Source of the DNA: a virus
Taxonomy: Duplodnaviria; Heunggongvirae; Uroviricota; Caudoviricetes
DNA: 49,242 bases
Direction: 5' to 3' (one strand)
Virus record (IMG/VR): IMGVR_UViG_2690316195_000003
Part shown: one piece after another, positions 1 to 49,242 of the stretch
How the letters are laid out: each line of letters starts with the position of its first letter
How positions within the stretch are numbered: the stretch's first letter is position 1
Notes under the pieces: generated by a model
Seen by the model: the letters and a program-made list of their open reading frames with translations, nothing else
What the model was told of the DNA's origin: nothing
Databases searched by the model: none
Made by a program: the position numbers and the translations under genes

Positions 1-21
1 CTACGGTAACCCACTCTTTTG

Positions 22-67
22 TTGCCCCATTTTTGCCCCTTTTGCAGCGTTTTGCCCCATTTTTGCC
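22..67. repeat. two direct copies of TTGCCCCATTTTTGCC (22-37 and 52-67), 30 bp apart
   Basis: Exact 16-nt direct repeat read in the sequence; lies downstream of the autotransporter gene end. Confidence 0.6.
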
Positions 68-246
68 ACCGAAAAATGCGAGAATTTCTCAATCTGTAGC
101 CTGCAAATTGCGCCCATGAATTCTTTCCAAGAGAATCAGTTTCGGCTGGAAATCATTCAATACTCACACTAAAACAAAAAGCCCGCTTATGGTGGACTGC
201 AGGCTTTTAGATTCCGTGATTTAAAAACAATAGTTATAGAAACAAA

Positions 247-1533
247 TTACCAGCCTACAGCAATACCCCCTCCGATTACTGCTCCATCAGTATTATTCCA
301 TGAAGACGATGCACGAATATTGGTGTTTTCATTAAGTTTGTATTGAACACCAACAGCTACTGCATTACCGTTTCTATAGTTACCAACCCCAACGCCGGCA
401 CTAAATGTCTGGTTATTCACATACGGGATATTGGTCATTGCTGCTACGGAAGCAATACCTGCATTAGCTTTTTTAGCATTAGCTTCTATCTTATCATTCA
501 GCTGCTTAAATGTTGAATTTATCTTCCCATTAATTTGGTTAAATTTTGTATCAGTATATGCGAATGATTCTTGTTTTGCTGATTGTATGTTTTTATTAAT
601 AACACCGTTATTTTTCGTAACTTCCTGATCAGTGTATGCCATTGATTCGCTTTTGGCATTATTAATATTCTGATTTATCACAGCATTATTTTTGGTAACC
701 TGCTGATCTGTATATGCCAGTGATTCATTCTTGGCATTATTAATATTCTGATTTATTACAGCATTATTTTTGGTAACCTGCTGATCTGTATATGCCAGTG
801 ATTCATTCTTGGCATTATTGATGTTTTGATTAATTACGGTATTATTTTTAGCTATCTCATTCCCAGTATAATCTTTCAGTTGCTTAACGTTAACACCATC
901 AGTATCCTCAGTACCTGCGGCAACATGGGTCAATTGTCGATTAGTATTACCCGTCCCAAAAGATACACTATACTCTCTGTCAGTTGTACTTCCCCCGCCG
1001 ATGGCAACACTATTATTATGTTCAGCCACACTCTGTGAGCCTAGTGAGATGGCATTTTCTGCATTAGATGTAGCCCCTACACCAATAGCTAATGTATCTC
1101 CTGCAGTCGCCTGGGCGGAGGAACCAAATGCAACACTGTTTTCCCCGGTTGCTTTAGACGCAGCACCTACACTTGTAGAATTAGCGACTGCCTCACTACC
1201 CGCACCATTTGCTATAGCTGAATCACCGTTTACTTTACTAAATGAACCAATGGCTACCGAGTTATTTCCAACAACATTTGCATTTGCGCCAATAGCTGAC
1301 GATGAGTTACCTTGAGATGAAGAATATGAACCAATTGCAGTATTATAGGCTCCTTCGGTTTTTGAAACAGCGCCAATTGTTGTAGAAGAAGAACCTGAAG
1401 CATTTGCATATGCACCAATAGCTGTCGCATTACTATCAGTTGCCTGGCTATTATCACCGGCATTATAAGAATTATATGCATAAGAATTTGCTGAAACTGT
1501 AAATATAACAGAGGCTACAAATAGTTTTTTCAT
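247..1533 (-). CDS. YadA-like trimeric autotransporter adhesin (Eib-like prophage moron)
   Basis: Start moved to the internal ATG giving MKKLFVASVIFTVSANSYA (signal peptide); Ser/Ala/Asn/Gly-rich head, repeated stalk units, and a C-terminal anchor ending ...GVGNYRNGNAVAVGVQYKLNENTNIRASSSWNNTDGAVIGGGIAVGW typical of the YadA membrane anchor. Confidence 0.7.
   Translation of the reverse strand: MKKLFVASVIFTVSANSYAYNSYNAGDNSQATDSNATAIGAYANASGSSSTTIGAVSKTEGAYNTAIGSYSSSQGNSSSAIGANANVVGNNSVAIGSFSKVNGDSAIANGAGSEAVANSTSVGAASKATGENSVAFGSSAQATAGDTLAIGVGATSNAENAISLGSQSVAEHNNSVAIGGGSTTDREYSVSFGTGNTNRQLTHVAAGTEDTDGVNVKQLKDYTGNEIAKNNTVINQNINNAKNESLAYTDQQVTKNNAVINQNINNAKNESLAYTDQQVTKNNAVINQNINNAKSESMAYTDQEVTKNNGVINKNIQSAKQESFAYTDTKFNQINGKINSTFKQLNDKIEANAKKANAGIASVAAMTNIPYVNNQTFSAGVGVGNYRNGNAVAVGVQYKLNENTNIRASSSWNNTDGAVIGGGIAVGW
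538..855. repeat. tandem coding repeats of about 78 bp (3 good copies plus 1 degenerate) inside the adhesin stalk
   Basis: Near-identical units ctgatctgtatatgccagtgattcattcttggcattattaatattctgatttattacagcattatttttggtaac; encode repeated AYTDQQVTKNNAVINQNINNAKNESL. Confidence 0.75.
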
Positions 1534-2329
1534 AGAAATGACGTATGTTAAATAGATTGAAAAGATAAGATTCAAATCAATTAAATGACGCTTTAAAAAT
1601 AAGCGGCAGGATTTTATTCATCTGATAAAAATAGCGCAAGAGTTGTCTTATATGGAATATTCAGATAAGTCTTATTGAAAAAAACGGTATAACAAATACA
1701 TAACATTACGGCCATTATACATACATTATAAAAATTACAGAGATATTTAATTAAATCCAAAGCATTTTTTCAATATGGATTTCGAAGAACTTGTTATAGT
1801 ACATTAATCAATCAATTATTGGTATTTCGCTCACTGTTCATATAGTTTTAATACATCAATGCATAAGAACATTTTCTCATTCATAAAAGCGATAAAAACT
1901 GTTGTACCTTATATTGTTAATGTTTGGTAACAAAGACAAATCCAACAAGGCATTGATCATCCCCTATGATACCCATAGAAAGAATTATCTGACATATAAT
2001 AACGATATAAAGTATATTATTGCTAATGAAACTATATGATAGCTTCACATTCAGCAATACCTGCTCAACCTTATCTCTGGAAATGAACATTGCTAACTTT
2101 CCTACTCCTTAATCGTTCTCCCAGAGCGCATCATCCACACCGACAATCCCCTCAGGCATCAGCCAGGTGACATTTTCCGCTAATGGGCTGGTTCAGAGAT
2201 AAATAGTGCGTCCCCGGAAGCCAAGTCAAAGAGCATTTTTCCCCTGTGACCTTCAACGGCTACTTACTGTTTAAAAACAGCTACGATGCCAGCATAGATA
2301 CTCTTGAATACGATGTACTACGTTTTTTC

Positions 2330-3062
2330 TTATTCTGGACTGAACTCCCTAACCTGCTTCAAATCCAGGAGATTGCTCAGTTCCTCTTTCATTTCACGCT
2401 GATGACGATAAATCTCATTATTGCGATCAACCTGCGCCATAGCTGCAGCCAGCTCCTCCAGTTCCGTCATCGACAGTTTCACCTGCTGATTATCAGCATC
2501 ACTCCATGTCATAACGTCCCACTGCCCTGAGTTAGCCCCTGCAGCCATTACCACCGGGTAAAGGCGGGCCAGCGAGTCGGGGCCGCCATTCCAGGTGTGT
2601 CCGTTCCATTCGAATGTGAACGGCTGCGCTTCCTGTTCTGTGCGCCACACCTCGATTTCCCGCTTTCTGGCATCCTTTCCCACGGCGATAAGTTCTGGCG
2701 TGACGGTGAACGCAGGGCTGTCCAGTGGCGCTTTTGTTTTCGTCTCGTCCATGACGGTTTTGACAGCCTTTGGCGTGGCTGCCAGTACTTCGCTGTCGTT
2801 GTCTGTATCACTACAGAGTTGCGCCAGACCTTTTTTGTCGTGGAAGCATTGCTTCCCTTCAGATCATCAACTATCCATTGCGCCTCGTCCCTGTGCTGTT
2901 TCGCGCTCTGCTGCGCCTGCACCACAGTTTCCTGTCACCACGTCGGCAACTGTGCGCATCACACCTCTGAGGTGTTTACCCGGGATTTCAGAGTTATGTG
3001 GCATCCGTACATGGGGATGCCTGCGCCATCAATCAGCGCACCTGATATCACTACAGACATAG
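2330..3062 (-). pseudogene. side tail fiber (lambda Stf / stfR-like) remnant, truncated and frameshifted
   Basis: Minus-strand ATG at 3060 encodes MSVVISGALIDGAGIPMYGCHITLK (Stf-like N-terminus) then a stop after 33 codons; in another frame the conserved tail-fiber motif KGLAQL...LAATPKAVKTVMDETKTKAPLDSPAFT appears, continuing into the 140-aa ORF 2330..2752. Confidence 0.5.
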
Positions 3063-3083
3063 TTTTTCTCGCGATAAATTAAA

Positions 3084-3629
3084 TCAGGAAGAGGCTTCCA
3101 GAGAGACGGGCCATTCAATGGCGTTATATGAGGATTTATCAGTGATGGTGCTGAAATCCATCGCCTGCAGCGATTTCGCGTAAATGCGGTACGCTTTCAG
3201 CTTCTCCCTGTCGTCGTCACTGATTAATCCCAGCAGCAGGTCTTTTTCCCATTCGCTGGTCATGATGCTGACCCGTTGTAACAGGGCATCGCGCTCATCT
3301 TCCGCTTTAAGTTTGTAGTCGAAGACAAATTTATCGTCGCGGTAAAACCAGTAACCAGGCACGGTAATACGGCGGTTAGCGGTAATATCAGGAACTTCAA
3401 TAACACTGGCGTTACGGGGTTCAATGCCTGTCACATCCTTACCGACCCATACCACGCGCCCGTCTCCGGTGTAAACCATTTTTATGGTGTCACTGGCAAA
3501 ATTTTTCAGCTCTTCATACCAGTTTTGGTCATCTTCCGAAAAAAGCCAGGTGATACCATGTTGTTTTGTCATCTGATATTGTTCTGCGGTTTTCGGATTG
3601 CCTGCAGTAATATTTTTTAAATGCAACAT
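3084..3629 (-). CDS. tail fiber assembly protein (P2 gpG / Tfa family)
   Basis: N-terminus MLHLKNITAGNPKTAEQYQMTK...NWYEE...VIEVPDITANRR matches the Tfa signature; immediately downstream of the tail fiber gene. Confidence 0.8.
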   Translation of the reverse strand: MLHLKNITAGNPKTAEQYQMTKQHGITWLFSEDDQNWYEELKNFASDTIKMVYTGDGRVVWVGKDVTGIEPRNASVIEVPDITANRRITVPGYWFYRDDKFVFDYKLKAEDERDALLQRVSIMTSEWEKDLLLGLISDDDREKLKAYRIYAKSLQAMDFSTITDKSSYNAIEWPVSLEASS

Positions 3630-3631
3630 TG

Positions 3632-5185
3632 TTAAACACTCGCCACGTTATACCAGGTGCCGTTAATCAGTTTCTGAAGCGGTCGGTAATACACGCCGTT
3701 GACGTTATCCGCTGAATTTTTACCAGTATCCGATATCGATATCCCTGACAATCCGTGTCCCGCAGGAGCGTGATATGTCCAAGAGATTACATTGCTGCCA
3801 GGTTTGTAATACATTTCGGAACCATAGCGCACATCCTGCACGCCGCCATTTCGCTGCTGATAACGGGCATCGAAATTTCCATAGTTTGATGGGGTCATCT
3901 GTCCGTTTACAGCGAATGTGATACTGCCATCGGTATTTCTCTGGCTGTAAAAATGCCAGCCGGAATCATCACCAAGCTCTGCAACTACAGGTCGGGATGA
4001 ATTACCCCATAAATTAAACGTTGCGTTTTTCGTGGAGTTGTTGGCGCTGGATAACGTGAATTTTTTAGCATTTCCGGCCTGAATATTTTTTAACGCTATC
4101 GCCACACCATTCTGGAAACGAAATACATGCTGTCCATTCGCATAAACATCCAGAATGCCGTCGCCGTTTTGTTTTATACCTGTATCGTTATCCCCGAAAG
4201 CAATTGAGTTTCCGCCCAGCGCGTTCTGAACGCCGATACCCAGTGCACCATTGACCTGAGAACCACCGCCAACAGACACTTTATGCGACATGGATATCTC
4301 TCCTGTCCGCAAATTAATGGTGAGCGGACGCAGGGGACCAATATCTCCATTCTCGCCCTGACCTTCACTAGTAGGGATAAGGTGCAGGCACTCTTCAGAA
4401 CGGCGAAAAATAAGGCCAAAAGCCTCGTTAAAAATCCTCAATGCATTAACACCACGTATTTTCAGCTCCCCGGTCATCAAATCACCAGATTTTTTTACAT
4501 ATCGCAGATCAAAATCTGAATAGATATTGCCGGGGTTTATCACACTGAAATAGCTTTTCTCGCTATCAAGAAGGCAAATCAAAGGAATACCCTTAATGAT
4601 ATCATTCGCTACCAGCTCGGACTTGTTCCCCTTATAAAGTGGGAACGTACCAAGAACCTTTCCGCCTAGTGTTAGTTGAAGTGTCGCCGCGTTGGTATTG
4701 TTCTGAACGGGGAAAACTATAATCGGGGTTCGTAGCGTCCAATCTGTACCTCCATTAACAAAAAACGTCGAGGGAAGTTCCAGCGTCAGTGCGTTTGCAG
4801 TGCCACCAGTAACACCCGCAATATAATGACCGCTCTGAAGCTGCGCTATCTGTACGAAATAGTTTTCCGAACCACGCGTGGCAAAGTTAGCCACAACATC
4901 ATTAAGGGACCAACCTTTCGCGGTTGTTCCTTCCTGCCCACGAATGACTTTCAACACATCACCGCTTACCGATACCAAGTGACAAATCTCAAATGCAGAC
5001 TCTTTATTATCGGTAAGCGTAATTTTTGCATAGACGCGTTGCCCGTTCGATTTATTTTCAAAATCGGCAGAAAGCAATTTTGCAAATTTAGCCCCTGTAC
5101 CGGGCATTACCGGAATATCAGTCTGAATCGTGGTGATATCACCAGCCAGTGCTGAAACAACGTTATTGCCGAACCCAAGAATCAT
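3632..5185 (-). CDS. tail fiber protein with P2 gpH-like C-terminal domain
   Basis: C-terminal ~200 aa (NALGGNSIAFGDNDTGIKQNGDGILDVYANGQHVFRFQNGVAIALKNIQAG...YRPLQKLINGTWYNVASV) closely resembles the P2 H receptor-binding region. Confidence 0.85.
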   Translation of the reverse strand: MILGFGNNVVSALAGDITTIQTDIPVMPGTGAKFAKLLSADFENKSNGQRVYAKITLTDNKESAFEICHLVSVSGDVLKVIRGQEGTTAKGWSLNDVVANFATRGSENYFVQIAQLQSGHYIAGVTGGTANALTLELPSTFFVNGGTDWTLRTPIIVFPVQNNTNAATLQLTLGGKVLGTFPLYKGNKSELVANDIIKGIPLICLLDSEKSYFSVINPGNIYSDFDLRYVKKSGDLMTGELKIRGVNALRIFNEAFGLIFRRSEECLHLIPTSEGQGENGDIGPLRPLTINLRTGEISMSHKVSVGGGSQVNGALGIGVQNALGGNSIAFGDNDTGIKQNGDGILDVYANGQHVFRFQNGVAIALKNIQAGNAKKFTLSSANNSTKNATFNLWGNSSRPVVAELGDDSGWHFYSQRNTDGSITFAVNGQMTPSNYGNFDARYQQRNGGVQDVRYGSEMYYKPGSNVISWTYHAPAGHGLSGISISDTGKNSADNVNGVYYRPLQKLINGTWYNVASV

Positions 5186-5808
5186 TTTTGAATCACCGTT
5201 GTTGCATAAGAATAAATAAAAGGGAGTTTTACATATTTCTGGTCAATGGCATCTTTCAGAAAATAGCCTATACCATCACCATATTCTGGTATATGAATAG
5301 AAAAAACACTGTCCGACACAGTCACGCTCACATCAAAAGTGTGCTGCAACGGCGGGTCTATTCCGTTTTTCCCATGAATGAACCGTGCCACACGGCGCTT
5401 TAACCAGTCAATGCAGAAATGCGAACCGTCAGCCTTATAAAAATTCCAAGTTAATATTCGCTTGAAATAATCATCCGGAACATACGATGCCTGCCCCGGA
5501 ACATAATTCCGCATTGCCGCATAAGGGATTGTATTGTATTCAATGGTATCGTATGCGCCGCGTGCAATAGCCTCCTCGGAAACCTGTAGTAAAGGCCTTT
5601 CAACGCCATAAATCCCGAGAGCAATCCAGTCCAGCAATTGCCCGGTTATTGATTCCGATGTCCAGCATGGCAATGCCAGATTGTTGAGTGAATCGAGGTA
5701 TTCCTGAGCAATTTCATTGTATGCATCAAAGAACGCAACAACATTCGGATCATCTCTGTACTGCACAAACGGATAAGCAGGGAGAATTTTTTCAGTCAGA
5801 TATTGCAT
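5182..5808 (-). CDS. tail/baseplate protein (P2 gpI-position)
   Basis: ORF between the baseplate J-like gene and the tail fiber; start placed at the internal ATG (MQYLTEK) to limit overlap; start uncertain. Confidence 0.45.
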   Translation of the reverse strand: MQYLTEKILPAYPFVQYRDDPNVVAFFDAYNEIAQEYLDSLNNLALPCWTSESITGQLLDWIALGIYGVERPLLQVSEEAIARGAYDTIEYNTIPYAAMRNYVPGQASYVPDDYFKRILTWNFYKADGSHFCIDWLKRRVARFIHGKNGIDPPLQHTFDVSVTVSDSVFSIHIPEYGDGIGYFLKDAIDQKYVKLPFIYSYATTVIQK

Positions 5809-7018
5809 ACTTGTTAACTTGAACCTGTGATGCCACTGTCGAAAAATAGGAATAGGTATCGCCATAAACCAGGCTTGTGTCTTTTGCCGGAAGAACAATA
5901 TGACCATTAATGCCAATGCTCACACTGATTGTTGAGATCAACGTCGCATCAACCAGCAACCTGACAGAACTGGTAAAAATATCCTGGATACGCAGAAGAT
6001 TTATCGGGTGTCCGACTTCAATTGAATTGATGTAATCAGCAACGTTTTGCTGCACAGCCATAGCAATACCCGCCGGATCAACATAATCATCAGACACCGT
6101 GTTCCAGGTGATTAGCACCATGACGTTTTGTGATGACGGGATAACGAACGGCACCTGATAAACGTCCGGCGAAACGGTTATTGAAACCGTGCGTTTTTCC
6201 ACTGCCGCACCGGATGGATTGCTTACATCGTTGGTCAGTTTCGAAATATCCGGTACAGATTTGTAAATCGCATAAGCCACATCATACGGATCACCGCCAC
6301 CAACAACCGCAACCCATTTCCCCAGCGACGACTGCCGGAAAGAAATCAGGTTTTCTCGCACACCGCTTACTGATTTGAGCATCGCTTTATAGCAATCCGG
6401 TGTTCCCTGCACACCAAACATACCGGACTCCATGACTTCGGCGCGGTAAGATGCCCACGTCTGCGCCTCCTGACCTGGCATCCCTGCGGTAAGGTTCGTG
6501 CATTTTACAGGCTGGTCTTTTGGTACTGAGGTAATAACCTGCGTCACAGTCCCTTCCGGTACAGCCCATGAGCCTGACGTTGTGGCCACACAGTAGACTG
6601 GTTCAGTCTGCCCACTTTCCGGCACCACCGTATCGCGGGAAACTGCATACTGGTAGTTGCCATCACCGACAACAAATCCTTTAGGGATACCAAACCCCGG
6701 CAACGCCTCAAATACCACGTATACCGCCGTATTTGTACTTAATCCCTTCTGTGCTCCATAAATGTTTCCGAGTTGCATCAGTAACGGAATATTTGCGCCG
6801 TATGGGCTTACGGAGTTAATAAGGTCCACCCGCGCCTGGTCTATTAATGCCAGCGCCCCGACTGCCGTGCTGGCAAGGTCAGTAATAAGCCCCGCCGGAA
6901 GGTTGGCTGTATATCCAGGTACTTTTTCAGCAACTCTGATGATAAGATTTGCAAGCAAATCATTGGGTGGCGTAGGCTGCGCCCCCGCACTGGTCATAGT
7001 AATTGGTATTTCTGACAT
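5792..7018 (-). CDS. baseplate J-like protein
   Basis: 408-aa protein in the baseplate-wedge position upstream of the tail fiber; GGAG ribosome-binding site before the ATG at 7018. Confidence 0.6.
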   Translation of the reverse strand: MSEIPITMTSAGAQPTPPNDLLANLIIRVAEKVPGYTANLPAGLITDLASTAVGALALIDQARVDLINSVSPYGANIPLLMQLGNIYGAQKGLSTNTAVYVVFEALPGFGIPKGFVVGDGNYQYAVSRDTVVPESGQTEPVYCVATTSGSWAVPEGTVTQVITSVPKDQPVKCTNLTAGMPGQEAQTWASYRAEVMESGMFGVQGTPDCYKAMLKSVSGVRENLISFRQSSLGKWVAVVGGGDPYDVAYAIYKSVPDISKLTNDVSNPSGAAVEKRTVSITVSPDVYQVPFVIPSSQNVMVLITWNTVSDDYVDPAGIAMAVQQNVADYINSIEVGHPINLLRIQDIFTSSVRLLVDATLISTISVSIGINGHIVLPAKDTSLVYGDTYSYFSTVASQVQVNKYAISD

Positions 7019-7030
7019 ATTTACTCCATT

Positions 7031-7056
7031 AAAAAACCCGCTTTCGCGGGTTTTTT
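7031..7056. terminator. bidirectional rho-independent terminator-like hairpin
   Basis: aaaaaacccgc-tttc-gcgggtttttt: GC stem with A-run upstream and T-run downstream; sits between the stop of the nuclease-like moron and the start of the J-like gene. Confidence 0.6.
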
Positions 7057-7058
7057 AC

Positions 7059-8234
7059 TTATTCAACCTCTTCTAAACTGCTCACTCTGGACCCTCGGCG
7101 GAAATTATCATCATTTTTAACATACTCGTATGAATCCAGAATCAAACCAGATATGCGAAGTATATCTTCCGGATTAGTTATATGTATCCTTTTACCATCC
7201 GTATCAAGTCGAGCTCGTCTTATTTCATTCAACTGAACTTCACTAAGCGAAATAGGTAAAGTTATAAATGAAGATTTTTTATCATAAAATCTTAACAGCC
7301 ATCTATTAGTTTTACCATTCAATAGCACACCAAAATATGACTCAGTATCTTTATATTCTATATTATCTTCTGTTTGTATGATTTGTTTTACCCTTTCAAA
7401 TAGCTCCAATTCTTTGGCTGTGGTTATTATGTTGGGGTTTTCTTCATCAACAATGGCGTTATTAACTTGTGTATCCGTTGCATCATTTTCTTTAGTTTGC
7501 TCTACCGGTTGTGTAGATAGCCCGGAAACCACCATTGCGCTAACAGCGCGCTCAACGGCCTGTTTAACTAATGGAGTCACGAACTCAAGAAATCTCTGAT
7601 TAAGTTGTCTCTCAATATTTGAACGACTAGCAACATATCGAACAAACTCCAGATCAACTTCACGAAGACTAGAACTGATTGTTTTAGTAAATGAATTCAA
7701 ATAAACACTTTCTTCAGCCAGTGTCCGTAAAGCCTCTGGTTTGAATTTATCATAACGAAAACGAAATAATTGTGTAATATCGGAGTGAGTTAGAGAATCC
7801 ATTCTTATTTTTAAAAACGGCGTTGAATCCATTATGTTTTTTTGTTTCAAATCCGTAAAAAAACGCCATTCAACACCATTTGTAATGGCTGATATAGTAA
7901 CTTCCGGTGTTGAATTAAAATATCTTGATAGCTGTGGGCAGTGATTATCAATTTGTTCTGAAAACGATTTCGCCTCAATGAACATCACAGGAACATCATG
8001 ACAAAATAAAGCGTAATCAACCCGTTCATTAGCCTTAACCCCGGGGAAGTCAGCACTATACTCAGCTTTGACTTTTCTTGGATCATACGGAGTAAAACCA
8101 AGAATATCTAGTAATGGCATAATGAGTGCTTGTTTTGTCGTTTCTTCAGTTGTACAAAACACCCCCATTTTTGCAACATGCTCTGTGTGTATTTTTAACT
8201 TATTTGCAAAATTTTCCATGCTTGTCTCCTCCAT
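7059..8234 (-). CDS. PD-(D/E)xK nuclease-like protein (type I restriction HsdR N-terminal-like domain) with uncharacterised C-terminal half
   Basis: N-terminal region ...TKQALIMPLLDILGF...ERVDYALF...VMFIEAKSF... fits the D...(D/E)xK catalytic core; visibly AT-rich relative to flanking tail genes; strong ribosome-binding site ggaggagacaag before the ATG; own terminator. Confidence 0.55.
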   Translation of the reverse strand: MEETSMENFANKLKIHTEHVAKMGVFCTTEETTKQALIMPLLDILGFTPYDPRKVKAEYSADFPGVKANERVDYALFCHDVPVMFIEAKSFSEQIDNHCPQLSRYFNSTPEVTISAITNGVEWRFFTDLKQKNIMDSTPFLKIRMDSLTHSDITQLFRFRYDKFKPEALRTLAEESVYLNSFTKTISSSLREVDLEFVRYVASRSNIERQLNQRFLEFVTPLVKQAVERAVSAMVVSGLSTQPVEQTKENDATDTQVNNAIVDEENPNIITTAKELELFERVKQIIQTEDNIEYKDTESYFGVLLNGKTNRWLLRFYDKKSSFITLPISLSEVQLNEIRRARLDTDGKRIHITNPEDILRISGLILDSYEYVKNDDNFRRGSRVSSLEEVE

Positions 8235-8368
8235 GGTAACAATATGTATTTTGCAAATCCGAAATAATATATGTCAATATGCTCCAGCTTAGAAAATTAC
8301 TCGCCCCCCTAAAATATCTCTCTACAGCACTCCAAACCAAGGTAAAAGTTTTATCATAAAACTGTGAT
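8235..8368 (-). promoter_or_regulatory. AT-rich putative promoter region of the nuclease-like moron
   Basis: Minus-strand TTGACA at 8273-8278 followed by AT-rich spacer; no -10 element confidently assigned. Confidence 0.3.
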
Positions 8369-8716
8369 TCATACCGGCACCTGCGTCCGGTAACTGGTCC
8401 CATTAAAAAACACAACATCGATGTTATAGGTGGGGTTATCTGCTCCATCTACCTTTGAAATTGCCAGTGATGCAAAATACCCAGCAAACTGTTGCTGAAC
8501 CATGTTCACATAGTAGTCTGGGTAAATCTGCTGCACGATGCACTGCTGTGCAGGAATACCGTAATTCGCGTAAAACGGCGACTCCCCCAATCCCAGCTTT
8601 AACGTCTGAATGAGCGTCGTCAGCCAGCCGTAGGAGAAATCACCGTTGGCGTCAGATTCTACTGCAACCCATTTTTTGTTGCCGTTCGCGTCGGTGACGC
8701 GGCCCCATGTTCTCAT
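8369..8716 (-). CDS. phage baseplate protein (gpW-position), function inferred from position
   Basis: 115-aa ORF between the spike-like and J-like genes; no motif recognised. Confidence 0.4.
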   Translation of the reverse strand: MRTWGRVTDANGNKKWVAVESDANGDFSYGWLTTLIQTLKLGLGESPFYANYGIPAQQCIVQQIYPDYYVNMVQQQFAGYFASLAISKVDGADNPTYNIDVVFFNGTSYRTQVPV

Positions 8717-8916
8717 CGTGCCCCCATCACTTTAACTAACTCTGTCAGTACTGGTGAAAAGGCAAATGCTAAAGCTACGAGTGCAGCGGTGTAATACATG
8801 CGTCGTAAGGTATTGCTTTTTGCCACTAATTTTAAGGCTTTCACAATCCAGTCTCCTCCGCTAAAATTAATCACGGAAGACCTCCAAACATACGTAATCA
8901 TCCCTTGCGTATTCAA
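8713..8916 (-). CDS. hypothetical small protein
   Basis: 67-aa ORF overlapping the start of the next gene by 4 bp; may not be real. Confidence 0.2.
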   Translation of the reverse strand: MNTQGMITYVWRSSVINFSGGDWIVKALKLVAKSNTLRRMYYTAALVALAFAFSPVLTELVKVMGAR

Positions 8917-8928
8917 GGTGAGAAACAG

Positions 8929-8966
8929 AAAACCCCGACTGGGCCAACAGTCGGGGTTTTCGTTTT
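8929..8966. terminator. bidirectional terminator-like hairpin inside the tail gene cluster
   Basis: aaaaccccgactg-ggccaa-cagtcggggtttt: 11-bp stem flanked by A-run and T-run; just downstream of the spike-like gene stop. Confidence 0.55.
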
Positions 8967-8998
8967 ATGGTCAGAATTTAAAGTGAAATGAACCGGTA

Positions 8999-9712
8999 TT
9001 AACCAGGATTTGGTTTCTTCGACGTAATCGTGCTGCTGCCGCTTTGAACACCAGTCACATCGTGGCTGTGGCCGCTGACGCTCACGCCGTTGATAACTGC
9101 ATCCATCTCGACATTAAGAGGACCAATCAGCGAAGCGGTTGTATCCTTCATCTGGGCTTTGTCCTGGACGATCGGTCCATTGAGGTGAATTTTCCCGTTC
9201 AGGAAAATATCTTCGGCCTCGAGGTAAACAGCTTTCGACTTTTGCCTGATTTCTTCCAGAGCCACCATTACCGAGCTACTGCCGTCCTCTGTTTTGAGGA
9301 TCGCGCCATCCGGACCGTACAAAACGATTTTTTGCGGATCTTCGTCGGACCACTCCTTGTTTGCCAATGGCACGAAAAACAGGGGAGTGAGCGACATCGA
9401 GTAAGAAAGCGTTGCCATACCGGTTCCCAATCCGGACACACCGCGCAGTGATACATCAGCGGCAATTGTTACTCCTCGATCGCCCGGCTGTATCGGGTAA
9501 CGGATATACGGGAATGTGGCGACAGGGATTGTTATCTGCGGGAAGTTGATCCCCTCCGGCAGCATATCAAACTGAACTGTCACTATTTGCCCGCAGATAT
9601 CGACAACATGGCAGGGCAATTCGCGGCCTTTAAGCTCGGCTTGCTGGTTACCAGAACTGGTCATCATCTCCGACAGTGTTCGGAGAAACGGTAATTTTTG
9701 AGCGTTTGACAT
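8999..9712 (-). CDS. baseplate assembly protein V / central spike-like
   Basis: 237-aa protein; size, position and C-terminal ...VSGHSHDVTG... segment are consistent with gpV-type spike proteins. Confidence 0.55.
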   Translation of the reverse strand: MSNAQKLPFLRTLSEMMTSSGNQQAELKGRELPCHVVDICGQIVTVQFDMLPEGINFPQITIPVATFPYIRYPIQPGDRGVTIAADVSLRGVSGLGTGMATLSYSMSLTPLFFVPLANKEWSDEDPQKIVLYGPDGAILKTEDGSSSVMVALEEIRQKSKAVYLEAEDIFLNGKIHLNGPIVQDKAQMKDTTASLIGPLNVEMDAVINGVSVSGHSHDVTGVQSGSSTITSKKPNPG

Positions 9713-10719
9713 TACACCCTCGCCCAGTTCTCAGCATATGCCTCAAATACCGTCACCCAGGCATCGCCATCGGCTGTCAGATACGAACCAATGTGTCTGA
9801 CTGATTTCACAAGAAATTTCCCGGTGAACGTGGTCGAATTTTTTGCGATAACGCTGGGTACCGTTGTATTAGCCATCACAATCGACGCAGCGCCAGAATA
9901 TAGCCCCTCCGGCAGTTTAACCACATCACCACATCTGATATCGCCTCTCATAGGGCATTTGAAACTGACGGTAAACGGCGCTATCCATGTCGGCTGCCCG
10001 ACCAGTTCATGGGCATGAATTGTTTTTGGCTCACCCCACTTTGCCGATGCGTTATCGTAGATTCGTATTCTGTCGGAAAGAATACTGATGGCGATTCCGC
10101 TATACCTTTCATTACGCATCATCGCAATAGAGGCGTTTTTTACGACCATAGCCAGCGAACCAATCTCCGTATATTTGCCCGTCCACGGCTCTGGCAAAAC
10201 CAGGTTGTCGCTGACTGTGCAATCAATAAGTTTATTGGGATATGCTTTTTGCAAAGCGCGGACTAAAACATCACCCACCCTTTCCCCTGCTTCCCCCTGC
10301 CCCTCAATTGAAAAAGGGTTACCGTCATCGGTTTTGCGTATGCTTGGATTTATTACCAGGTTTAAAGTCTGGTTCGTGCCGATCCAGTTGGCATAGGCCA
10401 GATAAATTTCACCATAGATTACCTCCCCCTGTTGATCCTTATTTGCCAGTGGTAACCCCTGAACAAAGCCTGCTTTCATACGTACCAGACAACCCTGCAA
10501 ACTTACGCTTTGCTTCAGCATGTCAATTGGTAATCCATAGATCGTCAGCATCGTACCCGAACAGACTACATCCAGGCCGGTTACTTCAAAGTCAAATTCA
10601 ACATGCAACCCACATCCTGGTGTTTCATTGGTATCAAAAGGTCCAATGGGTTTTCCATTGCTATCCACTGGCGGCTTGCCTGTTTTAGGATTAATAATTT
10701 CCAGTCGGTAATAACGCAT
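9712..10719 (-). CDS. phage tail / baseplate hub-like protein
   Basis: 335-aa ORF immediately upstream of the spike gene (stop/start overlap at 9712). Confidence 0.45.
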   Translation of the reverse strand: MRYYRLEIINPKTGKPPVDSNGKPIGPFDTNETPGCGLHVEFDFEVTGLDVVCSGTMLTIYGLPIDMLKQSVSLQGCLVRMKAGFVQGLPLANKDQQGEVIYGEIYLAYANWIGTNQTLNLVINPSIRKTDDGNPFSIEGQGEAGERVGDVLVRALQKAYPNKLIDCTVSDNLVLPEPWTGKYTEIGSLAMVVKNASIAMMRNERYSGIAISILSDRIRIYDNASAKWGEPKTIHAHELVGQPTWIAPFTVSFKCPMRGDIRCGDVVKLPEGLYSGAASIVMANTTVPSVIAKNSTTFTGKFLVKSVRHIGSYLTADGDAWVTVFEAYAENWARV

Positions 10720-10985
10720 TACGAAACCTCAAACTGATTCGTACTTTCGCGAAAAACAAGTTTCCCCGGAGAGCAAGGCAGCGCCAGATTGATGTCGTAA
10801 CTGTCAGGTGACGCGATCAAAGGCATGTATACAATCACGTCGCCTGAACTGTCTTTCAGTTCCAGGTAGTAACGATTTGCATACAGATTAAACGGAACGC
10901 GGGCGAATGTTTCATATTCTCCGATTCTGGCAGTGAACTGAAATGGTCCTCGCCCGTCAGGTTTGAAAGGAATTAACGTTGTCAT
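10719..10985 (-). CDS. phage tail protein, small
   Basis: 88-aa ORF translationally coupled to neighbours. Confidence 0.35.
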   Translation of the reverse strand: MTTLIPFKPDGRGPFQFTARIGEYETFARVPFNLYANRYYLELKDSSGDVIVYMPLIASPDSYDINLALPCSPGKLVFRESTNQFEVS

Positions 10986-11650
10986 AAGCCAAAACCAAAC
11001 TCCTGCACGACCTGGTTCTTAATACCTGACCACGATAGCGCCCCGTATGACGGCATCCCTTTATCAAATTTATCCAGAACGCTCGCCAGCGTTTTTACCG
11101 TTTGTTCGACAGACGACAATGGTTGCTCAAACTCAATCTGCCAGGTGTGCTGAACCTGCTTGTTCTGCTCAGAGAAACCGGATGTATCGATAAACGACCG
11201 CATCAGACAGCGCGTGTAGATGAAAGATGGCGTCATTACGGTGTAACAACCGCCATACTGGTTATGCATATCGAGCGCCATTTTCAGCGCCGTGAATGTC
11301 ATCCCCTTAGTGATGTAGCCACCGTCCTCCGTTGATGCCGGACGGATCATCTGCATGACTACCCGGTTAGGCTTCTTGACGGTCGCATTCGCTGCCGTTA
11401 CCTGGTTATAGAAATTCAGGTTGCAAATATCCTGCTGAACCAACGTTGTCCCCGCCATCGGGGTAAATGCCGCCATCGAGCGTGTACGAATCTCGCCATG
11501 CAGCAGACCGTTCACAATGCTTAGGCCTTCGGTCAAAACAGCAATCGGCATCACCCCGCCGGGAATTTTCGACGCTATGCCATCAACTAAAAGAATGGGC
11601 GATACTTCAAACGCCAGTTTGAAAGCTTGTCCAAAGTAATTAAGTGACAT
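10982..11650 (-). CDS. phage tail assembly protein
   Basis: 222-aa ORF directly downstream of the tape measure gene. Confidence 0.4.
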   Translation of the reverse strand: MSLNYFGQAFKLAFEVSPILLVDGIASKIPGGVMPIAVLTEGLSIVNGLLHGEIRTRSMAAFTPMAGTTLVQQDICNLNFYNQVTAANATVKKPNRVVMQMIRPASTEDGGYITKGMTFTALKMALDMHNQYGGCYTVMTPSFIYTRCLMRSFIDTSGFSEQNKQVQHTWQIEFEQPLSSVEQTVKTLASVLDKFDKGMPSYGALSWSGIKNQVVQEFGFGL

Positions 11651-11653
11651 GGT

Positions 11654-13732
11654 TTACCCCGGTATTTGTTGCATTCCGGCGAGTTGTGCCAGTATGTCGG
11701 AACCTGGTTTTTGTTGAACGTCGAGCCTGATTACCTGAGAAGTATTATTTGGTGAATATACCTTCCCCCGGTTCATTGCCAGCGCCCGCATCACATCATC
11801 GCCACTTACTGCACGAGCGGCGTCCCCATTTTCATGGTTAATAATGCCCTGAATTAGCTTTCTCATTATCTCAAAATTAGAACCATCGATTTTCTCCTTA
11901 ACACCTAATCCAGTGTACTGAGAGAGATAGCTTTTATAGGACGATGTGTTATTTCCATCAGATGAAGGGGCATAAATATCAATAATCTGATCAATCGTAT
12001 TTTTGCCGCGTTTCAGGTATAGCATTACTTGCCGATCTAAGGCAGCAATGCCTTCCAGCATCGTCGGGAAGCTGGCAAAACGGGCATTTGGCCCCGATTC
12101 CAGGGTAGCCCCTTTTTGTCCTGCGAAATTAAGATTTCCGGGATTGTTATTCCTGATCCCTCTGGATAAATATGCAGATCTGTTTACTTGATTTGAAAAT
12201 CCCTGCAATCCTCCAGGCCAGACCTTACCCGGATTGTTTTTTTGCCACTCCTGCACTTCGTTAAAATAATCAAAGTTGAAACGCCCCTCCAGCCCTTTCA
12301 TTTCCTCACTGGTGGTAGGTGTGTCATTTGTAGGAATAGCCAATCCAGCTACTGTTCCGGCTGTAGCCCCAAGAAGACTTCCACCAACAACACGGGCGGC
12401 AACTCCGGTCGTTGTGGCTGCCACAGCACCAACTCTCGATGGTCCAGCAAGTACTGCGGCCCCAAAAAGCCAGGGATGTTCAACCGCAAAACCAACAAAC
12501 CCGCTAAGTGCCTTAACAACCTTTGCAACATTTTCGGCAAAATTATTCAGGTCGTTATTAAAATGCGGGCCATTTACATACTTACCAAGTTTATCCAGAC
12601 CTGTTTCAACATCAGTCAAAATTCTTTTAAAGTTCTCACCGTTAAGGAAATTTAGACCAGCATTCTTTACACCATTAGATATTCTAATTAGCTGTACAGA
12701 GTTACCCGACATTGCCCCCTGAAATCCGCTGGTAAGTTGATCCCAGTTATTTTCTAAGTTGCTGGTAAGATTCTGATACTGGCTTGTATGTCCAGAGGTG
12801 AGCAACGAGTCATTCTGAGAAGCTCGCGATAAAAACTCTTTGTTGAGTTCAGGTATTTTGTCCTGATATTTGACTAACTGGTTAGCAATACCAAAATTTA
12901 CCCATCCAAGGCCACGACCTCTGAGCATGCTCTGAGTAAGTCCGGTTCCCTCATACTCCTTTGCAAGAGCAGCAACTCTTTCTAACAATACAGGAAGATT
13001 TTCTGCTGCCCCTTTTTTAGGATTTATCCCTAATCCAATTAGCCCGTTGTAGGCAGGATGCTGAGTGTCATTTTGCGCGGCTGCCAGTGTATTGAGCAAA
13101 TTACCAACACCGGAAAAATAAGGCGAATAAGTGCTTTCTGCCGCCTTTAGCTCTCCTGGCGTTGCCTGCAATTCATCAGCATTTTTCTGTTTCTCTACAA
13201 CATTACGAGCCATCATGCCAAAGCCAAACGGCCCGGCAACGCCCATAACCGCAAGTTTTGTCCCCCACGATACGGTGGTTTTAAACAGGTTGTTTAATCT
13301 CGAAGTGGTCGTCCGTAGCGTAGAATTGATCTGCTTGTAAGTTTTCAGCGTCTGTTTGGCTTTTTTCCCCAGCCCGCTGAGGTACTTATCAAACATCGTT
13401 TCGCCGCGACCTTTATAGTTGCTCACCAGCGAATCAGGTGTTTTCCCGCTGCCAACAAAGCGCCATTTTTCATCCCTTAAACGTCCATCAGTGGAAGCAG
13501 CCAGAACTGGCGCGGGTGAAGATGGTTTCCTGGGAGCCTGATTGGCTTCTCCGCCTGTGGTTGTCTGCCAAGAGCCACCTCCCGGACCTGTATTTGAAGG
13601 TATTTTAAGCGGCGTACCGGCAGGGCCAATCATCAGTCCGTTGCGATACTTTTCAAATATCGCCTCAAGCCGCCTGAGGTGTTCTTCATTAACATCCAGC
13701 GTCAGAACTGGCATCTGGTTACCAGCCATCAC
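11654..13732 (-). CDS. tail tape measure protein
   Basis: 692 aa; Gly/Ala-rich hydrophobic segments (e.g. GAAVLAGPSRVGAVAATTTGVAARVVGGSLLGATAGTVAGLAIP); located after the sheath/tube/chaperone genes. Confidence 0.6.
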   Translation of the reverse strand: MMAGNQMPVLTLDVNEEHLRRLEAIFEKYRNGLMIGPAGTPLKIPSNTGPGGGSWQTTTGGEANQAPRKPSSPAPVLAASTDGRLRDEKWRFVGSGKTPDSLVSNYKGRGETMFDKYLSGLGKKAKQTLKTYKQINSTLRTTTSRLNNLFKTTVSWGTKLAVMGVAGPFGFGMMARNVVEKQKNADELQATPGELKAAESTYSPYFSGVGNLLNTLAAAQNDTQHPAYNGLIGLGINPKKGAAENLPVLLERVAALAKEYEGTGLTQSMLRGRGLGWVNFGIANQLVKYQDKIPELNKEFLSRASQNDSLLTSGHTSQYQNLTSNLENNWDQLTSGFQGAMSGNSVQLIRISNGVKNAGLNFLNGENFKRILTDVETGLDKLGKYVNGPHFNNDLNNFAENVAKVVKALSGFVGFAVEHPWLFGAAVLAGPSRVGAVAATTTGVAARVVGGSLLGATAGTVAGLAIPTNDTPTTSEEMKGLEGRFNFDYFNEVQEWQKNNPGKVWPGGLQGFSNQVNRSAYLSRGIRNNNPGNLNFAGQKGATLESGPNARFASFPTMLEGIAALDRQVMLYLKRGKNTIDQIIDIYAPSSDGNNTSSYKSYLSQYTGLGVKEKIDGSNFEIMRKLIQGIINHENGDAARAVSGDDVMRALAMNRGKVYSPNNTSQVIRLDVQQKPGSDILAQLAGMQQIPG

Positions 13733-13793
13733 AATACTCCTGCGGGATTTTTGAATTTGAGCAGCTCACGAAACTGAGCTGCTGTTTTTACAT

Positions 13794-14423
13794 TTAGGCC
13801 GGAATCTGCACAGATGTCTCTGAATCCGGCTCCGGCTGAGTAGTCGAGGATGTCGCTGATGACGTGTTCGCCGTCGCGCCAGAACTGGCGGCTGATTTCA
13901 ATGTCGGCAATGAAGCGATCCATTCCGTAAGATTCAATAACGAGCATTGAGTGCTCCATACTCCATTGACCACATCCATAGTCCCCTTCGCCTGCTCCGG
14001 TGAATTTATCGACGAGACGCATGTAAAAAAAATGAGCTCACCCGCCACTTCATCCAAATCAATGATTTCACGCTCCAGCGCCATATCGAGAGGGATTGTG
14101 TCGTAGCCTTTACCCTCCACTGGGTAAACAAGGTTTGCCAGGCGAATGACCTCATTAACAAGTGTATTACGGACCCCTTTATCACCTTCCCAGATATTAG
14201 AATCACGCGAGATCCGCTCCAGCATCAAAAAAGCGATACGCGGACCCGCAACGACGCCAAGACCTTCTGAAAAAATGGCAGAAAAAGTTTTACTCAGAAT
14301 GAAGAAATGCTCTTTAAACACCTCTTTGCTGATCGGCGTGGCATGGATCCAGCCATTACCCTTTTCTGTCCGGACAGGAATAATCAGGTTTAAATTTCGC
14401 GCGATTTTCATACCAGATCCCAC
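13794..14423 (-). CDS. tail assembly protein (chaperone position)
   Basis: 209-aa ORF between tube and tape measure genes. Confidence 0.4.
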   Translation of the reverse strand: MGSGMKIARNLNLIIPVRTEKGNGWIHATPISKEVFKEHFFILSKTFSAIFSEGLGVVAGPRIAFLMLERISRDSNIWEGDKGVRNTLVNEVIRLANLVYPVEGKGYDTIPLDMALEREIIDLDEVAGELIFFTCVSSINSPEQAKGTMDVVNGVWSTQCSLLNLTEWIASLPTLKSAASSGATANTSSATSSTTQPEPDSETSVQIPA

Positions 14424-14851
14424 ATTTCAGAGTTGATGTAATACGTACCAGTAATGGTGATGGCCACACCCGGCTCGCCCCCGGCGAAGGTCATATCCTG
14501 CACGTTGGTGATCGCCGTGTTATAGATATCGAAGTCACCGAACACCGTGCTGTCGCTATACACTTTTGCGTCGCCGATCGTGGCATTCTTTTCCCATTGC
14601 GCCTTGAATTGTTTTCCCAGCGCCTGGCTACGCAGCAGATGAACACGCGCCTGTAAAATCATGTATGGCTGCGGCGACTGCACGGCTCCCGTCATAGCGG
14701 GTAAAAACTCCGTGATATTGCCCTGAAAGGACAATTCGACGCCTTCTTTTGCCAGAAAAGAGGCGGACACATTCAGTTCAGAATGGGAGGTGAATTTAAC
14801 GCTGGCGCGAACCCGGTTAAGGGTGCCAACGGGGAGCATTGGATTAGGCAC
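14408..14851 (-). CDS. tail tube protein
   Basis: 147-aa ORF immediately downstream of the sheath gene. Confidence 0.5.
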   Translation of the reverse strand: MPNPMLPVGTLNRVRASVKFTSHSELNVSASFLAKEGVELSFQGNITEFLPAMTGAVQSPQPYMILQARVHLLRSQALGKQFKAQWEKNATIGDAKVYSDSTVFGDFDIYNTAITNVQDMTFAGGEPGVAITITGTYYINSEMWDLV

Positions 14852-14862
14852 GGTTCAGTCCC

Positions 14863-16200
14863 TCACGAAAGCTGCATTGTCACATTGATGTTAAAAATGA
14901 TTTCGACAAATCCGCGCATCGGCGTATAGGAGGCCGAAAGGCCTGCATAACGCCCGATACCGTAATCATTGGGCTTAGTGTTGATATACTGGCGGAAAGG
15001 CACTGCATCGACGACAGGCTGACCGTTGACCAGGCCGTAAGATACGCCCGTATTGAACACCGCCTGTGCGACCTGCTGTAGACGGTCGATCCCGTCCTGG
15101 TTGTAGTAAAGCGGGTTAATTGAGTTATTGCTGCCGTTGATCACCGTGTTGGCGAGCTGCATATCAACATTAATCTGCACCCAGTCCACGGAATACCAGT
15201 ACGTCATATCGTTACCGTCACTGGTAACGCCTTTCACCAGAATCGTGTTGGAAATTCCCCCCTCAGCCCCCGTGTCGACGTAGTTAATATTCTGCTTCGT
15301 CATCGTGACCAGAATTGAAGTTTTGCCCTTGTGGGCGTTTACCGCCTGTAGATAGCGAAATACCATCGGCGGCACCTTGTTGATTTCTGAAGGTGATGCG
15401 GAAACATAGTTCCACATTACGGCTGCTGCCGCGTTTGTCGCCGGGTACGTATCATCCGCCGTTGCAATAACCGACTTAATACCGGCATAAGGCGAAACGT
15501 AATTCGTGTCGTCCGGCGTTTTCGTCAGCACGAAGAAATACTGCATCGCTTCGTTGGCGGTGTGGAGTTTTGCCAGACTGATAAACTCTGCGTCACCATC
15601 CCACGGCTGCGGCACCAGATACGCATAAAAACGCAGGAGCGGATCTTCCATATAAGCTTTCAGTGCAGCTATTTCCTTACTGACCCCACCTTTCTGTACT
15701 CCCAGCTCCAGCAGGTAAATCCCAACTGAATTTCCCTGGGCAAAAAACGTGTTTACTGCCGTCACCAGATTTTCACTGCCAACAATGGAAAACTGCCCCA
15801 GTGTCACTGGCGAACCGGAAAGCTGAGAATCAGCAATCGTCCAGGTCAGTGTTTTTTCATCCGTGACGGTAGCAGTATATTCGCCATTCCACGCGTCGGG
15901 CGAACACCCGGAAACAACAATTTTCACCTCAGAACTGTTTTCGCGTCGGATGTTGCTCCCTTCCGGAAGCGTCATCGTAACGGTGACGTTTGCCGCAGAT
16001 TTTCCTGCAGCAGCCGCCGACAACGCAGCAATCGGATTTCTTACCAGATCGTTAATATCCTGATTACGGGTGAGTAATACAGGCTTTCCCGGCTCATGAG
16101 TCGTGGAGCCAAACGAGAGAACAGCGGACATCTGCTGCAAATTCGAGGGAATGGCCCCGATGGTCTGGGACACATTCACCGTGACGATATTAAACCCCAT
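14863..16200 (-). CDS. contractile tail sheath protein
   Basis: 445-aa ORF preceding the tube gene; size and position typical of myophage sheath. Confidence 0.55.
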   Translation of the reverse strand: MGFNIVTVNVSQTIGAIPSNLQQMSAVLSFGSTTHEPGKPVLLTRNQDINDLVRNPIAALSAAAAGKSAANVTVTMTLPEGSNIRRENSSEVKIVVSGCSPDAWNGEYTATVTDEKTLTWTIADSQLSGSPVTLGQFSIVGSENLVTAVNTFFAQGNSVGIYLLELGVQKGGVSKEIAALKAYMEDPLLRFYAYLVPQPWDGDAEFISLAKLHTANEAMQYFFVLTKTPDDTNYVSPYAGIKSVIATADDTYPATNAAAAVMWNYVSASPSEINKVPPMVFRYLQAVNAHKGKTSILVTMTKQNINYVDTGAEGGISNTILVKGVTSDGNDMTYWYSVDWVQINVDMQLANTVINGSNNSINPLYYNQDGIDRLQQVAQAVFNTGVSYGLVNGQPVVDAVPFRQYINTKPNDYGIGRYAGLSASYTPMRGFVEIIFNINVTMQLS

Positions 16201-17144
16201 TATTTAACCTCATATTTACAAATGACTTTTTCAATCAACTGCCGGGATATTTCCCGGGCGGTGCTCTGGTAGTAATTCACGTCAAAATCGACAATCTTTT
16301 TCTTCGCCAGAGCGTTGATTTCAACCTGTCCCGACTTTGCGTCCTGAACCACCGGAATATTGGTTACACCAAACTTTTCCTCCTCCAGCGCCCTGTTCAC
16401 CACCGAGTCGACAAGATCCAGCGCCATTTTGTTGCTGAATCCGTAAAGCGTCAGGCGAACCGAATCCTGGACGAGCTGGAATCGCTCACCACCGAAAACA
16501 ACGGGAGCCACCTGCAAAGGAATACTGTTGCGAACATCCACCGCGATATACGGAGGGCGAAGGTTCTGCGGTACCAGGTAAGACGGATACACGGTCGCGG
16601 CATCTTTCATTTGCAGCCAGATCGGGATGCTGTTGGATATGATCTGCTCGTCGCTGATATCCTCCTCACAGTCGATAATCTGGGAACGCATGGTTGGCAA
16701 AATCGCCATGCCGCGATAATGAAAAATACCCGACTGCTGATAGCGGCTCTCCATTCGAGAAAAAGCGAACTGGACGCCGCCGTACTCACCGAGATAGATC
16801 GCATCGGGATTTTCCACATTAAAATCATCAACCTGCTGAACAGGCGTGAAAATAATGTTGTTCACATCCTTCGAGACAGACTCGTCCTGAATCGCAATAA
16901 CCTGACGATGCAGGCTGCCTTTGATTTTCAGACGAGTTGGTGACTCAATATTCAGACGACACAGTTCATCGCAACTGATGATTTCCGCATTAACCCAATA
17001 GACAAAACCATCCAGCGGCAGAACCTGCCGGACATAGAGCCTGAACGTGATTTCCTGGTCTGACGAGATGGTTTCAACTGCGGATTTAAGAACGGACGAG
17101 AGCTGCGAACTGTGCTGTTCGGCTAATTCTTCAAGACTCGGCAT
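16200..17144 (-). CDS. phage structural protein (neck / tail completion region)
   Basis: 314-aa ORF; stop/start overlap with the sheath gene. Confidence 0.35.
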   Translation of the reverse strand: MPSLEELAEQHSSQLSSVLKSAVETISSDQEITFRLYVRQVLPLDGFVYWVNAEIISCDELCRLNIESPTRLKIKGSLHRQVIAIQDESVSKDVNNIIFTPVQQVDDFNVENPDAIYLGEYGGVQFAFSRMESRYQQSGIFHYRGMAILPTMRSQIIDCEEDISDEQIISNSIPIWLQMKDAATVYPSYLVPQNLRPPYIAVDVRNSIPLQVAPVVFGGERFQLVQDSVRLTLYGFSNKMALDLVDSVVNRALEEEKFGVTNIPVVQDAKSGQVEINALAKKKIVDFDVNYYQSTAREISRQLIEKVICKYEVK

Positions 17145-17586
17145 TGTTATCTATCCACGCTATAAAGCTGCCCTTAAACAGGCCACCATCTATGAATGAC
17201 GGGCGCCGCTCCCCGGTATATTTGTCCTTAAGCCTTGAGTTAACACCCTGTAACGCAGCCTGGGTTGGGACCTGATTTCCGTTGATCGTCATTCCGGCCA
17301 TTTCTTCGGTTTCAAGAAATATATGGAAAATCTTCCCGGTCCCTTCCAGAAAATGCTCGCCAGGTAGCGGAGCCTTATACTTGAAGTGATTGACCAACTG
17401 GTACGCCAGTTCAGTACCTGCCTCCTGGATAATCTCGTCCTTATGCATTTCCCAGAAGTGCGTAAAAATTTCGTATCGCTCCTCGAGGTCACAGGCCACG
17501 TCAAACGTGGTTTTTCCCAGTTCGTCGCCGTAGTCATACGGCTGGTCGATAACCCCAAAACAAAGTTTCATGGCGTGTAACCCCAT
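17131..17586 (-). CDS. head-tail joining protein (putative)
   Basis: 151-aa ORF in the connector region. Confidence 0.3.
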   Translation of the reverse strand: MGLHAMKLCFGVIDQPYDYGDELGKTTFDVACDLEERYEIFTHFWEMHKDEIIQEAGTELAYQLVNHFKYKAPLPGEHFLEGTGKIFHIFLETEEMAGMTINGNQVPTQAALQGVNSRLKDKYTGERRPSFIDGGLFKGSFIAWIDNNAES

Positions 17587-18008
17587 ACCGTGCCCATCTG
17601 CATCAGCACCGCAACAACCTGTCGTCCATACGGATCCTGTAACATCTGCAAATCCAGCAAAGACAGATTACTCAGCGCGTCGCTGATGGTGATCGAACCA
17701 GATGTCCCCTGGTCTGCTGCCGCGCTGACAAGCCCGGTAGCCAGTTTCCCAAGGTTGAGTTTTTTTCTCAGGTCGGCAAACCACGAGCCGGGAGCGAAAT
17801 TCAGGAGAAATGAGGCGGCAGCGTTATAAACCGTTCGCACATAGATGATGGGTAAACGCTCCAGCCCCTGATCGTGAGGGATTAGCTCCATCGCAGACTG
17901 AAAGCAACATTCCAGCGTCGGATCATCGTCAGCAATAGCGTGAACCGGTACTTTCATGTCGTCACGAACAAAGCGAATAAATCCCTCCAGTGACGGACGC
18001 AAGGTCAT
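17568..18008 (-). CDS. head-tail joining protein (putative)
   Basis: 146-aa ORF in the connector region. Confidence 0.3.
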   Translation of the reverse strand: MTLRPSLEGFIRFVRDDMKVPVHAIADDDPTLECCFQSAMELIPHDQGLERLPIIYVRTVYNAAASFLLNFAPGSWFADLRKKLNLGKLATGLVSAAADQGTSGSITISDALSNLSLLDLQMLQDPYGRQVVAVLMQMGTVWGYTP

Positions 18009-18505
18009 TATTTTTTAACCTTAATATTTCGCTTTGTGCTGGGCGGATTTTCCTGTTCAGTGTTAATCGCTTCCCCGGTGATTTCCATTTCAATACCACC
18101 CGGTTGAGGTTTTTCGCCACTTTGAATCACTGCCTGATCCACTGCGTTATTCAGCGATACGGCGCTGGCTGCAAGAATTTCTTCTGACAGGGATTCCAGA
18201 TTTTCCGTTTTCTGCTCCGCGCAATCCTCAATGCGACCGACGCTCACAGGTTTATCGATGGAATAGCAGATACCGGAAAAATTCTTGTCCACCTTGTCAC
18301 AACGCTGGAATCCGTAAGGCTCATGCTGTCGGATGATGTGGTCGATAATATCGGACTGATTTTCGATCATATGCTGACGTCCGGACGGAATTGTCACACC
18401 GAACGACTGCGTTTTTTCGGGGAGTTTGTAGTTGAACGTGTGCGGCTGACGTGAGCAGTTAGCGATGTAGAGCTTCATAAATTTTTCCCACAAAAAAGGG
18501 AGCAT
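18008..18505 (-). CDS. head completion protein (putative)
   Basis: 165-aa ORF directly downstream of the capsid gene. Confidence 0.3.
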   Translation of the reverse strand: MLPFLWEKFMKLYIANCSRQPHTFNYKLPEKTQSFGVTIPSGRQHMIENQSDIIDHIIRQHEPYGFQRCDKVDKNFSGICYSIDKPVSVGRIEDCAEQKTENLESLSEEILAASAVSLNNAVDQAVIQSGEKPQPGGIEMEITGEAINTEQENPPSTKRNIKVKK

Positions 18506-18534
18506 TTAGCTCCCCGCGTTATCAGAGTGAACGT

Positions 18535-19563
18535 TTATGCGTATTTGGCAGACAACAGGGTGATCCCCTCAGGGCGGAAGTTCCAGCCCGGCGTCGCGCG
18601 CATGGTATACAACGTGGTCAGGCCGCCATCCGGCATAGGGGACGGGATTTCCGTCGGCGCTGCCATATCACAGAACATCACGTTGACGGCCTGCTGGTTA
18701 GGTACCAGCGTGGAGAAAATATTGGTGTTAATGGTGTGACGCGCTTCCGGAACCTCAATCGTCGGGTTCGTAACGATGATTAGGTCATTACCACCAGCGC
18801 CTTTACCGATCAGCGTGTCGTCCTGGCAGAACATGATGTCGTCGCCTGTCGCCTTATCGGCGACGTCTTTAACCATCGTTCCCACCGTTCCGGTACCACC
18901 ACCAGGACGCTGGTAACTGGTCAGCTCAACAATTCCTGTCCACTCCAGCGCCTTCATGAATCGCTGTGGGCTCAGAATAACAGTCGTTAATGGCTGCCCC
19001 AGCAGCAACATGCGGGTTTTCTGGTCAGCAATCAGGCCAAGCATAAATTTAGCCATCTCGCCGGAATCCCAGGTGGTGTACGAATCGTTACCTTTGCTGT
19101 CGTTGCCCAGATTCAGCGTCACTGCGTTCGGTGAGTTGGTGATCCCCTCGTTATTAGCTGCATTCACGCCATACAGCAGCATATTACGCAACATTTGAGC
19201 GTGTCCCTGACGGTTAGCCAGGCGCAGGCCTTCAATCAGAGAATAGCCCCAGCGATCTGCTGCATCAGTATCGAGATAGCTGTATTGCGAGCGGGAAGAA
19301 ATTCGGTAAGTCATCATTCCGTCATAGCCGCCAGAGATACTGGAAGACGGTAACTGACCCGGCAGAGACTGGCTGACCTGCGCCTGCGAGGTCATGCGCA
19401 GATATTTCTGATAGACCATCAAATCACTGGAACTGATTTTTACCGCTGGAGCACCACCAGCCAGGACTTCAAACGCCCCGGAAGCCATGCTCTGTTGCAC
19501 GATCATTTCCGGCAGCACCATTGACGGCGACACAATAGTAGTCGCAGGAGTAAATGCGCTCAT
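18535..19563 (-). CDS. major capsid protein
   Basis: 342-aa ORF following the scaffold/protease-like and decoration-like genes. Confidence 0.55.
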   Translation of the reverse strand: MSAFTPATTIVSPSMVLPEMIVQQSMASGAFEVLAGGAPAVKISSSDLMVYQKYLRMTSQAQVSQSLPGQLPSSSISGGYDGMMTYRISSRSQYSYLDTDAADRWGYSLIEGLRLANRQGHAQMLRNMLLYGVNAANNEGITNSPNAVTLNLGNDSKGNDSYTTWDSGEMAKFMLGLIADQKTRMLLLGQPLTTVILSPQRFMKALEWTGIVELTSYQRPGGGTGTVGTMVKDVADKATGDDIMFCQDDTLIGKGAGGNDLIIVTNPTIEVPEARHTINTNIFSTLVPNQQAVNVMFCDMAAPTEIPSPMPDGGLTTLYTMRATPGWNFRPEGITLLSAKYA

Positions 19564-19577
19564 TAATTAATATCCCC

Positions 19578-20195
19578 TTAAATTAAAAACAGGCCGCACG
19601 GTTTGCCGATTTCCCAGACAACGTTACCGCCATCCTCTTTTTTCACCGTCAGGTTTCCGTCAACTGAAACCATCAGCAGCTTAATATCCACTTTCGGATT
19701 AGCGCCGGGTGATCCCGAATAAACATCAACCATGTTTTTCGTCAGATCCCACACAAAACCACTGGCAGCAACGGTGTTATTTCCATCAGCCAGCGCAACA
19801 ACTTCTGCACTGACAGGGAGAGGAATGCGGGCACCTGAGCCAACGCGGTAATAGTGAACAAAGCCACCCGCGAGATATAACGGCACCGGATTATCCGGCG
19901 TGGTAATGCCATGAAATGCCTGATTAAAGACAGTAAAGGCGTTACAGGCGTCATTCGTGGCTTGTTTAATTACCGCGCCGTTAACGCTGTCTTTCGCGGG
20001 AGCAATGCACTCCATAACTCCAACGCCACCCCATACCGGTTCAGTGATTTTGCTGTCCAGTCGACCGGAGCAAAGTTGCAGACGAATTGCCGGATCATCC
20101 TGCGCATCCCCCTGCATCAGCCCACGGGATTCGACGTTAAAAAGGCCACCAAATGCTCCACGGTTTTTAAACGGATGAAAGTTAATATCAGCCAT
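19578..20195 (-). CDS. head structural / decoration protein (putative)
   Basis: 205-aa ORF between the scaffold and capsid genes. Confidence 0.35.
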   Translation of the reverse strand: MADINFHPFKNRGAFGGLFNVESRGLMQGDAQDDPAIRLQLCSGRLDSKITEPVWGGVGVMECIAPAKDSVNGAVIKQATNDACNAFTVFNQAFHGITTPDNPVPLYLAGGFVHYYRVGSGARIPLPVSAEVVALADGNNTVAASGFVWDLTKNMVDVYSGSPGANPKVDIKLLMVSVDGNLTVKKEDGGNVVWEIGKPCGLFLI

Positions 20196-21510
20196 TGTTC
20201 AGGCTCCCTTGAGTGTTAATTTTTGCCAGACGACGCCCCGGAATTTTGAAAGCACTCAGCCAGACGTTCGGATCGCCCTGATATTCAGTAATGCGACGTC
20301 CGGCTTCATCGTTGCGGATACGTTTATGCAGTTGCCCCTGCGTACTCATCATTTCTTTTTCGATGGACTGACGGGCGGCACTGAAAATTGCGTCCTCAAG
20401 CACAGCCAGCGTTGCAGAATCCGCAATCGCGCGAATATTGACGTCCTTATGTGCCGGAGAGTGTTTCTGCATAGCGATTAGCGCACGCTTGCGGTAGTCC
20501 AGCGCATTTTCACCAGAAAACGGTGCTGGCGCGTTTTTACCGCAGGCACTGAATGCGGAGTCGGCTTTTGCCTGTGCTTCTGCCAGGGCTGAGTCATTGC
20601 GTTCTTTTTCTGCCTCCTCGGCAGCCTTACGCTGTTCTTCCGCTTCGGAATCAGCCTTTGCTTTCTCCTCAGCGTCTTTAGCTGCCGCCTCGTCAGCTTT
20701 GGCTTTTTCTTCCGCCTCCTTTGCCGCAGCTTCATCAGCTTTACGTTGTTCCTCTGCGGCTTCATCGGCTTTGGCCTTTTCTTCGGCCTCTTTTTTCGCC
20801 TGTTCTTCGGCATCCGCCCGCGCTTTGTCCCGCTGCTCCAGTGAGTCCATGCGCGTAACGACACCATCGATTTTCTGATTAATGCCTTGCAGGGCATCGC
20901 TCACAACCCCCTGTAACAGGGCCTGGAGTTCTTCTTTTTCCATCTCGATTTCACCTGTGTTTGTCACTTCAACCCCTGCGGGGATCCGGTCTTTATCCCA
21001 CACACCCAGCGAGCCGTGGGCTTTCGTCACCAGGGCGATGTGATCAACCAGGAAAGGAACGCCCTCGATTAAAAAATTGGTGTCACCTTCCTGTACTTCC
21101 ACATTTCCTGATGTGCTGTTGAACACCACCGACGGACTTGTCGAAACATCCCCCTCAGTGATTTCTTCAACAATGCTCTGGAGGTAAACGCGGCACACCG
21201 CCCATACCTCATCACCCCGGATATACGGCAGCATGACGCTACCGACGATCCGCGATTTAAAATCCTCCTCCGTCAGAACTGCGTCGTCAGGATGGTTTGT
21301 GATAACCGGAAGGCCATTGCATCGCCTTAAAAACTCCTCGTTCAGATAGAGCTTTGGATCACGCCAGACGTGCTCTTTCAGCCCGGCGCGATAGGCAAGC
21401 CCGGTTCCGGTTATGCGCAAATTCACCAACCACATGTTGGAGAATTTCACCGGAGACGGTACGGTTCCGTCCCTGATGCGTTCTGCCACTTCAAGCTCGG
21501 TTAAACTCAC
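20188..21510 (-). CDS. head scaffolding / maturation protein with central Ala-Glu-Lys coiled-coil repeats
   Basis: Central region AEEQAKKEAEEKAKADEAAEEQRKADEAAAKEAEEKAKADEAAAKDAEEKAKADSEAEEQRK; follows the portal and morphogenesis genes. Confidence 0.5.
   Translation of the reverse strand: MSLTELEVAERIRDGTVPSPVKFSNMWLVNLRITGTGLAYRAGLKEHVWRDPKLYLNEEFLRRCNGLPVITNHPDDAVLTEEDFKSRIVGSVMLPYIRGDEVWAVCRVYLQSIVEEITEGDVSTSPSVVFNSTSGNVEVQEGDTNFLIEGVPFLVDHIALVTKAHGSLGVWDKDRIPAGVEVTNTGEIEMEKEELQALLQGVVSDALQGINQKIDGVVTRMDSLEQRDKARADAEEQAKKEAEEKAKADEAAEEQRKADEAAAKEAEEKAKADEAAAKDAEEKAKADSEAEEQRKAAEEAEKERNDSALAEAQAKADSAFSACGKNAPAPFSGENALDYRKRALIAMQKHSPAHKDVNIRAIADSATLAVLEDAIFSAARQSIEKEMMSTQGQLHKRIRNDEAGRRITEYQGDPNVWLSAFKIPGRRLAKINTQGSLNNG
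20600..20830. repeat. imperfect tandem repeats encoding the EEKAKADEAA coiled-coil
   Basis: Repeating gcttcatcagctttg/gcctttgcttcggcctc units visible in the DNA. Confidence 0.5.
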
Positions 21511-22324
21511 GTTTGCCCTTCTCCGTTAAAAATTCGTCGGGTAGTTTCTGAGGGGCGTAGATCGGCAGAGCATCGCAACTGCAATAAACCTCCTCCCCGG
21601 CAGCAGTGATTTCGTCATAAAAACCATATACGGGCTTAATAAGCCCCTGCTCCAGCGCCCACGAATCGCGGAGGAGATAAATTTTCTCGTCGCGCTCTTT
21701 GTGGTCCTGTCGGTATTTGTAGCCCGGACGCCGCCAGTTAGAATGCCAGCGCAGAGCAATCGCACCACTCTGAACAGCCAGCAGATACTTAACGTTGCTC
21801 GCCAGCTTATGTCCCTGGTCAATTGCCACCCGGCGACTGATAAAATCCATATCCTTCACGGACTTCTGAAAACCGGACTTCACTTCCCGGCGATCAATTT
21901 CGCTCACCCCGTCAGGCGGAATGGACGTAACCCATCCCTGAAAACGCTGTATGGTTTTCTCGATAGCCTGTTCGCGGTTGAGTTTTATCAGGTTGGCACT
22001 GGCGAAAATTCGCCTGTCTAGTTCCTTGCGAAACTCAGGTTTCAGTTTTTCAACAGTGATTTTTTTAGGGCCGTCAGGAGGCTGATCCCGTAATGCCCCG
22101 CCGTCGATGACAAGACGGCTGTAGATAGCGGTGAGGTGTTTTCTGGCTACGGTATCATCAGGGGTTTCTCGCTGAGCGGCTACACGGAGTTTCCGGCACC
22201 ATTCGAGCAATGATTTTTCGCTATCCCACCCGTGATTTACGTAGTAGTTAACGGCATCCGTCAGAACCTCATATAGCGTCCTGATCCGTTTCTTCTTCCT
22301 CACCGCCCGGCTGGAAATTGCCAT
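21491..22324 (-). CDS. head morphogenesis protein (minor head protein, Mu F-like position)
   Basis: ORF downstream of the portal gene; start placed at the internal ATG (MAISSRAV...) to reduce overlap with portal; start uncertain. Confidence 0.4.
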   Translation of the reverse strand: MAISSRAVRKKKRIRTLYEVLTDAVNYYVNHGWDSEKSLLEWCRKLRVAAQRETPDDTVARKHLTAIYSRLVIDGGALRDQPPDGPKKITVEKLKPEFRKELDRRIFASANLIKLNREQAIEKTIQRFQGWVTSIPPDGVSEIDRREVKSGFQKSVKDMDFISRRVAIDQGHKLASNVKYLLAVQSGAIALRWHSNWRRPGYKYRQDHKERDEKIYLLRDSWALEQGLIKPVYGFYDEITAAGEEVYCSCDALPIYAPQKLPDEFLTEKGKREFNRA

Positions 22325-23708
22325 CAGGCGTCTCCTGCTTCGGTGGTTCATAATTCGCCAGCGCGTCCACATCAATGATGAGTGGAGCTTCGCCATAGGT
22401 TTGCGTGGCATTAACAAGGCTTGCCAGCCATTCAGTGACGGCGGCACGGTTTTCAGGATCAACCTGTGGCGACACGGCAGAGAAAAGTGCTATCGCCTGT
22501 TGAATCACTTTACTGTCGCTTTCCCGGCGTTTGTCCGGCGACTCCTCCACCAGCTCCTGCCATGTCGCGGTAAATTCACGTCGCCACTGGTAAAACGTGG
22601 TTTTATAGTCATCAGTTATGATGTCCGGGTAATCATTTTTCAGCGACTGATAAAATTCCTCGTTCCAGGCGATGTACTGCACCAGGCGTTCGAAATAATC
22701 CATCACGGGTTCAATCTGCTGGCGTACACCATCGATATACTGGCTGATGGCTTTCGAATCTTCGGTCCCCTCACCGAAACCATTCGAAAAGGCTTCCTCT
22801 TTGATGAGGATCGCCGGAACGTCACTCCCTGACGCAATATCGGAAATAATATTGTCGCGTGCAGCGTTTAGCGCACCATCGATGTTTTGTAGATTTAGCG
22901 AGGTAACGTCCTCATCCTTCCCGATACTAAGCACACCTTTATTTTTTGCCTCTTTGACGTTTTCCCTTTTTCGTCCCGTGGCGGCAGCCATGATCCCGTC
23001 AAGTTTCGAACCGTACTGCACAACTTTAGCTACCAGTACGCCCGCCTTCTGGCTGACGAGATCATTCGCCTCCATCGTGTTGATATAGGATTTCAGGGAA
23101 TAAAGAACGCGCTGAAACACACTACGTCCGGTGAATCCGAACGATGAACTCTGAAACTCCAGATAAATCGGTGTGCCGTTGAAGATTTTCAGTGTGCGTG
23201 ACGGATGCCAGTCTTTCCCACCAATCTTCAGTTTTTTATTGGCTTCCTGGAAAAACGGGCTGTTGGGGTTCTGGTCAGTCACCATCGAACCGGAAGCGTT
23301 CAACGGGTCCCACGCGTTGATATACACGTCATCTTCTGTCAGTCCGAACGTCGGAAGCGGTTCACGACATGGAACGCTGTCGGTGCCCACGCCGATCGCT
23401 GCAGCACCGTAGCAACGAGACAGAAAAAACAGATTTTTAATCTTCTCGTTGACCTTCATGCGTTCCCATACCTCCTGAAAACGCCTCACAACCCTCTCGT
23501 CAGGGTCTGTCTCCACGTTATACTGGCGCGGCTTACACATCGCCATCAGTATGGGTTTTTCGACAAGTTTTCCGCCCAGAGGATGGAATTGCCACAGCTG
23601 CTTACACAATTCATAGCCAATGTCGGTTCCCGGCTGAATTTCTTCAGCCTCAAGAATATGCATCAGTGCTGAACCGAGGCCGCCAGTAATCTCGATCTCT
23701 GCCATCAA
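22269..23708 (-). CDS. portal protein
   Basis: 479-aa ORF immediately downstream of the terminase large subunit; acidic C-terminus. Confidence 0.6.
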   Translation of the reverse strand: MMAEIEITGGLGSALMHILEAEEIQPGTDIGYELCKQLWQFHPLGGKLVEKPILMAMCKPRQYNVETDPDERVVRRFQEVWERMKVNEKIKNLFFLSRCYGAAAIGVGTDSVPCREPLPTFGLTEDDVYINAWDPLNASGSMVTDQNPNSPFFQEANKKLKIGGKDWHPSRTLKIFNGTPIYLEFQSSSFGFTGRSVFQRVLYSLKSYINTMEANDLVSQKAGVLVAKVVQYGSKLDGIMAAATGRKRENVKEAKNKGVLSIGKDEDVTSLNLQNIDGALNAARDNIISDIASGSDVPAILIKEEAFSNGFGEGTEDSKAISQYIDGVRQQIEPVMDYFERLVQYIAWNEEFYQSLKNDYPDIITDDYKTTFYQWRREFTATWQELVEESPDKRRESDSKVIQQAIALFSAVSPQVDPENRAAVTEWLASLVNATQTYGEAPLIIDVDALANYEPPKQETPDGNFQPGGEEEETDQDAI

Positions 23709-23723
23709 AAATATCCTGATTTT

Positions 23724-25052
23724 TTACAACGCCGCGTAATTACCGTGCGCGATAATCAATCCATAGGTATAACAATCGAAAAGGTCATCAGCACGTTTAT
23801 GCGCGTCTTTGTCTGCCAGGTGGAACCCGGCGATTTGTTTAATGAGGTGGTTTGCGGTGGTACGTTTGAATGAAACGGTCTTGTCGTAAGCCTCCCGGAC
23901 GATTTTGCACATCCCCTGATAGTGGTAGCTGGATGCCATCACCGCCCGTTCTTCTTTACCTTTGCTGGTTAGTGCCGATTTAATCGGCGTCATATCCCAG
24001 CCTTCGGTTTCCGCCTTCTGGTTGAGGATTGCCCCCATCGCGGCGTCTTCCATAAAAATTCCCTGGCAGCCCAGACGCGGACGGCATAATTTCGCGAGGC
24101 GCTCGAGGTTTTCATAAACGCCGGGGATATATTCAGGAAGCAATGACGCTTTAATTTGCGTCACATCCCAGTCAATAATCGTCAGTTTTGGCTCGTCCGA
24201 ATACGTTGACTCATAAGCGAAATACAACACGCCAGTACCATCATTTTCGGTCCCGCCTTTCAGCGCCGTATCCATCACTGCGAAAATCATGTCGCAGTAC
24301 GGCGGCATCTCAATCGGCTGACCGTCCACCAGCAGCTTATCGACATCGAGTAACGCGTCTTTGGACCAGTCCACGAACTCGGCAAGATATTCCTGCTGCC
24401 AGACACGCGGATCGGATTTCTTCTCCGTTTCCTCCAGTTCTTCTTTCGGAATATACGGATTCGATGAAGTTGGCGCATGGTGCATGACAAATCCCAGGGA
24501 TTCATCGTGGCATATCGCGTAGAAAAAATTGCTCTCGTCGATACCGTTTGGTGTGGAAAATACCCACGCACAGCCACGGTAATCAACAAGCGTCGGGCGT
24601 ATAGCGCGGGGCCAGATTTCCTCGAGCATTTCCGGCGATTTAGTGAATGCGGCCTCATCAATCAGCACAGCGTGATATTTACGCCCACGCCCGGCCAGTT
24701 TGTTATTGTCCGTTACCCAAAAGTCGATGCGCCCCCCATTACGGAGAATAATGCGCTTTTCATTTTTTGACTGGCTGAGGATCAGCGGTTGCAGAACGGC
24801 GCTAATTTCATCCCAGATTTCCTGGTACTGGCGGTATTGTGCGGTAAAAATCCCCACCCTACCCGCGATAAGTTGCCCGGTGGTAGGAACGGCAAATTTC
24901 CGCGTAGCGAAACTGGTAGCGATGTTTACCAGCATCACCGTTTTACCCCAGCGACGACCACAGCATACCGCGTGGAAGCGTTCCTCTATTGCCGCCGTCC
25001 ATGCAGCTATTTGCCCCTCATGAGGTTTTGGGAGGTAGATTTCAATCGACAT
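23724..25052 (-). CDS. terminase large subunit
   Basis: Walker A-like CCGRRWGKT near the N-terminus, a Walker B-like HAVLIDEAAF stretch, and a C-terminal nuclease-like region; 442 aa. Confidence 0.8.
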   Translation of the reverse strand: MSIEIYLPKPHEGQIAAWTAAIEERFHAVCCGRRWGKTVMLVNIATSFATRKFAVPTTGQLIAGRVGIFTAQYRQYQEIWDEISAVLQPLILSQSKNEKRIILRNGGRIDFWVTDNNKLAGRGRKYHAVLIDEAAFTKSPEMLEEIWPRAIRPTLVDYRGCAWVFSTPNGIDESNFFYAICHDESLGFVMHHAPTSSNPYIPKEELEETEKKSDPRVWQQEYLAEFVDWSKDALLDVDKLLVDGQPIEMPPYCDMIFAVMDTALKGGTENDGTGVLYFAYESTYSDEPKLTIIDWDVTQIKASLLPEYIPGVYENLERLAKLCRPRLGCQGIFMEDAAMGAILNQKAETEGWDMTPIKSALTSKGKEERAVMASSYHYQGMCKIVREAYDKTVSFKRTTANHLIKQIAGFHLADKDAHKRADDLFDCYTYGLIIAHGNYAAL

Positions 25053-26133
25053 TATCCACTCCCGGCATCGGCAGAGAGTTGTGGATAATTATTTCGTTAT
25101 TCTCACCACCCACGCCTTTTTTGAGGTTTTCAATCTCAGTGCGCAGCTTTTCGTTGCGAAGCCTCAGTCCTTCAAGCTCCAGATCATTGCGACTGTCAGT
25201 TGCACCACCAGCAGAACTTCCTTTCGTCGCCATTATCAGCTTGATAAGTTCGCGCCGGGCGGCAGCCTTATCCTCCAGCAGGATCTCAACACCAAATTTC
25301 CCGAGCTTTGCCCCTGCATATAATTGTCGCGCATCCCCATCAAGCAGAGTGGTATCAGCCATATAAAGCTGTCCCGTTCCCTCACCGCAGCACTTCGGAC
25401 AATCCGGATTGGGTATGGCGTTATCAACAAAGCCGAGGCCTCCATATTCCGGCTCGGGTTTGCCATCTCTGGAGGCCTGTGCCGCTGCCTTATCGAATTC
25501 TGCAATATCACGCCACTGGTAGAGATGATTCTCGCCCCAGCAATAACGGCAGTTAACACGGCGAAATTGTGCCAACTGATTGGGGTCGGCCTGGACAATA
25601 GCCATCAACTGACTCACCAGTAAATCCAGGTCTGCGGTATAGCGTTTCTGATACTGATTGCGGAAGTAGCTGATAGCACGATAAACCCTGGCATTTCTAA
25701 GCATACGGCTGGCGTTGCTGTTAGCTGTCGCACCTTGCCCCTCATAACCAGCCAGTCGGTATGCCTCTGTCGGCTTTTTCCCCTGAGCAACAAGCATCGC
25801 AAACTTAGCCTGCTGGTCAGAAATGCCGAATTCATCGGGGCAGAACGAAAATTCCTCCGCGTCGCCCTCATTCAGGCACGCATCGGATACTGGCTTTTTT
25901 TTCTGAGATTTTCCGTTCCGCTTTTGCGCAGTCTGCGCAGATTTTTTCTGCGCACTTTGTTGCGCAGTTTTGCGCATTTCTGTCTGCGCATTTTTCGGAG
26001 GTTTTTTGATGTAACGACGGGCTGTTGCGTAATTCAGTCCCCTTGCCTCACACCATGCCACCGGAGATACACCGGAGCGGGTGTATTCAGCAATATATTC
26101 CTGCTGCAACGCCCCCCAGTCCGGTCTGCTCAT
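25042..26133 (-). CDS. terminase small subunit (HTH N-terminus, Cys-rich C-terminal region)
   Basis: N-terminal ...YIAEYTRSGVSPVAWCEARGLNYATARRYIKK helix-turn-helix-like; directly upstream of and overlapping the terminase large subunit. Confidence 0.55.
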   Translation of the reverse strand: MSRPDWGALQQEYIAEYTRSGVSPVAWCEARGLNYATARRYIKKPPKNAQTEMRKTAQQSAQKKSAQTAQKRNGKSQKKKPVSDACLNEGDAEEFSFCPDEFGISDQQAKFAMLVAQGKKPTEAYRLAGYEGQGATANSNASRMLRNARVYRAISYFRNQYQKRYTADLDLLVSQLMAIVQADPNQLAQFRRVNCRYCWGENHLYQWRDIAEFDKAAAQASRDGKPEPEYGGLGFVDNAIPNPDCPKCCGEGTGQLYMADTTLLDGDARQLYAGAKLGKFGVEILLEDKAAARRELIKLIMATKGSSAGGATDSRNDLELEGLRLRNEKLRTEIENLKKGVGGENNEIIIHNSLPMPGVDNVD

Positions 26134-26136
26134 TAG

Positions 26137-26388
26137 TTAGTCCTGATTTTTATCCACCCTGAGTAGTTCACGCAGGGCAAAGGCATCCCCTTTTCTGGCA
26201 AGCTTAAACAATGCCGCCCGTAGTTCGGCTTCACCTTTCGCTCTGCCCTTACGGATGGATGCGTAAAAATCTGTCATTGCTTCCCGATTTTCTTTCAGTC
26301 GGTTCAGATCAACATCCAGAACGTCAGCGATTTGTTGTGCAGTCATCCGGCACGCTGCCAGAGACTCGACTTTCGAATACGGAATCAT
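26137..26388 (-). CDS. hypothetical small protein
   Basis: 83-aa ORF, stop 4 bp from the terminase small subunit start. Confidence 0.3.
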   Translation of the reverse strand: MIPYSKVESLAACRMTAQQIADVLDVDLNRLKENREAMTDFYASIRKGRAKGEAELRAALFKLARKGDAFALRELLRVDKNQD

Positions 26389-27274
26389 TTGTCACCCCCA
26401 TTGATATGCAGGGTGTCTTCTTCCTGTATTTTTCGTGAAGGATTTTTACTGCAGCGTTGTTCCAAGTGACCTGATGGTGAATGCGTTTATGGCTGGCCCC
26501 CATCAGTGAGATTTTTACGCACGAGGGCGCATACATGACGGAGTAAAAACTTTTAACGTAGGTTCCGGAATCCAGATACAGCTCGGTCATTCCGCCGCTG
26601 TTTTTCTGCGTCTGTTTCTGCCCTAACTGGACAGCACCGATCGTCATAAACAATTCACCACAGCGACCGAGATTCGTGTACGTATTCACATCCTCGTTAA
26701 TGCGCCCCATGAATGAGAACGGTCGATCAACCGAACAGATAAAGCTGTTCATTGCCTTGCGTTTCACCCACGAAGCATGGCCGCCATTGTCACCAAGAAA
26801 ATCCCCGCCCTGCGACATAGCGATGGAAAGCGCAGGTATTGATTCGTAGTACGCCAGCATTTCAGAAAGGATCGCATCCAGTTTTCTTATCGGGAAATAG
26901 GCCTGGTCATAGTTGCGATCCACCCGAAACTGGAACTCGTGATAATCATCATCGAGCTGAATGAAGTATTTACACCCGACCAGTTTTGCCAGGTCGAAAC
27001 AGGCATTACGGGCGTAAAAAATTGAGCGGCGATCACCGAAATTATCGGCTTCGTCAAAACGACTGGCTATATCGGCTTTGGAAAACACCAGCACCTGTTC
27101 ACCAAATTCAACTATGTACTGATGCCGTGTCTTATCTTCATCATCAACAACGATAAAAATTTTCCCGGTATAGCCAGCACGACGCAACGTCCGGTAAGTC
27201 AGAACTTTGTCCGGTCGCCCGTGAGTCAGAATAAAGGCGCAAAAATCATCACGCATATTCCTCCTCCCCGCCAT
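26324..27274 (-). CDS. hypothetical protein, possible GT-A-like transferase (DxD motif)
   Basis: IFIVVDDEDK and KYFIQLDDDYHEF motifs resemble the nucleotide-binding and DxD motifs of GT-A fold transferases; assignment tentative. Confidence 0.35.
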   Translation of the reverse strand: MAGRRNMRDDFCAFILTHGRPDKVLTYRTLRRAGYTGKIFIVVDDEDKTRHQYIVEFGEQVLVFSKADIASRFDEADNFGDRRSIFYARNACFDLAKLVGCKYFIQLDDDYHEFQFRVDRNYDQAYFPIRKLDAILSEMLAYYESIPALSIAMSQGGDFLGDNGGHASWVKRKAMNSFICSVDRPFSFMGRINEDVNTYTNLGRCGELFMTIGAVQLGQKQTQKNSGGMTELYLDSGTYVKSFYSVMYAPSCVKISLMGASHKRIHHQVTWNNAAVKILHEKYRKKTPCISMGVTNDSVFESRVSGSVPDDCTTNR

Positions 27275-28037
27275 GCATGATCTCCACCATGTGCTGCGTC
27301 ATCCGGACAAATCCATTTTCAATAGCCTGCTGATAATCAATGATCACCAGCGCCGACTCCTCAAAAAGGCGCTGAATTTCAGCGGGGGCGTGAGCGTAAT
27401 AATCCGCAATTCTGCTGAAATTAAACACCGTGTGGCGTTCTGCCGCGCACAGGAGGAATTTTTCGATATCAGGCTCAAGGGACGCCGAACGTATCCGGCT
27501 GATCAGCTCCTGAGTTTTCGTATCGTCGTACAGTTCACTGATATCCGGTTTATCGCCCGACGGCTCATAAACAGGCGTATCAATTTTCGTCGTATACTGC
27601 TCCTCCTCATTTCCGGTACCTGGCAAAACTTCCATCAACAGTTCATCAATTTCTGTTGGGCTGAATCCTGTCAGGGAGATATCAAAATCAGCATTGATTA
27701 GCTCCGACAGTTCCACCCGTAACAGTTCTTCATCCCAGCCAGCGTTGAGCGGCAGGCGATTATCTGCCAGGCGGTACGCCTTTTTCTGATCATCCGTCAG
27801 GCCAGACAGAACAATGACCGGAACAGAATCCATTTTGAGCACCTCAGCCGCCATCACGCGACCGTGACCAGCAATAATTTCGCCCTTTTCGTCAATCAGC
27901 ACCGGATTGGTCCAGCCGAATTGCTTAATGCTTTCTACCAGTTGTGCCACCTGCTCAGGGCTGTGTGTCCTGGCGTTGTGCGCATACGGAGACAGTTTTT
28001 GCAACGGGCGATAGACGATCTTCAATTTCTCGCTCAT
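27249..28037 (-). CDS. ParB-like nuclease domain protein
   Basis: N-terminus ...LSPYAHNARTHSPEQVAQLVESIKQFGWTNPVLIDEKGEIIAGHGRVMAA matches the ParB/Srx N-terminal domain including the GxGR-type motif. Confidence 0.7.
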   Translation of the reverse strand: MSEKLKIVYRPLQKLSPYAHNARTHSPEQVAQLVESIKQFGWTNPVLIDEKGEIIAGHGRVMAAEVLKMDSVPVIVLSGLTDDQKKAYRLADNRLPLNAGWDEELLRVELSELINADFDISLTGFSPTEIDELLMEVLPGTGNEEEQYTTKIDTPVYEPSGDKPDISELYDDTKTQELISRIRSASLEPDIEKFLLCAAERHTVFNFSRIADYYAHAPAEIQRLFEESALVIIDYQQAIENGFVRMTQHMVEIMHGGEEEYA

Positions 28038-28160
28038 ACAGCCTCGCTTTATGAATAAAAAAGCCCGCTATCGGCCAGTGCGCTGGGTGCGCGGCGGGTG
28101 CTGATAACGAGCTTTGACATTATCGCAGCCCCTCACACTGAAGGGCTGCTGTAATGCCTG

Positions 28161-28460
28161 TTACTCAGTAACAACTGCGCCTTCCGGTAATTTCATACCG
28201 GCAAATACCGGACAACCAGGATGACAATCATCTTCTGTTGCTTCCAGCATTGACTCACCAAACCACTCCGTCGTGGCGCGACCATCAGCTGCTTTGTAGT
28301 GGATCAAGTACTGGTTTTCGCCATCCGCATACTGCGCGCGGGCTTTAACCTCCCCCCATTCATCACTGATGCGCATCTCCACCAGTTGAGACAACTCAAA
28401 CTTAAACGGAGCAGCATCAGCACCAATTACAATCGGTTTGTTTTTTGTTTTTTCCATCAT
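28161..28460 (-). CDS. hypothetical protein
   Basis: ORF with start placed at the internal MMEKTK; no recognised motif. Confidence 0.3.
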   Translation of the reverse strand: MMEKTKNKPIVIGADAAPFKFELSQLVEMRISDEWGEVKARAQYADGENQYLIHYKAADGRATTEWFGESMLEATEDDCHPGCPVFAGMKLPEGAVVTE

Positions 28461-28595
28461 CGTCTCCTGATATCGAAGCCCGCCGCCGCACCGGGCGCTG
28501 ATCAACATTTGAGTATTCGCAGCGAAAGAAAGAATTTATTTTATTGAGTAGCCACAAACACAGAATTTCGTGCTTTCCAGACGATGGCGCATCCT

Positions 28596-28814
28596 TCATT
28601 TTTCAGCAAAATATTCTGCTCTTACAGGCGATAAGTTCTGCAGACACTGCCGAACACCGTCAACAATTTCGCAGACCTGAGAAGCCGTATCGAAAAGCTG
28701 GCGCGCCTTATCCAGGCTAACGCATCCCACCAGGAAAAAAGGCACCAGTATCGCTACCAGTGCCCATTTCGCCGCCGTTCGCGGCATTCTGTGTGTCCAG
28801 TGTTTTCTGCTCAT
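28596..28814 (-). CDS. putative lysis-associated lipoprotein (o-spanin-like)
   Basis: Internal start gives MSRKHWTHRMPRTAAKWALVAILVPFFLVGC: signal peptide with an LVGC lipobox; located just after the endolysin gene. Confidence 0.3.
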   Translation of the reverse strand: MSRKHWTHRMPRTAAKWALVAILVPFFLVGCVSLDKARQLFDTASQVCEIVDGVRQCLQNLSPVRAEYFAEK

Positions 28815-28828
28815 AACACACCTGGTTA

Positions 28829-29212
28829 TCAGCGTTTCAACTGAAAGTGAGGCCCGTCTTTCAGTGTTTTCCAGTCCCCGCCCCATTCGATGGCAGTTCC
28901 CAGCTCTGCGGCAGCCTTCTTAAATGCCTGCGCGATTTTCTCGTACAGAGGCCAGTCCCATGACACCTGGCTGCCAACCCAGGCAACAACATCCACCGCA
29001 TCACCGGTCAGGTGGCGGCTGTTCATGGTCTGGCTTTTCCCTTCCGCGACCAGCTGTTTCTGGCGTTCTTTCGTGCGCAGCCCTTCCGTAATACCGAAAT
29101 CAACCTCCGTCAGCTCCAGCGCACGGCGAACGACAGCAACCAGCTGTGGTTTAACGCCCTCCAGATTTTTTTCACTGCGACGGCTGAATCTGAATTTACC
29201 CGACATATTCAC
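28829..29212 (-). CDS. endolysin, peptidase M15-type (L-alanyl-D-glutamate peptidase-like)
   Basis: SRHLTGDAVD and GPHF metal-ligand motifs typical of M15 cell-wall peptidases; 127 aa; follows holin genes. Confidence 0.7.
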   Translation of the reverse strand: MNMSGKFRFSRRSEKNLEGVKPQLVAVVRRALELTEVDFGITEGLRTKERQKQLVAEGKSQTMNSRHLTGDAVDVVAWVGSQVSWDWPLYEKIAQAFKKAAAELGTAIEWGGDWKTLKDGPHFQLKR

Positions 29213-29484
29213 CTCAACAATGGAAAGATTTTTGTGACGTTCCCGCGTGCGCGTATCACCAGCACGCAGAACAGCAGGTTAAAAAACACTTCCAGCCAGC
29301 CCGTTGCTAACGGGCGACCACACAGATAGCTGAGGGGCGCAAAGGCATACAGCAGCATCAGCAGCCACGCCAGCCATGACATCAGCGGTTTATGTCTGGA
29401 ATCACGGCGACGATAAAAAAAGAGCGTCAGCACGATAACCGTGCATAACGCTACATTCAGCAATCCGGGAAGGTTACTTAACAT
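29209..29484 (-). CDS. holin-like / lysis membrane protein
   Basis: 92-aa protein with hydrophobic helices; strong ribosome-binding site ggaggagg before the ATG; 4-bp overlap with the endolysin start. Confidence 0.5.
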   Translation of the reverse strand: MLSNLPGLLNVALCTVIVLTLFFYRRRDSRHKPLMSWLAWLLMLLYAFAPLSYLCGRPLATGWLEVFFNLLFCVLVIRARGNVTKIFPLLR

Positions 29485-29866
29485 TGCCGCCTCCTCCACC
29501 CCGCAGACGGGAGAACAGGCCGGACACCAGTGATGCAATATCCTGCTGGTGGATGAACGAGAGAATCTTCACCGACACCACTGACACCAGCACTGCACAC
29601 AGTGCGTCGACAGGCGCACCGTCAAACCCTGTATGCTTTACCAGCCAGGATGCCAGAACCTCTGCGCCCAGCACGCCGATAATGAACGACACCAGAAAAT
29701 GCGCCGCCACACGCCAGGCTGAAAGCGCCTGCGGCATCGTTGCCACAAATAACGCCCCGGCGAACGCACCAAACACAATCCCGAAATCCGTTCCGGTAAA
29801 CAGCCCGAATACCGTCGCCCCGCCGAGCGCCACAGCCGTACCGGAACCGGATAAGGGTTCAGACAT
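29474..29866 (-). CDS. holin
   Basis: 130-aa protein with Gly/Ala-rich hydrophobic segments; ribosome-binding site gggagg before the ATG; first gene of the lysis cassette. Confidence 0.5.
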   Translation of the reverse strand: MSEPLSGSGTAVALGGATVFGLFTGTDFGIVFGAFAGALFVATMPQALSAWRVAAHFLVSFIIGVLGAEVLASWLVKHTGFDGAPVDALCAVLVSVVSVKILSFIHQQDIASLVSGLFSRLRGGGGGNVK

Positions 29867-30041
29867 GCTTTTTCCTCCCACAAATAAAAAAGGGCCTCCA
29901 GCGGCCCGTAAAAACACCCTGTCAAAGGCACCCGCAGATGCCTTTTGTGTGGTGTTATCTGATGTGATGTGCGCCGGGCGCGGCGCGGATATGAAAAAGG
30001 CCCGCCGCAGCGAGCCTGTTTTCAATGAGTGCAAAATTCAA

Positions 30042-30785
30042 TTATTCTTGAGTAACACTTAAACTCATCTCATTGAATGCAGCCATCCTGTAACCTGCCG
30101 GTGTAACACCAAAATAACTCCTGAATACGCTGATAAAATAAGATGTAAAATTATAGCCGCACTGAGCAGCGATTCTGTTGATGGCGCAACGAGATTGATT
30201 CAACAGCATTGCTGCCATTCTCATTCTCTCTGTAAGCAACAACTCACTGAAACAGGTGCCTTCTTCTTTCAGTCTTTTTTTTAACAAACTTTCACTGATA
30301 CATAACCGCGAAGACACATCTCTCAGAGTCCAGTTTGCTGCAATGTCCGTACGAAACAATGCACTAAGCCTGTCACTAATATTGCTAATACACGCGGTCA
30401 GAAACGACGAAAACATCTTCTCTGATGAGAAAAACGCCAGACACGAAAAGGAAAGCATTTCCGCTAAATTGTCCGTATGAATCTTTTCCTCACAAAGATA
30501 ATCAATCAGGATGCCCATCAATTCTGCCTTCGGAAAACTCACGCAAAGATATCGTGGTATTTGCCGGACTAAAACTACATCCTGTTTTTCGTCTCCACAC
30601 AACAGGTAACGGCTAATTGTCGATTCACTGAGACTTATTCGCCGAAAACATTCCGAAAAGGGCAATAACGATCCAGCTCCCCCCCTGACAAGAAGTGCAC
30701 TACCACTTTCAAGAGAGAGCTCTTTTCCTTCAAAGAGCACAACAAACGGGGAATGAACAAAAACAACAGAACAGGCTTCATTCAT
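30042..30785 (-). CDS. AraC-family transcriptional regulator (prophage moron)
   Basis: C-terminal AraC-type helix-turn-helix region (WTLRDVSSRLCISESLLKKRLKEEG...INRIAAQCGYNFTSYFISVFRSYFGVTPAGYR); start placed at MNEACSVVF; sits between the Q-dependent terminator and the holin. Confidence 0.8.
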   Translation of the reverse strand: MNEACSVVFVHSPFVVLFEGKELSLESGSALLVRGGAGSLLPFSECFRRISLSESTISRYLLCGDEKQDVVLVRQIPRYLCVSFPKAELMGILIDYLCEEKIHTDNLAEMLSFSCLAFFSSEKMFSSFLTACISNISDRLSALFRTDIAANWTLRDVSSRLCISESLLKKRLKEEGTCFSELLLTERMRMAAMLLNQSRCAINRIAAQCGYNFTSYFISVFRSYFGVTPAGYRMAAFNEMSLSVTQE

Positions 30786-30905
30786 ATCAATTGCCCTGAC
30801 ATTACTGGTCACAAGATAAGTATATATCGATTTACAAAAATACAAGCCGAAAGACCAGTATTCGCAACCACCAGCACGTTTTATGTTCTCTGCCGTTTTT
30901 CGGAC

Positions 30906-30931
30906 ATAAAAAACCCGCTCAATGGCGGGTT
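30906..30931 (-). terminator. tR-prime-like intrinsic terminator downstream of Q
   Basis: Minus-strand hairpin aacccgcc-attga-gcgggtt followed by a T-run; located between the Q-like gene stop and the late genes. Confidence 0.45.
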
Positions 30932-31014
30932 GTATCAAAGTTCATGCGCTTGGTTCACCTCGCGATACAGCTTTGCGAAGCTTAGCAAAATTGAAGCGGT
31001 TTATGCGTAAAAAA

Positions 31015-31557
31015 TCAAGCCGTTTTTTGAGCGAATGATTCTCGCATAGGAATGTATAGCGCATACTCAGCAACGGCCAACCAATTAGCAATTCGCTTTT
31101 CGCATGTGCTAAAACACCACTCTGGGTGTGCATCATTTAGCAATTCAGCCATTTTGCGTTTGGTCATCCCCCGCCCCTCATACCGTTGACGAAGGACGCT
31201 AATCAATCCTGGATGCTCTGCCAGCACCTCACTTATGACCCGATCAATACATAACGCCTCTGCATCAGTACAATGCGCCAGCCAGCTCTTTTGCTTACCG
31301 TTAATCATATCCCGCAAAAAAGCCTCAAGTTCAGACTTGTTCAGACCTGCTTTTTTCATCCTCCGGAGCGCCTCGTTAATTGCCGTTTTTGTCAGCTTTT
31401 TAGAGGCCAACAACTGGTTGAACATATTCCCCGTCTTACCGCCGCCAATATACGACCAGCGCCCCCACATGCGCAGTTTTCCCTGAATCCAGACACTTTC
31501 CAGCGTGGTGAGACGAAGGTGTTCCCCGCTTTTGCCTGTATTTGTTGGGTAAATCAT
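31015..31557 (-). CDS. late-gene antitermination protein Q-like
   Basis: Position after YbcN/YbcO-like genes and before a terminator and the lysis genes; ribosome-binding site ggagaaagg before the internal ATG (MIYPTNTGKS); family call by position rather than motif. Confidence 0.5.
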   Translation of the reverse strand: MIYPTNTGKSGEHLRLTTLESVWIQGKLRMWGRWSYIGGGKTGNMFNQLLASKKLTKTAINEALRRMKKAGLNKSELEAFLRDMINGKQKSWLAHCTDAEALCIDRVISEVLAEHPGLISVLRQRYEGRGMTKRKMAELLNDAHPEWCFSTCEKRIANWLAVAEYALYIPMRESFAQKTA

Positions 31558-31844
31558 AAATAACCTTCCTTTCTCCAGATTTCTTGCGTGCGAAAAACAC
31601 CTTCTGCATGCATCAGGCGTAATTCTTCTTTGGTGTAATCGCTTGTTTTTACCCGCCCGTCGATTAAATCGTGGCACGAGCTACAGGCAATCGCTGCCTG
31701 CATATCGTGTGGCTTTATCGCCGTTCCGCACGTTCCCGCCAACCTGTAATGCGCCAGCACAGAAGTTTCGGGATTGTGATTGCAGTAGCCAGGGATTCTG
31801 ACCTGGCACATCTGGCCCCGCGCCGCTTTACGTAAATCCACCAT
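31554..31844 (-). CDS. YbcO-like (DUF1364) protein
   Basis: N-terminus MVDLRKAARGQMCQVRIPGYCNHNPETSVLAHYR resembles the DLP12 YbcO family. Confidence 0.55.
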   Translation of the reverse strand: MVDLRKAARGQMCQVRIPGYCNHNPETSVLAHYRLAGTCGTAIKPHDMQAAIACSSCHDLIDGRVKTSDYTKEELRLMHAEGVFRTQEIWRKEGYL

Positions 31845-32443
31845 TACGCAAACTCCAGTAGCTGCGCGGCCACATTTTCGACTTGTTCCGGAGAGGAAAA
31901 TTTACGGAACAGAATCCAGTTCCACAGCACATTCAGTACAGATTTATAAACCTGCTGAAACTCGGTTTCGTCCATATTCGCAAACGCGATGGATTTCGCC
32001 CGACGCCCACGACTACCGTCCGGATAAATATGCTCGGTGTAAAATCCGGCCTGAATGGTTACCCACTCGCGGAAAGCCTCAAACGACTTTAGCAATGCCG
32101 TATCACGGGTTCTGTGTGTCGCAACTGTATTCAGATATTGCTCTGCGGCTTCGCTCAGAGCTGGCGTATGTTCCCGGCCTACTGATTCACACAGGTAATC
32201 AACGAAACCGGACACCAGTTTTCGTTCGCGAGGCGTGATCGCCCCACCGACCGGAGTCCAGTAATCGAAACCCAGTTGCAGGAGTTTGAAAAAACGCTTG
32301 TGGAATGCGTAGTTACGCACACGCTTAAAGTCTGCGTGTATCCACTCACCTATTTTGATTTGATGCAGAAAATCGCAACTCTCCGGCGTCGCCGGGAGAA
32401 GTAAACCAGAAGAAGTTTGTTTGACCAGTTGTATATGCGCCAT
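31844..32443 (-). CDS. YbcN-like (DUF1367) protein
   Basis: 199-aa ORF in the nin-region position upstream of the YbcO-like gene. Confidence 0.5.
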   Translation of the reverse strand: MAHIQLVKQTSSGLLLPATPESCDFLHQIKIGEWIHADFKRVRNYAFHKRFFKLLQLGFDYWTPVGGAITPRERKLVSGFVDYLCESVGREHTPALSEAAEQYLNTVATHRTRDTALLKSFEAFREWVTIQAGFYTEHIYPDGSRGRRAKSIAFANMDETEFQQVYKSVLNVLWNWILFRKFSSPEQVENVAAQLLEFA

Positions 32444-32716
32444 TTCTCAATCTCTCGATGGCGCAGTGCAGCAGATGCCAGTTGTTCAGGCTGACGAATG
32501 AAGTATAAATAAACTGGCTCCAGTGTAAAGCCCCCACATTGATGGAATAAAAACCAAACAACAGATTGCTGGGATAAAAACAACGCTTATTATTAAAAGC
32601 GGTTAGACAAATTAAATTTTAATGTTATGCAAATCTGCCAGATTAGCATAATATTTCATTTGAAAACCGCTGAAATAACAATCTTATCGGGATTAATCAT
32701 ATTAAGGTGAGTAAAT

Positions 32717-32803
32717 ATGGAAAACAACAAATCTGCACATTACGCTCCTTTTTTATCTGTAATACTTTTTGTATTTTGTTGTGTATGGGCGGTATTTTTA
32801 TAA
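32717..32803 (+). CDS. 28-aa hydrophobic peptide (MENNKSAHYAPFLSVILFVFCCVWAVFL)
   Basis: ATG preceded by aaggtga ribosome-binding site and followed 18 bp later by a perfect hairpin; polar head plus single hydrophobic helix. Confidence 0.3.
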   Translation: MENNKSAHYAPFLSVILFVFCCVWAVFL

Positions 32804-32820
32804 AACACACCCATAAATAA

Positions 32821-32846
32821 ATCAAACCCGCTACAGCGGGTTTGAT
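32821..32846. terminator. bidirectional terminator hairpin
   Basis: atcaaacccgc-taca-gcgggtttgat: perfect 11-bp stem; 12 nt downstream of the S8 protease stop (minus strand) and downstream of the small plus-strand ORF. Confidence 0.6.
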
Positions 32847-32857
32847 TTATATAGTTG

Positions 32858-35122
32858 TTATACGGAAACTGGCACACGAGCAGGCAATGGATAGTGAGCC
32901 CAGTTATTAGCACTTAAAGCTCTTACGCCATCAGCATAAACTTGTGTGTTTCCATCTAATGATTTTAAAGTTACTACAATAGTTACAGGTAAAGGCTCCA
33001 TTAAGGCCGGTTCATTCGCTCTCAACGTTGTTTTAGCTTGAAGAGCCCAGTTACCCGAAGTAATTCCTTTATTAAATGCCTTGCGATGAATTTTTACTGG
33101 TGACCACTTTCCACCATGCTCAATTTGAGCTCTCTCATATCCAGATTGACCGTTTTCTCCTTCCATAGGTACTTTTCCTTTTATAGTATTATTCTCAATT
33201 AAGCCAAAACTTAGCTCTACGTTCGCGCGAACATATTCACTGCCGGCATTAGGGTTCAGTGGTGGTGCATATGCAGCAGTAATTACAATCTCACCTTTAA
33301 ATTTTCCATTTTGAATAAGTGCCGATGGTATGGGATAGTTTTCCTTTCTCCACCTCACCCCAGGAACCAAGAATGTTTGGAAAATCAGAGTAAACCTATC
33401 ATCACTATCATATAAGGTCTCAATAACCTCATTAGGAATTCCCGCTCCCAAATAGCGTCTTTCACTTGGCGAGTAATCAGGAGAAGATAATTGAGCGGAA
33501 TGAATTAATAATGCTTTAATCAATGATGGTGAAACATTAAAGTCTGAATTAGTGGCTATTCTCTGCCATGTATGCGCAGCTAAACTTGCCACAATTGGAG
33601 CAGCAAAACTAGTACCAAAATTAGAGCAAAGCCTATTATCTGGCCCTACGACCTTTAAACTGCTTGCTCCTACATTCCAAGGTCTATGAACCCCACCGCC
33701 AGCATGGATTATATCTGGCTTTGGAGTAAATACAGGCCCAGGGCCACGACGAGTATATGGTGTCGGTGTTCCAATTTCACTTAAAGCATCATTAGCTTCC
33801 ATATGAGAAACTGAACCAACTGTTAGTGCTCGGACTGACTCTCCAGGAGAGGAAATTAAATCAGCACCTCCAAGCGGATCAGGATTTGGCCATGTACGTA
33901 TAGGTTCATCTACATAATTACCTGCAGCAACTACAAACAAAATACCAAATTTATCGCTGAGCCGATCTAACTCCATCGCAAAATCACTAAACATCTGCTC
34001 ATTACATGGTCCGCCTCCCAAAGACAAATTCCAGACTTTTATATCTGGTCTTTTATTTACAGCATCTGCTAGCCTCAGAATTAAATCTGATATATAAGAT
34101 CCATTTTCATCTAAAGCACAAACATCATGGATTTTAGATTTTGTATCAGGAATCCATGGATGATTGTCATTTAAAAAATGAGCGCCTGATATCAATGAAG
34201 ACACCATAGTCCCATGTTCATAACTCGTATCAGGAGGAATTACGTATGTTTCCCTACTCACTACCCAAGGAGTAATTGTTGCCGCGATGGGGCTTACCCC
34301 AGTGTCAAATACAGCAACAATGGGTAATTCTTCTGATGGTACGGGAAAGCTATTTGTTTCAATGCCAACAGAATCACTTACACTAACCGGGAATGCTGAA
34401 TATTTTGGTTCTGGAATTAACGTTCTTATACCCGGGTAATCAATGAGAATGTCTAATATATATCTATCATTTGGGGATAAATCCATTATCCTTAATAAGG
34501 GAAGACCACATTTTTGTCTAATCTCATCATATTTAACTCCGTGTTGTTCTAATATAGAAATAACGTTTTCATAGTTGTTGTAAGTTGCATCTTCACCTGT
34601 GTACTCAAATAGTCGTACAAGGATGTTTGATGATTCAAACAAACCATCAGTGCCTCCTGGAACCTTCCTATTCTCATCCCAAGGTTCAATGCGCTCAATC
34701 GCGCTTAGATTAGCCAAAATCGCTTTAATATTCCGATGTAAAATGACTGACTCTAATACGTCAAAACAGCCGGCATGAGCAGCAACCAACATTTCATCTA
34801 TTTTGGCATGACCGGCATTTTGCAATCCAGCCTCTTGAGCAATTTTGTTCGGCCTATGCGTTTTGGCTATTCCCTGGTCTCTTAATTTGAAAACCAAAGT
34901 ACCCAAGCTTCCAGGGTACTCTGAAAGTTTGGATTCTAAATAATGTTTACTGGTTGTTAAATTTCTTACTAACCCTTGTCTATATTCGGCTGTTACATCA
35001 ACCAATACCTTTGCCCCACCGCCAGCGTTTACTATTGCACCCAAGTCACTACTGGAAAAAGGGATTCTTAACATTGGGTTTGTAACTTTTGCGTTACTAA
35101 ACTGTGTACCCCTTCTGCTCAT
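32858..35122 (-). CDS. S8 subtilisin-like serine protease, cytoplasmic (no signal peptide), with extra N- and C-terminal domains
   Basis: Catalytic triad motifs in canonical order: IVAVFDTGV (Asp273, codon 34304-34306), YEHGTMVSS (His303), GTSFAAP (Ser505), plus NLSLGGG and VVAAGN subtilase motifs; 754 aa; AT-rich. Confidence 0.85.
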   Translation of the reverse strand: MSRRGTQFSNAKVTNPMLRIPFSSSDLGAIVNAGGGAKVLVDVTAEYRQGLVRNLTTSKHYLESKLSEYPGSLGTLVFKLRDQGIAKTHRPNKIAQEAGLQNAGHAKIDEMLVAAHAGCFDVLESVILHRNIKAILANLSAIERIEPWDENRKVPGGTDGLFESSNILVRLFEYTGEDATYNNYENVISILEQHGVKYDEIRQKCGLPLLRIMDLSPNDRYILDILIDYPGIRTLIPEPKYSAFPVSVSDSVGIETNSFPVPSEELPIVAVFDTGVSPIAATITPWVVSRETYVIPPDTSYEHGTMVSSLISGAHFLNDNHPWIPDTKSKIHDVCALDENGSYISDLILRLADAVNKRPDIKVWNLSLGGGPCNEQMFSDFAMELDRLSDKFGILFVVAAGNYVDEPIRTWPNPDPLGGADLISSPGESVRALTVGSVSHMEANDALSEIGTPTPYTRRGPGPVFTPKPDIIHAGGGVHRPWNVGASSLKVVGPDNRLCSNFGTSFAAPIVASLAAHTWQRIATNSDFNVSPSLIKALLIHSAQLSSPDYSPSERRYLGAGIPNEVIETLYDSDDRFTLIFQTFLVPGVRWRKENYPIPSALIQNGKFKGEIVITAAYAPPLNPNAGSEYVRANVELSFGLIENNTIKGKVPMEGENGQSGYERAQIEHGGKWSPVKIHRKAFNKGITSGNWALQAKTTLRANEPALMEPLPVTIVVTLKSLDGNTQVYADGVRALSANNWAHYPLPARVPVSV

Positions 35123-36251
35123 ATGCTCCTGACTCCTTCAGAATGTTTGAAATTACTCTTGATGTAAGTTTGTACAAATTAGCAAGAACTCTGATAGAAA
35201 ATAATTTTTTATCTTTAGAACGTAACCAACGAATTTCATCTTCGTAAGTGCTTAAATTTACACCTTCCATAAGCGATTGAGCAAGATACAAACGCCTATA
35301 CAATTTATGGTGATTTATCACACTTGCACCTTCAATAACTGCATCCCTACGTGCATCCAAGCTCACCTGTTCAATTATTGCTCCGGATAATCCTTCCGAT
35401 TTTCTTGATAAATCACTTAAATCTAGATCGCTACATATCATATTCTTTAAACGATTTTTCCAAATTAACTCTCTCTGATGTATGTCAGGCAGAGGCATTG
35501 GAATTCTGAAGCTAAATCGCCTCCAGATTGCAGGATCCAGAAGTTGCTCATGGTTAGTTGAGGCAATAATTACCGTATCCTCTGATGCCGCATCCATATT
35601 CTGCAATAGTGAAATGACAACTCGCTGAAGCTCACCTATATCTCTCTCATTACCTCTTGCTCCAGCTAAAGCATCAAATTCGTCTAAAAAAAGCACTGAT
35701 GGCCTCTGCATTACATAATCGAAAACCTGTCTAAGATTTTTGCTGGTTTGTCCCAATAAACTACTAATCAAAGTATCGCAACGCACTGTAAGAAGTGGAA
35801 AATCTAAGCGGGTAGCGATGTACTTAGATAACATAGTCTTACCTGTTCCTGGCTTTCCATACACGAGCATACGACTCGGCAATGCTGCATCAGCTTTAAC
35901 AAACTCATCATAACGTTGAACATTAGTGATAAACTCTTCAACACGGGTACTGATTGCTGCAGGCAGAAAAATCTCTGAACTGTCTAATTTAGGATAACTG
36001 ACATCAACAGTGTTGAGTCGACTATCAATATCTACCGGTAATGAGCCCAGAGATATCCCACCTCCAGCCCTTTGAGCTCCTGCCAACGCCTGGGGAGCTC
36101 TAAGCAACCTTTCTCTTATCATTCTGGCTTGCTTGACCTCCCCTTTTTGTTCGAGCTTATCTGCCAGCAACCCAGCATAATTACTAGCCATCGAAGCATT
36201 TGCCTTTGTTGCACCTTCAATGATTTTTAACACTTCTGATAAATAATCCAT
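35097..36251 (-). CDS. classical AAA+ ATPase
   Basis: Walker A YGKPGTGKTML, Walker B VLFLDEFDAL, and sensor / second region of homology IIASTNHEQLLDPAIWRRFSF; 26-bp overlap with the downstream protease gene indicates an operon. Confidence 0.85.
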   Translation of the reverse strand: MDYLSEVLKIIEGATKANASMASNYAGLLADKLEQKGEVKQARMIRERLLRAPQALAGAQRAGGGISLGSLPVDIDSRLNTVDVSYPKLDSSEIFLPAAISTRVEEFITNVQRYDEFVKADAALPSRMLVYGKPGTGKTMLSKYIATRLDFPLLTVRCDTLISSLLGQTSKNLRQVFDYVMQRPSVLFLDEFDALAGARGNERDIGELQRVVISLLQNMDAASEDTVIIASTNHEQLLDPAIWRRFSFRIPMPLPDIHQRELIWKNRLKNMICSDLDLSDLSRKSEGLSGAIIEQVSLDARRDAVIEGASVINHHKLYRRLYLAQSLMEGVNLSTYEDEIRWLRSKDKKLFSIRVLANLYKLTSRVISNILKESGAYEQKGYTV

Positions 36252-36444
36252 TCAACACTCCCACAACAAAAAGCCACAGCAATCAAAAAATGAGCACGCA
36301 GAATCAAAATACTCTCTAATCGTAACGCATTTTGAGATTTTTGATACGTTTTTTTGTGATTATGTAACGCCAAATGGTCATTTTGTGTCAGAAAAATAAA
36401 TCTTAGTACCGAGAATATGTAGCTTCCATCCTTCATCGTTCTAT
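36252..36444 (-). promoter_or_regulatory. AT-rich putative promoter region for the AAA+/S8 operon
   Basis: About 190 bp AT-rich non-coding DNA immediately upstream of the ATPase start; no -35/-10 elements confidently assigned. Confidence 0.3.
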
Positions 36445-36891
36445 TCATCCCTGATCTCCAAGCCTCTCTCGAAAACCATTCTGATAAAACGCCAGCACAC
36501 GCTGCATAACTTCGCTCTTCCGGCACTCGCGACAGATTATGTTCTGACGCCTGTCGTAGCGGCGTATTTCTCCGTCTGGTAATGACCAGATAAGGTCCGG
36601 ATCAACCACAACCGGTTTCTTCATCTTTGCCCTTGAGAGCTTTTTACGGGCATTTTGCCAGTCCTTACGCGCCTGTTCAGACGGGAATAACCCGTAACCA
36701 GAGTTGTATACATCGCCGCTGGCAACCAGCTCTCTTGCGAGAACGCTCATCAGATATCTTGTCGCACCTGTCTTGACTTCCAGTTGCCGTAACGTCTCGC
36801 GCCCATTCTGGCGCACGAGTTCAACAACCTGCCCCTTAATTTTTTCCCGCTCTTCTTGTGTAAATACTTTTGCCATAAGCGCCTCCGGCAA
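36445..36891 (-). CDS. hypothetical phage early protein
   Basis: 148-aa ORF; basic C-terminal region with CxxC (CRECRK). Confidence 0.35.
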   Translation of the reverse strand: MPEALMAKVFTQEEREKIKGQVVELVRQNGRETLRQLEVKTGATRYLMSVLARELVASGDVYNSGYGLFPSEQARKDWQNARKKLSRAKMKKPVVVDPDLIWSLPDGEIRRYDRRQNIICRECRKSEVMQRVLAFYQNGFRERLGDQG

Positions 36892-37653
36892 TCACTTTTC
36901 CGATACAACACAGCGGGAAGAATCAGTAATCTGGCGAACAATATCCCGGTGCTTGTTCAACTCCCGCAGCGCGGCGCAGACACGCTCCCACTTCTGGACA
37001 TGGCTTTTCGCCCGACGCAGTTTGCGGTTTGCCAGATGCAGCGATGGCAAAATCAAATCATCCGCCCGCGTTTCGGTAAACGATGGCAACGACTGCACAA
37101 TGTCCGCTACAGTATCTGTTTTAATTTCTTCCTGTGTTGCAGCCTCCTGTACTGGTAACGCAACACCTGCGGGCTGAGGAAAAGCCTTACCATCAGTTTC
37201 CGCTACCGATGCTGCTTTCGGCTCTGCTGGTAAATTATCGCCCGGTATGCAGTAACGAAATTTACCGCCCTGATTTACGCGAATCAGACGACCTTTGCTG
37301 ATTGCCATTGCCAGCGTTGAAGCCACTTTGCGTGATGTGGTACCAAACAATGTAGCCAGCTCATCAGCCGTTTGTGGTCCGCGTTGTTCAATCGTCGCGG
37401 TTAAATCGCACTCTGAGATTTTCGCTACTGTTGCTGTGGTGGTTTCTTCCGGCAGTTCTGCCTGCTCTGGCTGTTCCTGCTGAACGTTGTTATCAGCCAC
37501 ACGCCAGGTGTATACGCTTTTATCAACGAAACCAGCCTTTTTCAGTTCCCACAGCTCGTTCAGTACCTCTTCACGACTGATATCAAGTCGCGCAGCGAGT
37601 TCTACCGACGTGGCTTTTCCCATTGCTTTCAGTGCGTCAAAAACAGTCTCCAT
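36892..37653 (-). CDS. putative DNA-binding protein (winged-helix-like N-terminus), phage early region
   Basis: N-terminal [43 protein letters not shown] resembles a winged-helix DNA-binding domain. Confidence 0.4.
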
Positions 37654-37686
37654 TAAAATTTGCTCCCGGTAAAATTACTTATCAAC

Positions 37687-38229
37687 TCAAACAAAACCAG
37701 CCGCTTTCCGGCGTTCATATTCCTGTTTCAGCAACTCAATTGGTGTTGGCCCCGACGGGCGTTCTGGTGCTGCCAGTTGCCGCCGTACGGGCGGAACGCT
37801 GAAGCCGTCACCAACATGCTTTGCCCATTTCGCCAGTTGCCGTTCTGCAAGTCGTTTTAACTCCCCTTCGGTCATCTGGCGCTCAATCCCCTTTGAACGC
37901 ATCTCGAGGCAAATGTGATACAGCACAGGCTGAGACCACGGGTATTTATCGCTTCCGTCGTATCGCCAGGACTCGTTGCGCCAGCGTCGGTACTCCTCCA
38001 TCACAGCATCCACCGTCAGACCGAATGGATTGGCCCCGCTTTCCGAAATCAGCGCCACAAACTCAGCCAGGTCCGGAGGCCATGTTTCACCCGTCCGGCA
38101 GCGGTCCATGCACTGGCGGCAGACCTGTCGGATTTGCTGCTCAGTCATCGCACCAATCTGTGCAATCCAGAGCTTCGAAGGTGCGGCCCCGTTCTTCTGG
38201 GTCCAGCGGTTCGAATAAACCTCCCCCAT
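37687..38229 (-). CDS. replication protein P-like (helicase loader)
   Basis: C-terminal region (...[39 protein letters not shown]...) resembles the C-terminal region of lambda P; start uncertain (ORF extends to 38352). Confidence 0.5.
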
Positions 38230-39247
38230 GAGTTCCCACAACTTCCAGGCCGTTTCCGTCGCTGATAAATCCGTTTTCACGTTCCCACTGCTCACGTGCT
38301 GCCCGAATTTCCTGAACTGCCCGTGATGCGGTGCCACCTGGTGCTGCTGCATGGTTCACCCCCTTGCTGACTGGTTTAACCTGCGCCCTGACGTGATTTA
38401 CGTGACGGGCGAATTTCTGCTCCCACTGAACCTGCGTGAAAACTTTCCCCTCCGCTGCCCAGTAGTCCCGGAAGGCGGCAAGTTCAGCTGGTGTAAATTC
38501 CGGCTCCGGCAGAGCCACTCCCCACAGAGCTGCCCGCCGTCGAAAATCCAGCGACGGATGCCAGCCATCAGTCATCGGAAATTTCCCGATGGGTTCGTTC
38601 AGGCCTTCCAGGTAATCAGGTTCCGCTGTCTGCAACGGCACGCCATTTGCCTCACTGGCCGGAGCACTCTCGCGCACGCGCGCGTTATGTGTGGGGTTTA
38701 TATATCTGTTATCTGTTATCTGGATACCGCATGACAAAGCGTTAGCCTTATCCTTAGGCTTATCCTCAGGCAAAGGGATTGCCTTATCGAATGCCATCCC
38801 CAAAGCCTCAGAAACCCCATAGGACGCGGCTCTCAGCGATTCCCTGGCCTCCCATTTGAGAGGACAATCAGGAATTAAAGCGAATGCCTTTGCCCAGGAT
38901 TTAATGACATTTATCGAGTTTGGCGGATTGTGTTTCGCAGCATTCGGGAGCCAAAAAACTCTGGCTTTGATATCTGCTTTCACCATGCCAAGATTCATGG
39001 CTTCGCCTAAGGCTAAGTCAAAGGCTTCGATATCCCACCCCAACTCTTCAGCCATTGCTGCCCGCCCGGCTTTAAACAACCCAGGAATAATCCCGGTAAA
39101 TGGACTGGTCAGCAGATAAATAAACAAACTCTGTCCACTTGGAGGCAGAGGAGATAACGCCCTAAATTTGGGATCATCCCATATCGTTATTTTTACCTTG
39201 CGATAAGGCTCATTGTTTGCCTTAGTTTTTGGCATGGGATTTGGCAT
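38141..39247 (-). CDS. replication initiation protein (O-like), contains ori-like repeats
   Basis: Position immediately upstream of the P-like gene; internal clustered repeats; start uncertain (ORF extends to 39319). Confidence 0.45.
38700..38790. repeat. iteron / DnaA-box-like repeat cluster (putative ori) inside the O-like gene
   Basis: ctgttatctgttatctgg then ccttatccttaggcttatcctcagg then gccttatcg; TTATCCTCA is one mismatch from the DnaA box consensus TTATCCACA. Confidence 0.4.
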
Positions 39248-39344
39248 ATTTTTAGCCTTAACCATAATTGCCTCATCTGGTGTCGAACCTTCCTCCGGAT
39301 ATAATCTGTGATTCCCCAATCAACAGAACCAAAGGAGGTTCGAC

Positions 39345-39596
39345 ATGTCTTTTACATTTGATAAGTCTGCTCCATTCCCCCAAAAATTTTGGGTGGACAG
39401 TATTACTGGAACCGAGTCAAAAATTTTTAGCACCTCAGGAATGCTCAATCGCGGAGGAGTAAAAATACTTGCCCAGGAATTCCACACACAGGAGCTAAAT
39501 TACGGGGCTTATCACAAACTAGAGTTGATAATGGATGCAACCCAAATTGATGAACTGATCGTTGCCCTACAAAAGCTAAAAGAAAAGATGTCATAA
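39345..39596 (+). CDS. hypothetical protein (antisense-embedded moron candidate)
   Basis: 83-aa ORF with strong ribosome-binding site aaaggagg before the ATG; on the opposite strand to all neighbouring early genes. Confidence 0.4.
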   Translation: MSFTFDKSAPFPQKFWVDSITGTESKIFSTSGMLNRGGVKILAQEFHTQELNYGAYHKLELIMDATQIDELIVALQKLKEKMS

Positions 39597-39899
39597 TCAC
39601 CCCCTAAAAATTACGTGGCGCAGCGGTTGAGCTTTGCTGTAGTCGATCTCATCGCCATACTCAATATCAAGAGCTTGTCCCTGCGCCAGTTCCATCCACC
39701 GAATGTGTTCTGCGGCTTTTTCTTTATCTTTGATATTGATGAACAACAGCGTTGACGAGGGATACCCGTTAACAAGATGGCGATGCAGAGAGAGTCGTAT
39801 GGCATACCAGGCAACATTTCGGGCTATACGCTGAAGCAATGTTTCGCCTTCCAGTGTTTTAAGTCGGTATTTTTTCAGTTCATATTTTTCCATCACCAC
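39597..39899 (-). CDS. hypothetical protein
   Basis: 100-aa ORF starting 7 bp after the YdaT-like gene stop; its stop abuts the stop of the convergent 83-aa gene. Confidence 0.35.
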   Translation of the reverse strand: MVMEKYELKKYRLKTLEGETLLQRIARNVAWYAIRLSLHRHLVNGYPSSTLLFINIKDKEKAAEHIRWMELAQGQALDIEYGDEIDYSKAQPLRHVIFRG

Positions 39900-39905
39900 A
39901 TCACC

Positions 39906-40328
39906 TTAATGAACAACAACAGAATCGCCGGACGAACCACCGCCGCTGAAATGCGCTTTCCGGTAAACGGCCTGGACTGCATCATCATGCGCATCAATTG
40001 CCGTACTTAACGCTTCCTGCGCCGCCAGTAATGCACGGCGTTCCAGGGTATCGAAGATGCAGAGTCGGTGACGCAACTCGCGCGGAAGGATTGCCAGAAT
40101 TGCTGGGATCAGCTTCTGAATTTTTTCTCTTTGCGTTTTCGTTTCACCTTTCAACCAACGGTGATAGATATTCTGCTGATTGTTCCAGTCCTTGCCTGGA
40201 ACCAGGGGCAATTCGCCGCCCCCCTGGCGCAGATATTCTTCAGTAATTGCATTGGCTACCCATGCCTGCCCTTTTTCGGCTGCCAGGGCAAACAACACTG
40301 ATTCGATGTGCTCATGCTTGATTTTCAT
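39906..40328 (-). CDS. YdaT-like protein (Rac prophage CII-position protein)
   Basis: N-terminus MKIKHEHIESVLFALAAEKG...; 140 aa; immediately downstream of the Cro-like gene. Confidence 0.55.
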   Translation of the reverse strand: MKIKHEHIESVLFALAAEKGQAWVANAITEEYLRQGGGELPLVPGKDWNNQQNIYHRWLKGETKTQREKIQKLIPAILAILPRELRHRLCIFDTLERRALLAAQEALSTAIDAHDDAVQAVYRKAHFSGGGSSGDSVVVH

Positions 40329-40350
40329 GAATCATTTGCCTCTTGATGTT

Positions 40351-40647
40351 TCAGGTATGATCAAATGAGGATTTGTTACTGTCATTTAGTTGCTTCACTG
40401 ACATATTCTGCGAACAACATGCCGAACGTCGTAAATATGACCAGTCAATATCAGGACGAAGCTCTTCGCACAGAACCTCACCTCTTGTTGCTCGTTCAAT
40501 TGCTGGACATCTCTCGGCAGGCAATTGACGTACCCCTTTGATCCATTGATTTACGCTTGGAGGTGATACACCTAAAAGCCTAGCCATTGCTGATTGCCCA
40601 CCGACAACAGCACAAGCTTGCTTGAATGAATAGTTCTCTTTTTTCAT
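40351..40647 (-). CDS. Cro-like HTH regulator (YdaS-like)
   Basis: 98-aa protein with helix-turn-helix (ACAVVGGQSAMARLLGVSPPSVNQWIKG); divergent from the repressor gene. Confidence 0.6.
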   Translation of the reverse strand: MKKENYSFKQACAVVGGQSAMARLLGVSPPSVNQWIKGVRQLPAERCPAIERATRGEVLCEELRPDIDWSYLRRSACCSQNMSVKQLNDSNKSSFDHT

Positions 40648-40675
40648 CGAATGAACTCCAAAAACACACAGAAAT

Positions 40676-40755
40676 ATTAGGCGACGCCTAACATAAATGT
40701 CAATAGGCTATGCCTAATGCGATAAAGGTAGGGATTGCCTAATGCAATGAGCATA
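40676..40755. promoter_or_regulatory. operator cluster in the divergent promoter region (OR-like)
   Basis: Palindromes TTAGGCGACGCCTAA and TAGGCTATGCCTA plus a third partial site, between the Cro-like and repressor genes. Confidence 0.55.
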
Positions 40756-40770
40756 GGAGAATATTAAGCA

Positions 40771-41247
40771 ATGCTTAGTGGTAAAGACTTAGGCCGAGCG
40801 ATAGAGCAGGCCATTAACAAAAAAATCGCATCGGGATCCGTCAAATCAAAGGCGGAGGTCGCACGCCACTTCAAAATCCAACCACCATCAATTTATGACT
40901 GGATTAAGAAAGGCTCCATAAGTAAAGATAAACTTCCAGAATTATGGCGTTTCTTTTCTGATGTTGTTGGTCCAGAGCATTGGGGGCTTAACGAATACCC
41001 CATACCAACCCCCACCAATTCAGATACAAAAAGTGAACTTTTAGATATAAACAACCTTTATCAAGCAGCCTCTGATGAAATAAGAGCGATTGTAGCTTTC
41101 CTGTTATCTGGAAATGCTACAGAACCAGATTGGGTTGACCACGATGTTCGCGCCTACATAGCAGCGATGGAAATGAAAGTGGGTAAGTATCTGAAAGCTC
41201 TAGAATCTGAACGGAAAAGCCAGAACATCACAAAAACTGGAACTTAA
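40771..41247 (+). CDS. racR: prophage repressor (RacR-like)
   Basis: 158-aa protein with N-terminal helix-turn-helix (MLSGKDLGRAIEQAINKK...AEVARHFKIQPPSIYDWIKKG); divergent from the Cro-like gene; flanked by operator palindromes. Confidence 0.65.
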   Translation: MLSGKDLGRAIEQAINKKIASGSVKSKAEVARHFKIQPPSIYDWIKKGSISKDKLPELWRFFSDVVGPEHWGLNEYPIPTPTNSDTKSELLDINNLYQAASDEIRAIVAFLLSGNATEPDWVDHDVRAYIAAMEMKVGKYLKALESERKSQNITKTGT

Positions 41248-41320
41248 ACTTATATGGTCTGACGGAAAACTCCTGGATTCCGTTATTTAACCCCCCATCA
41301 CTTTCTCCTGTCGCCATCAC

Positions 41321-41385
41321 CTATTAGGTTACACCCAAAACATTAGGCATAGCCTATTGACAATCAATTAGGCATTACCTATAGT
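41321..41385. promoter_or_regulatory. second operator cluster (OL-like)
   Basis: ATTAGGCATAGCCTAT is the reverse complement of the site at 40704-40719; an additional partial copy is adjacent. Confidence 0.45.
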
Positions 41386-41554
41386 TCCAGCATACCACCC
41401 ACCCCGCCCCACAGAACGCCGGGCAATACTTCGAGTTACCAGGCAGTGGTAAGGGGTTAAGTAGCCAGCCCGAGGCGTATGAACATGACGGCGGGATTCA
41501 AATTTTGCAGTGCAGCAGTTAGTTCCGCCACCCGGCGTTAAGGGGAGAGATAAG

Positions 41555-41689
41555 ATGGTGCATTACGAAGTAGTTCAGTATTTGATGGATTGTTGCGATA
41601 TCACTTACAGCCAGGCTGTACAGGCTCTACGCAGCAACGACTGGGATCTCTGGCAGGCAGAAGCCTCTATCCGCAACAACAAAATGTGA
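41555..41689 (+). CDS. small early protein (44 aa)
   Basis: ATG preceded by aggggagaga ribosome-binding site; MVHYEVVQYLMDCCDITYSQAVQALRSNDWDLWQAEASIRNNKM. Confidence 0.3.
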   Translation: MVHYEVVQYLMDCCDITYSQAVQALRSNDWDLWQAEASIRNNKM

Positions 41690-41699
41690 GGTGCGAAAA

Positions 41700-41852
41700 A
41701 TGCAAAAAATCGACCTCGGCAATAACGAATCCCTGGTGTGCGGCGTGTTCCCCAACCAGGATGGAACGTTCACCGCCATGACGTATACCAAAAGCAAGAC
41801 ATTCAAAACTGAAACGGGCGCACGTCGCTGGCTTGCCAGAAATACTTGCTAA
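41700..41852 (+). CDS. small early protein (50 aa)
   Basis: ORF starting 10 bp after the previous stop; MQKIDLGNNESLVCGVFPNQDGTFTAMTYTKSKTFKTETGARRWLARNTC. Confidence 0.3.
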   Translation: MQKIDLGNNESLVCGVFPNQDGTFTAMTYTKSKTFKTETGARRWLARNTC

Positions 41853-42260
41853 TCCATTATTTGGATTAATTCAATATTCTCGCTGTAGGGGTATAGCAGA
41901 AACCACCAAAGCCCGGAGGTGGTGAAATAAAACCGGGCACAACACGAAGTCGCATTTCCGATATCCATAAAGAGTCGGTCTTGTCTGTTAAATTTAAATG
42001 GTGGGAGTGCGCCTCCGGTTGTGGATAACAACACTGCTGTGTGTAGTCTTGGCGGCATCAGTTTTTTCTTGAAGTTCGACTGATGTCCGCCCTTTTTAAA
42101 GTGAATTTTGTGATGCGGTGAATGCGGCTAAGCGCACGCGGCACAGTTAAAAGTCATGTTAGTCCTTATTGGTTTGGGTGGGAAAGCCGACTGTAATTGT
42201 TAACTGGTTGCAGTCACCTGGAGGCACTAGGCACCGCATCAACAAAGTTCATTTGTAAAA

Positions 42261-42494
42261 ATGGAGATAATTATGATTGCACATCACTTCGGAACTGATG
42301 AAATACCACGTCAGTGTGTGACTCCTGGTGACTATATTCTTCATGAAGGCCGGACATATATTGCCTCGGCAAACAATATTAAAAAGCGAAAACTTTATAT
42401 TCGTAACCTGACTACAAAAACATGCATTACTGACTGCATGATTAAAGTCTTCCTCGGTCGTGATGGTTTACCTGTAAAGGCGGAGTCATGGTGA
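42261..42494 (+). CDS. hypothetical early protein
   Basis: 77-aa ORF; overlaps the next gene via ATGGTGA. Confidence 0.35.
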
Positions 42495-42664
42495 TGACTA
42501 AGAAAATAAAATGTGCTTACCACCTTTGCAATAAAGAAATTGAAGAAAGCAAAAGTATTAAAAGACCACTTCATTTCATGCGTGGAGTTATCCCAACGAC
42601 GGAAATGAAAAAATATTGTAGTGAAAGTTGTGCCGAAAAAGACCAGATGGCACACGAACTTTAA
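42488..42664 (+). CDS. small Cys-rich (zinc-ribbon-like) protein
   Basis: 58 aa with Cys pairs CAYHLC and CSESC. Confidence 0.35.
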
Positions 42665-42738
42665 TTAACTGACTATTCGAAACTGAATTTATGCCAGCAA
42701 TGGCAGGGATTCGCTCAACCTTAATTAAGGAGAAAAAC

Positions 42739-43014
42739 ATGATTACCAATTATGAAGCCACTGTTGTAACTACCGATGACATTGTTCACGAGGTTAATCT
42801 GGAAGGAAAGCGTATTGGCTACGTGATTAAAACAGAAAATAAAGAAACCCCATTCACTGTGGTTGATATCGACGGTCCATCAGGCAACGTAAAAACACTT
42901 GATGAAGGTGTCACAAAAATGTGCCTGGTTCACATCGGAAAGAATCTGCCCGCAGAAAAAAAAGCCGGATTTCTGGCAACTCTGATTGCAATGAAATTAG
43001 GCGGTGAAATCTGA
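42739..43014 (+). CDS. hypothetical early protein
   Basis: 91-aa ORF with strong ribosome-binding site aaggag before the ATG. Confidence 0.4.
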   Translation: MITNYEATVVTTDDIVHEVNLEGKRIGYVIKTENKETPFTVVDIDGPSGNVKTLDEGVTKMCLVHIGKNLPAEKKAGFLATLIAMKLGGEI

Positions 43015-43115
43015 AAGAAATAGCCTGCGCCATACGCAGGCTATGAACAGTGTGTATCCGGCAAGATCATTCACTGAACAAAACGAATTTTAATCTGAGT
43101 TGAGGTTAAAAAACA

Positions 43116-46100
43116 ATGAGCACAAAACCACTCTTCCTGTTACGGAAAGCGAAAAAATCATCCGGTGAACCTGACGTCGTCCTGTGGGCAAGCGACGATT
43201 TTGAATCGACCTGTGCCACTCTGGACTACCTGATCGTTAAGTCAGGTAAAAAACTGAGCAGCTATTTTAAAGCTGTTGCCACGAATTTTCCTGTCGTTAA
43301 TGACCTGCCCGCTGAAGGTGAGATCGATTTTACCTGGAGTGAACGCTATCAACTCAGCAAAGACTCCATGACATGGGAACTAAAACCGGGAGCAGCACCA
43401 GACAACGCTCACTATCAAGGCAATACCAACGTCAACGGCGAAGACATGACTGAGATTGAGGAGAATATGCTACTCCCAATTTCTGGCCAGGAACTGCCCA
43501 TTCGTTGGCTTGCTCAACACGGCAGCGAAAAACCGGTAACGCACGTTTCACGCGACGGACTCCAGGCATTACACATTGCTCGGGCTGAAGAACTACCGGC
43601 TGTTACTGCCCTGGCTGTTTCCCACAAAACCAGCCTGCTCGACCCGCTGGAAATTCGCGATCTCCACAAACTGGTTCGTGACACTGACAAAGTTTTCCCT
43701 AATCCTGGTAATTCAAACCTGGGACTGATAACTGCTTTTTTCGAAGCATACCTGAACGCTGACTACACCGATCGAGGACTGCTGACAAAAGAGTGGATGA
43801 AGGGTAATCGTGTTTCACACATCACTCGCACGGCTTCCGGTGCTAATGCTGGCGGCGGAAACCTCACCGATCGCGGCGAAGGTTTCGTACACGATCTGAC
43901 GTCACTGGCGCGCGACGTAGCCACTGGCGTACTGGCCCGTTCAATGGATCTGGACATCTATAACCTTCATCCGGCACACGCTAAACGCATTGAGGAAATT
44001 ATCGCTGAAAATAAACCACCCTTTTCTGTTTTCCGCGACAAATTCATCACCATGCCTGGCGGGCTGGATTATTCCCGCGCCATCGTGGTTGCGTCCGTAA
44101 AAGAAGCACCAATTGGGATCGAGGTCATCCCCGCGCACGTCACTGAATATCTGAACAAAGTACTGACTGAAACCGATCATGCCAACCCTGATCCGGAAAT
44201 CGTGGATATTGCCTGCGGTCGCTCCTCTGCCCCGATGCCGCAGCGAGTAACAGAAGAAGGAAAACAGGATGATGAAGAAAAACCGCAACCATCTGGAACA
44301 ACGGCAGTTGAACAGGGAGAGGCTGAAACAATGGAACCGGACGCAACTGAACATCATCAGGACACGCAGCCGCTGGATGCTCAGTCACAGGTAAATTCTG
44401 TTGATGCGAAATATCAGGAACTGCGGGCAGAACTCCATGAAGCCCGGAAAAACATTCCATCAAAAAATCCTGTCGATGCCGATAAATTGCTTGCTGCATC
44501 ACGTGGTGAATTTGTTGACGGAATTAGCGACCCGAACGATCCGAAATGGGTTAAGGGGATCCAGACTCGCGATTCTGTGTACCAGAACCAGCCAGAAACG
44601 GAAAAAACCAGCCCGGATGTGAAACAACCTGAGGCAGTAGTGCAACAGGAACCGGAAATAGTCTGCAATGCCTGCGGTCAGACTGGCGGAGATAACTGCC
44701 CTGACTGTGGGGCGGTGACGGGCGACGCAACATACCAGGAAACATTCGATGAAGAGAATCAGGTTGAAGCTAAGGAAAAAGATCCGGTGGAAATGGAAGG
44801 CGCTGAACATCCGCACAATGAGAATGCTGGCAGCGATCCGCATCGTGATTGCAGTGATGAAACTGGTGAAGCGTCAGCTCCTGTAGCAACTGAAATCATG
44901 TGGCCGTCATATTTCGAGCCTGGCCGCTATGAAAACCTCCCGAACGAGGTTTATCACTCCGCCAACGGAATAAGCAGCACGATGCTGAAGGATGCCCGTA
45001 TCAGCCTGATGTATTACCACGGACGGCACATTGCCGGAACTATTCCGAACGAGGAAAGTGATGCACTGCTGCGTGGGCGGATCATTCACAGCTATGTTCT
45101 GGAAACGGATAAATTCGCTGATGAATATGCCATTCCGGTACCGGTTCCTGAATATGTGGTTACTACTTCTAGCGAACTGATCGCCATCATTAAAAAACAC
45201 AATGCCAGTCTGCCAGCACTGATGACACCAGAGCAGATGAAAGAGTGGATCGAAAGCTACAACAGCACTCTTATACAGCCACTGTCTGTAAGTGCCGGGG
45301 CCGAAGAAACAGGCATCCTTTACGGTTCGCTTCCGGTGGAATTTCGGCGTATTCCTGAGGGGGAAAAACACACAGCATCAGCAATGAAAGCCTGTATTAA
45401 AGAATACAACGCAAGCCTCCCTCCTCTGTTGAAAACCAGTGGAGCACGGGAGCAGCTTCTGGATCAAATTGAAACTGTAGACCCAGAACTGGCAAAAAAA
45501 GAACGTGCTAAATCTTTGCCTTACAACATCAGTGGCACAAAAGAGCAATTAACCGAAATCGCACGGAAAATTCGCCCGGAACTGGTGACACTGGAGGACT
45601 GGCAAAAACGCCAGCAAGAAGAAAATGCCGGGAAAACGTTTATCAGTCCTGAGATGTATGAACAGGCAAAAAATATTCACGCGGCACTGCAAAACAATAC
45701 CGATGCAGCAAGGCTACTCAACCACCCGGATCGCAAATCTGAAATCAGCTATTTCGGGTTTGATGAAGAAACCGGGCTGGAAATCAGGGTCCGTCCTGAT
45801 ATCGAAATCCGGCTGCCATACGAAAGCATTTGCGCTGACGTGAAGTCAGTCAGCCTCGGTTATGTGCGACAGGAACGACTTAAAGATCGCCTGCACCGTG
45901 AAATTATTGAGCGTGATTATCACCTCAGCGCCGCAATGTATTGCGATGTGGCAAACCTGGACAAATTTTTCTGGATCTTCGTCAACAAAGATGCTGGCTA
46001 TCACTGGGTGGCAGTCGTGGAAGCCTCGCAGGAACTCCTGGAACTTGGTCGACAGGAATATCGCCGGACGCTACGCCAGATAAACGAAGCCCTGGAGACA

Positions 46101-46187
46101 AACAACTGGCCAGCACCGATTACCGAAAGTTATACCGACGAATTAAACGACTTTGATCTTCGTCGTCTTGAAGCACTGAGCATCTGA
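43116..46187 (+). CDS. recE: exodeoxyribonuclease VIII (RecE), long form
   Basis: N-terminus [26 protein letters not shown]... and overall architecture match Rac RecE as recalled; 1023 aa. Confidence 0.8.
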
Positions 46188-46198
46188 GGAAGGACACA

Positions 46199-47251
46199 AT
46201 GAACGAATTAACTCAACAAGAAAATATTAACTCTAATGTTGCGGTTTTCAGCCCTCAGTCCCTGGCTGCAATTCAGACATTTTCCCAGGTAATGGCTTCC
46301 GGCATGGCTACTGTACCGGAACACCTCCGGGGAAATCCATCAGACTGCATGGCCATCACCATGCAGGCGATGCAGTGGCAAATGAACCCTTACGCAGTAG
46401 CTCAGAAAACTTTCGTTGTGAATGGTGTGCTCGGATATGAAGCGCAACTGGTTAATGCCGTAATCAGTACTCGTGGGCCGCTAACCGGGCGTATTGAATA
46501 TGACTGGTTCGGGCCGTGGGAAAAAATTATCGGGAAATTTGAAATCAGGAAGAGCGACAAAGGGAAAGAATATCGTGTACCTAGCTGGAAGCTGGCCGAT
46601 GAAAACGGGATCGGTGTTCGTGTCCAGGCAACACTACGCGGCGAAAGTAAACCACGCGTACTGGAATTACTTCTGGCGCAGGCCAGAACACGTAACTCAA
46701 CGCTATGGGCCGACGATCCTCGCCAGCAGCTTGCCTATCTAGCGCTGAAACGCTGGGCGCGCCTTTATTGCCCCGAAGTGATTCTTGGAGTGTACACCAG
46801 GGACGAACTGGACGAGCCACAGGAAAAAATCATTAATCCGGTTCAGGAACATAAAAACACTTCCGCTTGCCGCGCGGAACGTGAAACAACAATTATTGAG
46901 CAGGATGCCGGGGAAAACTGGATCGATGCTTTCCGTGAACGTATTGAGCAGGCACAAAGCACCGGGGAAACAACAGCACTTCGCCAGGAAGTGGAAGATC
47001 ATAAAAATACACTTGGCGCTCTCTATACGGAACTTAAAGGAAAAGTGGTTCAGCGTCATCACCGTCTCAATGCTATTGCCCGTATCGAGAAGATGATAAA
47101 TGACCTACCTTCTTCAGGTGATCCAGAAGCAGAACAAAAATTTACTGCTCTGGAAAATACGCTGAATGCTGCCCGGCCACATCTGGGTGAATTATATGAG
47201 GCGTATAAAACGACACTGACAGATATGAAACCAGAATATATCGGCTCCTGA
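46199..47251 (+). CDS. single-strand annealing protein partner of RecE (RecT/Red-beta-like; family uncertain)
   Basis: Occupies the recT position directly after recE; sequence differs from canonical K-12 RecT as recalled. Confidence 0.45.
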   Translation: MNELTQQENINSNVAVFSPQSLAAIQTFSQVMASGMATVPEHLRGNPSDCMAITMQAMQWQMNPYAVAQKTFVVNGVLGYEAQLVNAVISTRGPLTGRIEYDWFGPWEKIIGKFEIRKSDKGKEYRVPSWKLADENGIGVRVQATLRGESKPRVLELLLAQARTRNSTLWADDPRQQLAYLALKRWARLYCPEVILGVYTRDELDEPQEKIINPVQEHKNTSACRAERETTIIEQDAGENWIDAFRERIEQAQSTGETTALRQEVEDHKNTLGALYTELKGKVVQRHHRLNAIARIEKMINDLPSSGDPEAEQKFTALENTLNAARPHLGELYEAYKTTLTDMKPEYIGS

Positions 47252-47314
47252 TATTGACTTTGGCGGTGTAGCCTCACCGCCATCACAAAATTTTATTTTA
47301 TGAGAGAAAAGACA

Positions 47315-47509
47315 ATGCGGTATGAAAAAGTCAAACCATGCCCTTTTTGTGGTTGTCCATCAGTAACGGTGAAAGCCATTTCAGGATATTACCGCGCGAA
47401 GTGTAACGGATGCGAATCCCGAACCGGCTATGGTGGAAGTGAAAAAGAAGCACTCGAACGATGGAATAAACGAACCACTGGAAATAATAATGGAGGTGTT
47501 CATGTATAA
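47315..47509 (+). CDS. lar: restriction alleviation protein Lar
   Basis: 64-aa protein ...KPCPFCGCPSVTVKAISGYYRAKCNGCESRTGYGGSEKEALERWNKR... matches the Lar (RalR) family of Rac. Confidence 0.8.
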   Translation: MRYEKVKPCPFCGCPSVTVKAISGYYRAKCNGCESRTGYGGSEKEALERWNKRTTGNNNGGVHV

Positions 47510-47690
47510 AATTACCGCCACTATTGAAAAGGAAGGTGGCACTCCTACTAACTGGACAAGGTACTCAAAAACAAAATTAACCAAATCAGAATGCGAAAAA
47601 ATGCTCTCAGGTAAAAAAGAAGCAGGCGTTTCCAGAGAGCAGAAAGTAAAACTGATAAATTTTAATTGCGAGCAACTTCAGTCCTCGTGA
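47502..47690 (+). CDS. small early protein (YdaC-position)
   Basis: 62-aa ORF with ribosome-binding site ggagg before the ATG; overlaps the lar stop. Confidence 0.45.
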   Translation: MYKITATIEKEGGTPTNWTRYSKTKLTKSECEKMLSGKKEAGVSREQKVKLINFNCEQLQSS

Positions 47691-47789
47691 ATTGCATTGT
47701 ATTCAAATTAAAACTTCATAGCTGATTATTAATAATCAACATCGGGCGTCAATTTCAGTCTAACATTGGCGCCTGCCAGAGGTGATGCG

Positions 47790-48005
47790 ATGGCACAAGT
47801 AATCTTTAATGAAGAGTGGATGGTTGAATACGGCCTGATGCTTCGCACTGGTCTGGGGGCCAGACAAATTGAAGCATACCGCCAGAACTGTTGGGTGGAG
47901 GGCTTCCACTTCAAACGAGTATCTCCTTTAGGTAAGCCAGACAGCAAACGAGGGATTATCTGGTACAACTATCCAAAGATAAATCAGTTTATCAAAGACT
48001 CATGA
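47790..48005 (+). CDS. excisionase
   Basis: 71-aa protein [44 protein letters not shown]... immediately upstream of the integrase. Confidence 0.7.
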
Positions 48006-48006
48006 T

Positions 48007-49242
48007 ATGTCTAAATTACCAACAGGTGTCGAGATTAGAGGTAGAAACATTCGCATCTGGTTCATGTTTCGAGGAAAACGATGTCGGGAAACATTAAAAG
48101 GCTGGGAGATTACAAACAGTAATATTAAAAAGGCCGGAAATTTAAGAGCGCTGATAGTTCATGAAATAAACTCCGGTGAATTTGAGTATTTAAGACGTTT
48201 TCCCCAGTCCAGCACTGGGGCAAAAATGGTGACAACGAGAGTCATAAAAACGTTCGGGGAGCTTTGTGATATCTGGACAAAAATTAAAGAGACAGAGTTA
48301 ACAACAAACACAATGAAGAAAACGAAATCACAATTAAAAACACTCAGAATAATAATTTGTGAAAGTACCCCGATATCATATATTCGTTATAGCGATATCT
48401 TAAACTACCGGAATGAACTGCTGCATGGAGAAACGCTTTACCTGGATAATCCAAGATCCAACAAAAAAGGAAGAACCGTGCGCACAGTTGATAACTATAT
48501 CGCCCTGCTCTGTTCGCTGTTACGTTTTGCGTATCAGTCGGGATTTATATCAACCAAACCATTTGAAGGAGTAAAAAAATTACAGCGAAACAGAATAAAG
48601 CCTGACCCGTTATCTAAAACAGAATTCAATGCATTAATGGAAAGTGAAAAAGGACAGAGCCAAAACTTGTGGAAATTTGCCGTTTACTCCGGGCTTCGTC
48701 ACGGGGAACTGGCAGCTCTGGCGTGGGAGGATGTGGATTTCGAGAAGGGAATTGTGAATGTCAGAAGAAACCTGACGATACTTGATATGTTCGGTCCCCC
48801 AAAAACAAATGCCGGGATCCGGACGGTAACATTACTACAGCCAGCTCTTGAAGCACTGAAGGAGCAATACAAACTGACCGGGCATCATCGCAAAAGCGAA
48901 ATCACTTTTTATCATCGGGAGTACGGCAGAACCGAAAAGCAAAAACTGCATTTTGTTTTCATGCCCAGGATGTGTAACGGAAAACAGAAACCTTATTACT
49001 CGGTAAGCAGTTTGGGTGCGAGATGGAATGCAGCAGTAAAACGTGCTGGTATTCGCCGCCGTAATCCGTACCATACGCGACATACTTTTGCCTGCTGGCT
49101 GTTGACGGCAGGAGCGAACCCGGCATTTATAGCCAGCCAGATGGGGCATGAAACTGCGCAGATGGTGTATGAAATTTACGGTATGTGGATTGATGACATG
49201 AACGACGAACAGGTAGCTATATTGAATGCGCGGTTATCGTAG
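48007..49242 (+). CDS. intR: tyrosine integrase (Rac IntR-like)
   Basis: 411-aa protein with C-terminal catalytic region (...RHGELAALAWEDVDF...HTRHTFACWLLTAGANPAFIASQMGHET...Y...); stop codon is the last 3 nt of the window. Confidence 0.85.
   Translation: MSKLPTGVEIRGRNIRIWFMFRGKRCRETLKGWEITNSNIKKAGNLRALIVHEINSGEFEYLRRFPQSSTGAKMVTTRVIKTFGELCDIWTKIKETELTTNTMKKTKSQLKTLRIIICESTPISYIRYSDILNYRNELLHGETLYLDNPRSNKKGRTVRTVDNYIALLCSLLRFAYQSGFISTKPFEGVKKLQRNRIKPDPLSKTEFNALMESEKGQSQNLWKFAVYSGLRHGELAALAWEDVDFEKGIVNVRRNLTILDMFGPPKTNAGIRTVTLLQPALEALKEQYKLTGHHRKSEITFYHREYGRTEKQKLHFVFMPRMCNGKQKPYYSVSSLGARWNAAVKRAGIRRRNPYHTRHTFACWLLTAGANPAFIASQMGHETAQMVYEIYGMWIDDMNDEQVAILNARLS

Follow-up and report, generated by a model that had tools for sequence, protein, structure and literature searches.

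A predicted YadA-type trimeric autotransporter adhesin with a variable number of stalk repeats, encoded at the attR end of a Rac-type prophage of Escherichia coli

Described relatives of the adhesin

The trimeric autotransporter adhesins (TAAs) with which the gene described here can be compared are YadA of Yersinia, the Eib and Saa proteins, the Yal proteins named in 2026, and YadA-like proteins of Proteus. The gene occupies positions 247..1533 (minus strand; 428 codons and a stop, ATG to TAA) of a window of 49,242 nucleotides (IMG/VR record IMGVR_UViG_2690316195_000003) that consists entirely of a Rac-type prophage extending from intR to ttcA. YadA, the prototype of TAAs composed of a Ylhead, a neck, a right-handed stalk and an anchor, has the same domain order as the adhesin, a right-handed YxD stalk and a four-strand anchor, and its neck motif (NRQLTH.AAGT.DTD.VNV.QLK) is nearly identical. 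Unlike YadA, which is encoded on pYV, the adhesin is encoded on a prophage. Its head, which has 12 turns, is only ~33% identical to that of YadA over the structurally aligned region, its stalk unit comprises 26 residues (11+15) in place of the YadA pentadecads, and it scores 112 bits on the NCBIfam YadA model, for which the cutoff is 750.

Saa, the autoagglutinating adhesin of STEC, is likewise an E. coli TAA with a stalk periodicity of ~3.7 and tandem stalk repeats, the number of which differs between strains (PMC4060028). It departs from the adhesin in overall similarity (28% identity), in its repeats (units of 37 residues with YTN instead of YxD, compared with 26 residues here) and in its location on a plasmid of the pO113 type. 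Moreover, the portion of Saa that lies N-terminal to the aligned part (from ~residue 180 on) bears no similarity to the adhesin head.

The accessible text of Kotaka et al. 2026 (PMC13534694) presents the Yal (“function unknown adhesin-like”) clades as distinct from Eib and Cla, describes Yal proteins as having neither a saddle nor an N-terminal domain, and reports a chromosomal YalA in KY180. The model of the adhesin likewise has no saddle and no N-terminal domain, and JNEC-KY180, a strain of that study, carries a 5-unit allele of the same gene at the same Rac site. Judging from the model and from what the accessible text states, the adhesin probably belongs to the Yal group. It should be noted that the Yal protein of plasmid pKY178 is only 39% identical to the adhesin and has 30-residue units; no close pKY178-type copy in KY180 was found among the best 40 of 198 records.

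Among the matches listed, the closest relatives outside Escherichia are YadA-like proteins of Proteus columbae and P. penneri, at 53-59% identity. These share the head, neck and anchor, and their genes are, like the adhesin gene, low in GC. They differ in the stalk, where the unit has 41 residues and corresponds to the 26-residue unit with one pentadecad added; only one such unit is present in P. penneri.

Domain architecture

A first-pass annotation, made from the nucleotide sequence, had placed in this reading frame an adhesin with a signal peptide and a YadA-type C-terminal anchor. Its coordinates hold, the sole correction being that the gene lies on the minus strand, as do all features given below unless stated otherwise. 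RefSeq names the product “YadA-like family protein”, and the copy in strain A2 (WP_077782794.1) is 100.0% identical in DNA to the window over 229-1567. By inspection, the N-terminus, MKKLFVASVIFTVSANSYA followed by YN, shows the n, h and c regions typical of a Sec signal peptide, in which MKK and a hydrophobic core precede a predicted cleavage between SYA and Y. The predicted signal peptide thus comprises residues 1-19 (1477..1533), where the pLDDT of the AF2 model is below 50.

The region that follows, residues 20-190 (964..1476), is a YadA-like left-handed beta-roll head of 12 turns, each of 14 residues. It matches Pfam YadA_head in five stretches above the gathering score (E 1.1e-16) and the YadA head 1p9h at E 8.3e-22. 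In the AF2 model its strands recur every 14 residues with pLDDT values of 88-98, and the best Foldseek matches are the heads of BpaC, BoaA and YadA. The neck (residues 191-215, 889..963; ..SFGTGNTNRQLTHVAAGTEDTDGVNV..) differs little from that of YadA when aligned with 1p9h, and residues 200-241 match Pfam YadA_stalk above the gathering score. The subsequent 152 residues (216-367, 433..888) are modeled by AF2 as a single unbroken alpha-helix, the coiled-coil stalk.

The C-terminal residues 368-428 (250..432), ending in ..AVGW, form a YadA-type membrane anchor, and the HMM check bears out the earlier assignment: Pfam YadA_anchor (PF03895) matches residues 373-427 with 32.3 bits against a cutoff of 22.7. 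AF2 places four beta-strands at 377-426. The anchors of YadA and AtaA were matched in searches of PDB sequences, and Foldseek gives target-normalized TM-scores of 0.74-0.85 against the anchors of AtaA, Hia and YadA. All Foldseek matches, without exception, are TAA heads and anchors. The AF2 model is a monomer with an overall pLDDT of 82, in which trimer geometry is assumed. Sequence features that characterize TAAs (type Vc) are present, namely a Sec signal peptide (by inspection), a head, neck and coiled-coil stalk leading to the anchor, and a YadA-type anchor with a terminal aromatic residue. On the evidence of sequence profiles and the model, 247-1533 encodes an intact YadA-type TAA.

Such a protein would be directed to the periplasm by its 19-residue Sec signal peptide. 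Three C-terminal four-strand segments would then assemble into a 12-strand outer-membrane barrel, through which the passenger would exit as a trimeric “lollipop” consisting of the 12-turn head, the neck and a coiled-coil stalk of ~150 residues. The distal part of the stalk would pass into the anchor. The gene is a candidate “moron” for lysogenic conversion, situated beside attR in its Rac-family prophage, and would confer on the lysogen the roles typical of the class: adhesion to a presumed ligand, autoaggregation and possibly serum resistance. In our opinion, it is highly probable that the locus encodes a functional YadA-type TAA, carried by the prophage and with a stalk of variable length, while for the specific roles of adhesion, aggregation and serum resistance, which are proposed by analogy, the balance tips slightly in favor.

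Prophage setting and comparison with Eib proteins

The adhesin gene is the final gene of a Rac-family prophage in E. coli, and adjoins attR and uspF. The attR-proximal end of the prophage (1..171, no strand assigned) is 93.6% identical to Escherichia phage Rac-SA53, and the match stops at 171. The attR core, which lies ~85-100 bp outside the left end of the window, is a duplicated 5' end of ttcA, found in strain JNU. The motif TTTGCCCC(A/T)TTT occurs three times at 22-67 and is carried by the attL side too.

Relative to Rac-SA53, positions 172-2329 constitute an insertion, with a GC content of 36.5% compared with 47.2% for the window. Beyond the adhesin gene, this low-GC cassette contains the long AT-rich upstream region that had been noticed in the first reading (1534..2147; 27.9% GC over 1534-2100, and 26-30% in sliding windows covering 1501-2100 upstream of the ATG), which presumably bears the promoter, and a remnant of a tail-fiber-assembly gene (2148..2257; coordinates from the RefSeq annotation of strain A2, accurate to a few bases). 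A DUF4376 gene and a deleted side-tail-fiber gene precede the cassette. The DUF4376 ORF (2330..2752, 140 aa; Pfam E 2.3e-17) is followed by fragments of the internally deleted side-tail-fiber gene (2696..3062), identified by matches to Rac-SA53. The 3186-nt tail fiber gene of Rac-SA53 (tail3) is matched in two places that lie apart, by 2696-2912 and by 2922-3236, the latter match running on into the adjacent gene, tail2; a remnant annotated by RefSeq as “prophage tail fiber N-terminal domain” falls in the 2696-3062 region. An intact tail-fiber-assembly gene (3084..3629; Pfam Caudo_TAP E 6.3e-22) is the final structural gene in the tail module, which is of the baseplate type. The placement of the adhesin beside tail-fiber genes and a decayed side-tail-fiber gene is therefore as originally described. 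A search of positions 1-3000 against Rfam returned no matches at E<=1.

This position raises the question of whether the adhesin serves the prophage, as a surface shield, by superinfection exclusion, or even as a virion-associated fiber. Cor and Llp, the analogues for such a role, are encoded after tail-fiber genes. The adhesin gene likewise comes right after tail-fiber genes in the orientation of the late operon, and “tail proteins” of lytic phages match its residues ~300-416 at 37-43% identity. Several observations nevertheless make this explanation highly improbable. The Sec signal peptide and the complete outer-membrane anchor, with its terminal aromatic residue, point to the bacterial outer membrane and not to the virion as the target. 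The same gene is kept on IncF plasmids and in a non-phage island, so that its value would be independent of the phage. Furthermore, ~800 bp and gene remnants separate it from the late genes.

The Eib proteins (EibA, C, D, E, F, G and H) provide the other obvious comparison, and the first-pass annotation had likened the adhesin to them, both in genomic position and in type. With respect to position, the likeness is real. Eib proteins are prophage-borne, are encoded downstream of tail-fiber and DUF4376 genes, as is the adhesin, and share its lollipop plan of head, neck, stalk and anchor. In phage P-EibE, eibE directly follows ORF-191E, which is a DUF4376 protein with 33% identity to the product of 2330-2752, and in phage PhiR12_3 an Eib-like gene, 88% identical, follows tail-fiber genes. 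A weak match to EibD (E 1.7e-5) is driven by the head, and EibD ranks 9th in Foldseek. If the likeness extended to function, the adhesin would bind IgG Fc or IgA non-immunologically by means of its coiled-coil stalk.

The proteins themselves, however, are dissimilar. The adhesin aligns with EibE at 27% identity and with numerous gaps; the match between EibE and EibD, by contrast, has E 3.9e-92. The N-terminal domain of ~125 residues is missing: the aligned head begins at ~residue 146 in EibE, while that of the adhesin comes directly after the signal peptide, its repeats starting at residue 23 in the AF2 model. The adhesin also lacks a saddle: helix 216-367 is unbroken in the AF2 model, and the segment TVGV.. 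of EibE and EibD has no counterpart. No homologue of the Ig-binding stalk segment was detected, and a query consisting of the stalk and anchor matched neither EibD structure, 2xqh or 2xzr, even at E<=10. In addition, the accessible text of the 2026 study reports that ClaA and ClaB, which are related non-Eib lineages, do not bind IgG Fc, and that non-members share <50% with Eib proteins (PMC13534694). Immunoglobulin binding of the Eib type is accordingly very unlikely on present comparisons. Judged by sequence and by the model, the adhesin is not an antibody-binding Eib protein, and the Eib analogy is one of position only.

Stalk repeats, selection and biological meaning

The stalk contains four tandem units of 78 bp, or 26 residues (538..849; units at 772-849, 694-771, 616-693 and 538-615), delimited by TRF and by the coding frame. 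TRF itself reports a period of 78 with 3.1 copies and 90% matches at 608-849. The initial description of 3-4 near-identical repeats is thereby borne out: three units are 80-92% identical in nucleotide sequence (92% between units 1 and 2, 87% between 2 and 3, 80% between 1 and 3), while the fourth is degenerate, at ~65%. At lag 78, exact identity extends over as much as 62 bp, whereas no other lag gives a run longer than 11 bp, and the 78-bp periodicity is thus far above chance.

In right-handed TAA stalks, periodicity is 3.7-3.83 and YxD stands ~5 residues before the end of the repeat (PMC2373917); the repeats sit between the last neck and the anchor (PMC2373917; PMC6555100). Every 26-residue unit of the adhesin carries an A-Y-T-D motif, with YTD near the C-terminal end of the unit. 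The hydrophobic periodicity is 3.71, equal to 26/7, in the repeats and 3.70 in the whole stalk, and the AF2 model locates the repeats between the last neck and the anchor. In periodicity, motif and position, the repeats agree with the daTAA description and would fit a right-handed YxD coiled coil. The proximal stalk may accordingly be pictured as a right-handed coiled coil of 26-residue YxD units, each making 7 helical turns.

The number of units varies among related isolates, as had been anticipated, ranging from 3 to 6 in a census of complete genomes and plasmids. Alleles at the Rac site have 3, 4 or 5 units and, across the remaining 987 nt of the gene, differ by 0-1 SNPs. Copies on IncF plasmids also have 3, 4 or 5 units, and those in the asr island have 4, 5 or 6. 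Unit number on the plasmids and in the island varies independently. Each allele was found in several independent complete assemblies, and every repeat change seen involves whole in-frame units. An exact look-up of seven alleles in a large protein collection found none of them.

Strain JNU has one unit more than the window. A mosaic 3' end or anchor, which had been considered on account of BLAST matches restricted to 550-2400, was rejected, as direct alignment traced these matches to a repeat artifact arising from the extra unit of JNU.

With up to 62 bp of exact identity between units, slippage or unequal recombination could gain or lose whole units. Each such change would preserve both frame and coiled-coil register, and would shift stalk length by ~3.9 nm. 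The occurrence of three allele sizes with no other difference in the gene suggests a further reading, in which the number of units serves as a rapid and reversible “stalk-length dial” that slippage or recombination turns by one unit more often than point mutations accumulate, within a mobile cassette from a low-GC donor such as Proteus. We put this reading forward tentatively, considering it unlikely as a whole.

The gene is rare, being present in ~31 of 5426 complete E. coli genomes. The Rac-type lysogens that carry it are chiefly of bovine, other animal or environmental origin, and include some STEC. Rarity is one of the observations that would suit a silent or decaying cargo, horizontally acquired and silenced by H-NS, in which repeat variation is neutral slippage noise. 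Several copies are indeed broken: the tRNA-Ser prophage lineage carries a frameshift, one island copy is truncated by IS2, and two are split in their annotation. The head of the tRNA-Ser lineage appears shorter, but this candidate difference was rejected, being an annotation effect of the +1 frameshift.

Expression signals are likewise what such a cargo might show. Promoter-like sites in the upstream region, with its 27.9% GC, are no commoner than in shuffled sequence; for this reason no promoter was assigned, and the search yielded no convincing sigma-70 promoter and no convincing Shine-Dalgarno sequence. The very AT-rich leader suggests that the gene may be silenced by H-NS, and expression in the lysogen is for this reason putative. 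The eib genes are reportedly activated by IbrAB, according to a reference cited in PMC8065619, and an IbrAB-like activator was therefore sought in the prophage. The search found only a ParB_N-domain protein beside a TAGT glycosyltransferase, and nothing ties either to the adhesin. The prophage also has an AraC-like gene (30042-30938). Downstream, a hairpin with a 10-bp stem and a 12-nt loop, followed by a U-rich tract (171..208; MFE -18 kcal/mol), is a plausible terminator, though statistically weak (z = -1.27). The distance from the TAA stop codon to the hairpin is 39 nt, and the hairpin lies exactly at the boundary beyond which the Rac-SA53 homology is found.

Against decay stands the evidence of selection. 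Between lineages separated by dS of 0.3-2.0, dN/dS is 0.03-0.08 in the head, the repeats and the anchor alike, values that require the protein to have been under selection for a long time. Likewise, the window and most of the Rac-site, island and plasmid copies retain an intact reading frame, and repeat changes are confined to whole in-frame units. In the light of these substitution patterns, the gene is selectively maintained, and the silent-cargo explanation appears improbable.

The adhesin is a fairly ordinary addition to a well-known class and leaves the current understanding of TAAs standing. The position behind the tail fibers is a niche common to unrelated TAA lineages, Eib and the present adhesin among them, and is by itself no evidence of immunoglobulin binding. 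Should the dial reading be true, lysogens could adjust the reach of a strongly conserved head past O-antigen or capsule, and thereby switch adhesion and aggregation behavior without losing the protein, while an ORF-sized cassette would move repeatedly among prophage att ends, IncF plasmids and islands. If expressed, the protein would provide E. coli lysogens of Rac-type phages with an additional surface adhesin, and its alleles of 3 to 6 units, at ~3.9 nm per unit, would offer a natural series for relating stalk length to adhesion, aggregation and complement resistance.

The adhesin gene and its place in a Rac-family prophage

The minus-strand open reading frame at 247-1533 of the window starts with ATG, ends with TAA and codes for a protein of 428 residues, which RefSeq names 'YadA-like family protein'. 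As proposed in the first-pass annotation, it is the gene of a YadA-type trimeric autotransporter adhesin (TAA). The Pfam families YadA_head (five stretches, E 1.1e-16), YadA_stalk (residues 200-241) and YadA_anchor (residues 373-427) are all found above their gathering scores. An AlphaFold2 model computed from a 30-sequence alignment (mean pLDDT 82) comprises a signal peptide, which is disordered in the model (residues 1-19), twelve beta-roll turns with a spacing of exactly 14 residues (23-178; pLDDT 88-98), a neck between the beta-roll head and the helix, one unbroken helix (216-367) and four beta-strands (377-426). When compared with the PDB by Foldseek, the model matches only the heads (BpaC, BoaA, YadA, CbpF, EibD, AtaA and UspA1) and anchors (AtaA, Hia and YadA; TM-score 0.74-0.85, normalised to the target) of TAAs. 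In sequence comparisons with solved structures, the collagen-binding YadA head from Yersinia ranks first (1p9h, E 8.3e-22); the EibD structure 2xqh is matched at only E 1.7e-5.

The window is E. coli DNA from a Rac-family prophage. Strain JNU has a near-identical prophage, with the order uspF, adhesin, tail, head and terminase, lysis, replication, recET-kilR, xisR-intR, ttcA. The attR core, a duplicated 5' end of ttcA, is located ~85-100 bp beyond the left end of the window, and phage Rac-SA53 has an annotated att site at the matching position; thus, the adhesin is the last gene inside the prophage. The motif TTTGCCCC(A/T)TTT is found three times near attR (22-67); on the attL side of JNU, two copies lie in the interval from the intR stop to the ttcA start (48904-48925 of locus L005). 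These copies may be integrase arm-type binding sites.

The expected position at the tail-fiber end, beyond an AT-rich upstream region, is borne out. Window positions 1-171 are conserved relative to Rac-SA53, and homology next resumes in a DUF4376 gene (2330-2752). The 3.2-kb side-tail-fiber gene of Rac-SA53 is cut down to fragments at 2696-3062, and a tail-fiber-assembly remnant is found at ~2148-2257. GC content is 36.5% in the cassette (~172-2329), 38.5% in the adhesin gene and 27.9% in the region upstream of it, compared with 47.2% for the window. Two types of tail are found joined to the adhesin module: strains A2 and C41 have a lambdoid gpJ-type tail, whereas the tail is of the baseplate type in the window, JNU, A17 and KY180.

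Other cargo is present in this prophage. An S8 subtilase (753 aa; 32858-35122) and an AAA ATPase (383 aa; 35097-36251), both on the minus strand, are matched by PADLOC models (IetS, E 1.3e-300; IetA, E 2.7e-142) and make up an ietAS anti-phage defence pair in the early region; JNU has two different, unannotated genes in their place. Directly upstream of the small terminase gene, minus-strand genes for a TET-associated glycosyltransferase (TAGT, E 2.4e-34; 26324-27274) and a ParB_N-domain protein (27249-28037), the latter also matching the N-terminal third of a PADLOC type II methyltransferase model, may form a DNA-modification module. An islet of low GC (31-39%) flanked by baseplate genes encodes, on the minus strand (7059-8234), a protein of 391 aa with an HSDR_N domain of the type I restriction kind; it resembles a second moron within the tail module.

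Relationship to Eib proteins and other trimeric autotransporters

The first-pass annotation also likened the adhesin to Eib, the immunoglobulin-binding TAAs of E. coli. In genomic position, the two are indeed analogous. Immediately upstream of eibE in phage P-EibE lies ORF-191E, which encodes a DUF4376 protein 33% identical to that of window 2330-2752, and the complete phage PhiR12_3 likewise has an 88%-identical Eib-like gene after its tail-fiber genes. Membership in the Eib family, however, is rejected. The adhesin is 27% identical to EibE in a heavily gapped alignment, whereas EibE matches EibD at E 3.9e-92; its head begins right after the signal peptide, and so it lacks the N-terminal domain; the model has no saddle; and a query with its stalk and anchor matched neither EibD structure, even at E<=10. 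A 2026 study (Kotaka et al.; PMC13534694) showed that IgG Fc is not bound by ClaA and ClaB, which are related lineages outside Eib; this makes IgG binding by the adhesin unlikely.

The same study names 'Yal' (function unknown adhesin-like) clades without saddle and N-terminal domain, and reports a member on plasmid pKY178 and on the JNEC-KY180 chromosome (PMC13534694). The pKY178 TAA is 39% identical to the adhesin and has 30-residue units. Since KY180 carries a 5-unit allele of the adhesin gene at the Rac site, and no closer pKY178-type copy in KY180 appeared among the best 40 of 198 records listed, the adhesin is probably one of the Yal proteins described there. The pKY178 gene (L007 12026-13354) directly follows type IV secretion (conjugation) genes, and a related TAA of IncI plasmid pRHB39-C22_3 (62% identical) directly precedes such genes. 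YadA-like TAAs related to that of pKY178 are encoded on many E. coli plasmids of 35-80 kb, among them the ~37-kb plasmids found in O157:H7 strains.

Outside Escherichia, the nearest relatives are from Proteus (53-59% identity). This relationship and the gene's low GC suggest that it was acquired from an enterobacterial donor with low GC. The Proteus columbae homologue has 41-residue units, each corresponding to the 26-residue unit plus a pentadecad. At that locus (L024), three TAA-sized ORFs lie in a row (4995-6377, 6647-8020 and 9806-11131), the first being this 53%-identical homologue. Annotated tail proteins of lytic phages (e.g., Salmonella phages FSL SP-058 and SP-076, Proteus phage Privateer and Cronobacter phage vB_CsaP_009) share 37-43% identity with adhesin residues ~300-416, which span the distal stalk and the beginning of the anchor.

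Among 5426 complete E. coli genomes, ~31 have the adhesin lineage. Most of these come from cattle, from other animals or from the environment, and some are human or STEC isolates. Full-text literature searches returned no paper pairing a TAA with the Rac prophage, and none on YadA-like adhesins behind E. coli prophage tail-fiber genes.

Stalk repeats and their copy number

Tandem Repeats Finder detects a 78-bp period at 608-849 (3.1 copies, 90% matches). Division by reading frame gives four in-frame units of 26 residues on the minus strand (772-849, 694-771, 616-693 and 538-615), of which the first three share 80-92% DNA identity and the fourth is ~65% identical. Adjacent units have an exact 62-bp run in common, as against <=11 bp at any other lag, which places the repeat far beyond chance. 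Hydrophobic periodicity in the region peaks at 3.71 residues (26/7), and A-Y-T-D is present in every unit. By the daTAA rule, right-handed TAA stalks have periodicities of 3.7-3.83, carry a YxD motif, in which x is usually Thr, ~five residues ahead of the end of each repeat, and are confined to the stretch that separates the last neck from the anchor (PMC2373917); right-handed coiled coils are stabilised by YxD motifs (PMC6555100). Periodicity and motif together thus argue that the repeats encode a right-handed coiled-coil module. Gain or loss of one unit leaves both reading frame and core register intact and, at a rise of ~1.5 angstrom per residue, would change stalk length by ~3.9 nm.

The variation in copy number that had been anticipated for these repeats is observed in silico among related isolates. 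At the Rac site, alleles have 3 (C41), 4 (A2 and the window) or 5 units (JNU, KY180, A17 and NWU_4) and differ from the window by 0-1 SNPs across 684 nt before and 303 nt after the array. Thus, in this lineage the repeat number changed faster than point mutations accumulated. Unit number varies independently in two other lineages: in the IS-rich island adjoining asrABC (protein 94% identical), with 4 (STEC309), 5 (400660) and 6 units (M24FEP, the anchor truncated by IS2), and on IncF plasmids (82% identical), with 3 (E. albertii pEA5_1), 4 (pRHBSTW-00933_2) and 5 units (pRHB07-C17_2). Assembly error is an unlikely explanation, because every allele size was found in more than one independent complete assembly. 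All changes involve whole in-frame units; the polymorphism is therefore one of length, not on/off phase variation. Such variation has a precedent among E. coli TAAs, since the repeat number of Saa varies among strains (PMC4060028); Saa of pO113 is 28% identical to the adhesin and has 37-residue units.

Expression, broken copies and selection

Expression is the weak point of the case for a working gene. A search for a promoter or Shine-Dalgarno sequence of the adhesin gave no convincing candidate, and its very AT-rich leader would be the kind of DNA silenced by H-NS. A hairpin with a U-tract at 171-208, 39 nt past the stop codon, is statistically not strong. An AraC-family HTH regulator next to the lysis genes (30042-30938, minus strand) is a candidate regulator of the prophage cargo, the adhesin included.

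Some copies are broken. A tRNA-Ser prophage near hyaA (L013 3620-5010, and L014; strains RM11911 and TK3046) has a 5-unit copy just past its tail-fiber genes, in which a +1 frameshift after ~codon 48 cuts the signal peptide off from the remainder of the protein; in RefSeq, the annotation is limited to the 411-aa ORF that lies downstream. In the island, IS2 truncates one copy, and two copies are annotated as split.

The possibility that the adhesin is a decaying relic is nevertheless opposed by dN/dS between lineages (head and neck, 0.04-0.08; repeats, 0.04-0.05; distal stalk and anchor, 0.03-0.07) at a synonymous divergence of 0.3-2.0. The whole protein, head included, is under strong purifying selection. 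Judged from its sequence, the adhesin is a new member of a well-known TAA class, with a predicted function; the clean series of 3-, 4- and 5-unit alleles and the strong purifying selection are the most useful new facts about it.

Follow-up and report, generated by a model that had tools for sequence, protein, structure and literature searches.

Where the early genes of a prophage resemble the Rac element of E. coli K-12 and the late genes encode a full packaging, head and contractile-tail set, the question arises whether both belong to one element and whether that element is still intact. In the 49,242-nucleotide stretch of DNA analysed here (the window), the two gene sets stand side by side. 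Judged by its gene content, the window appears to be almost exactly one E. coli prophage and a single mosaic.

Two relatives help to define its extent. The Rac-site prophage of strain A17 (NZ_CP028757.1 2271962-2319894), located between ttcA and uspF, shows 99.7-99.9% nucleotide identity to the window over ~45.6 kb, and sister genomes (mip270_05, JNU and EC11) also carry the prophage at the Rac site. Rac-SA53 (52.3 kb; KU052037.1), described among "full-sized Rac-like prophages" (Jobling 2016), occupies the same ttcA-uspF site. Although all features named in the first-pass annotation lie inside 2246-49242, its left boundary at 2246 has to be moved, as the prophage reaches base 1 and continues ~0.1 kb past each window end. 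Neither att core lies within the window; those of A17, a 15-bp exact repeat flanking the element, map ~86 bp beyond the left end (base 1) and ~77 bp beyond the right end (base 49242). Because the att sites are outside the window, we infer the integrity of the prophage ends from A17 and from a second strain, A2. The left end comprises:

1-246, no strand: prophage right arm just inside attR
247-1575, minus strand: YadA-like trimeric autotransporter adhesin, low-GC cargo (Pfam YadA_head, YadA_stalk, YadA_anchor)
2148-3060, minus strand: decayed second fibre and chaperone cassette (marked partial or frameshifted by PGAP in A17)

Positions 1-171 are 93.6% identical to the DNA directly inside the annotated att site of Rac-SA53, and the right end of K-12 Rac is matched by positions 1-75. 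The TTGCCCCATTT-type repeats at 20-60 are likely candidates for Int arm-type sites; related GGGGCAAA-type repeats adjoin the int stop codon in A17. The adhesin gene contains a 78-bp tandem repeat (608-849), of which A17 has one extra unit, and its region shares 98.7% identity with the corresponding site in A2, the prophage of which has lambda-like tails. Of the neighbouring cassette there remain an N-terminal stub of 33 aa, a C-terminal piece with DUF4376 and part of a Tfa, whereas Rac-SA53 carries an intact 1061-aa tail3 plus tail4 at this site, a cassette of which only fragments align to the window.

At the opposite end lies the Rac-type arm:

47315-49242, plus strand: ralR toxin, DUF1187 protein matching RcbA, xisR and intR (96.8-100% protein identity to K-12)
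47508-47686, minus strand: RalA antisense sRNA (Rfam RF02694, 215 bits)
41555-47251, plus strand: early left operon with ydaG, ydaF, kilR, ydaE, racC, recE and recT
39906-41247, ydaT and ydaS on the minus strand, racR on the plus strand: immunity region (97.4% nucleotide identity to K-12)

The proposed kinship with Rac is borne out here, as 39.9-49.2 kb of the window shows 96-97% nucleotide identity to K-12 Rac, which shares the site, in int-xis-ralR, racC-kilR, the RecE N-terminus and racR-ydaS-ydaT, with the gene order kept. Overall, blastn against K-12 MG1655 Rac returned five collinear blocks (47261-49242, 41878-44885, 39905-41831, 37204-37688 and 27784-28081) of 91-97% identity and 7.7 kb in total. 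At the protein level, identity to K-12 amounts to 98.5% for IntR, 100% for XisR, which was identified by experiment as the Rac excisionase (PMC4632033), 96.8% for RcbA, 96.9% for RalR and 96% for both RacC and KilR. RecE is intact (1023 aa; aa 1-736 83% identical to K-12), while RecT (350 aa), for which tblastn found nothing in K-12 Rac, shares 64% identity with its Rac-SA53 counterpart; recE and racC, both intact in the window, are pseudogenes in A17. RacR (99.4% identity to K-12) passes the NCBI equivalog NF049929 with 245 bits against a cut-off of 200, YdaS (100%) matches the P22_Cro and HTH_3 profiles and YdaT is 100% identical over aa 1-127; the arm carries the immunity specificity of K-12 Rac.

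Between this arm and the terminase, the following genes are found:

36445-39055, minus strand: DUF977, DUF1627 (YdaW-like), lambda P-like (153 aa) and DnaT-type DNA-binding-domain (304 aa) proteins (Pfam)
32858-36251, minus strand: IetS (754 aa) and IetA (384 aa), an anti-phage defence pair (PADLOC, Pfam)
30042-32443, minus strand: AraC-family regulator (30042-30785), antiterminator Q-like protein (DUF1133), DUF1364 and DUF1367 (Pfam, PGAP)
28596-29866, minus strand: lysis cassette with two holins, M15 endopeptidase endolysin and 63-aa lipoprotein (PGAP names of identical A17 genes)
26324-28037, minus strand: ParB/Srx-N protein (262 aa) overlapping a TAGT-family glycosyltransferase (310 aa)

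The replication proteins (PF06163, PF07789, PF06992 and PF17948) are 90-97% identical to those of Rac-SA53, with the K-12 match confined to the YdaW N-terminus, and the Q-region proteins show 74-93% identity to q, ybcO and irsA of Rac-SA53. The adjacent regulator matches HTH_18 and HTH_AraC. PADLOC scores IetS at 1.3e-300 and IetA at 8.9e-143 (Pfam Peptidase_S8 and AAA). The lysis lipoprotein has an LVGC lipobox visible in its translation; no Rz-like inner-membrane spanin was recognised in the cassette. The ParB/TAGT pair is supported by phrog_620 and by PF20691 at 2.4e-34, and the first 89 aa encoded in this region are 92% identical to K-12 YnaK.

Leftwards of these genes lie the packaging and head genes:

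23724-26346, minus strand: large terminase (442 aa), small terminase (363 aa) and a 69-aa protein (phrog_2, phrog_51, phrog_309)
18535-23705, minus strand: major head protein (342 aa), 205-aa protein, DUF2213 protein (440 aa), head morphogenesis protein (277 aa) and portal (478 aa)
16200-18478, minus strand: proteins of 314, 146, 146 and 156 aa at the neck or head-tail joining position (role read from position)

The head genes match phrog_264, phrog_2229/530, phrog_324 and phrog_146 as well as PF06381 and PF09979, and the DUF2213 protein resembles a scaffold or protease. The four neck-position proteins belong to PHROG families of unknown function and are collinear with, and 33-38% identical to, proteins of Yersinia phage vB_YenM_29.18. 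The change of ancestry falls inside terS at ~25249, in its middle to C-terminal third. Right of this junction, the siphovirus-type Rac prophage of EcPF14 (NZ_CP054230.1) and vB_EcoS-* records match the window at 95.6% identity, whereas left of it neither shows a match. EcPF14 shares, in addition, IetAS, the Q-like region and terS up to 25249, and K-12 Rac itself descends, through two deletions, from a full-length prophage of the siphovirus type such as that of EcPF14. The late genes of both (P22-family capsid, tail tube, long tape measure, lomR, stfR) are absent from the window, as are their sieB, K-12-type recT, ydaU/ydaV, trkG and EssD/RrrD lysis cassette, and the late-gene remnants of K-12 Rac find no match in the tail module of the window. 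It thus appears that the Rac-typical siphovirus late genes were replaced, from inside terS onwards, by a 24-gene packaging, head and contractile-tail module. The earlier description as an intact relative of Rac holds insofar as the element is a Rac-family mosaic with uninterrupted ORFs; it is, however, not strictly an intact version of K-12 Rac, the full-length form of which is siphovirus-type.

One could also imagine two adjacent elements, namely a Rac remnant as the source of the early arm next to an unrelated myovirus prophage, or a tailocin cluster, as the source of the late arm. The unrelated siphovirus-type late remnants of K-12 Rac and the local variation of GC content along the window would fit such an arrangement. 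However, the window holds a single int, repressor, replication set, lysis cassette and terminase, and separate genes for integration, immunity or replication are missing from the late arm. From the Q-like gene through the lysis genes and ParB to terS, the genes are contiguous, with the junction inside terS, and a tailocin is excluded because head and terminase genes are present. The same joined architecture is seen in the single-genome records Rac-SA53 and pPE4 (47.5 kb, ending inside the int gene), and the Yersinia relatives also combine the module with lambda-like early genes. We therefore regard two elements as extremely improbable; direct comparison with K-12 and relatives confirms that the Rac-like early arm and the full morphogenesis set lie in one prophage.

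The remaining genes of the module encode the tail:

13794-16200, minus strand: chaperone-position protein (205 aa), tube-position protein (143-147 aa) and tail sheath (445 aa)
11654-13732, minus strand: tape measure with C-terminal lytic transglycosylase domain (692 aa; phrog_7694, phrog_2276, phrog_873)
8369-11650, minus strand: 115-aa protein, 237-aa baseplate protein, 335-aa hub, 88-aa and 222-aa proteins (phrog_196, PGAP)
7059-8234, minus strand: nuclease-like moron with HSDR_N domain (391 aa; PF04313/PF13588, phrog_4225 "endonuclease")
5182-7018, minus strand: Baseplate_J protein (408 aa) and a 208-aa protein at the P2 gpI position, baseplate wedge (phrog_6, PF04865)
3632-5185, minus strand: primary tail fibre (517 aa; PHROG fibre families)
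3084-3629, minus strand: Tfa chaperone (181 aa; phrog_136, Pfam Caudo_TAP)

By gene order and protein similarity, the module belongs to a lineage formed by the Yersinia vB_YenM_06.16-1-group phages and the Felixviridae (Certevirus, Chronisvirus). Over 22 consecutive genes, the order is that of vB_YenM_29.18, with 30-58% amino-acid identity, and this phage is mitomycin-induced and has a contractile tail by EM (PMC9224151). The genes are arranged in this way in Pantoea phage PdC23 (Felixviridae) as well, and the Yersinia group, PdC23 and Klebsiella phage Chronis are all temperate, with lambda-like early regions and a collinear terS-to-baseplate module; they are, however, distant from the window in sequence and differ in integrases, immunity, lysis genes, fibres and hosts. 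A kinship to Mu and SfV is refuted at the sequence level, as tblastn at E<1e-3 gave no structural match except for the fibre C-terminus and Tfa to Mu S/U'. For P2, likewise, no structural protein beyond fibre tip and Tfa was matched by tblastn at E<1e-3. What Mu, SfV and P2 have in common with the window is that they are enterobacterial temperate myoviruses with a simple baseplate and a homologous fibre tip plus Tfa.

Tube and tail chaperone are assigned by position and collinearity only, and the putative sheath rests on a PHROG profile and synteny. The 445-aa protein matches phrog_205 "tail sheath" at 3.9e-52 over aa 4-443, practically its full length, and shares 37% identity, across 98% of its length, with its counterpart in EM-verified myoviruses. 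It could instead be a non-sheath structural protein, which would make the virion a siphovirus with a complex baseplate. In line with this, searches of Pfam, NCBIfam and PDB sequences with the protein itself were empty, hhalign profile comparison to the Mu, SfV and P2 sheaths was negative and the AlphaFold model is of low confidence (pLDDT 53). Even so, Foldseek with this weak model draws mainly sheath structures (phiCD508, Lin1278, Milano, E217 and P1), mostly as weak matches, and 2 of 10 aligned homologues match DUF3383. That name is also given to a 504-aa structural protein in the annotation table of Pseudomonas phage JJ01, which we take to be a PB1-like myovirus. Moreover, the collinear relatives are myoviruses by EM, and the gene is followed by one of tube size, one at the chaperone position and the tape measure, with Baseplate_J further downstream. 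A non-contractile tail is thus very unlikely, and we retain the reading as a contractile-tailed phage.

The homologue of the tape measure in Rac-SA53 is labelled lytic transglycosylase. All five baseplate and hub genes have collinear homologues in vB_YenM_29.18 (29-52% identity); the hub matches phrog_196 baseplate hub at 7.9e-43 and one of the five is named "phage baseplate protein" by PGAP. Baseplate_J and the 208-aa protein, which is likened to P2 gpI by gene position only, show 46% and 39% identity to vB_YenM_29.18. Inserted among the baseplate genes, the nuclease-like moron has a low GC content (~0.39) and no PADLOC match; Rac-SA53 and pPE4 lack it and have ant together with one or two more ORFs (two in Rac-SA53) on the opposite strand at this site. 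The module ends in a fibre with a receptor-binding tip and a chaperone of the type known from P2 (H/G) and Mu (S/U). The P2-like tail fibre of the first-pass annotation accordingly stands for fibre aa 311-517 (61% identity to P2 gpH) and Tfa (40% to P2 gpG, 48% to Mu U'), but not for the rest of the fibre.

Concerning completeness, each of the 24 ORFs for packaging, head, sheath, tube, tape measure, baseplate and fibre is uninterrupted from ~25249 (inside terS) down to 3084. The ORFs of this arm called by PGAP in A17 (23 of the 24 plus the inserted nuclease-like gene) are 99.85-100% identical at the nucleotide level to A17 CDS and free of internal stops, and the structural genes are identical or nearly so; with the swapped island and the repeat-variable YadA gene set aside, all PGAP-called ORFs show 99.6-100% nucleotide identity, again with internal stops absent. 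The only large difference to A17 is the 3.6-kb IetAS island (32843-36480), in place of which A17 has a 2.3-kb segment with a hypothetical protein, KilA-N and hokD. Since every module gene is uninterrupted, the prophage is apparently complete as to its genes, with accessory cargo (IetAS, the HSDR_N nuclease-like gene, the AraC regulator and the YadA-like adhesin) in the usual moron slots.

Rac-SA53 combines an early arm close to that of the window (IntR, XisR and RalR 98-100%, KilR 98.6%, RecE 85% identical) with a morphogenesis module of the same order and mostly 90-100% protein identity (MCP 100%, sheath 96%, Baseplate_J 98.8%). Its immunity is of the DicA/DicC type, unlike the RacR/YdaS type of the window, and it carries genes for the toxins LT-IIa and EplBA, an IS1 and a terS that its annotation describes as a deletion fusion; RacR immunity, IetAS, the AraC regulator, the HSDR_N gene, ParB plus TAGT and an intact terS are the window's own. 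Apart from TerS, DUF2213 and the tape measure, every morphogenesis protein can be aligned over its full length with its homologue in Rac-SA53; for pPE4, TerS is the one exception. Across both, identity is 95-100%, with TerS, chaperone, tape measure, hub, fibre and Tfa as exceptions, while Rac-SA53 and pPE4 differ in immunity region and cargo.

From the order intR-xisR, ralR/RalA, recET, kilR, racR-ydaS-ydaT, replication genes and Q-like region, a life cycle can be proposed. RacR would repress the divergent promoters of ydaS (Cro-like) and ydaT (CII-like); once repression is lost, early transcription would lead to excision by XisR and IntR, replication may proceed via the DnaT-domain and P-like proteins and late transcription via the Q-like protein, so that a myovirus virion would be assembled and the host lysed by the holins and M15 endolysin. 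Four observations do not fit easily with this explanation, namely a RacR without recognisable S24 domain, the lack of an antirepressor, the lack of an Rz-type spanin and the degraded second fibre cassette.

The element might alternatively be an ORF-complete but functionally cryptic or grounded relic, kept for its cargo (IetAS, adhesin, AraC regulator, RalR/RalA, KilR), which we consider possible, though the less probable outcome. The left 2.7 kb with fibre remnants and adhesin are decayed and, at 98.7% identity, shared with the differently tailed A2 prophage, recE and racC have already become pseudogenes in the near-identical A17 copy, and no spanin was recognised. RacR matched no Pfam domain, hence no LexA-like S24 autocleavage peptidase domain and thus no SOS-cleavable repressor was detected, and no antirepressor gene was found in the window, whereas Rac-SA53 and pPE4 each carry one. 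The relative KingRac is only weakly mitomycin-inducible, yet makes particles and took the place of K-12 Rac in vivo (PMC6731689), and O157 Rac-like prophages were reported to infect other strains once excised (PMC4632033). Against a relic speak the 24 of 24 intact morphogenesis ORFs, the likewise intact integration, replication and lysis genes and the conservation of morphogenesis proteins in Rac-SA53 and pPE4 despite differing immunity and cargo, a pattern expected under purifying selection. Furthermore, pPE4 was deposited as a phage genome, and its end inside the integrase gene is consistent with a circularly permuted record.

Overall, the mosaic is not new, as Rac-SA53 showed the same architecture in 2016 and near-identical prophages are present in RefSeq genomes. 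The window most probably represents a temperate-phage genome at the Rac site (5' end of ttcA, opposite uspF/ompN) and, as such, a product of modular recombination within the lambdoid Rac family.

The analysis supports the view that the window represents a complete-looking mosaic of Rac and a myovirus: the observation of the first-pass annotation was confirmed and its interpretation supported, with three corrections that concern the left boundary, the kinship to Mu and SfV and the relation to the late genes of K-12 Rac itself. According to ORF listing, composition and tRNA scans, the window is gene-dense, contains no tRNA genes and consists of a long minus-strand block (0.2-39 kb) and a plus-strand block (41-49 kb); the latter ends precisely with the stop codon of an integrase (411 aa). 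Megablast against complete E. coli genomes locates it in the chromosome of strain A17 (NZ_CP028757.1) between ttcA and uspF/ompN, the interval in which the cryptic prophage Rac is integrated in K-12, with 99.9% identity over window positions 550-25000 and 99.7% over the right half. The window comes without host flanks, and its membership of this site was read from the end-to-end A17 alignment between ttcA and uspF. Judging from the near-identical genomes, the element would have inserted into ttcA at its 5' end, intR lying next to this gene and uspF/ompN bordering the opposite end. The sole large difference from A17 lies at 32843-36480; a break at 1-550 was rejected as a real difference, as it reflects a copy-number change of a 78-bp tandem repeat in a YadA-like gene.

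The att core of Rac-SA53 (Escherichia phage KU052037) could not be found in the window, even with three mismatches allowed. In A17, the ttcA-side att core is located 77 bp past the last base of the window and a second, imperfect copy (15 exact bases) about 86 bp before base 1, and window 1-75 matches the right end of K-12 Rac about 84 bp inward from where the prophage is annotated to end. With att cores just outside both ends and the match to the K-12 right end, the window thus covers the prophage almost completely, with about 0.1 kb missing on either side, the boundaries being taken from A17, strain A2 (which carries a lambda-like-tailed prophage at the same site) and K-12. The start at 2246 that had been proposed is consequently wrong and excludes 2.2 kb of prophage DNA. 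Three TTGCCCC(A/T)TTT-type repeats are present at the left end (window 20-60), and related GGGGCAAA-type repeats occur in A17 just past the int stop; both are likely to be arm-type IntR sites flanking the att core.

The proposed resemblance of the early region to Rac was confirmed by five collinear blocks with a total length of 7.7 kb and 91-97% identity (blastn against NC_000913 1409000-1437000) as well as by the identities of the encoded proteins.

Identity of window proteins to K-12 Rac
IntR: 98.5%
XisR: 100%
RcbA: 96.8%
RalR: 96.9%
RacC: 96%
KilR: 96%
YdaF: 94%
YdaG: 89%
RacR: 99.4%
YdaS: 100%
YdaT (aa 1-127): 100%
YdaW (aa 1-151): 96.7%
YnaK (aa 1-89): 92%

RacR further passes the NCBI equivalog model NF049929 (245 bits, cut-off 200), the immunity region racR/ydaS/ydaT shows 97.4% nucleotide identity to K-12, and the RalA antitoxin sRNA is present (215 bits, Rfam). 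The features of the Rac family, namely the ttcA site, IntR/XisR, RacR/YdaS/YdaT and recET/kilR/ralR together with RalA, are all found, and the prophage is predicted to have the immunity specificity of K-12 Rac. Differences exist, too: RecE matches K-12 only over aa 1-736 (83%) and diverges beyond residue 736, RecT is a different allele without a tblastn match in K-12, sieB of K-12 Rac is absent, and the replication genes code for a DnaT-type-domain protein and a P-like one, whereas K-12 Rac carries ydaU/ydaV. As such, the designation as a relative of Rac holds for the early and immunity arm but not for K-12's own late genes (ynaA tape measure, lomR, stfR/tfaR), which are essentially unmatched, as tblastx only returned the N-terminus of YnaK/ParB and small stfR/tfaR fragments at 2148-2836.

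The late genes of the window instead form a module of 24 minus-strand genes that reaches from the middle of terS (~25249) down to 3084. PHROGs was the informative library here, as Pfam and NCBIfam left most structural proteins unnamed; it assigned terS, terL, portal, head morphogenesis protein, a DUF2213 protein (head protease/scaffold-like), major head protein, tail sheath, a tape measure with transglycosylase domain downstream of the sheath (phrog_2276), baseplate hub (phrog_196), a baseplate wedge of gpJ/gp6 type (phrog_6, together with PF04865 Baseplate_J), tail fibre and Tfa. The sheath is matched over its full length (phrog_205 'tail sheath', 3.9e-52, aa 4-443) and shows 37% identity to the homologue of EM-verified myoviruses and 38% to that of Pantoea phage PdC23. 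Moreover, a stretch of 22 consecutive genes that begins with terS and ends one gene past Baseplate_J is collinear with the Yersinia myophage vB_YenM_29.18 at 30-58% identity (tblastn), a mitomycin-induced phage whose head is isometric and whose tail is contractile in EM (PMC9224151). Two products, of 143-147 aa and 205 aa, match only families of unknown function and show 39% and 30% identity to Yersinia phage genes; from their position and the collinearity, they may represent the tube protein and the chaperone, respectively. Structural approaches added little: the AlphaFold2 model of the sheath, for which 25 aligned sequences were used, was of poor quality (pLDDT 52.9), Foldseek of this low-confidence model against the PDB gave weak matches (TM about 0.2), mostly to sheath proteins, PDB sequence searches with sheath, tube and capsid proteins and two profiles returned nothing useful, and a repeated large-database search with the sheath alignment found the same close homologues with no added diversity. 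Overall, the claim of a full myovirus morphogenesis module is borne out by the PHROG and Pfam names and the 22-gene collinearity, and a contractile tail, predicted here from the genes alone, is well supported. A tailocin and two adjacent elements were also considered as explanations, and both were rejected.

The 478-aa protein encoded directly after terL at 22269-23705 (-) is named 'anti-CBASS protein Acb1 family protein' by PGAP in A17. It matches Pfam Phage_portal_3 and phrog_146 and is the portal protein, so that the RefSeq name is misleading.

The origin of the module had been sought among Mu- and SfV-like phages. However, the sheath, tube and baseplate gave no tblastn match to Mu gpL, gpM, gpP and gp45-48 (SfV orf11-20) at E<1e-3, and comparing the sheath profile by hhalign with Mu L, or with aligned sheaths of Mu, SfV and P2, was likewise negative (probability below 1%). 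No structural protein other than the C-terminus of the fibre and Tfa matched Mu, SfV or P2 at that E-value threshold. The postulated P2-like tail fibre is correct in part: aa 311-517 of the fibre show 61% identity to P2 gpH (30% to Mu S) and Tfa 40% to P2 gpG (48% to Mu U'), but none of the other P2-type head and tail genes (Q, P, O, N, FI, FII, V, W, J, I) was matched. These similarities identify a cassette of fibre tip and chaperone of the P2/Mu type, and the rest of the module belongs to a different lineage. In this context, PdC23 and the Klebsiella phages Chronis and RothC/D share the sheath family and the gene order, PdC23 also the gene sizes. PdC23 and Chronisvirus, the genus named for Chronis, belong to the Felixviridae, and a shared collinear structural module of the Felixviridae type is present in the window, as seen from the sheath and gene order of PdC23 and the 22 genes common to the Yersinia relatives. 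The early half of the window, in contrast, is of Rac type and unrelated to PdC23.

Besides these two arms, the prophage carries several cargo genes and a ParB/TAGT pair.

Cargo genes and ParB/TAGT pair of the prophage
32858-36251 (-): IetS (S8 peptidase, 754 aa) and IetA (AAA ATPase, 384 aa); PADLOC 1.3e-300 and 8.9e-143, Pfam Peptidase_S8 and AAA
7059-8234 (-): 391-aa HSDR_N-domain protein, nuclease-like; GC about 0.39, flanked by the Baseplate_J gene and a 115-aa gene of the baseplate module
26324-28037 (-): ParB/Srx N-terminal-domain protein and TAGT (TET-associated glycosyltransferase, PF20691); 8-nt overlap, just upstream of terS
30042-30785 (-): AraC-family regulator, 247 aa, between the Q-like gene and the holins
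247-1575 (-): YadA-like trimeric autotransporter adhesin; GC about 0.36, at the attR end, with the 78-bp tandem repeat at 608-849

The ietA and ietS genes are adjacent, with ORFs overlapping at 35097-35122, and constitute an IetAS defence system. They occupy a variable slot, flanked by the replication genes and the Q-like-gene region, in which A17 carries a hypothetical protein, KilA-N and hokD and the siphovirus-type Rac of strain EcPF14 (NZ_CP054230.1) the same IetAS. Next to the location of hokD in A17, an intergenic 28-aa hydrophobic ORF (MENNKSAHYAPFLSVILFVFCCVWAVFL) followed by a GC-rich hairpin was noticed at 32710-32800 (+), which may be a small membrane toxin or noise. The HSDR_N protein has no PADLOC match and is thus a candidate for an uncharacterised defence or exclusion gene; at its position, Rac-SA53 and the record 'Actinobacillus phage vB_Apl-pPE4' (pPE4) carry an antirepressor and one or two further ORFs on the opposite strand. 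The ParB and TAGT genes possibly form a module for DNA modification; the window contains neither a TET/JBP nor a hydroxymethylase gene, and we found no literature on this pairing. K-12 ynaK represents a remnant of the ParB gene. In Rac-SA53, the slot of the AraC-type regulator, which is transcribed with the late genes, is taken by the pertussis-like toxin genes eplBA. The adhesin repeat differs by one unit between the window and A17, and strain A2 has the same YadA-like gene at the same site.

How the two arms came together can be deduced from the full-length prophage of EcPF14, whose late genes are of siphovirus type (P22-family capsid, tail tube, long tape measure). K-12 Rac aligns to it in three blocks at 98.6-99.7%, which indicates that K-12 Rac is an EcPF14-type siphovirus prophage that suffered two deletions, one starting at IetAS, passing the Q-like gene and reaching into the lysis region, the other extending from terS to the tail tube. 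The window has 16.5 kb in common with EcPF14, including IetAS, the Q-like-gene region, ParB, TAGT and terS. This similarity ends at ~25249, inside terS (25042-26133): on its right side, siphovirus-type Rac (EcPF14, vB_EcoS-* records) matches with 95.6-96.9% identity, and on its left the myovirus module begins. The window is hence a recombinant within the Rac family, whose late arm was swapped at the terS/terL boundary. The last ~69 terS codons travel with terL, and the C-terminal part of TerS, the would-be binder of TerL, presumably moved together with its new partner. The leftmost 2.7 kb, with fibre remnants and the adhesin, are 98.7% identical to the same site in A2, which is consistent with a conserved relic beside attR.

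The mosaic as such is already known. Rac-SA53, deposited in 2016 and according to its author one of several 'full-sized Rac-like prophages' (PMC5917428), shows the same architecture at the same site, with the int-to-kil arm of Rac joined to this same myovirus module, most of whose proteins are 90-100% identical. It differs in its immunity region, which is DicA/DicC where the window has RacR, and it carries LT-IIa and EplBA toxin genes, an IS1 and a terS annotated as a deletion fusion. A further member is pPE4, whose record ends inside the int gene, and near-identical copies exist in RefSeq, where at least 80% of the structural half is present in 36 of 5426 complete E. coli genomes.

In the present copy, which looks undamaged, RacR immunity occurs together with the myovirus module and IetAS. 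Apart from the swapped island (32843-36480) and the YadA gene with its variable repeat, each ORF annotated by PGAP in A17 has a stop-free counterpart in the window with 99.6-100% identity, and all 24 morphogenesis ORFs are uninterrupted. The recE gene (43116-46187 (+), 1023 aa) and the racC-like gene (42691-43014 (+)) are intact, whereas A17, whose prophage is otherwise 99.7% identical, has an internal stop in the former and a frameshift in the latter. With the exception of TerS, the DUF2213 protein and the tape measure, the morphogenesis proteins can be aligned over their whole length to their Rac-SA53 counterparts; for pPE4, TerS is the only exception. A second fibre/chaperone cassette, intact in both relatives, is reduced to fragments at 2148-3060, no Rz-type inner-membrane spanin was recognised past the M15 endolysin, and neither an S24 domain in RacR nor an antirepressor gene was detected in the window; none of this is clearly inactivating. 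Right after the endolysin, 28596-28787 (-) encodes a 63-aa lipoprotein with an LVGC lipobox.

One could imagine a live, transmissible myovirus with exactly the immunity of K-12 Rac (RacR 99.4%, YdaS 100%), a reading to which we give somewhat less than an even chance. Since no S24 domain or antirepressor was found, the induction route of such a phage would be independent of RecA-stimulated repressor cleavage. Functional members of the Rac family have been demonstrated by experiment: KingRac is weakly mitomycin-inducible, forms particles and displaced K-12 Rac in the mouse gut (PMC6731689), Rac-like prophages of O157 have been reported to infect other strains once excised, and XisR is the proven Rac excisionase (PMC4632033). 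The reported tail of KingRac (249 nm; PMC6731689) looks, by rule of thumb, too long for a tape measure of 692 aa. If the window does encode a live phage, a repressor and switch hitherto investigated in a defective element only would gain a naturally occurring functional phage; immunity would be expected in K-12 and permissiveness in Rac-free strains, and replacement of, or recombination with, resident Rac remnants would be possible, as with KingRac.

Overall, the significance of the finding goes little beyond cataloguing, yet the element could serve as a working phage to study the RacR/YdaS/YdaT switch. The comparison with EcPF14 and K-12 further illustrates cleanly how modules are exchanged, here with a breakpoint within terS, and shows how K-12 Rac derives from a siphovirus-type relative by two deletions.

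What the first reader, a model, noticed from the sequence alone, without database searches (positions are those of the whole stretch)
7019..8368. PD-(D/E)xK nuclease-like moron splitting the baseplate genes, with its own promoter region and terminator
A 391-aa protein whose N-terminal ~150 aa carry a D...(D/E)xK motif in the pattern of type I restriction HsdR N-terminal / Mrr-like nuclease domains, fused to an unassigned ~200-aa C-terminal region. The gene is markedly AT-rich compared with the flanking tail genes, has a strong ribosome-binding site and an AT-rich upstream region, and ends with a terminator hairpin only 13 bp before the J-like gene's ribosome-binding site. The insertion therefore places a terminator inside the tail operon, implying read-through or a secondary promoter for J expression. 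Single-gene nuclease morons in structural hotspots are frequent anti-phage or superinfection-exclusion factors.
Basis: partly seen in the sequence, partly recalled or inferred. Interest (0 to 1): 0.75.

Follow-up and report, generated by a model that had tools for sequence, protein, structure and literature searches.

The report
Solitary HsdR-type nuclease moron in prophage
A Rac-type E. coli prophage carries, wedged between two baseplate genes, a self-contained AT-rich gene cassette for a stand-alone DNA-cutting enzyme of a very widespread but functionally untested family, whose usual position next to prophage repressors suggests that it protects the lysogen against other phages.

Summary
Window 7019-8368 is a 1350-bp cassette on the minus strand. 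It has 35.6% GC against 47% in the flanks. Its parts are a sigma-70-like promoter, a GGAGGAG ribosome-binding site, a 386-aa ORF (the true start is probably 8219, not 8234) and a strong terminator hairpin 12 nt before the J-like gene's ATG.

About 100 of 5426 complete E. coli genomes carry this baseplate region. Twenty-five have this gene in the slot. The other joined matches listed carry unrelated cargo there, such as antirepressors and LprI-family genes. So it is dispensable cargo in a hotspot, a moron.

The protein has four parts: an HsdR-type PD-(D/E)xK nuclease domain with invariant D68, E82-x-K84 and Q96xxxY100, a helical connector, an acidic linker, and a C-terminal acidic YdhG/YjbR-like alpha/beta domain with no Pfam match. 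It is not a Type I HsdR, because it has no motor domains and no hsdM/hsdS nearby.

The family is huge, spans many phyla and has no conserved partner gene. In other prophages it typically sits just downstream of the repressor, or between repressor and integrase.

My best reading is a nuclease expressed in the lysogen that defends against incoming phage. That role is inferred, not shown: PADLOC has no match and I found no functional study. A Q-like antiterminator in the same prophage explains read-through of the terminator.

The parts
7019..8368 (-). Replaceable accessory cassette (moron) that fills the whole space between the 115-aa W-position gene and the J-like gene
   Evidence: Homology to Rac-SA53 and pPE4 ends at about 7027 and at 8369. 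GC is 0.356 against 0.473 in the flanks. Of about 100 E. coli genomes with these flanks, 25 have this cassette and the other joined matches listed have other cargo.
7059..8219 (-). CDS for a 386-aa solitary HsdR-N-type nuclease (RefSeq WP_000426902.1). An in-frame upstream ATG at 8234 would give 391 aa.
   Evidence: dN is 0.095 against a 78%-identical Stx2-prophage copy with dS saturated, which indicates purifying selection.
7800..8219 (-). N-terminal PD-(D/E)xK nuclease domain (aa 1-140). Catalytic codons: D68 at 8016-8018, E82 at 7974-7976, K84 at 7968-7970, Q96 at 7932-7934, Y100 at 7920-7922.
7515..7787 (-). Helical connector (aa 145-235, long helices 161-186 and 208-234)
   Evidence: AlphaFold2 model, pLDDT 70-94
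7449..7514 (-). Variable, acidic, disordered linker (aa 236-257)
   Evidence: pLDDT below 50 over aa 235-252. This is the most variable and gapped region of the alignments.
7101..7448 (-). C-terminal alpha/beta domain (aa 258-373) with a YdhG/DUF1801-YjbR-like fold, net acidic, no Pfam family
8248..8277 (-). Candidate sigma-70 promoter: TTGACA (8277-8272), 18 nt, CAAAAT (8253-8248)
   Evidence: 10 of 12 consensus positions, the best site in the region. It is a consensus match only and is not shown to function.
8226..8232 (-). Shine-Dalgarno GGAGGAG, 6 nt upstream of the ATG at 8219
   Evidence: Read directly from the sequence
7031..7056 (-). Intrinsic terminator hairpin (A6-CCCGC-GAAA-GCGGG-T6). 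It is symmetric and so potentially bidirectional. It begins 2 nt after the TAA stop codon, and its T-run ends 12 nt before J's ATG.
   Evidence: dG -17.4 kcal/mol, z -5.0. Inverted repeat I1. Sequence.
5792..7018 (-). Downstream flank: baseplate J-like gene (408 aa), SD GGAG at 7027-7024
   Evidence: Pfam Baseplate_J 1.4e-8 and phrog_6 2.5e-38
8369..8716 (-). Upstream flank: 115-aa gene in the position of P2 gpW (phrog_7986, function unknown)
   Evidence: No Pfam match. The W-like identity is inferred only from size and gene order.
31015..31557 (-). Q-like late-gene antiterminator of the same prophage. It is not part of the cassette, but it explains read-through of the cassette's terminator.
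   Evidence: phrog_753 9.8e-80. All late genes from 31.5 kb to 2 kb lie on the minus strand.

Best explanation
SHOWN
- The segment is a self-contained accessory cassette (a moron) in a variable slot of the tail/baseplate operon of a Rac-type lambdoid E. coli prophage.
- It encodes a 386-aa stand-alone enzyme.
- The N-terminal domain is the RecB-like PD-(D/E)xK nuclease domain found at the N-terminus of Type I HsdR and Type IIG/IIL restriction enzymes. Its full catalytic set (D68, E82xK84, Q96xxxY100) is conserved.
- A helical connector and a flexible acidic linker join it to a C-terminal acidic alpha/beta domain of YdhG/YjbR-like fold.

INFERRED
- The gene is transcribed from its own sigma-70 promoter in the lysogen. 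This would mirror homologues in other prophages, which sit directly behind the repressor gene in the position that rexAB occupies in lambda.
- The protein acts as a single-protein nuclease that destroys incoming foreign (phage) DNA, protecting both the lysogen and the prophage.
- The nuclease domain is the effector.
- The C-terminal domain is acidic and of a fold better known for ligand or protein binding than for DNA binding. It is more likely a regulatory or recognition module than a classical DNA reader. It would keep the nuclease off the unmodified host chromosome and license it on a feature of infection.
- During lytic growth, Q-modified RNA polymerase reads through the cassette's terminator, so J and the tail-fibre genes are still expressed.

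Rough probabilities
- Accessory nuclease moron: about 0.9.
- Anti-phage or anti-MGE defence as its function: about 0.55-0.6.
- Within defence, direct targeting of invader DNA is about as likely as a trigger-activated (abortive) mode.

The confidence given (0.58) is for the whole statement including the defence role.
For: Moron status
- The junctions with relatives are exact.
- 25 of about 100 E. coli genomes with this baseplate region carry the gene. The other joined matches listed carry AntA/AntB antirepressor, LprI-family, Rha or hypothetical genes in the same slot, on the opposite strand in the two relatives examined.
- GC is 0.356 against 0.473 in the flanks, and GC3 is 0.258.
- A promoter-like site, an SD and a terminator are present.

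Active nuclease
- Pfam HSDR_N and HSDR_N_2 match above their cut-offs.
- The catalytic residues are invariant across 79 sequences down to 26-30% identity.
- Purifying selection is strong: N-domain dN/dS is about 0.03.

Solitary gene
- No hsdM/hsdS or other conserved partner appears in the window.
- None appears in 80 species-level loci either.

Lysogeny-module context of homologues
- Citrobacter: 22 bp downstream of a CI-type repressor.
- Salmonella: 31 bp downstream of a RacR-type repressor.
- Klebsiella phage KpF5: just after the repressor.
- S. pneumoniae IPP25: between the repressor and the integrase.
- Lacticaseibacillus and Clostridium phages: a similar position.
- Stx2 prophage: the moron slot after Q.
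- Porphyromonas phage: beside HicAB.
- 24 of 80 loci have a CI-like repressor upstream and/or an integrase downstream on the same strand.
- The commonest immediate neighbours are HTH_3, Peptidase_S24, Peptidase_M78 and integrases.

Precedents
- P2-like phages have a known defence hotspot (Z/fun) among their tail genes (cited text).
- Solitary nucleases are the commonest class in functional defence selections (paper 10.1101/2025.02.28.640651).

Read-through
- The prophage encodes a Q-like antiterminator.
Against: - There is no experimental evidence for any function of this family. I found none in ten literature searches, and one paper states that the role of a C. jejuni HsdR N-terminal-domain protein of similar size 'remains unclear'.
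- PADLOC 2.0 has no match, so the family is not a recognised defence family in that release.
- In this slot the usual cargo is regulatory (antirepressors), not defence.
- Some family members are chromosomal singletons among housekeeping genes, for example in Gilliamella. That also fits a housekeeping or DNA-repair role.
- The C-terminal domain is acidic and matches no known modified-base reader, so the self/non-self mechanism is unknown.
- Several prophages that carry homologues also carry DNA methyltransferases. This sits awkwardly with a simple methyl-dependent restriction model.
- The promoter is only a consensus match, and AT-rich DNA may be silenced in E. coli.
Confidence: 0.58

Rival explanations
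1. Trigger-activated (abortive-infection or Shedu-like) nuclease. The acidic C-terminal YdhG/YjbR-like domain would autoinhibit the nuclease or sense a phage protein, a ligand or free DNA ends. On infection, the released nuclease would degrade DNA indiscriminately, killing or arresting the cell. This is a sub-model of defence, not an alternative to it.
For: - The C-domain is net acidic in all 79 members.
- Its fold group (YdhG/DUF1801, YjbR) is not that of any established DNA-modification reader.
- A flexible linker separates it from the nuclease.
- The RecB-type QxxxY motif is invariant.
- From my own knowledge: single-protein sensor-effector designs such as Shedu and CapRel are established.
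Against: - No trigger is known.
- No toxicity data exist.
- Nothing in the sequence separates this model from direct restriction.
- The inter-domain arrangement in the model is uncertain (pTM 0.54).
Confidence: 0.25
2. A nuclease that serves the phage's own lytic programme rather than lysogen defence. Examples would be host-DNA degradation, recombination or replication processing, or counter-defence against satellites or competing elements.
For: - The gene lies inside the late operon and on the same strand as the late genes, so late read-through transcription would also express it.
- PHROG files the family under 'DNA, RNA and nucleotide metabolism'.
Against: - Most otherwise near-identical prophages lack the gene.
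- In other phages it is co-oriented with the repressor and integrase in the lysogeny module, not with replication genes.
- Chromosomal copies exist outside prophages.
- The gene has its own promoter and terminator.
Confidence: 0.1
3. A selfish, homing-type endonuclease whose cassette spreads by cutting empty sites. The occupancy of different hotspots would then reflect its own mobility rather than a benefit to the host.
For: - Related copies sit in at least three different prophage hotspots in Enterobacterales: the baseplate slot, after the repressor, and after Q.
- The replacement is precise at intergenic boundaries.
- A 12-nt direct repeat lies near both edges of the cassette.
Against: - Only the CDS is shared between contexts, not the promoter or terminator (the 78% copies match only query positions 74-1202).
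- The slot holds unrelated cargo in relatives, which points to general recombinational exchange.
- The family is stably conserved in chromosomal positions within Gilliamella.
- The 12-nt repeat is 31 nt away from the right junction and may be chance (expected about 0.1-0.2 by my estimate).
Confidence: 0.04
4. A remnant or subunit of a Type I restriction-modification system, as the RefSeq name 'type I restriction endonuclease' implies.
For: - The name given in RefSeq and UniRef.
- The HSDR_N domain match.
Against: - The protein has 386 aa and no helicase or translocase domains.
- It scores 18.9 bits against the NCBIfam full-length HsdR model, whose cut-off is 729.
- No hsdM or hsdS lies nearby in the window or in the 80 loci.
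- The full-length architecture, with its own C-terminal domain, is conserved across phyla, so the protein is not a truncation.
Confidence: 0.01

Closest known systems
Nuclease domain of Type I HsdR (EcoR124I, PDB 2w00; V. vulnificus HsdR fragment 3h1t) and of Type IIG/IIL enzymes (BpuSI 3s1s, DrdV 7lo5)
   Different: It has no SF2 motor, no methyltransferase or specificity partner, and no fused MTase/TRD. Instead it has a helical connector and a unique acidic C-terminal alpha/beta domain.
Solitary defence nucleases: Type IV restriction enzymes (Mrr, McrBC), PD-T4-3, HEC-06, MdgA/MdgB, and Shedu SduA
   Same: These are single-gene (or near-single-gene) nucleases with no cognate methylase. They are carried on mobile elements and combine a nuclease with an accessory domain. 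They are the commonest class in functional defence selections (paper 10.1101/2025.02.28.640651).
   Different: The nuclease family differs: HSDR_N, not Mrr_cat, GIY-YIG or DUF4263. No DUF4268, SRA, EVE or winged-helix reader is detectable. PADLOC has no match. Activity and specificity are untested.
Lysogen-expressed exclusion genes next to the repressor (lambda rexAB; Salmonella BTP1 bstA) and morons of lambdoid late operons (lambda lom/bor, HK97 morons, the P22 immI ant region, the P2 Z/fun tail-gene hotspot)
   Same: The homologues occupy the repressor-adjacent slot. In this window the gene is a promoter-gene-terminator unit inside the late operon of a phage with a Q antiterminator. Relatives hold an ant module in the same slot. 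The P2 tail-gene hotspot is a precedent.
   Different: The proteins are unrelated. The resemblance lies in genome position and regulatory logic only. The rexAB, bstA and immI comparisons rest on my own knowledge.
YdhG/DUF1801 and YjbR/DUF419 (MmcQ/YjbR) small alpha/beta proteins
   Different: It has no sequence-profile membership. The functions of those families are themselves poorly defined. Here the domain is fused to a nuclease and is consistently acidic.

Membership tests
Pfam HSDR_N / HSDR_N_2 (HsdR-type PD-(D/E)xK nuclease domain) | Profile match above the curated gathering score | tested here: met
   PF04313 scores 52.9 bits (cut-off 25.1) and PF13588 scores 37.7 bits (cut-off 25)
Pfam HSDR_N / HSDR_N_2 (HsdR-type PD-(D/E)xK nuclease domain) | Catalytic D...(D/E)xK plus the RecB-type QxxxY motif present and conserved | tested here: met
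   D68, E82, K84, Q96 and Y100 are invariant in 79 sequences
Pfam HSDR_N / HSDR_N_2 (HsdR-type PD-(D/E)xK nuclease domain) | Restriction-endonuclease-like fold that superposes on solved HsdR nuclease domains | tested here: met
Type I restriction endonuclease, HsdR subunit (the RefSeq name) | SF2 helicase/translocase motor domains and a C-terminal domain that contacts the methyltransferase | tested here: not met
   Pfam finds only the HSDR_N domains in the 386-aa protein. NCBIfam PRK11448 scores 18.9 bits against a cut-off of 729.
Type I restriction endonuclease, HsdR subunit (the RefSeq name) | Linked hsdM and hsdS genes | tested here: not met
   None is present in the window. None appears among the recurrent or immediate neighbours of 80 loci.
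Moron (accessory unit in a phage operon, in the sense used for HK97 and lambda) | Present in some and absent from other closely related phages, with exact junctions between conserved genes | tested here: met
Moron (accessory unit in a phage operon, in the sense used for HK97 and lambda) | Own promoter and terminator flanking the gene | tested here: inconclusive
   The terminator hairpin is strong (z -5.0). The promoter is a 10-of-12 consensus match only. Transcription was not measured.
Moron (accessory unit in a phage operon, in the sense used for HK97 and lambda) | Base composition that deviates from the surrounding phage genes | tested here: met
   GC 0.356 against 0.473 in the flanks. GC3 0.258 against 0.41-0.59 in neighbouring genes.
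PHROG 4225 ('endonuclease') | Full-length profile match | tested here: met
   E 4.7e-149, residues 6-375 on profile positions 1-357 of 357
Recognised anti-phage defence families (PADLOC-DB 2.0.0) | Match to any defence-protein HMM | tested here: not met
   0 families at E<=1
Type IV (modification-dependent) restriction enzymes | Nuclease without a cognate protective methyltransferase | tested here: met
   The gene is solitary in the window and across 80 loci
Type IV (modification-dependent) restriction enzymes | A recognisable modified-base or DNA reader domain (SRA, EVE/YTH/ASCH, Mrr_N winged helix, DUF4268 and the like) | tested here: not met
   The C-domain has no Pfam hit at E<=10. Its fold is YdhG/YjbR-like and it is net acidic.
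Type IV (modification-dependent) restriction enzymes | Cleavage that depends on DNA modification | not testable with these tools
   This needs in vitro digestion of modified against unmodified phage DNA, or plating of T4 against T4-GT7
YdhG/DUF1801 - YjbR/DUF419 domain families (C-terminal domain) | Sequence-profile membership | tested here: not met

The most novel reading that the evidence does not exclude
This protein would represent an uncharacterised single-protein anti-phage immunity family found across many bacterial phyla. In this reading an HsdR-type nuclease is gated by an acidic YdhG/YjbR-like sensor domain, an effector-sensor pairing not described for any defence system. The family would be one of the commonest cargoes of the repressor-adjacent (rexAB-like) slot of temperate phages from Enterobacterales to Firmicutes.
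Probability: 0.45. Interest if true: 0.65.

Novelty: new variant of a known kind. Interest (0 to 1): 0.45.

Why it matters
If the inference is right, a very common and routinely mis-named prophage gene ('type I restriction endonuclease') is really a stand-alone immunity nuclease. Temperate phages of many phyla would be placing it in their immunity operon. That would add a widespread family to the list of prophage-encoded defences. It would also give a function to a YdhG/YjbR-like domain that currently has none.

The gene makes a compact test case, because it is a single gene with clear catalytic residues and natural isogenic controls. Of about 100 E. coli genomes that carry this baseplate region, about 75 lack this gene. 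In the joined matches I listed, the same slot holds other cargo.

If the inference is wrong, the finding is still a clean, well-delimited example of a moron in a baseplate-gene hotspot of Rac-type prophages. It is also a correction to a misleading annotation.

Tried and rejected
- PADLOC scan of the protein: no hit.
- NCBIfam: only a sub-threshold local hit to full-length HsdR.
- PDB sequence and profile searches with two alignments: no relatives.
- First AlphaFold run, using only Enterobacterales homologues: too poor to use (pLDDT 62). It was replaced by a run with 79 sequences from two deep clades (pLDDT 86).
- The AFDB50 fold library was unavailable.
- Exhaustive HMMER search with the C-terminal domain alone: mostly the same architecture or short proteins. 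Of ten hits scanned, three carried HSDR_N, one WYL and one a weak TPR. No informative promiscuous partner emerged.
- Pfam scan of five C-domains at E<=10: only noise.
- MdgA, a nuclease from metagenomic selections with catalytic residue E77: considered as a possible identity and rejected. It is defined by a DUF4268 domain, which this protein lacks.
- Rfam scan of the region: only sub-threshold hits driven by the terminator hairpin.
- The simple terminator scanner missed the hairpin. RNA folding confirmed it.
- Flanking repeats as att-like sites: only a 12-nt repeat that is offset from the junction. I judged it inconclusive.
- dN/dS over the full length could not be computed because dS is saturated.
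- Ten literature searches found no functional study of this family. The library lacks many subscription papers, so absence there is not proof.
Full report
**What is at the coordinates**

The finding lies on the minus strand. An ORF runs from 8234 to 7059 and would give 391 aa. The second in-frame ATG, at 8219, is the better start. It is preceded by GGAGGAG (8232-8226) with a 6-nt spacer. RefSeq annotates 7059..8219 in an identical E. coli genome, as WP_000426902.1 of 386 aa. The PHROG profile match begins at residue 6. Homologues are 381-391 aa long.

Upstream of the start there is a sigma-70-like site: TTGACA (8277-8272), an 18-nt spacer and CAAAAT (8253-8248). It matches 10 of 12 consensus positions and is the best such site in the region. 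It is only a consensus match.

Two nucleotides after the TAA stop codon lies AAAAAACCCGC-GAAA-GCGGGTTTTTT (7056-7031). This folds at -17.4 kcal/mol, with z = -5.0, and none of 200 shuffles folds as well. Its T-run ends 3 nt before the GGAG and 12 nt before the ATG (7018) of the J-like baseplate gene.

The cassette is 35.6% GC, against 47.3-47.4% in the 5-kb flanks. Its GC3 is 25.8%, against 41-59% in the neighbouring tail genes. The refinements are the strand, the start codon and the exact spacing.

**It is an insert in a hotspot**

The window is a Rac-type lambdoid prophage integrated next to ttcA. It carries racR-like immunity genes, kilR, recET, ralR and intR. All of its late genes lie on the minus strand.

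Two sequenced phages, Escherichia phage Rac-SA53 and the so-called Actinobacillus phage vB_Apl-pPE4, are about 95% identical on both sides of the cassette. Between the same two genes they carry something else: two or three genes on the opposite strand, including an antirepressor. Alignment places the junctions at about 7027 and at the stop codon of the 115-aa gene at 8369.

In 5426 complete E. coli genomes, about 100 carry this baseplate region. Twenty-five of them have this cassette at 99% identity or more. In the other joined matches listed, both flanks are present and the slot holds other cargo of roughly 0.9-2.7 kb: AntA/AntB or Ant antirepressors, LprI-family proteins, Rha regulators and hypothetical proteins.

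**The protein**

Pfam finds HSDR_N (5.6e-14) and HSDR_N_2 (2.4e-9), both above their gathering scores, and nothing else. PHROG 4225 ('endonuclease') matches over the full length at 4.7e-149.

An AlphaFold2 model built on 79 sequences from two deep clades reaches a mean pLDDT of 86. It shows four parts:
- A nuclease domain (aa 1-140).
- Long connector helices (aa 145-235).
- A disordered acidic linker (aa 236-257).
- A compact alpha/beta domain (aa 258-373).

D68, E82, K84, Q96 and Y100 are invariant in all 79 sequences, which reach down to 26-30% identity. They form the RecB-type D...ExK...QxxxY set.

The gene is under strong purifying selection. Against a 78%-identical copy, dN is 0.095 while dS is saturated. 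For the N-domain, dN/dS is about 0.03.

The C-terminal domain has no Pfam match even at E<=10. It occurs mostly in this same architecture or in short proteins. It is net acidic in every family member, from -1 to -9.

**It is not a Type I HsdR**

The database name 'type I restriction endonuclease' fails as membership.
- The protein has no motor domains.
- It scores 18.9 bits against the full-length HsdR model, whose cut-off is 729.
- No hsdM or hsdS lies nearby, either here or in 80 other loci.
- The 380-aa architecture is conserved from Enterobacterales to Firmicutes and Bacteroidota, so the protein is not a truncation.

**Distribution and context**

The family is very large.
- Two searches, each capped at 8000 scored candidates, returned 7963 and 7997 clusters (90% identity) at E<=1e-5.
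These span Gamma-, Beta- and Alphaproteobacteria, Campylobacterota, Cyanobacteria, Bacillota, Bacteroidota, Planctomycetota and Synergistota.
- The exact protein of this window is on record on at least 1000 contigs.

There is no conserved partner gene. After clustering all ORFs within 5 kb in 80 loci, the most frequent neighbour family occurs in only 14 loci. That neighbour is a CI-like HTH/S24 repressor, upstream and mostly on the same strand. Serine or tyrosine integrases lie downstream on the same strand in 15 loci. Twenty-four of the 80 loci show one or the other, and 10 show both. Among the immediate neighbours, the commonest Pfam families are HTH_3, Peptidase_S24, Peptidase_M78 (ImmA-like), integrases and recombinases.

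Individual cases are clear:
- In Citrobacter Rac-like prophages the gene starts 22 bp after the CI-type repressor gene.
- In Salmonella it starts 31 bp after a RacR-type repressor gene.
- In Klebsiella phage KpF5 it follows the repressor.
- In S. pneumoniae phage IPP25 it lies between the repressor and the integrase.
- A Lacticaseibacillus phage and a Clostridium phage show a similar arrangement.
- In an Stx2 prophage of E. coli a 78% copy sits, antisense, in the classic moron slot after Q.
- In Porphyromonas phages it lies beside HicAB.
- In Bacteroides it lies beside YoeB/YefM.
- In Gilliamella it is a chromosomal singleton among housekeeping genes.

Only the coding sequence is shared between these contexts. 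The promoter and terminator seen here belong to this slot.

**How it most likely works**

What is shown is an accessory, independently punctuated gene for a catalytically intact HsdR-type nuclease with a novel C-terminal domain.

What is inferred comes from its recurrent position behind prophage repressors. That is the position of rexAB in lambda and of bstA in Salmonella BTP1; this comparison rests on my own knowledge. From this I infer that the gene is expressed in the lysogen and that its product attacks incoming foreign DNA, as a single-protein immunity nuclease.

The self/non-self rule is unknown. A solitary nuclease without a methylase suggests modification-dependent restriction, as in Type IV enzymes. 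Solitary modification-dependent nucleases were the commonest class in a large functional selection (paper 10.1101/2025.02.28.640651). Three observations weaken a simple methyl-reader model:
- The C-domain is acidic.
- It matches no known reader domain.
- Several host prophages carry methyltransferases.

A sensor-gated mode, Shedu-like or abortive, is about equally likely. I put defence at about 0.55-0.6 overall.

**The terminator inside the tail operon**

This needs no special mechanism. The prophage encodes a Q-like antiterminator (phrog_753, 9.8e-80) at the head of a single minus-strand late block. Q-modified polymerase ignores intrinsic terminators, which is established lambda biology. Relatives tolerate 1-2.7 kb of opposite-strand cargo at the same place. 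P2-like phages have a known defence hotspot (Z/fun) among their tail genes.

**Rivals**

- Trigger-activated nuclease, a sub-model of defence: 0.25.
- A nuclease serving the phage's own lytic programme: 0.1. This is disfavoured by its absence from most sister prophages, its lysogeny-module context elsewhere and the chromosomal copies.
- Homing-type selfish endonuclease: 0.04.
- Type I R-M remnant: 0.01, refuted as membership.

**Novelty and score**

The gene is annotated in RefSeq and belongs to a known PHROG, so the sequence is not new. Morons and solitary defence nucleases are both known kinds. What appears new is the architecture, an HsdR-type nuclease joined to an acidic YdhG/YjbR-like domain, with no defence annotation in PADLOC 2.0. 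I also found no functional study. Many subscription papers are not in the library, so a recent characterisation cannot be excluded.

I rate it a new variant of a known kind, with interest 0.45. It is a good, cheap experimental candidate with built-in natural controls, but not a surprise in kind.

Noticed in passing
L002 (PP818812.1, 'Actinobacillus phage vB_Apl-pPE4'), locus 1-6971: A phage deposited as infecting Actinobacillus pleuropneumoniae is about 95% identical to E. coli Rac-type prophages across the baseplate region. The host assignment looks doubtful; it may be an induced E. coli prophage or a contaminant.
   Followed up: no
window 22269-23705 (-): RefSeq names this 478-aa protein 'anti-CBASS protein Acb1 family protein'. 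PHROG matches it as a portal protein over residues 19-475 (phrog_146, 7.1e-75). The RefSeq name may be a mis-annotation, or the protein may be a portal with an embedded Acb1-like region.
   Followed up: partly
window 8202-8212 and 8248-8258: Two copies of a near-palindrome, ATTT(T)GCAAA(A)T, lie 35 nt apart. The arms are 11 nt long and 100% complementary. One overlaps the candidate -10 hexamer and the other overlaps codons 3-6 of the nuclease gene. This could be an operator pair for a dimeric regulator, or chance in AT-rich DNA.
   Followed up: no
window 7026-7037 and 8400-8411: An exact 12-nt direct repeat, CCATTAAAAAAC, occurs twice. One copy is at the left edge of the cassette and partly overlaps the terminator. 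The other is 31 nt inside the upstream 115-aa gene. It could be microhomology left by the recombination that installed the cassette, or chance.
   Followed up: partly
Hits H97 and H99 (NZ_CP026085.1, NZ_CM135829.1): Two genomes labelled E. coli DH5alpha carry the same variant of this prophage region as E. coli W, LY180 and KO11FL, with similar coordinates and genome size. The strain labels may be wrong.
   Followed up: no
window 169-1533 (-): A gene for a YadA-like family protein lies just beyond the tail-fibre and assembly genes at the end of the late operon. It may be another moron (an adhesin) or an unusual fibre module.
   Followed up: no
window 7101-7448 (-), C-terminal domain of the protein: Foldseek gives weak matches of the model to T4-type MotA, the middle-transcription activator with a double-wing DNA-binding domain. 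The hits are PDB 6k4y chain M (probability 0.92, E 0.03) and BFVD D9I6I5 (probability 0.38). It is unclear whether they reflect the helical connector plus the alpha/beta domain together.
   Followed up: no
L004 (NZ_AP045173.1) locus 6968-8125: A 78%-identical copy of the nuclease gene lies antisense between the Q antiterminator gene and the methyltransferase, tRNA and stx2 block of an Stx2 prophage. Three of the 5426 E. coli genomes have such a 78%-identical copy; only this locus was examined.
   Followed up: partly

What the first reader, a model, noticed from the sequence alone, without database searches (positions are those of the whole stretch)
26324..28037. ParB-like nuclease-domain protein plus possible glycosyltransferase-like protein directly upstream of the terminase genes
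The ParB/Srx N-terminal domain protein is followed, with overlap, by a 316-aa protein with GT-A-like motifs (VVDDED, LDDDY). This arrangement next to packaging genes could be a DNA-modification or anti-restriction module, or a packaging accessory. The transferase call is weak and rests on short motifs only.
Basis: inference. Interest (0 to 1): 0.5.

Follow-up and report, generated by a model that had tools for sequence, protein, structure and literature searches.

The report
ParB-coupled glycosyltransferase cassette beside terminase
This E. coli prophage carries a tightly linked gene pair just before its DNA-packaging genes, a ParB-like nucleotide-binding protein and a sugar-transferring enzyme from the family that decorates phage DNA, but it has no gene for the hydroxymethyl base those enzymes normally need, so its target is unknown and testable.

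Summary
All the genes lie on the minus strand. A 262-aa ParB/Srx-fold protein (27249-28037) is translationally coupled to a glycosyltransferase (26324-27256). The glycosyltransferase is most likely 310 aa, not 316. An 83-aa TerS-like ORF, TerS and TerL follow.

The transferase call is now strong:
- Pfam TAGT match, E 2.4e-34.
- PHROG 842 match, E 2e-102.
- A GT-A fold model.
- Invariant R...DDD...NED motifs.

The ParB partner has a nucleotide-binding domain, a disordered linker with a conserved YTxKIxxPxYxP motif, and a highly conserved helical C-terminal domain. It has no HTH and is acidic. Its N-terminal module is 46-56% identical to the N-termini of phage ParB-DNA-methyltransferase fusions.

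In three independent samples (233 loci; bacteria of at least 12 phyla and archaeal viruses) the two genes are always paired, usually just upstream of unrelated terminase types. The whole prophage, and the neighbourhoods sampled, show no recurrent TET/JBP or hydroxymethylase gene.

My best reading (confidence about 0.5) is a ParB-licensed glycosyltransferase that acts on phage DNA around packaging, on an acceptor other than a hydroxymethyl-pyrimidine. The main rival is protein glycosylation. The cassette is uncharacterised, occurs in about 16% of complete E. coli genomes, and is directly testable.

The parts
27249..28037 (-). ParB/Srx-fold partner protein, 262 aa, acidic (pI 4.6). PGAP labels it 'ynaK'.
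   Evidence: Pfam ParB_N E 1.3e-6; phrog_620 E 8e-88 over the full length. The AF2 model and Foldseek hits match Noc, MxParB, PadC, KorB and sulfiredoxin. pI.
27753..28037 (-). Nucleotide-binding (ParB-CTPase fold) domain, aa 1-95. It has box I N21-A-R23, box II G57-H-G-R60 and box III D92-N93.
   Evidence: A profile alignment to Noc/ParB structures puts IIAGHGR on IIAGERR and LADN on LIEN. These residues are conserved in 57 diverse partners. Residues 8-146 match the N-terminus of a PADLOC MTase_II model (E 4.6e-38) and phrog_498 DNA methyltransferase (E 1.9e-51).
27561..27596 (-). Conserved short motif YTxKIxxPxYxP (aa 148-159) inside a predicted disordered acidic linker (aa 137-169).
   Evidence: pLDDT is below 50 across aa 137-169. 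The motif is at least 80% conserved in partners from bacterial and archaeal viruses.
27276..27524 (-). Helical C-terminal domain (aa 172-254), the most conserved part of the partner: FL..AA.RH.VF...IA.YYAH...Q.LME.SALVIID..AIE.G.
   Evidence: Conservation. No Pfam or PDB relative was found. Loci seeded on this domain all carry the glycosyltransferase downstream.
27249..27267 (-). Coupling junction: Shine-Dalgarno GGAGGAGG (27260-27267), GT start ATG (27254-27256), and the ParB stop TGA inside the 8-nt overlap ATGCGTGA (27249-27256).
   Evidence: Read directly from the sequence. Homologous pairs overlap by 4-29 nt.
26324..27256 (-). TAGT-family GT-A glycosyltransferase, 310 aa (the longest ORF starts at 27274, giving 316 aa). 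PGAP calls it 'GREB1-related protein'.
   Evidence: Pfam PF20691 E 2.4e-34; phrog_842 E 2e-102. PGAP name. AF2 N-terminal domain is confident. Foldseek PDB hits are GT-A enzymes; BFVD top hits are TAGT proteins at E 6.6e-20.
26945..26953 (-). DxD motif D108-D109-D110 of QLDDDY (316-aa numbering), the predicted metal/NDP-sugar binding site.
   Evidence: Invariant in alignments A1, A2 and A7; two of the three Asp are retained in the Aeromonas phage Aeh1 homologue. It matches the R...DDD...EDY/F motif described for phage DNA GT-A enzymes and JGT (bioRxiv 10.1101/2023.12.21.572611).
26687..26698 (-). N193-E194-D195-V196 of GRINEDVNTY, the second acidic catalytic motif.
   Evidence: Invariant in all alignments, including Aeh1.
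26405..26620 (-). Basic C-terminal region (aa ~219-290) with TQxxxGGxTxxY, GTYxKSFY and RxHH motifs. It lies mostly beyond the Pfam model.
   Evidence: Invariant columns. The C-terminal 94 aa have pI 9.3. AF2 predicts this region poorly with the shallow alignment.
26137..26388 (-). 83-aa ORF (PGAP: 70 aa) overlapping the non-conserved GT tail. It is a TerS-like small DNA-binding protein and belongs to the packaging context.
   Evidence: phrog_309 'terminase small subunit' E 1.7e-22, aa 3-77. Junction sequence.
25042..26133 (-). Terminase small subunit (context).
   Evidence: Pfam Terminase_2; phrog_51 E 2e-71.
23724..25052 (-). Terminase large subunit (context).
   Evidence: Pfam Terminase_6N; phrog_2.

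Best explanation
The two genes form one functional unit, a ParB-licensed glycosyltransferase.

Shown or strongly supported:
- The downstream protein is a GT-A enzyme of the TAGT family with an intact DxD/NED active site. It should transfer a sugar from a nucleotide-sugar donor.
- The upstream protein is a ParB-CTPase-fold protein with conserved NTP-binding boxes, no HTH, a disordered linker carrying a conserved peptide motif, and a family-specific C-terminal domain.
- The genes are translationally coupled, co-inherited, under purifying selection, and sit in the late operon between the lysis genes and the terminase genes.

Inferred mechanism:
- Late in infection the ParB partner uses its C-terminal domain and/or linker motif to hold or activate the basic glycosyltransferase on double-stranded phage DNA. 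This would resemble ParB176 activating its T-dioxygenase on dsDNA, and the same ParB N-module that is covalently fused to phage DNA methyltransferases.
- Concatemeric DNA would then be glycosylated just before or during packaging.
- The likely pay-off is protection of injected DNA from restriction or other nucleic-acid-targeting defences. A packaging-related mark is also possible.
- Neither this prophage nor the homologous cassettes encode a 5-methylpyrimidine dioxygenase or a hydroxymethylase. The acceptor would therefore be something other than 5hmC or 5hmU: a canonical base, the backbone, or DNA ends. It remains unidentified.
For: Enzyme identity. The family-wide motifs are shared with the T4-like phage Aeh1 homologue.

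ParB architecture and NTP boxes.

Obligate pairing:
- 81/81 loci seeded on the GT in viral contigs.
- 76/76 loci seeded on the ParB linker plus C-terminal domain. In 72 the genes are directly adjacent. In 4 a phosphatase-cytidylyltransferase gene lies between them.
- 76/76 loci in genomes of at least 12 phyla.
- The pair is also present in Lactobacillus phages phi jlb1 and c5 and in haloarchaeal virus HHTV-2.

Other support:
- Downstream terminases belong to at least 4 Pfam types, so the constant features are the ParB partner and the position beside the packaging genes.
- The ParB N-module is 46-56% identical to the N-termini of phage adenine DNA methyltransferases. In the one such fusion whose neighbourhood shows it (MW202613), the gene sits directly upstream of a TerS-like gene and the terminase.
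- The GT is basic and the ParB partner is acidic.
- dN/dS is 0.10 and 0.16.
- The whole prophage lies in the window and has no TET/JBP or Thy-like gene.
- The neighbourhoods show no recurrent dioxygenase.
- Occasional accessory genes are sugar-nucleotide enzymes, second GTs, and fused O-methyl- or sulfotransferase domains, as in known DNA-glycan clusters.

Literature: ParB-dependent T-dioxygenases (PMC13229309); the proposal that ParB directs the modification apparatus during packaging (PMC8256090); solitary TAGTs flagged as unexplained (PMC13216743).
Against: - No biochemical data exist for any member of this cassette.
- All characterised DNA substrates of this enzyme family carry a hydroxymethyl or glucosyl hydroxyl group. 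Canonical dsDNA offers no comparable nucleophile, and direct glycosylation of canonical DNA is unprecedented.
- GREB1, a TAGT-like domain, glycosylates a protein (PMC7968844).
- The ParB partner is acidic throughout and has no DNA-binding domain, so DNA targeting is not evident from its sequence.
- The position next to the terminase is also a common slot for unrelated accessory genes.
- The neighbourhood scans list only the 25 commonest Pfam families. A dioxygenase present in a single locus could have been missed.
- The C-terminal third of the GT model and the ParB C-terminal domain model have low confidence.
Confidence: 0.5

Rival explanations
1. The transferase glycosylates a protein rather than DNA. 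The acceptor would be the ParB partner itself or a packaging or virion protein. The invariant Tyr and Thr residues of the conserved YTxKIxxPxYxP linker motif are candidate sites. ParB would then be the substrate or a scaffold.
For: - GREB1's TAGT-like domain O-GlcNAcylates ER-alpha (PMC7968844).
- Foldseek hits include protein-glycosylating GT-A enzymes: glycogenin, ColGalT1 and SunS/ThuS.
- The conserved Tyr/Thr motif lies in a disordered linker.
- No hydroxymethyl-base pathway is present.
- Mycobacteriophages encode glycosyltransferases and an O-methyltransferase among their virion genes, which the authors suggest may modify the capsid (PMC4351075).
- Sugar-tailoring fusions and accessory genes would fit protein glycans equally well.
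Against: - Terminase (and by implication structural-module) types differ among cassette-bearing viruses from bacteria and archaea. The only constant protein candidate is therefore ParB itself.
- The ParB N-module is the one fused to DNA methyltransferases.
- The GT is basic and keeps every motif shared with the T4-like phage homologue.
Confidence: 0.2
2. The acceptor is a small molecule or RNA. Examples are a nucleotide bound by the ParB NTP pocket, a defence signalling nucleotide, or a tRNA base. The pair would then be a metabolic or anti-defence enzyme that does not modify the genome.
For: - The ParB/Srx fold includes small-molecule kinases (SerK, sulfiredoxin) among the structural hits.
- The fold binds CTP, ATP or GTP in different families (PMC12704722).
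- A cytidylyltransferase fusion is inserted between ParB and GT in 4 loci.
Against: - There is no precedent in the TAGT family.
- Late-operon placement beside the terminase across hundreds of viruses, and the kinship to DNA-methyltransferase fusions, point to DNA.
- Neither protein matches a PADLOC defence or anti-defence model, apart from the MTase N-module.
Confidence: 0.1
3. A conventional TAGT acts on hydroxymethyl-pyrimidine DNA made elsewhere, for example the DNA of a superinfecting T-even phage. It would be a prophage-encoded exclusion or interference function, or would depend on an unrecognised hydroxylase.
For: The family's known substrates are 5hmC or glucosyl-5hmC (PMC13216743, PMC13390438). 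The cassette is common in E. coli lysogens.
Against: - The same cassette occurs in lytic Lactobacillus phages, a haloarchaeal virus and many environmental viruses, where this logic does not apply.
- It sits in the late lytic operon.
- No dioxygenase or hydroxymethylase is found in the complete prophage or recurrently in the neighbourhoods.
- The subfamily has its own motifs (QGGD, RKAMN) that are absent from the T4-like homologue.
Confidence: 0.05
4. The two genes have separate functions. ParB would be a partition or packaging-site accessory (or a nuclease). The transferase would be an unrelated moron, for example one that remodels the cell envelope.
For: The historical annotations are 'partition protein' and 'ParB-like nuclease'. 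The position just upstream of the terminase is a common accessory-gene slot.
Against: - Pairing is 233/233 with overlapping reading frames across at least 12 phyla and archaeal viruses.
- The two proteins have correlated divergence (Mantel r 0.49, 0 of 2000 permutations).
- There is no ParA, no HTH, and the scores are below the TIGR00180 cut-off.
- PGAP annotates no Gtr-type seroconversion genes anywhere in the prophage, and the host range spans Gram-positive bacteria, Gram-negative bacteria and archaea.
Confidence: 0.05

Closest known systems
ParB-dependent phage thymine dioxygenases (5mYOX176/ParB176; O'Toole et al., PNAS 2026, PMC13229309)
   Same: - A small ParB-CTPase-fold protein with a nucleotide-binding domain, a short helical segment, a disordered linker and a C-terminal domain, and no HTH.
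- It is encoded next to a post-replicative DNA-modifying enzyme.
- Its structural neighbours are MxParB and CcParB.
- Such clusters often lie near terminases and GTs.
   Different: - The partner enzyme here is a glycosyltransferase, not a dioxygenase, and no dioxygenase is present.
- The C-terminal domain here is a distinct family found only with the GT in my sample.
- Dependence on ParB is untested here.
TAGT / beta-glucosyl-HMC-alpha-glucosyltransferase of T2/T6, and TET-associated GT-A enzymes (Pfam PF20691; Pyle et al. 2024; PMC13216743)
   Same: Same Pfam family, GT-A fold, R...DDD...NED motifs and C-terminal TQ..GG.T / GT..KS / R.HH motifs.
   Different: - There is no hmC or hmU supply, no alpha- or beta-GT, and no C5-methyltransferase or TET.
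- T2/T6 are not detected by tblastn at E 1e-3, and T4-like Aeromonas phage homologues are only 22-26% identical.
- The subfamily has its own QGGD and RKAMN motifs and an obligate ParB partner.
Phage ParB-N / DNA methyltransferase fusion proteins (phrog_498; PADLOC MTase_II; Kaljevic et al. PNAS 2025, PMC12704722)
   Same: The N-terminal ~140 aa are homologous at E 1e-38 to 1e-51 and up to 56% identical. In the one fusion whose neighbourhood shows it, the gene occupies the same slot directly upstream of a TerS-like gene and the terminase.
   Different: The catalytic domain is a fused methyltransferase. Here the catalytic enzyme is a separate polypeptide, and the ParB protein carries a unique C-terminal domain instead.
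Base J glucosyltransferase (JGT) and metazoan GREB1
   Same: Related GT-A domains with the same motif pattern, according to the literature. PGAP names the window protein 'GREB1-related'.
   Different: JGT needs JBP-made 5hmU. GREB1 acts on a protein and is fused to a helicase-like module. Neither is ParB-coupled. I did not make a direct sequence or structure comparison here.
Mycobacteriophage glycosyltransferase clusters among virion genes (e.g. Corndog gp35-38)
   Same: Phage-encoded GTs with sugar-tailoring partners near structural genes.
   Different: [quoted passage not shown]

Membership tests
Pfam PF20691 TAGT (TET-associated glycosyltransferase) | Sequence match above the curated gathering score | tested here: met
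   119.5 bits against a 27.5-bit cut-off, E 2.4e-34, aa 14-228. All 120 listed homologues carry PF20691.
Pfam PF20691 TAGT (TET-associated glycosyltransferase) | GT-A fold with R...DDD...E-D catalytic motifs | tested here: met
   AF2 N-terminal domain pLDDT is mostly above 85. Foldseek hits are GT-A enzymes and viral TAGTs. R20, D108-D110 and E194-D195 are invariant.
Pfam PF20691 TAGT (TET-associated glycosyltransferase) | Genomic association with a TET/JBP dioxygenase or another source of 5-hydroxymethyl-pyrimidine | tested here: not met
   The whole prophage lies in the window. No TET/JBP, Thy-like or C5-MTase gene appears in the PGAP annotation or in Pfam scans of 19 large ORFs. No recurrent dioxygenase appears in about 290 neighbour proteins.
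Pfam PF20691 TAGT (TET-associated glycosyltransferase) | Transfers sugar to 5hm-pyrimidine (or its glucoside) in DNA | not testable with these tools
   This needs biochemistry.
ParB-dependent DNA-modifying enzyme systems (5mYOX/ParB type) | ParB-fold partner with a nucleotide-binding domain and a C-terminal domain, lacking an HTH DNA-binding domain | tested here: met
   AF2 architecture. The only Pfam domain that passes its cut-off is ParB_N. Foldseek hits are Noc, MxParB, CcParB and KorB.
ParB-dependent DNA-modifying enzyme systems (5mYOX/ParB type) | Cognate enzyme gene adjacent and co-oriented | tested here: met
   8-nt overlap in the window. Pairing is 233/233 elsewhere.
ParB-dependent DNA-modifying enzyme systems (5mYOX/ParB type) | The enzyme is an Fe(II)/2OG 5-methylpyrimidine dioxygenase | tested here: not met
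   The partner is a GT-A glycosyltransferase.
ParB-dependent DNA-modifying enzyme systems (5mYOX/ParB type) | Enzyme activity on dsDNA requires the ParB partner | not testable with these tools
   This needs co-expression or in vitro assays.
Canonical ParABS partition system | ParB with an HTH and dimerisation domain, a ParA partner and parS sites | tested here: not met
   TIGR00180 scores 36.7 bits against a cut-off of 58.45. No HTH domain is found. No ParA is annotated in the prophage. parS sites were not searched for.
T-even hmC glucosylation pathway | dCMP hydroxymethylase plus alpha- or beta-GT providing glucosyl-hmC for the second transferase | tested here: not met
   None is annotated or detected in the prophage.

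The most novel reading that the evidence does not exclude
The cassette installs a sugar directly on DNA that contains only canonical bases: on a base amine or oxygen, the backbone, or DNA termini. A ParB-fold NTP switch would license this, coupled to genome packaging. That would be a new chemical class of natural DNA modification, made by a two-gene module present in about one in six complete E. coli genomes and in viruses of many bacterial phyla and of archaea.
Probability: 0.3. Interest if true: 0.85.

Novelty: new variant of a known kind. Interest (0 to 1): 0.6.

Why it matters
Two recent papers leave two questions explicitly open. One is what the hundreds of 'solitary' TAGT glycosyltransferases in phages do (PMC13216743). 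The other is how ParB-fold proteins came to regulate DNA-modifying enzymes (PMC13229309).

This cassette joins the two questions in a genetically tractable host. It is a strictly conserved ParB-GT pair with no hydroxymethyl-base supply. It sits beside the packaging genes of an inducible-looking Rac-family prophage, and at least 80% of the cassette is present in 889 of 5426 complete E. coli genomes.

If it modifies DNA, it would reveal a new acceptor chemistry and a new layer of anti-restriction in temperate phages, with consequences for methylome and nanopore analyses of lysogens. If it glycosylates a protein, it would be a bacterial and archaeal viral counterpart of GREB1. Either outcome assigns a function to a very widespread gene pair. 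It also explains E. coli K-12 ynaK as the remnant of this pair.

Tried and rejected
- **Hidden hydroxymethyl pathway.** I looked for TET/JBP, thymidylate-synthase-like or C5-MTase genes in the complete prophage. I used the PGAP annotation plus Pfam scans of 19 large or unannotated ORFs. None was found.
- **ParB-GT fusion proteins.** I looked for these as Rosetta-stone evidence among the long representatives. The extra domains turned out to be SAM methyltransferase, sulfotransferase, a second TAGT, or unknown N-terminal regions, not ParB.
- **K-12 ydaY as a GT remnant.** It is unrelated to the GT. Only ynaK is a remnant, of the ParB gene.
- **ParB C-terminal domain.** A profile of it against PDB sequences gave only chance-level hits. 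Pfam and NCBIfam gave nothing for it.
- **PADLOC.** There is no defence-system model for the GT. The ParB partner hits only the N-module of a methyltransferase model.
- **Promoter and terminator scan of 25.9-31.2 kb.** It was uninformative. There is no convincing internal promoter, which is consistent with late-operon read-through.
- **Literature.** Nothing in the held library characterises a ParB+TAGT cassette. Papers on HHTV-2, phyllosphere phages and Cluster O phages gave no relevant data. Iyer et al. 2013, the original TAGT description, is not held. I therefore could not check whether they already noted ParB-only contexts.
- **Tool limits.** The afdb50 fold library was unavailable.
- **Deeper structure.** The C-terminal third of the GT and the ParB C-terminal domain are poorly modelled with the shallow alignments allowed. 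No complex prediction was possible.
Full report
**Setting.** The window is a complete Rac-family lambdoid prophage of E. coli, integrated between uspF and ttcA. It is 100% identical to NZ_AP045177. Most of the prophage, including the late region with the finding, is transcribed on the minus strand. The order around the finding is: Q-like antiterminator region, an AraC-type moron, holins and an M15 endolysin, small ORFs, then the ParB-like gene, the glycosyltransferase gene, an 83-aa ORF, TerS, TerL and portal.

**Observation.** The ParB-like ORF is 27249..28037 (262 aa). The second ORF is 26324..27274 at its longest (316 aa). The sequence at the junction reads GGAGGAGGAAT-ATG-CGT-GA. A strong Shine-Dalgarno sequence precedes the ATG at 27256, and the ParB stop codon lies inside the 8-nt overlap ATGCGTGA. 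Every homologue starts at the equivalent MRDDF, and PGAP uses this start. The protein is therefore most likely 310 aa. Its last ~25 residues are not conserved, and they overlap the 83-aa ORF. That ORF matches part of a terminase-small-subunit PHROG.

**The transferase.**
- The match to Pfam PF20691 (TET-associated glycosyltransferase, TAGT) has E 2.4e-34, and the match to phrog_842 has E 2e-102.
- PGAP names it 'GREB1-related protein'.
- The AF2 model has a confident N-terminal domain of about 220 residues. Foldseek finds solved GT-A enzymes (ColGalT1, SpsA, LARGE1, glycogenin, SunS) and, in the viral library, TAGT proteins at E down to 6.6e-20.
- Alignments extend to a Lactobacillus phage, a haloarchaeal virus and environmental sequences at about 40% identity. 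They keep R20, D108-D110, QGGD158, R172-K173, N193-E194-D195, TQ..GG.T..Y, GTY.KSFY and R.HH invariant.
- This is the R...DDD...EDY/F pattern reported for phage 5hmC-glycosylating GT-A enzymes and base-J glucosyltransferase.
- The T4-like Aeromonas phage Aeh1 homologue (25% identical) shares all of these motifs except QGGD and RKAMN. Those two are therefore candidate specificity determinants of the present subfamily.
- T2/T6 themselves are too distant to be found by tblastn.

**The ParB partner.**
- Only the N-terminal domain matches Pfam ParB_N. A profile of the family aligns IIAGHGR to the IIAGERR box II of Noc/ParB, and LADN to LIEN of box III.
- The AF2 model shows a confident nucleotide-binding domain (aa 1-95), helices at 103-134, a disordered acidic linker (137-169) and a helical C-terminal domain (172-254). 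Foldseek returns Noc, M. xanthus and Caulobacter ParB, PadC, KorB, sulfiredoxin and SerK.
- This is the architecture described for the ParB proteins that activate phage thymine dioxygenases: a nucleotide-binding domain, a short helical segment, an unstructured linker, a C-terminal domain and no HTH.
- I compared 57 partners that are 30-67% identical to the window protein. The conserved features are the three NTP-binding boxes, a linker peptide YTxKIxxPxYxP and, most strongly, the C-terminal domain. That domain has no relative in Pfam, NCBIfam or the PDB.
- The protein is acidic in every domain (pI 4.6, net charge -23). The transferase is basic (median pI 9.0 across diverse homologues; the C-terminal 94 aa have pI 9.3).
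- Residues 8-146 match the N-terminus of a PADLOC Type II methyltransferase model at E 4.6e-38, and a DNA-methyltransferase PHROG at E 1.9e-51. By tblastn they are 46-56% identical to the N-termini of annotated phage adenine methyltransferases.
- In the checked example whose neighbourhood shows the packaging genes (MW202613), such a ParB-N-methyltransferase fusion sits directly upstream of a small DNA-binding protein, the terminase and the portal. That is the same slot as the present cassette.

**The pair is a unit.** I tested this in three ways with a simple ORF caller and HMMs built here.
1. Seeding on distant transferases in IMG/VR gave 78 new loci, to which I added seven loci already in hand. 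In all 81 with room upstream, a full-length homologue of the window ParB lies immediately upstream on the same strand, typically overlapping by 4-29 nt. The homology includes the C-terminal domain.
2. Seeding on the ParB linker plus C-terminal domain gave 76 loci with a callable ParB. The transferase is directly downstream in 72. In the other 4 it lies one gene further on, after a histidine-phosphatase/cytidylyltransferase fusion.
3. Seeding on the transferase in one-genome-per-species contigs gave loci from many lineages: Bacteroidota, Firmicutes, Proteobacteria, Kiritimatiellae, Verrucomicrobia, Planctomycetota, Saccharibacteria, Cloacimonadota, Chlorobi-type bacteria and others, plus a Methanosphaera MAG. 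All 76 with room have ParB directly upstream of the first transferase, and two have tandem transferases.

Isolated viruses with the same pair include Lactobacillus phages phi jlb1 and c5 (where they are the first two genes after cos) and haloarchaeal virus HHTV-2. The transferase is also found by tblastn in Nocardia phage NTR1, 190-kb Vibrio phages and Porphyromonas phages; I did not inspect the neighbouring genes in those. Divergence of the two proteins is correlated (Mantel r 0.49, 0 of 2000 permutations). Among E. coli variants both genes are under purifying selection (dN/dS 0.10 and 0.16). At least 80% of the cassette is present in 889 of 5426 complete E. coli genomes, and remnants occur in a further ~680.

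**Context of the pair.** In 63 dereplicated loci, the two genes downstream are dominated by small HTH or TerS proteins and by large terminases of at least four Pfam types (Terminase_3, Terminase_6N, GpA, TerL_ATPase). Upstream neighbours are heterogeneous: HNH, replication, recombination and lysis genes. No family recurs in more than a handful of loci. No Tet_JBP family appears in the listed results. Because only the 25 commonest families are listed, a single occurrence could be hidden, but a recurrent association is excluded. Occasional accessory functions are:
- UDP-galactopyranose mutase;
- NAD-dependent epimerase/dehydratase;
- sugar-phosphate nucleotidyltransferases;
- a second TAGT;
- within single polypeptides, fused SAM-methyltransferase or sulfotransferase domains.

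These indicate real glycosyl transfer with diverse, sometimes tailored, sugars.

**What is missing.** The whole prophage is in the window. Neither the PGAP names nor Pfam scans of 19 large or unannotated ORFs reveal a TET/JBP dioxygenase, a thymidylate-synthase-like hydroxymethylase or a C5-methyltransferase. The name-giving context of the family is therefore absent. So is the only known kind of acceptor for its DNA-modifying members.

**Interpretation.** The steps I regard as shown are:
- an active-looking GT-A transferase of the DNA-glycosylating family;
- a ParB-CTPase-fold partner with intact NTP boxes and no DNA-binding domain;
- obligate, translationally coupled pairing;
- late-operon placement next to the packaging genes;
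- absence of a hydroxymethyl-base pathway.

The inferred step is that the partner licenses or targets the transferase on phage dsDNA. Four lines of evidence favour DNA:
- The acceptor must be common to viruses of Gram-negative bacteria, Gram-positive bacteria and archaea that have unrelated terminases. That leaves DNA, nucleotides or the ParB protein itself.
- The ParB N-module is closely related to the one fused to DNA methyltransferases, and a checked example of such a fusion occupies the same position beside the terminase.
- A precedent now exists for ParB-dependent activation of a DNA-modifying enzyme specifically on dsDNA. An older proposal holds that ParB proteins direct the modification apparatus during packaging.
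- The transferase is basic and keeps the family-wide motifs.

Against this reading, no hydroxyl acceptor is available in canonical DNA. GREB1 shows that the fold can work on proteins. The conserved Tyr/Thr-containing linker motif of the partner could be an acceptor or a docking peptide.

I put the DNA model at about 0.5, protein glycosylation at about 0.2, a small-molecule or RNA acceptor at about 0.1, and the remaining rivals at about 0.05 each.

**Comparison and novelty.** The cassette works most like the ParB/5mYOX pairs and the ParB-methyltransferase fusions, and the enzyme belongs to the TAGT family. It fails the defining contextual feature of 'TET-associated' enzymes, and it is not a partition system. 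Published mining studies mention ParB-like genes and terminases near phage GT-A genes. They also set aside GT contigs without a base-modification neighbour as less obviously DNA-related. Another paper counts 288 phages with solitary TAGTs of unknown role. I found no paper that recognises or tests this obligate ParB-TAGT pair. Iyer et al. 2013 could not be read. I therefore rate it a new variant of a known kind, of moderate to high interest. It is widespread and sits in a model organism, and one LC-MS experiment on induced phage DNA would decide between an unprecedented DNA modification and a viral protein-glycosylation system.

**Limits.**
- ORF calling was mechanical.
- Each collection scan returns only the best 80 loci to the seed, so the samples are broad but not exhaustive.
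- The structure models are shallow for the C-terminal parts.
- No complex could be modelled.
- All functional statements beyond family membership and gene linkage are inference.

Noticed in passing
window 27780-28037 (-); L168 4378-4641 (E. coli K-12 MG1655 ynaK): K-12 YnaK (87 aa, 'ParB-like nuclease domain-containing protein') is the first 86 residues of this ParB partner (94% identical). The rest of the gene, the glycosyltransferase, the terminase and the head genes are deleted in K-12 Rac. The neighbouring ydaY is unrelated to the transferase.
   Followed up: yes
window 27249-28037 (-); L001 23781-24038: In NZ_AP045177 PGAP annotates only the first ~86 codons of this intact 262-aa ORF, as a 'ynaK' pseudogene 'missing C-terminus'. 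This looks like an artefact of naming against the truncated K-12 protein. Other genomes annotate it as a full ParB/Srx protein.
   Followed up: partly
database proteins P0023, P0036, P0041-P0045, P0217, P0219, P0220, P0240: Many E. coli entries are truncated ParB or GT sequences (about 60-75% coverage, over 90% identity). They are fused in frame to Lom, tail-fibre or other prophage fragments. This suggests the cassette is a frequent deletion or recombination junction in decaying Rac-type prophages.
   Followed up: no
window 22269-23705 (-): The gene in the portal position is named 'anti-CBASS protein Acb1 family protein' by PGAP. In Pfam it matches only Phage_portal_3 (E 1.6e-12), so the name is probably misleading.
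   Followed up: partly
window 7059-8219 (-): A 386-aa protein with only the N-terminal domain of type I restriction R subunits (HSDR_N, a PD-(D/E)XK-like module) is inserted among the baseplate and tail genes, in a low-GC (0.35) patch. It looks like a moron of unknown role.
   Followed up: partly
window 33622-35257: A convergent pair lies in the nin-like region next to hokD, in low-GC DNA. The two genes are a 'Beta protein' family gene (PF14350, E 2.4e-52) and an sce7726-family gene. It is possibly a defence-type cargo cassette.
   Followed up: no
window 30042-30938 (-): An AraC-family HTH regulator gene (GC about 0.42) sits between the Q-like antiterminator region and the holin genes, i.e. 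at the head of the late operon. This is an unusual place for a regulator moron.
   Followed up: no
window 247-1575 (-): A YadA-like trimeric autotransporter adhesin gene (head, stalk and anchor domains) lies at the far end of the window, beyond the tail-fibre genes and next to uspF, in low-GC DNA. It may be prophage cargo.
   Followed up: no
L204 814-1782, L216 2145-3101, L229 5311-6306, L245 5332-6288: In four environmental viral contigs a fused histidine-phosphatase/cytidylyltransferase-like gene is inserted between the ParB and transferase genes. This hints at a phage-made CDP- or ADP-activated donor. Other loci carry UDP-galactopyranose mutase or an epimerase/dehydratase next to the pair.
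   Followed up: partly
proteins P0248, P0250, P0283, P0287: Some members of the transferase subfamily are fused to C-terminal SAM-methyltransferase or sulfotransferase domains. This implies methylated or sulfated sugars on the unknown acceptor.
   Followed up: no

Follow-up and report, generated by a model that had tools for sequence, protein, structure and literature searches.

An AraC-family regulator gene between the Q-like antiterminator and holin genes of a lambdoid Escherichia coli prophage as probable lysogenic-conversion cargo

The window analyzed here is the whole stretch of 49,242 nucleotides held in IMG/VR virus record IMGVR_UViG_2690316195_000003 (Caudoviricetes), in which an earlier sequence-only reading had placed a complete AraC-type regulator at 30042-30931. 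We found an intact AraC/XylS-family regulator gene encoding 247 aa on the minus strand, from 30785 to 30042. The earlier limit of 30931 marks the edge where an upstream stem-loop begins; the gene itself starts with the ATG at 30785. The longest mechanical open reading frame at this locus (30938-30042, 298 aa, beginning with TTG) was rejected as the gene because its start falls inside the hairpin and no homologue reaches there. Every homologue starts at the same methionine as the ATG at 30785, with an MxxxCSV motif, and RefSeq annotates the identical 744-bp CDS (WP_001405091.1). Two Pfam helix-turn-helix models matched above their curated cut-offs (HTH_18, E = 3e-13, 50.3 bits against a cut-off of 33.6; HTH_AraC, E = 5.5e-13, 49.1 bits against 26.6), both at residues 209-284 of the 298-aa frame. 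The gene is AT-rich, as had been proposed, with a GC content of 41-43% against 47-58% in its flanks.

The surrounding features lie on one strand in the order Q-like gene, promoter-like block, hairpin, AraC gene, strong terminator, third hairpin, holin genes and endolysin gene. The Q-like gene (31015-31557, minus strand, 180 aa) encodes a DUF1133-type protein (Pfam, E = 2e-107) with a weak match to Phage_antitermQ (26.7 bits, cut-off 26) and a match to PHROG 753, ‘anti-termination protein Q-like’ (E = 1e-79); the gene is annotated ‘antitermination protein Q’ in phage vB_EcoS-683R6. A comparison with PDB sequences yielded nothing beyond a non-significant match of the N-terminal part to Q21 (E = 0.27), so the assignment of the protein as a late antiterminator is based on Pfam, PHROG and position. 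The lysis cassette starts with two overlapping holin genes (29209-29866, minus strand), namely a Phage_holin_8 gene at 29866-29474 and a Phage_holin_3_7 gene at 29484-29209 (Pfam, E = 7.5e-22 and 1e-21; PHROG 198 and 217, ‘holin’), and continues with an M15 endolysin gene (29206-28829, minus strand). This order bears out the earlier placement of the regulator in the late operon, between a terminator that follows Q and the holin. The AraC gene is 3' of Q and 5' of the lysis genes, the position of a Q-antiterminated late gene, and since it has the orientation of the late operon, transcription by a Q-modified polymerase would necessarily extend through it.

Two sites are candidates for the late promoter. 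A conserved non-coding block (30957-31018, minus strand) contains a putative PR'-like promoter with a -35 element TTGATT (31018-31013), a 17-nt spacer and a -10 element TTCAAT (30995-30990), followed 3' by a TANGCT -10-like element and then GCTTCGCAAAGCTGTATCGCGAGG; its PWM score of 6.06 is at the 99.9th percentile of the window. Among loci with a DUF1133-type Q, conservation is stronger in this block than at the 3' end of the Q gene; strain A19 carries an inserted ORF 3' of Q, and there the block still adjoins the hairpin. The rival candidate is inside the Q gene (-35 at 31080-31075, -10 TACATT at 31056-31051) and has a PWM score of 9.1, but it shows no conservation in divergent Q alleles. 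We infer from this conservation that the block at 30957-31018 is the likelier of the two candidates for the late promoter.

The hairpin that follows this block (30906-30931, minus strand, -11.2 kcal/mol) resembles a tR' intrinsic terminator and forms the 5' boundary of what we refer to as the AraC cassette. It begins 84 nt past the stop codon of the Q-like gene and consists of a 7-bp stem and a 6-nt loop (AACCCGC-CATTGA-GCGGGTT) followed by T6. In more than 40 loci, irrespective of the type of Q, it occupies the same position, -147 to -124 relative to the AraC ATG. It also closes the DUF1133-Q module where the AraC gene is absent, namely in phage 683R6 and at least 1261 genomes. Sakai Sp5 and Sp4 have a hairpin of the same type 3' of Q, as does the Stx2k phage. 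In Sp5 the hairpin is inside the mapped 258-nt PR'-tR' interval (PMC7547250), so an upstream hairpin of this kind need not be the operative tR'.

The leader between this hairpin and the ATG contains a Chi site (GCTGGTGG, 30868-30875, minus strand) that is invariant, with variable flanks, in six aligned cassettes. The window as a whole holds seven Chi sites where 1.2 would be expected, six of them on the AraC-gene strand. Nearer the gene, PWM scoring and conservation identified a promoter-like site (30819-30845, minus strand; -35 TTGTAT, 15-nt spacer, -10 TATACT) that ends 34 nt 5' of the ATG and scores 7.28, at the 99.96th percentile. The -10 element and the surrounding GATATATACTTATCTTG are invariant in alleles that are 88-91% identical overall. 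A strict sigma-70 consensus scan of 28500-32500 found no promoter, and this site, the best candidate in the cassette, has a short spacer and a weak -35; conserved but imperfect, it suggests that the AraC gene may have a promoter of its own. The leader as a whole does not exceed the coding sequence in conservation (85% versus 91% identity to a divergent allele), and its invariant part is only the ~30-nt core around the -10.

Located 25 nt past the AraC stop codon, a strong intrinsic terminator (29993-30017, minus strand, -20 kcal/mol, z = -4.9) marks the cassette's 3' limit. Over 38 nt it shares 87% identity with the argO-stx2A hairpin of Sakai Sp5, and the segment 29991-30016 is duplicated on either side of tRNA inserts in strains C41 and ETEC1748. 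A third hairpin with a T-run (29886-29907, minus strand, -11.6 kcal/mol) lies just 5' of the holin gene and belongs to the holin module. An Rfam search of 29000-32000 returned sub-threshold chance matches only.

The C-terminal ~100 residues of the predicted protein carry two helix-turn-helix motifs, as in the AraC/XylS family. Whole-length homology, a size within the ~240-255 aa range and the MxxxCSV N-terminus place it in the YdeO/GadW/AppY/PatE/Psr subgroup, in which C5, W152 and the SESLLKK and SYF blocks are invariant, and it matches PHROG 1450 over residues 3-233 (E = 1e-56). Among NCBIfam models, YdeO matched best and did so along the entire protein (E = 5e-43), with 147.5 bits against an equivalog cut-off of 348; GadX matched in the C-terminal half only, with 97.8 bits against 500. 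Because these scores are far under the equivalog cut-offs, the protein is a paralogue of YdeO and GadX rather than an orthologue. The homology comparison supported the suggested likeness to prophage AraC-like regulators, since full-length homology links the protein to PsrA, the PatE-like protein ECs_0287 of Sakai and YdeO; identity to these and to GadW is 35-41%. Identity to ECs_0287 was 39% over 234 aa by local BLASTP and 37% in a MAFFT alignment; identity to YdeO was 35% in the MAFFT alignment and 37% in a separate pairwise comparison; and GadW, AppY and GadX were 35%, 29% and 27% identical in the MAFFT alignment. The DNA-reading helices (SESLLKKRLK and TSYFISVFR) have near-identical counterparts in PsrA, YdeO and the PatE-like protein. 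Over the N-terminal domain, identity to the same three proteins is just 28-31%, so the signals and partners of the regulator may differ from theirs.

An AF2 model (pLDDT 88) consists of an N-terminal beta-sandwich, a helical linker and the two helix-turn-helix motifs. The DNA-binding domain superimposes on that of GadX (3MKL) with a TM of 0.91, an rmsd of 0.9 Å and 42-44% identity, and the C-terminal domain also matches the DNA complexes of MarA and SoxS. PADLOC gave no match for the protein, which by this comparison is not a known defence component. A peptide-pattern scan of GTDB species-representative genomes found no relative, and in the data examined the close lineage looks confined to Escherichia.

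We compared the locus with six RefSeq E. coli loci and 47 IMG/VR loci and searched 5426 complete genomes, 65 of which carry the AraC gene; the Q-promoter-hairpin module is present in at least 1261. Breakpoints in other genomes fall at 29991-30016 and 30931-30934, which delimits a hairpin-to-hairpin cassette of approximately 29991-30934. Upstream of it are at least five types of Q, the alleles including two of the DUF1133 type, two of a 273-aa type and two of a 121-aa type; the IMG/VR locus L033 has no panel Q match and carries a Q82-like zinc-finger ORF upstream. At 45 of the 47 IMG/VR loci a co-oriented, panel-detected Q-type gene lies 5' of the AraC gene, and in most of them holins of the panel lie 3' of it. 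The IetS-DUF1367-YbcO-Q-hairpin module recurs in phage vB_EcoS-683R6 with tRNA-Thr/Gly in the AraC slot, and homology to phiP27 and an LT-IIb prophage starts at the holin and ends at 29958-30004. The gene is thus present or absent between conserved genes of related phages and, as in a moron, has its own terminator and a base composition unlike that of its neighbors. Judged from these comparisons, the cassette moves between prophages. Most of the carriers seen come from animals, the environment or porcine ETEC rather than from LEE-positive strains in particular.

We consider it probable that the AraC gene is a lysogenic-conversion (‘moron’) regulator in a slot for exchangeable cargo within the late operon of a lambdoid E. 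coli prophage at the Rac site. From the sequence comparisons, the regulator is an addition to a known type of cargo, as the slot elsewhere holds Shiga toxin and PsrA. PR' is constitutive and is halted at tR' in lysogens (PMC7547250). In a lysogen of the present prophage, constitutive transcription from the late promoter would likewise be halted at the upstream hairpin, the weak promoter ~35 nt 5' of the ATG would provide low-level AraC transcription, and the cassette's terminator would bar this transcript from the holin genes. Upon induction, Q-modified RNA polymerase would pass all three hairpins, and the regulator would be made in a burst along with the lysis proteins. By analogy with its family, the protein would bind AT-rich promoter DNA through the two helix-turn-helix motifs, and the close match of its reading helices to those of YdeO, PsrA and the PatE-like protein implies that it would act as an activator of host genes. 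Its targets would most likely be the gadE/hdeA circuit of acid resistance and further H-NS-silenced loci, as has been reported for PatE, PsrA/PsrB and AppY, a prediction drawn only from homologues of 35-41% identity.

Alternatively, the regulator may serve the phage itself, in lysis timing, control of neighboring cargo or superinfection, and be made only under Q antitermination with no role in the lysogen. This is unlikely in view of phage 683R6, which shares the early-right and Q module and has tRNAs instead of the AraC gene, and of more than 1200 genomes that have the Q module without the gene, from which it follows that the gene is dispensable for lytic growth. A phage-serving role would fit the location of the gene, which is in the late operon, co-oriented with and 3' of a panel-detected Q-type gene, at 45 of the 47 IMG/VR loci; however, it combines freely with two types of holin and five or more types of Q, which argues against a specific phage partner. 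Expression under Q only would agree with the negative strict-consensus scan and with an upstream terminator that would stop read-in during lysogeny, yet the gene's own terminator and conserved leader suit independent expression. A phage-serving role is also at odds with close relatives, which act on host genes from outside late operons, namely from the att end of a prophage for PatE-like genes and from the chromosome for YdeO and GadW.

The allele data bear on whether the gene could instead be a functionless passenger, that is, silenced neutral DNA in a recombination-prone slot. The earlier reading had named disruption of the gene as evidence that would count against it; the present copy is intact. 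Of 51 copies, 46 are intact with a length of 744 bp, and L053 keeps the frame with one extra codon, so that 47 are open. The remaining four are disrupted, which indicates that loss is tolerated; recorded disruptions were a nonsense codon (L049), a truncation (L061) and frameshifts in C41 (L002), C7 and L059, and probably also in C3, judged only from a split annotation matching that of C7. A G7 run at 30685-30679 occurs as G5, G7, G9 or G10 among the copies, but a phase-variation switch was not supported, because just one of these lengths shifts the frame; substitution accounts for G9, and G10 amounts to an additional codon. In both domains dN/dS is 0.25-0.30 between alleles whose dS reaches 0.25, and on this measure the gene is under purifying selection. 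We therefore find the passenger reading quite improbable, even though the disrupted copies, the presence of the gene in so few genomes and an AT-richness such as H-NS-silenced foreign DNA would have are in its favor: neutral DNA would not account for the selection, for the conserved start, length and reading helices, or for a cassette kept whole in many prophage backgrounds.

There is very little probability that the main lysogen product is an ~80-nt RNA reaching from the late promoter to the 30931-30906 hairpin, like StxS, with the AraC gene secondary: constitutive PR' transcription in Stx phages does yield a terminated by-product that is a functional Hfq-binding sRNA (PMC7547250), and conservation of the block from the Q stop codon to the hairpin exceeds that at the end of the Q gene, but no Rfam family exceeded its threshold, the 91-nt segment folds no better than shuffled sequence (z = -0.74), promoter and Q-loading signals explain the conservation equally well, and the conserved, selected AraC coding sequence would be left unexplained.

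A broader extension of the conversion reading would join a two-mode cassette, hairpin/Chi linkers and a third, unrecognised class of Psr/PatE-like host regulators, a combination that we regard as doubtful. In the two-mode part, a trickle of regulator in the lysogen would tune host stress and acid-resistance regulons, and the Q-dependent burst would rewire host transcription minutes before lysis. The edge hairpins and Chi site would act as recombination linkers through which regulators, tRNA blocks and toxins are swapped across prophages with unrelated Q genes. The new class would be a lineage spread mainly in livestock-associated and ETEC E. coli.

The prophage AraC regulators PatE, PsrA/B and AppY are known to act in host acid-resistance and virulence circuits. 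Full-text literature searches for the AraC accession and its PHROG retrieved no published study of the present lineage, which is unnamed in the literature and occurs in ~1% of complete E. coli genomes, many of them from cattle, pigs (ETEC) and the environment. By analogy with Shiga toxin, the gene is in a slot where its expression would be tied to induction. If the protein acts like its relatives, it would provide a further prophage route to altered acid survival or colonisation, and the dose of regulator would jump on prophage induction. The comparative data show that cargo in the Q-holin slot is exchanged as hairpin-bounded units.

Among known systems, PsrA (ECs1087, Sakai Sp4) is a member of the same subgroup that aligns end to end with the present protein (237 versus 247 aa, 36% identity) and occupies the same Q-to-lysis slot in Sp4, 3' of Q and co-oriented. 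Hairpins and a Chi-like GGCTGGTGG lie 5' of psrA, a GGCTCGC..GCGGGCC-T hairpin lies 3' of it, and the psrA -10 element (TATAAT) ends 36 nt before the ATG, a geometry resembling that of the present cassette. The two proteins differ in their N-terminal domains (28% identity), and the present one forms a separate branch of the subgroup tree. In Sp4, two other genes lie between Q and psrA and ileZ-argN-argO come after it, whereas the present gene is directly after the Q-proximal hairpin and directly before the holins. We located psrA as ECs1087 in Sp4 following PMC13502914, which gives PsrA this name and in which psrA responds to regulation in uninduced cultures; two reviews place it at z1789 (OI-50/CP-933N), but no AraC-type gene or tblastn match was found in Sakai Sp6 or EDL933 CP-933N. 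A PsrA-type gene (89% identical) is also found in phiSTEC1575-Stx2k, between Q and the tRNA-stx2k block. PsrA and PsrB raise GadE/YhiF expression, which leads to repression of type III secretion (PMC10877973, PMC8565820).

PatE (Z0321, CP-933H/Sakai Sp1), which we took to be ECs_0287 as the sole AraC-type gene annotated in Sp1, is likewise prophage-borne, has 247 aa and has nearly the same reading helices. PatE-like genes differ in location, being at the tail-fibre/invertase end near att, as in mEp332 and ev099, and not in the Q-holin slot. PatE is reported to activate gadE, gadBC and hdeAB and to lower LEE expression (PMC10877973), and PatE, PsrB and AppY activate acid-resistance genes (PMC10877973, PMC10057817). 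YdeO, GadW, GadX and AppY of E. coli K-12 belong to the same subgroup and all regulate gadE and the acid fitness island (PMC10057817). The first three are chromosomal, unlike the present gene; AppY is prophage-borne, in DLP12 (PMC10057817), but its gene is at the far end of DLP12 past the tail-fibre genes. Rns, CsvR and ToxT share the two-domain plan of the model and were its full-length Foldseek matches (244-257 columns, E = 4e-12 to 5e-8), and Rns and ToxT were also matched by sequence search from residue ~88 onward. Identity to these proteins is ~20%, and with a TM of 0.42 and an rmsd of 16 Å overall, the arrangement of the domains in the model differs from theirs.

Other late-operon cargo, such as stx, the LT-IIb genes and tRNA blocks, occupies the same interval from Q/PR'/tR' to the holin as the AraC cassette. 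In phiP27 (stx2e) and the LT-IIb prophage, homology on the holin side stops just short of the cassette, and in Sp5 the hairpin immediately upstream of stx2A is homologous to the cassette's downstream terminator. Like a moron, the cassette is terminator-bounded, deviates in GC and is present or absent in related phages. It differs from such cargo in encoding a transcription factor, not a toxin or tRNA.

Every gene between 28.8 and 32.4 kb of the window lies on the minus strand. In transcription order, DUF1367 (32443-31844) and YbcO/DUF1364 (31844-31554) precede a gene for a 180-aa Q-like protein (31557-31015; Pfam DUF1133, E 2e-107; PHROG 753 'anti-termination protein Q-like', E 1e-79; marginal Pfam match to Phage_antitermQ), followed by the AraC-type gene (30785-30042, 247 aa), two holin genes (29866-29474 and 29484-29209) and an M15 endolysin gene (29206-28829). 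In nearly all loci examined, this late-operon cargo slot holds, between two terminators, an intact AraC/XylS gene under selection that belongs to the YdeO/Psr/PatE subgroup. The sequence-only reading had placed the gene in the late operon after a tR'-like terminator and before the holins, and the anatomy (hairpin at 30931-30906, holins from 29866) agrees.

The prophage sits at the E. coli Rac site (ttcA/intR) and is collinear with that of strain A17 (99.7-99.8%) with one segment replaced: 32842-36481 stands in place of the hokD/KilA-N segment of the near-identical A17 prophage. PADLOC identified an IetAS anti-phage defence pair at 32858-36251 (minus), comprising the S8 peptidase IetS (32858-35122, minus; PDLC02197, E 1e-300) and the AAA ATPase IetA (35097-36251, minus; PDLC02196, E 9e-143). 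The same S8 peptidase gene lies ahead of DUF1367-YbcO-Q in phage vB_EcoS-683R6, which has the window's IetS-DUF1367-YbcO-Q-hairpin order, with tRNA-Thr and tRNA-Gly filling the slot. The RefSeq annotation of the A17 prophage includes an 'anti-CBASS protein Acb1 family protein' gene (1437 bp) after the large terminase subunit gene (record 2296190-2297626, corresponding to ~23.3-24.7 kb of the window) and, lying within the baseplate genes, a type I restriction endonuclease-like gene.

We typed the neighbours of the AraC gene with a protein panel in 47 IMG/VR loci encoding the protein. A panel-detected Q-type gene preceded it on the same strand in 45 of these; the other two are L053 and L033, and in L033 a Q82-like zinc-finger ORF lies upstream. 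The upstream Q genes are of at least five types (DUF1133 in two alleles, a 273-aa Q and a 121-aa Q in two versions each), and panel holins, in two sets, lay downstream in most loci. Occasional co-cargo included TerB, DUF3927, an IraM-like gene, an Ant-like ORF, or DUF6731 with a tRNA. The AraC gene forms a mobile cassette with a constant location, and homology breakpoints in other genomes coincided with its two hairpins. Homology begins at 30934 in strain CEA224S, which has another Q (273 aa), and ends at 29965 in strain 09-00049, which has other holins; phages phiP27 (stx2e) and SerU-LTIIb have the holin side alone in common with the window, up to 29958-30004. In strains C41 and ETEC1748, tRNA genes are inserted after the AraC gene, with the 26-nt terminator segment 29991-30016 on either side of the insert. 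That the protein is a phage-directed late regulator is unlikely, as the gene is dispensable and pairs promiscuously with Q and holin types; we favour a regulator directed at the host.

The upstream hairpin lies at -147 to -124 from the AraC ATG in more than 40 loci, irrespective of the sequence further upstream. Of 5426 complete E. coli genomes, at least 1261 carry the DUF1133-type Q gene together with the promoter block and this hairpin, with homology typically stopping at the T-run; the AraC gene is carried by only 65. Because the hairpin is fixed ahead of the AraC ATG and is also kept with DUF1133-type Q genes lacking AraC, it is the joint, part of the Q module and of the cassette alike. 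Hairpins of this type are also present after Q in the Stx2k phage (twice) and in prophages Sp5 and Sp4 of E. coli O157:H7 Sakai, and the downstream terminator shares 87% identity with the Sp5 hairpin between argO and stx2A, after ileZ-argN-argO. From these hairpin types in common with Sp5, the cassette takes the position of the tRNA block preceding stx in Stx phages. Both edge hairpins (29991-30017 and 30906-30931) recur as late-module joints in unrelated lambdoid prophages (loci L002, L013, L009, L070 and L071) and look like shared linkers for module exchange. Separately, several prophages carry an IraM-like anti-adaptor gene (RpoS stabiliser) on the opposite strand of the Q-to-holin slot, which it shares with this AraC gene or with the PsrA-like gene (L014 1632-1967; L009 6012-6335; IMG/VR loci L021-L024, L028 and L060); the window has none.

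The AraC gene had been described as complete and as spanning 30042-30931. The 30042 end stood, whereas 30931 is the first base of the upstream hairpin. Every homologue begins at ATG 30785 with MxxxCSV and the RefSeq CDS is identical in extent (744 bp; WP_001405091.1, 'helix-turn-helix domain-containing protein'), so the gene is 30785-30042, 247 aa; the homologues also rule out a TTG start at 30938 from a mechanical ORF call. Completeness was confirmed, and Pfam HTH_18 and HTH_AraC each exceed the curated cut-off. Of 51 copies compared, 46 are intact at 744 bp. One further copy (L053) has an extra glycine codon and stays in frame, and four are broken, by a nonsense codon (L049), frameshifts (C41/L002 and L059) or truncation (L061). 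Outside the 51, a frameshift likewise splits the C7 copy (L012), and C3 has a similarly split annotation (annotation alone). Among 19 distinct intact alleles, dN/dS was 0.25-0.30 (allele pairs with dS 0.06-0.25), alike in the N-terminal and DNA-binding halves. By this measure the gene is under purifying selection, of a strength usual for accessory regulators. Both the dN/dS and the intactness of most copies speak against a functionless passenger, which we regard as very unlikely.

The cassette has 41-43% GC against 47-58% in both flanks, as expected from the earlier description of the gene as somewhat AT-rich. A G7 run in this AT-rich gene (30679-30685, minus; codons 35-37) varies in length between copies: G5 is the frameshift of strain C41, G9 arose by substitution, G10 adds one glycine codon, and a divergent allele has G4AG4. 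Since only one variant breaks the frame, a phase-variation switch was not supported.

Three minus-strand stem-loops with T-runs mark the module junctions, in a region with 13 terminator-like sites in 4 kb (4.5 +/- 2.3 in shuffles). The upstream hairpin (30931-30906; -11.2 kcal/mol) lies 84 nt past the Q stop codon, the downstream terminator (30017-29993; -20 kcal/mol, z -4.9) 25 nt past the AraC stop codon, and the third (29907-29886; -11.6 kcal/mol) right before the first holin gene. A non-coding block separates the Q stop codon from the upstream hairpin and contains TTGATT, 17 nt, TTCAAT, then TANGCT and GCTTCGCAAAGCTGTATCGCGAGG. Among the DUF1133-type Q loci compared, this block is conserved above the 3' end of the Q gene, and in strain A19 an ORF is inserted after Q, yet the block still adjoins the hairpin. 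We infer that it may be the late promoter with a Q-loading and pause region; a higher-scoring promoter-like site within the Q gene (31080-31051) is an alternative candidate. In Stx phages the late promoter is constitutive, and its transcript stops at tR' in lysogens and reads through once Q is made (PMC7547250). Sakai Sp5 has a hairpin of the window's upstream type only ~45 nt past the Q gene, and the terminator mapped there by Term-seq is the second hairpin, 258 nt from PR' (PMC7547250; coordinates reconciled via a 142-nt stx2A offset between record versions). As the window has a single hairpin between Q and the AraC ATG, with a 3' flank (TTTTTTATGTCCG) matching that of the mapped Sp5 tR', 'tR'-like' seems a reasonable label for 30931-30906.

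If the post-Q block is a constitutive late promoter, a lysogen would make an ~80-nt RNA (30906-30990, minus) with its 3' end at the hairpin, equivalent in position to StxS, a small RNA of Stx phages (PMC7547250). This candidate has no Rfam match and its fold stability is not unusual; with no structural or family support, it is highly improbable that such a short PR'-hairpin RNA is the main lysogenic product of the locus.

The 127-nt AraC leader, from hairpin to ATG, contains a Chi site (GCTGGTGG; 30868-30875, minus) that is invariant across six cassettes while neighbouring bases vary; GGCTGGTGG likewise lies shortly upstream of psrA in Sakai Sp4. The window has seven Chi sites (1.2 expected), six on the late-transcription strand. 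The leader also holds a promoter-like TTGTAT-15-TATACT (30845-30819), whose -10 TATACT and surroundings are invariant among alleles otherwise 88-91% identical. A strict consensus promoter scan of the region around the gene found none, and expression from an own promoter therefore stays a prediction.

Among NCBIfam models, YdeO fitted the protein best and did so along its full length (E 5e-43), but the scores for YdeO (147.5 bits, cut-off 348) and GadX (97.8 bits, cut-off 500) fell below the cut-offs and we rejected both assignments. The sequence-only reading had suggested comparison with known prophage AraC-like regulators. Pairwise identities over a MAFFT alignment were 41% to P0012 (a paralogue directly after a Q82-type gene), 37% to Sakai Sp1 ECs_0287 (presumably PatE; 39% by BLASTP local alignment), 36% to PsrA (ECs1087), 35% to YdeO (37% by BLASTP local alignment) and GadW, 29% to AppY and 27% to GadX. 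A neighbour-joining tree set the protein on its own branch, beside prophage-borne PatE-like and PsrA-like branches. Its two predicted DNA-reading helices, SESLLKKRLK and TSYFISVFR, are within one or two residues of their counterparts in YdeO, PsrA and the PatE-like protein; N-terminal domain identity to the same three proteins is only 28-31%. In an AlphaFold2 model (64-sequence alignment, mean pLDDT 88), the C-terminal domain superposed on the GadX DNA-binding domain 3MKL (TM 0.91, rmsd 0.9 A), and Rns, CsvR and ToxT aligned over the whole chain (E 4e-12 to 5e-8), with the domains oriented differently (TM 0.42). PHROGs places the protein in family 1450, 'unknown function'; the protein collection searched gave generic names at most in every source, and its accessions had no match in a full-text literature search. 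A 37-39% identical paralogue, P0014, is encoded on an island without phage context (L066 6001-6729), ~1 kb from a gene for an HdeA-family protein, which hints at a link between the regulator subgroup and acid-chaperone genes.

From this anatomy and lambdoid biology, the late-promoter transcript of a lysogen would stop at the upstream hairpin, the AraC gene would be read weakly from its own predicted promoter, and its strong terminator would keep transcription from running on lethally into the holins. Once the prophage is induced, polymerase modified by Q would pass all three hairpins, giving a high level of the regulator together with the lysis proteins. Judging by its family, the protein would activate host promoters that are AT-rich and probably silenced by H-NS, the gadE/hdeA circuit being the first candidate. 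We consider this overall picture probable and hold gadE and hdeA as specific targets with considerably less confidence. As far as sequence can show, the earlier interpretation is supported.

Reviews (PMC10877973, PMC8565820, PMC10057817) credit PatE and PsrB with activation of gadE, hdeA and acid resistance, PsrA and PsrB with repression of type III secretion via GadE/YhiF, and AppY with direct activation of gadE. Two reviews placed psrA at z1789 in OI-50 (CP-933N). The Sakai annotation and a 2026 paper (PMC13502914) agree on ecs1087 in prophage Sp4, at odds with those two reviews, and we found no AraC-type gene in Sakai Sp6 or the EDL933 CP-933N region examined (loci L005, L015 and L070). ECs1087 is a 237-aa ORF downstream of the Q gene ECs_1084 and co-oriented with it, beyond two small genes and two hairpins, and ileZ-argN-argO comes next. 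An 89%-identical PsrA-like gene lies between Q and the tRNA-stx2k block of phage phiSTEC1575-Stx2k, and the Lambda_ev245 phage group has a further paralogue between Q and S. PatE-like genes differ, lying at the tail-fibre/att end, unlike the late slot of the window. The AraC gene is thus an uncharacterised lineage of an already known type of prophage cargo.
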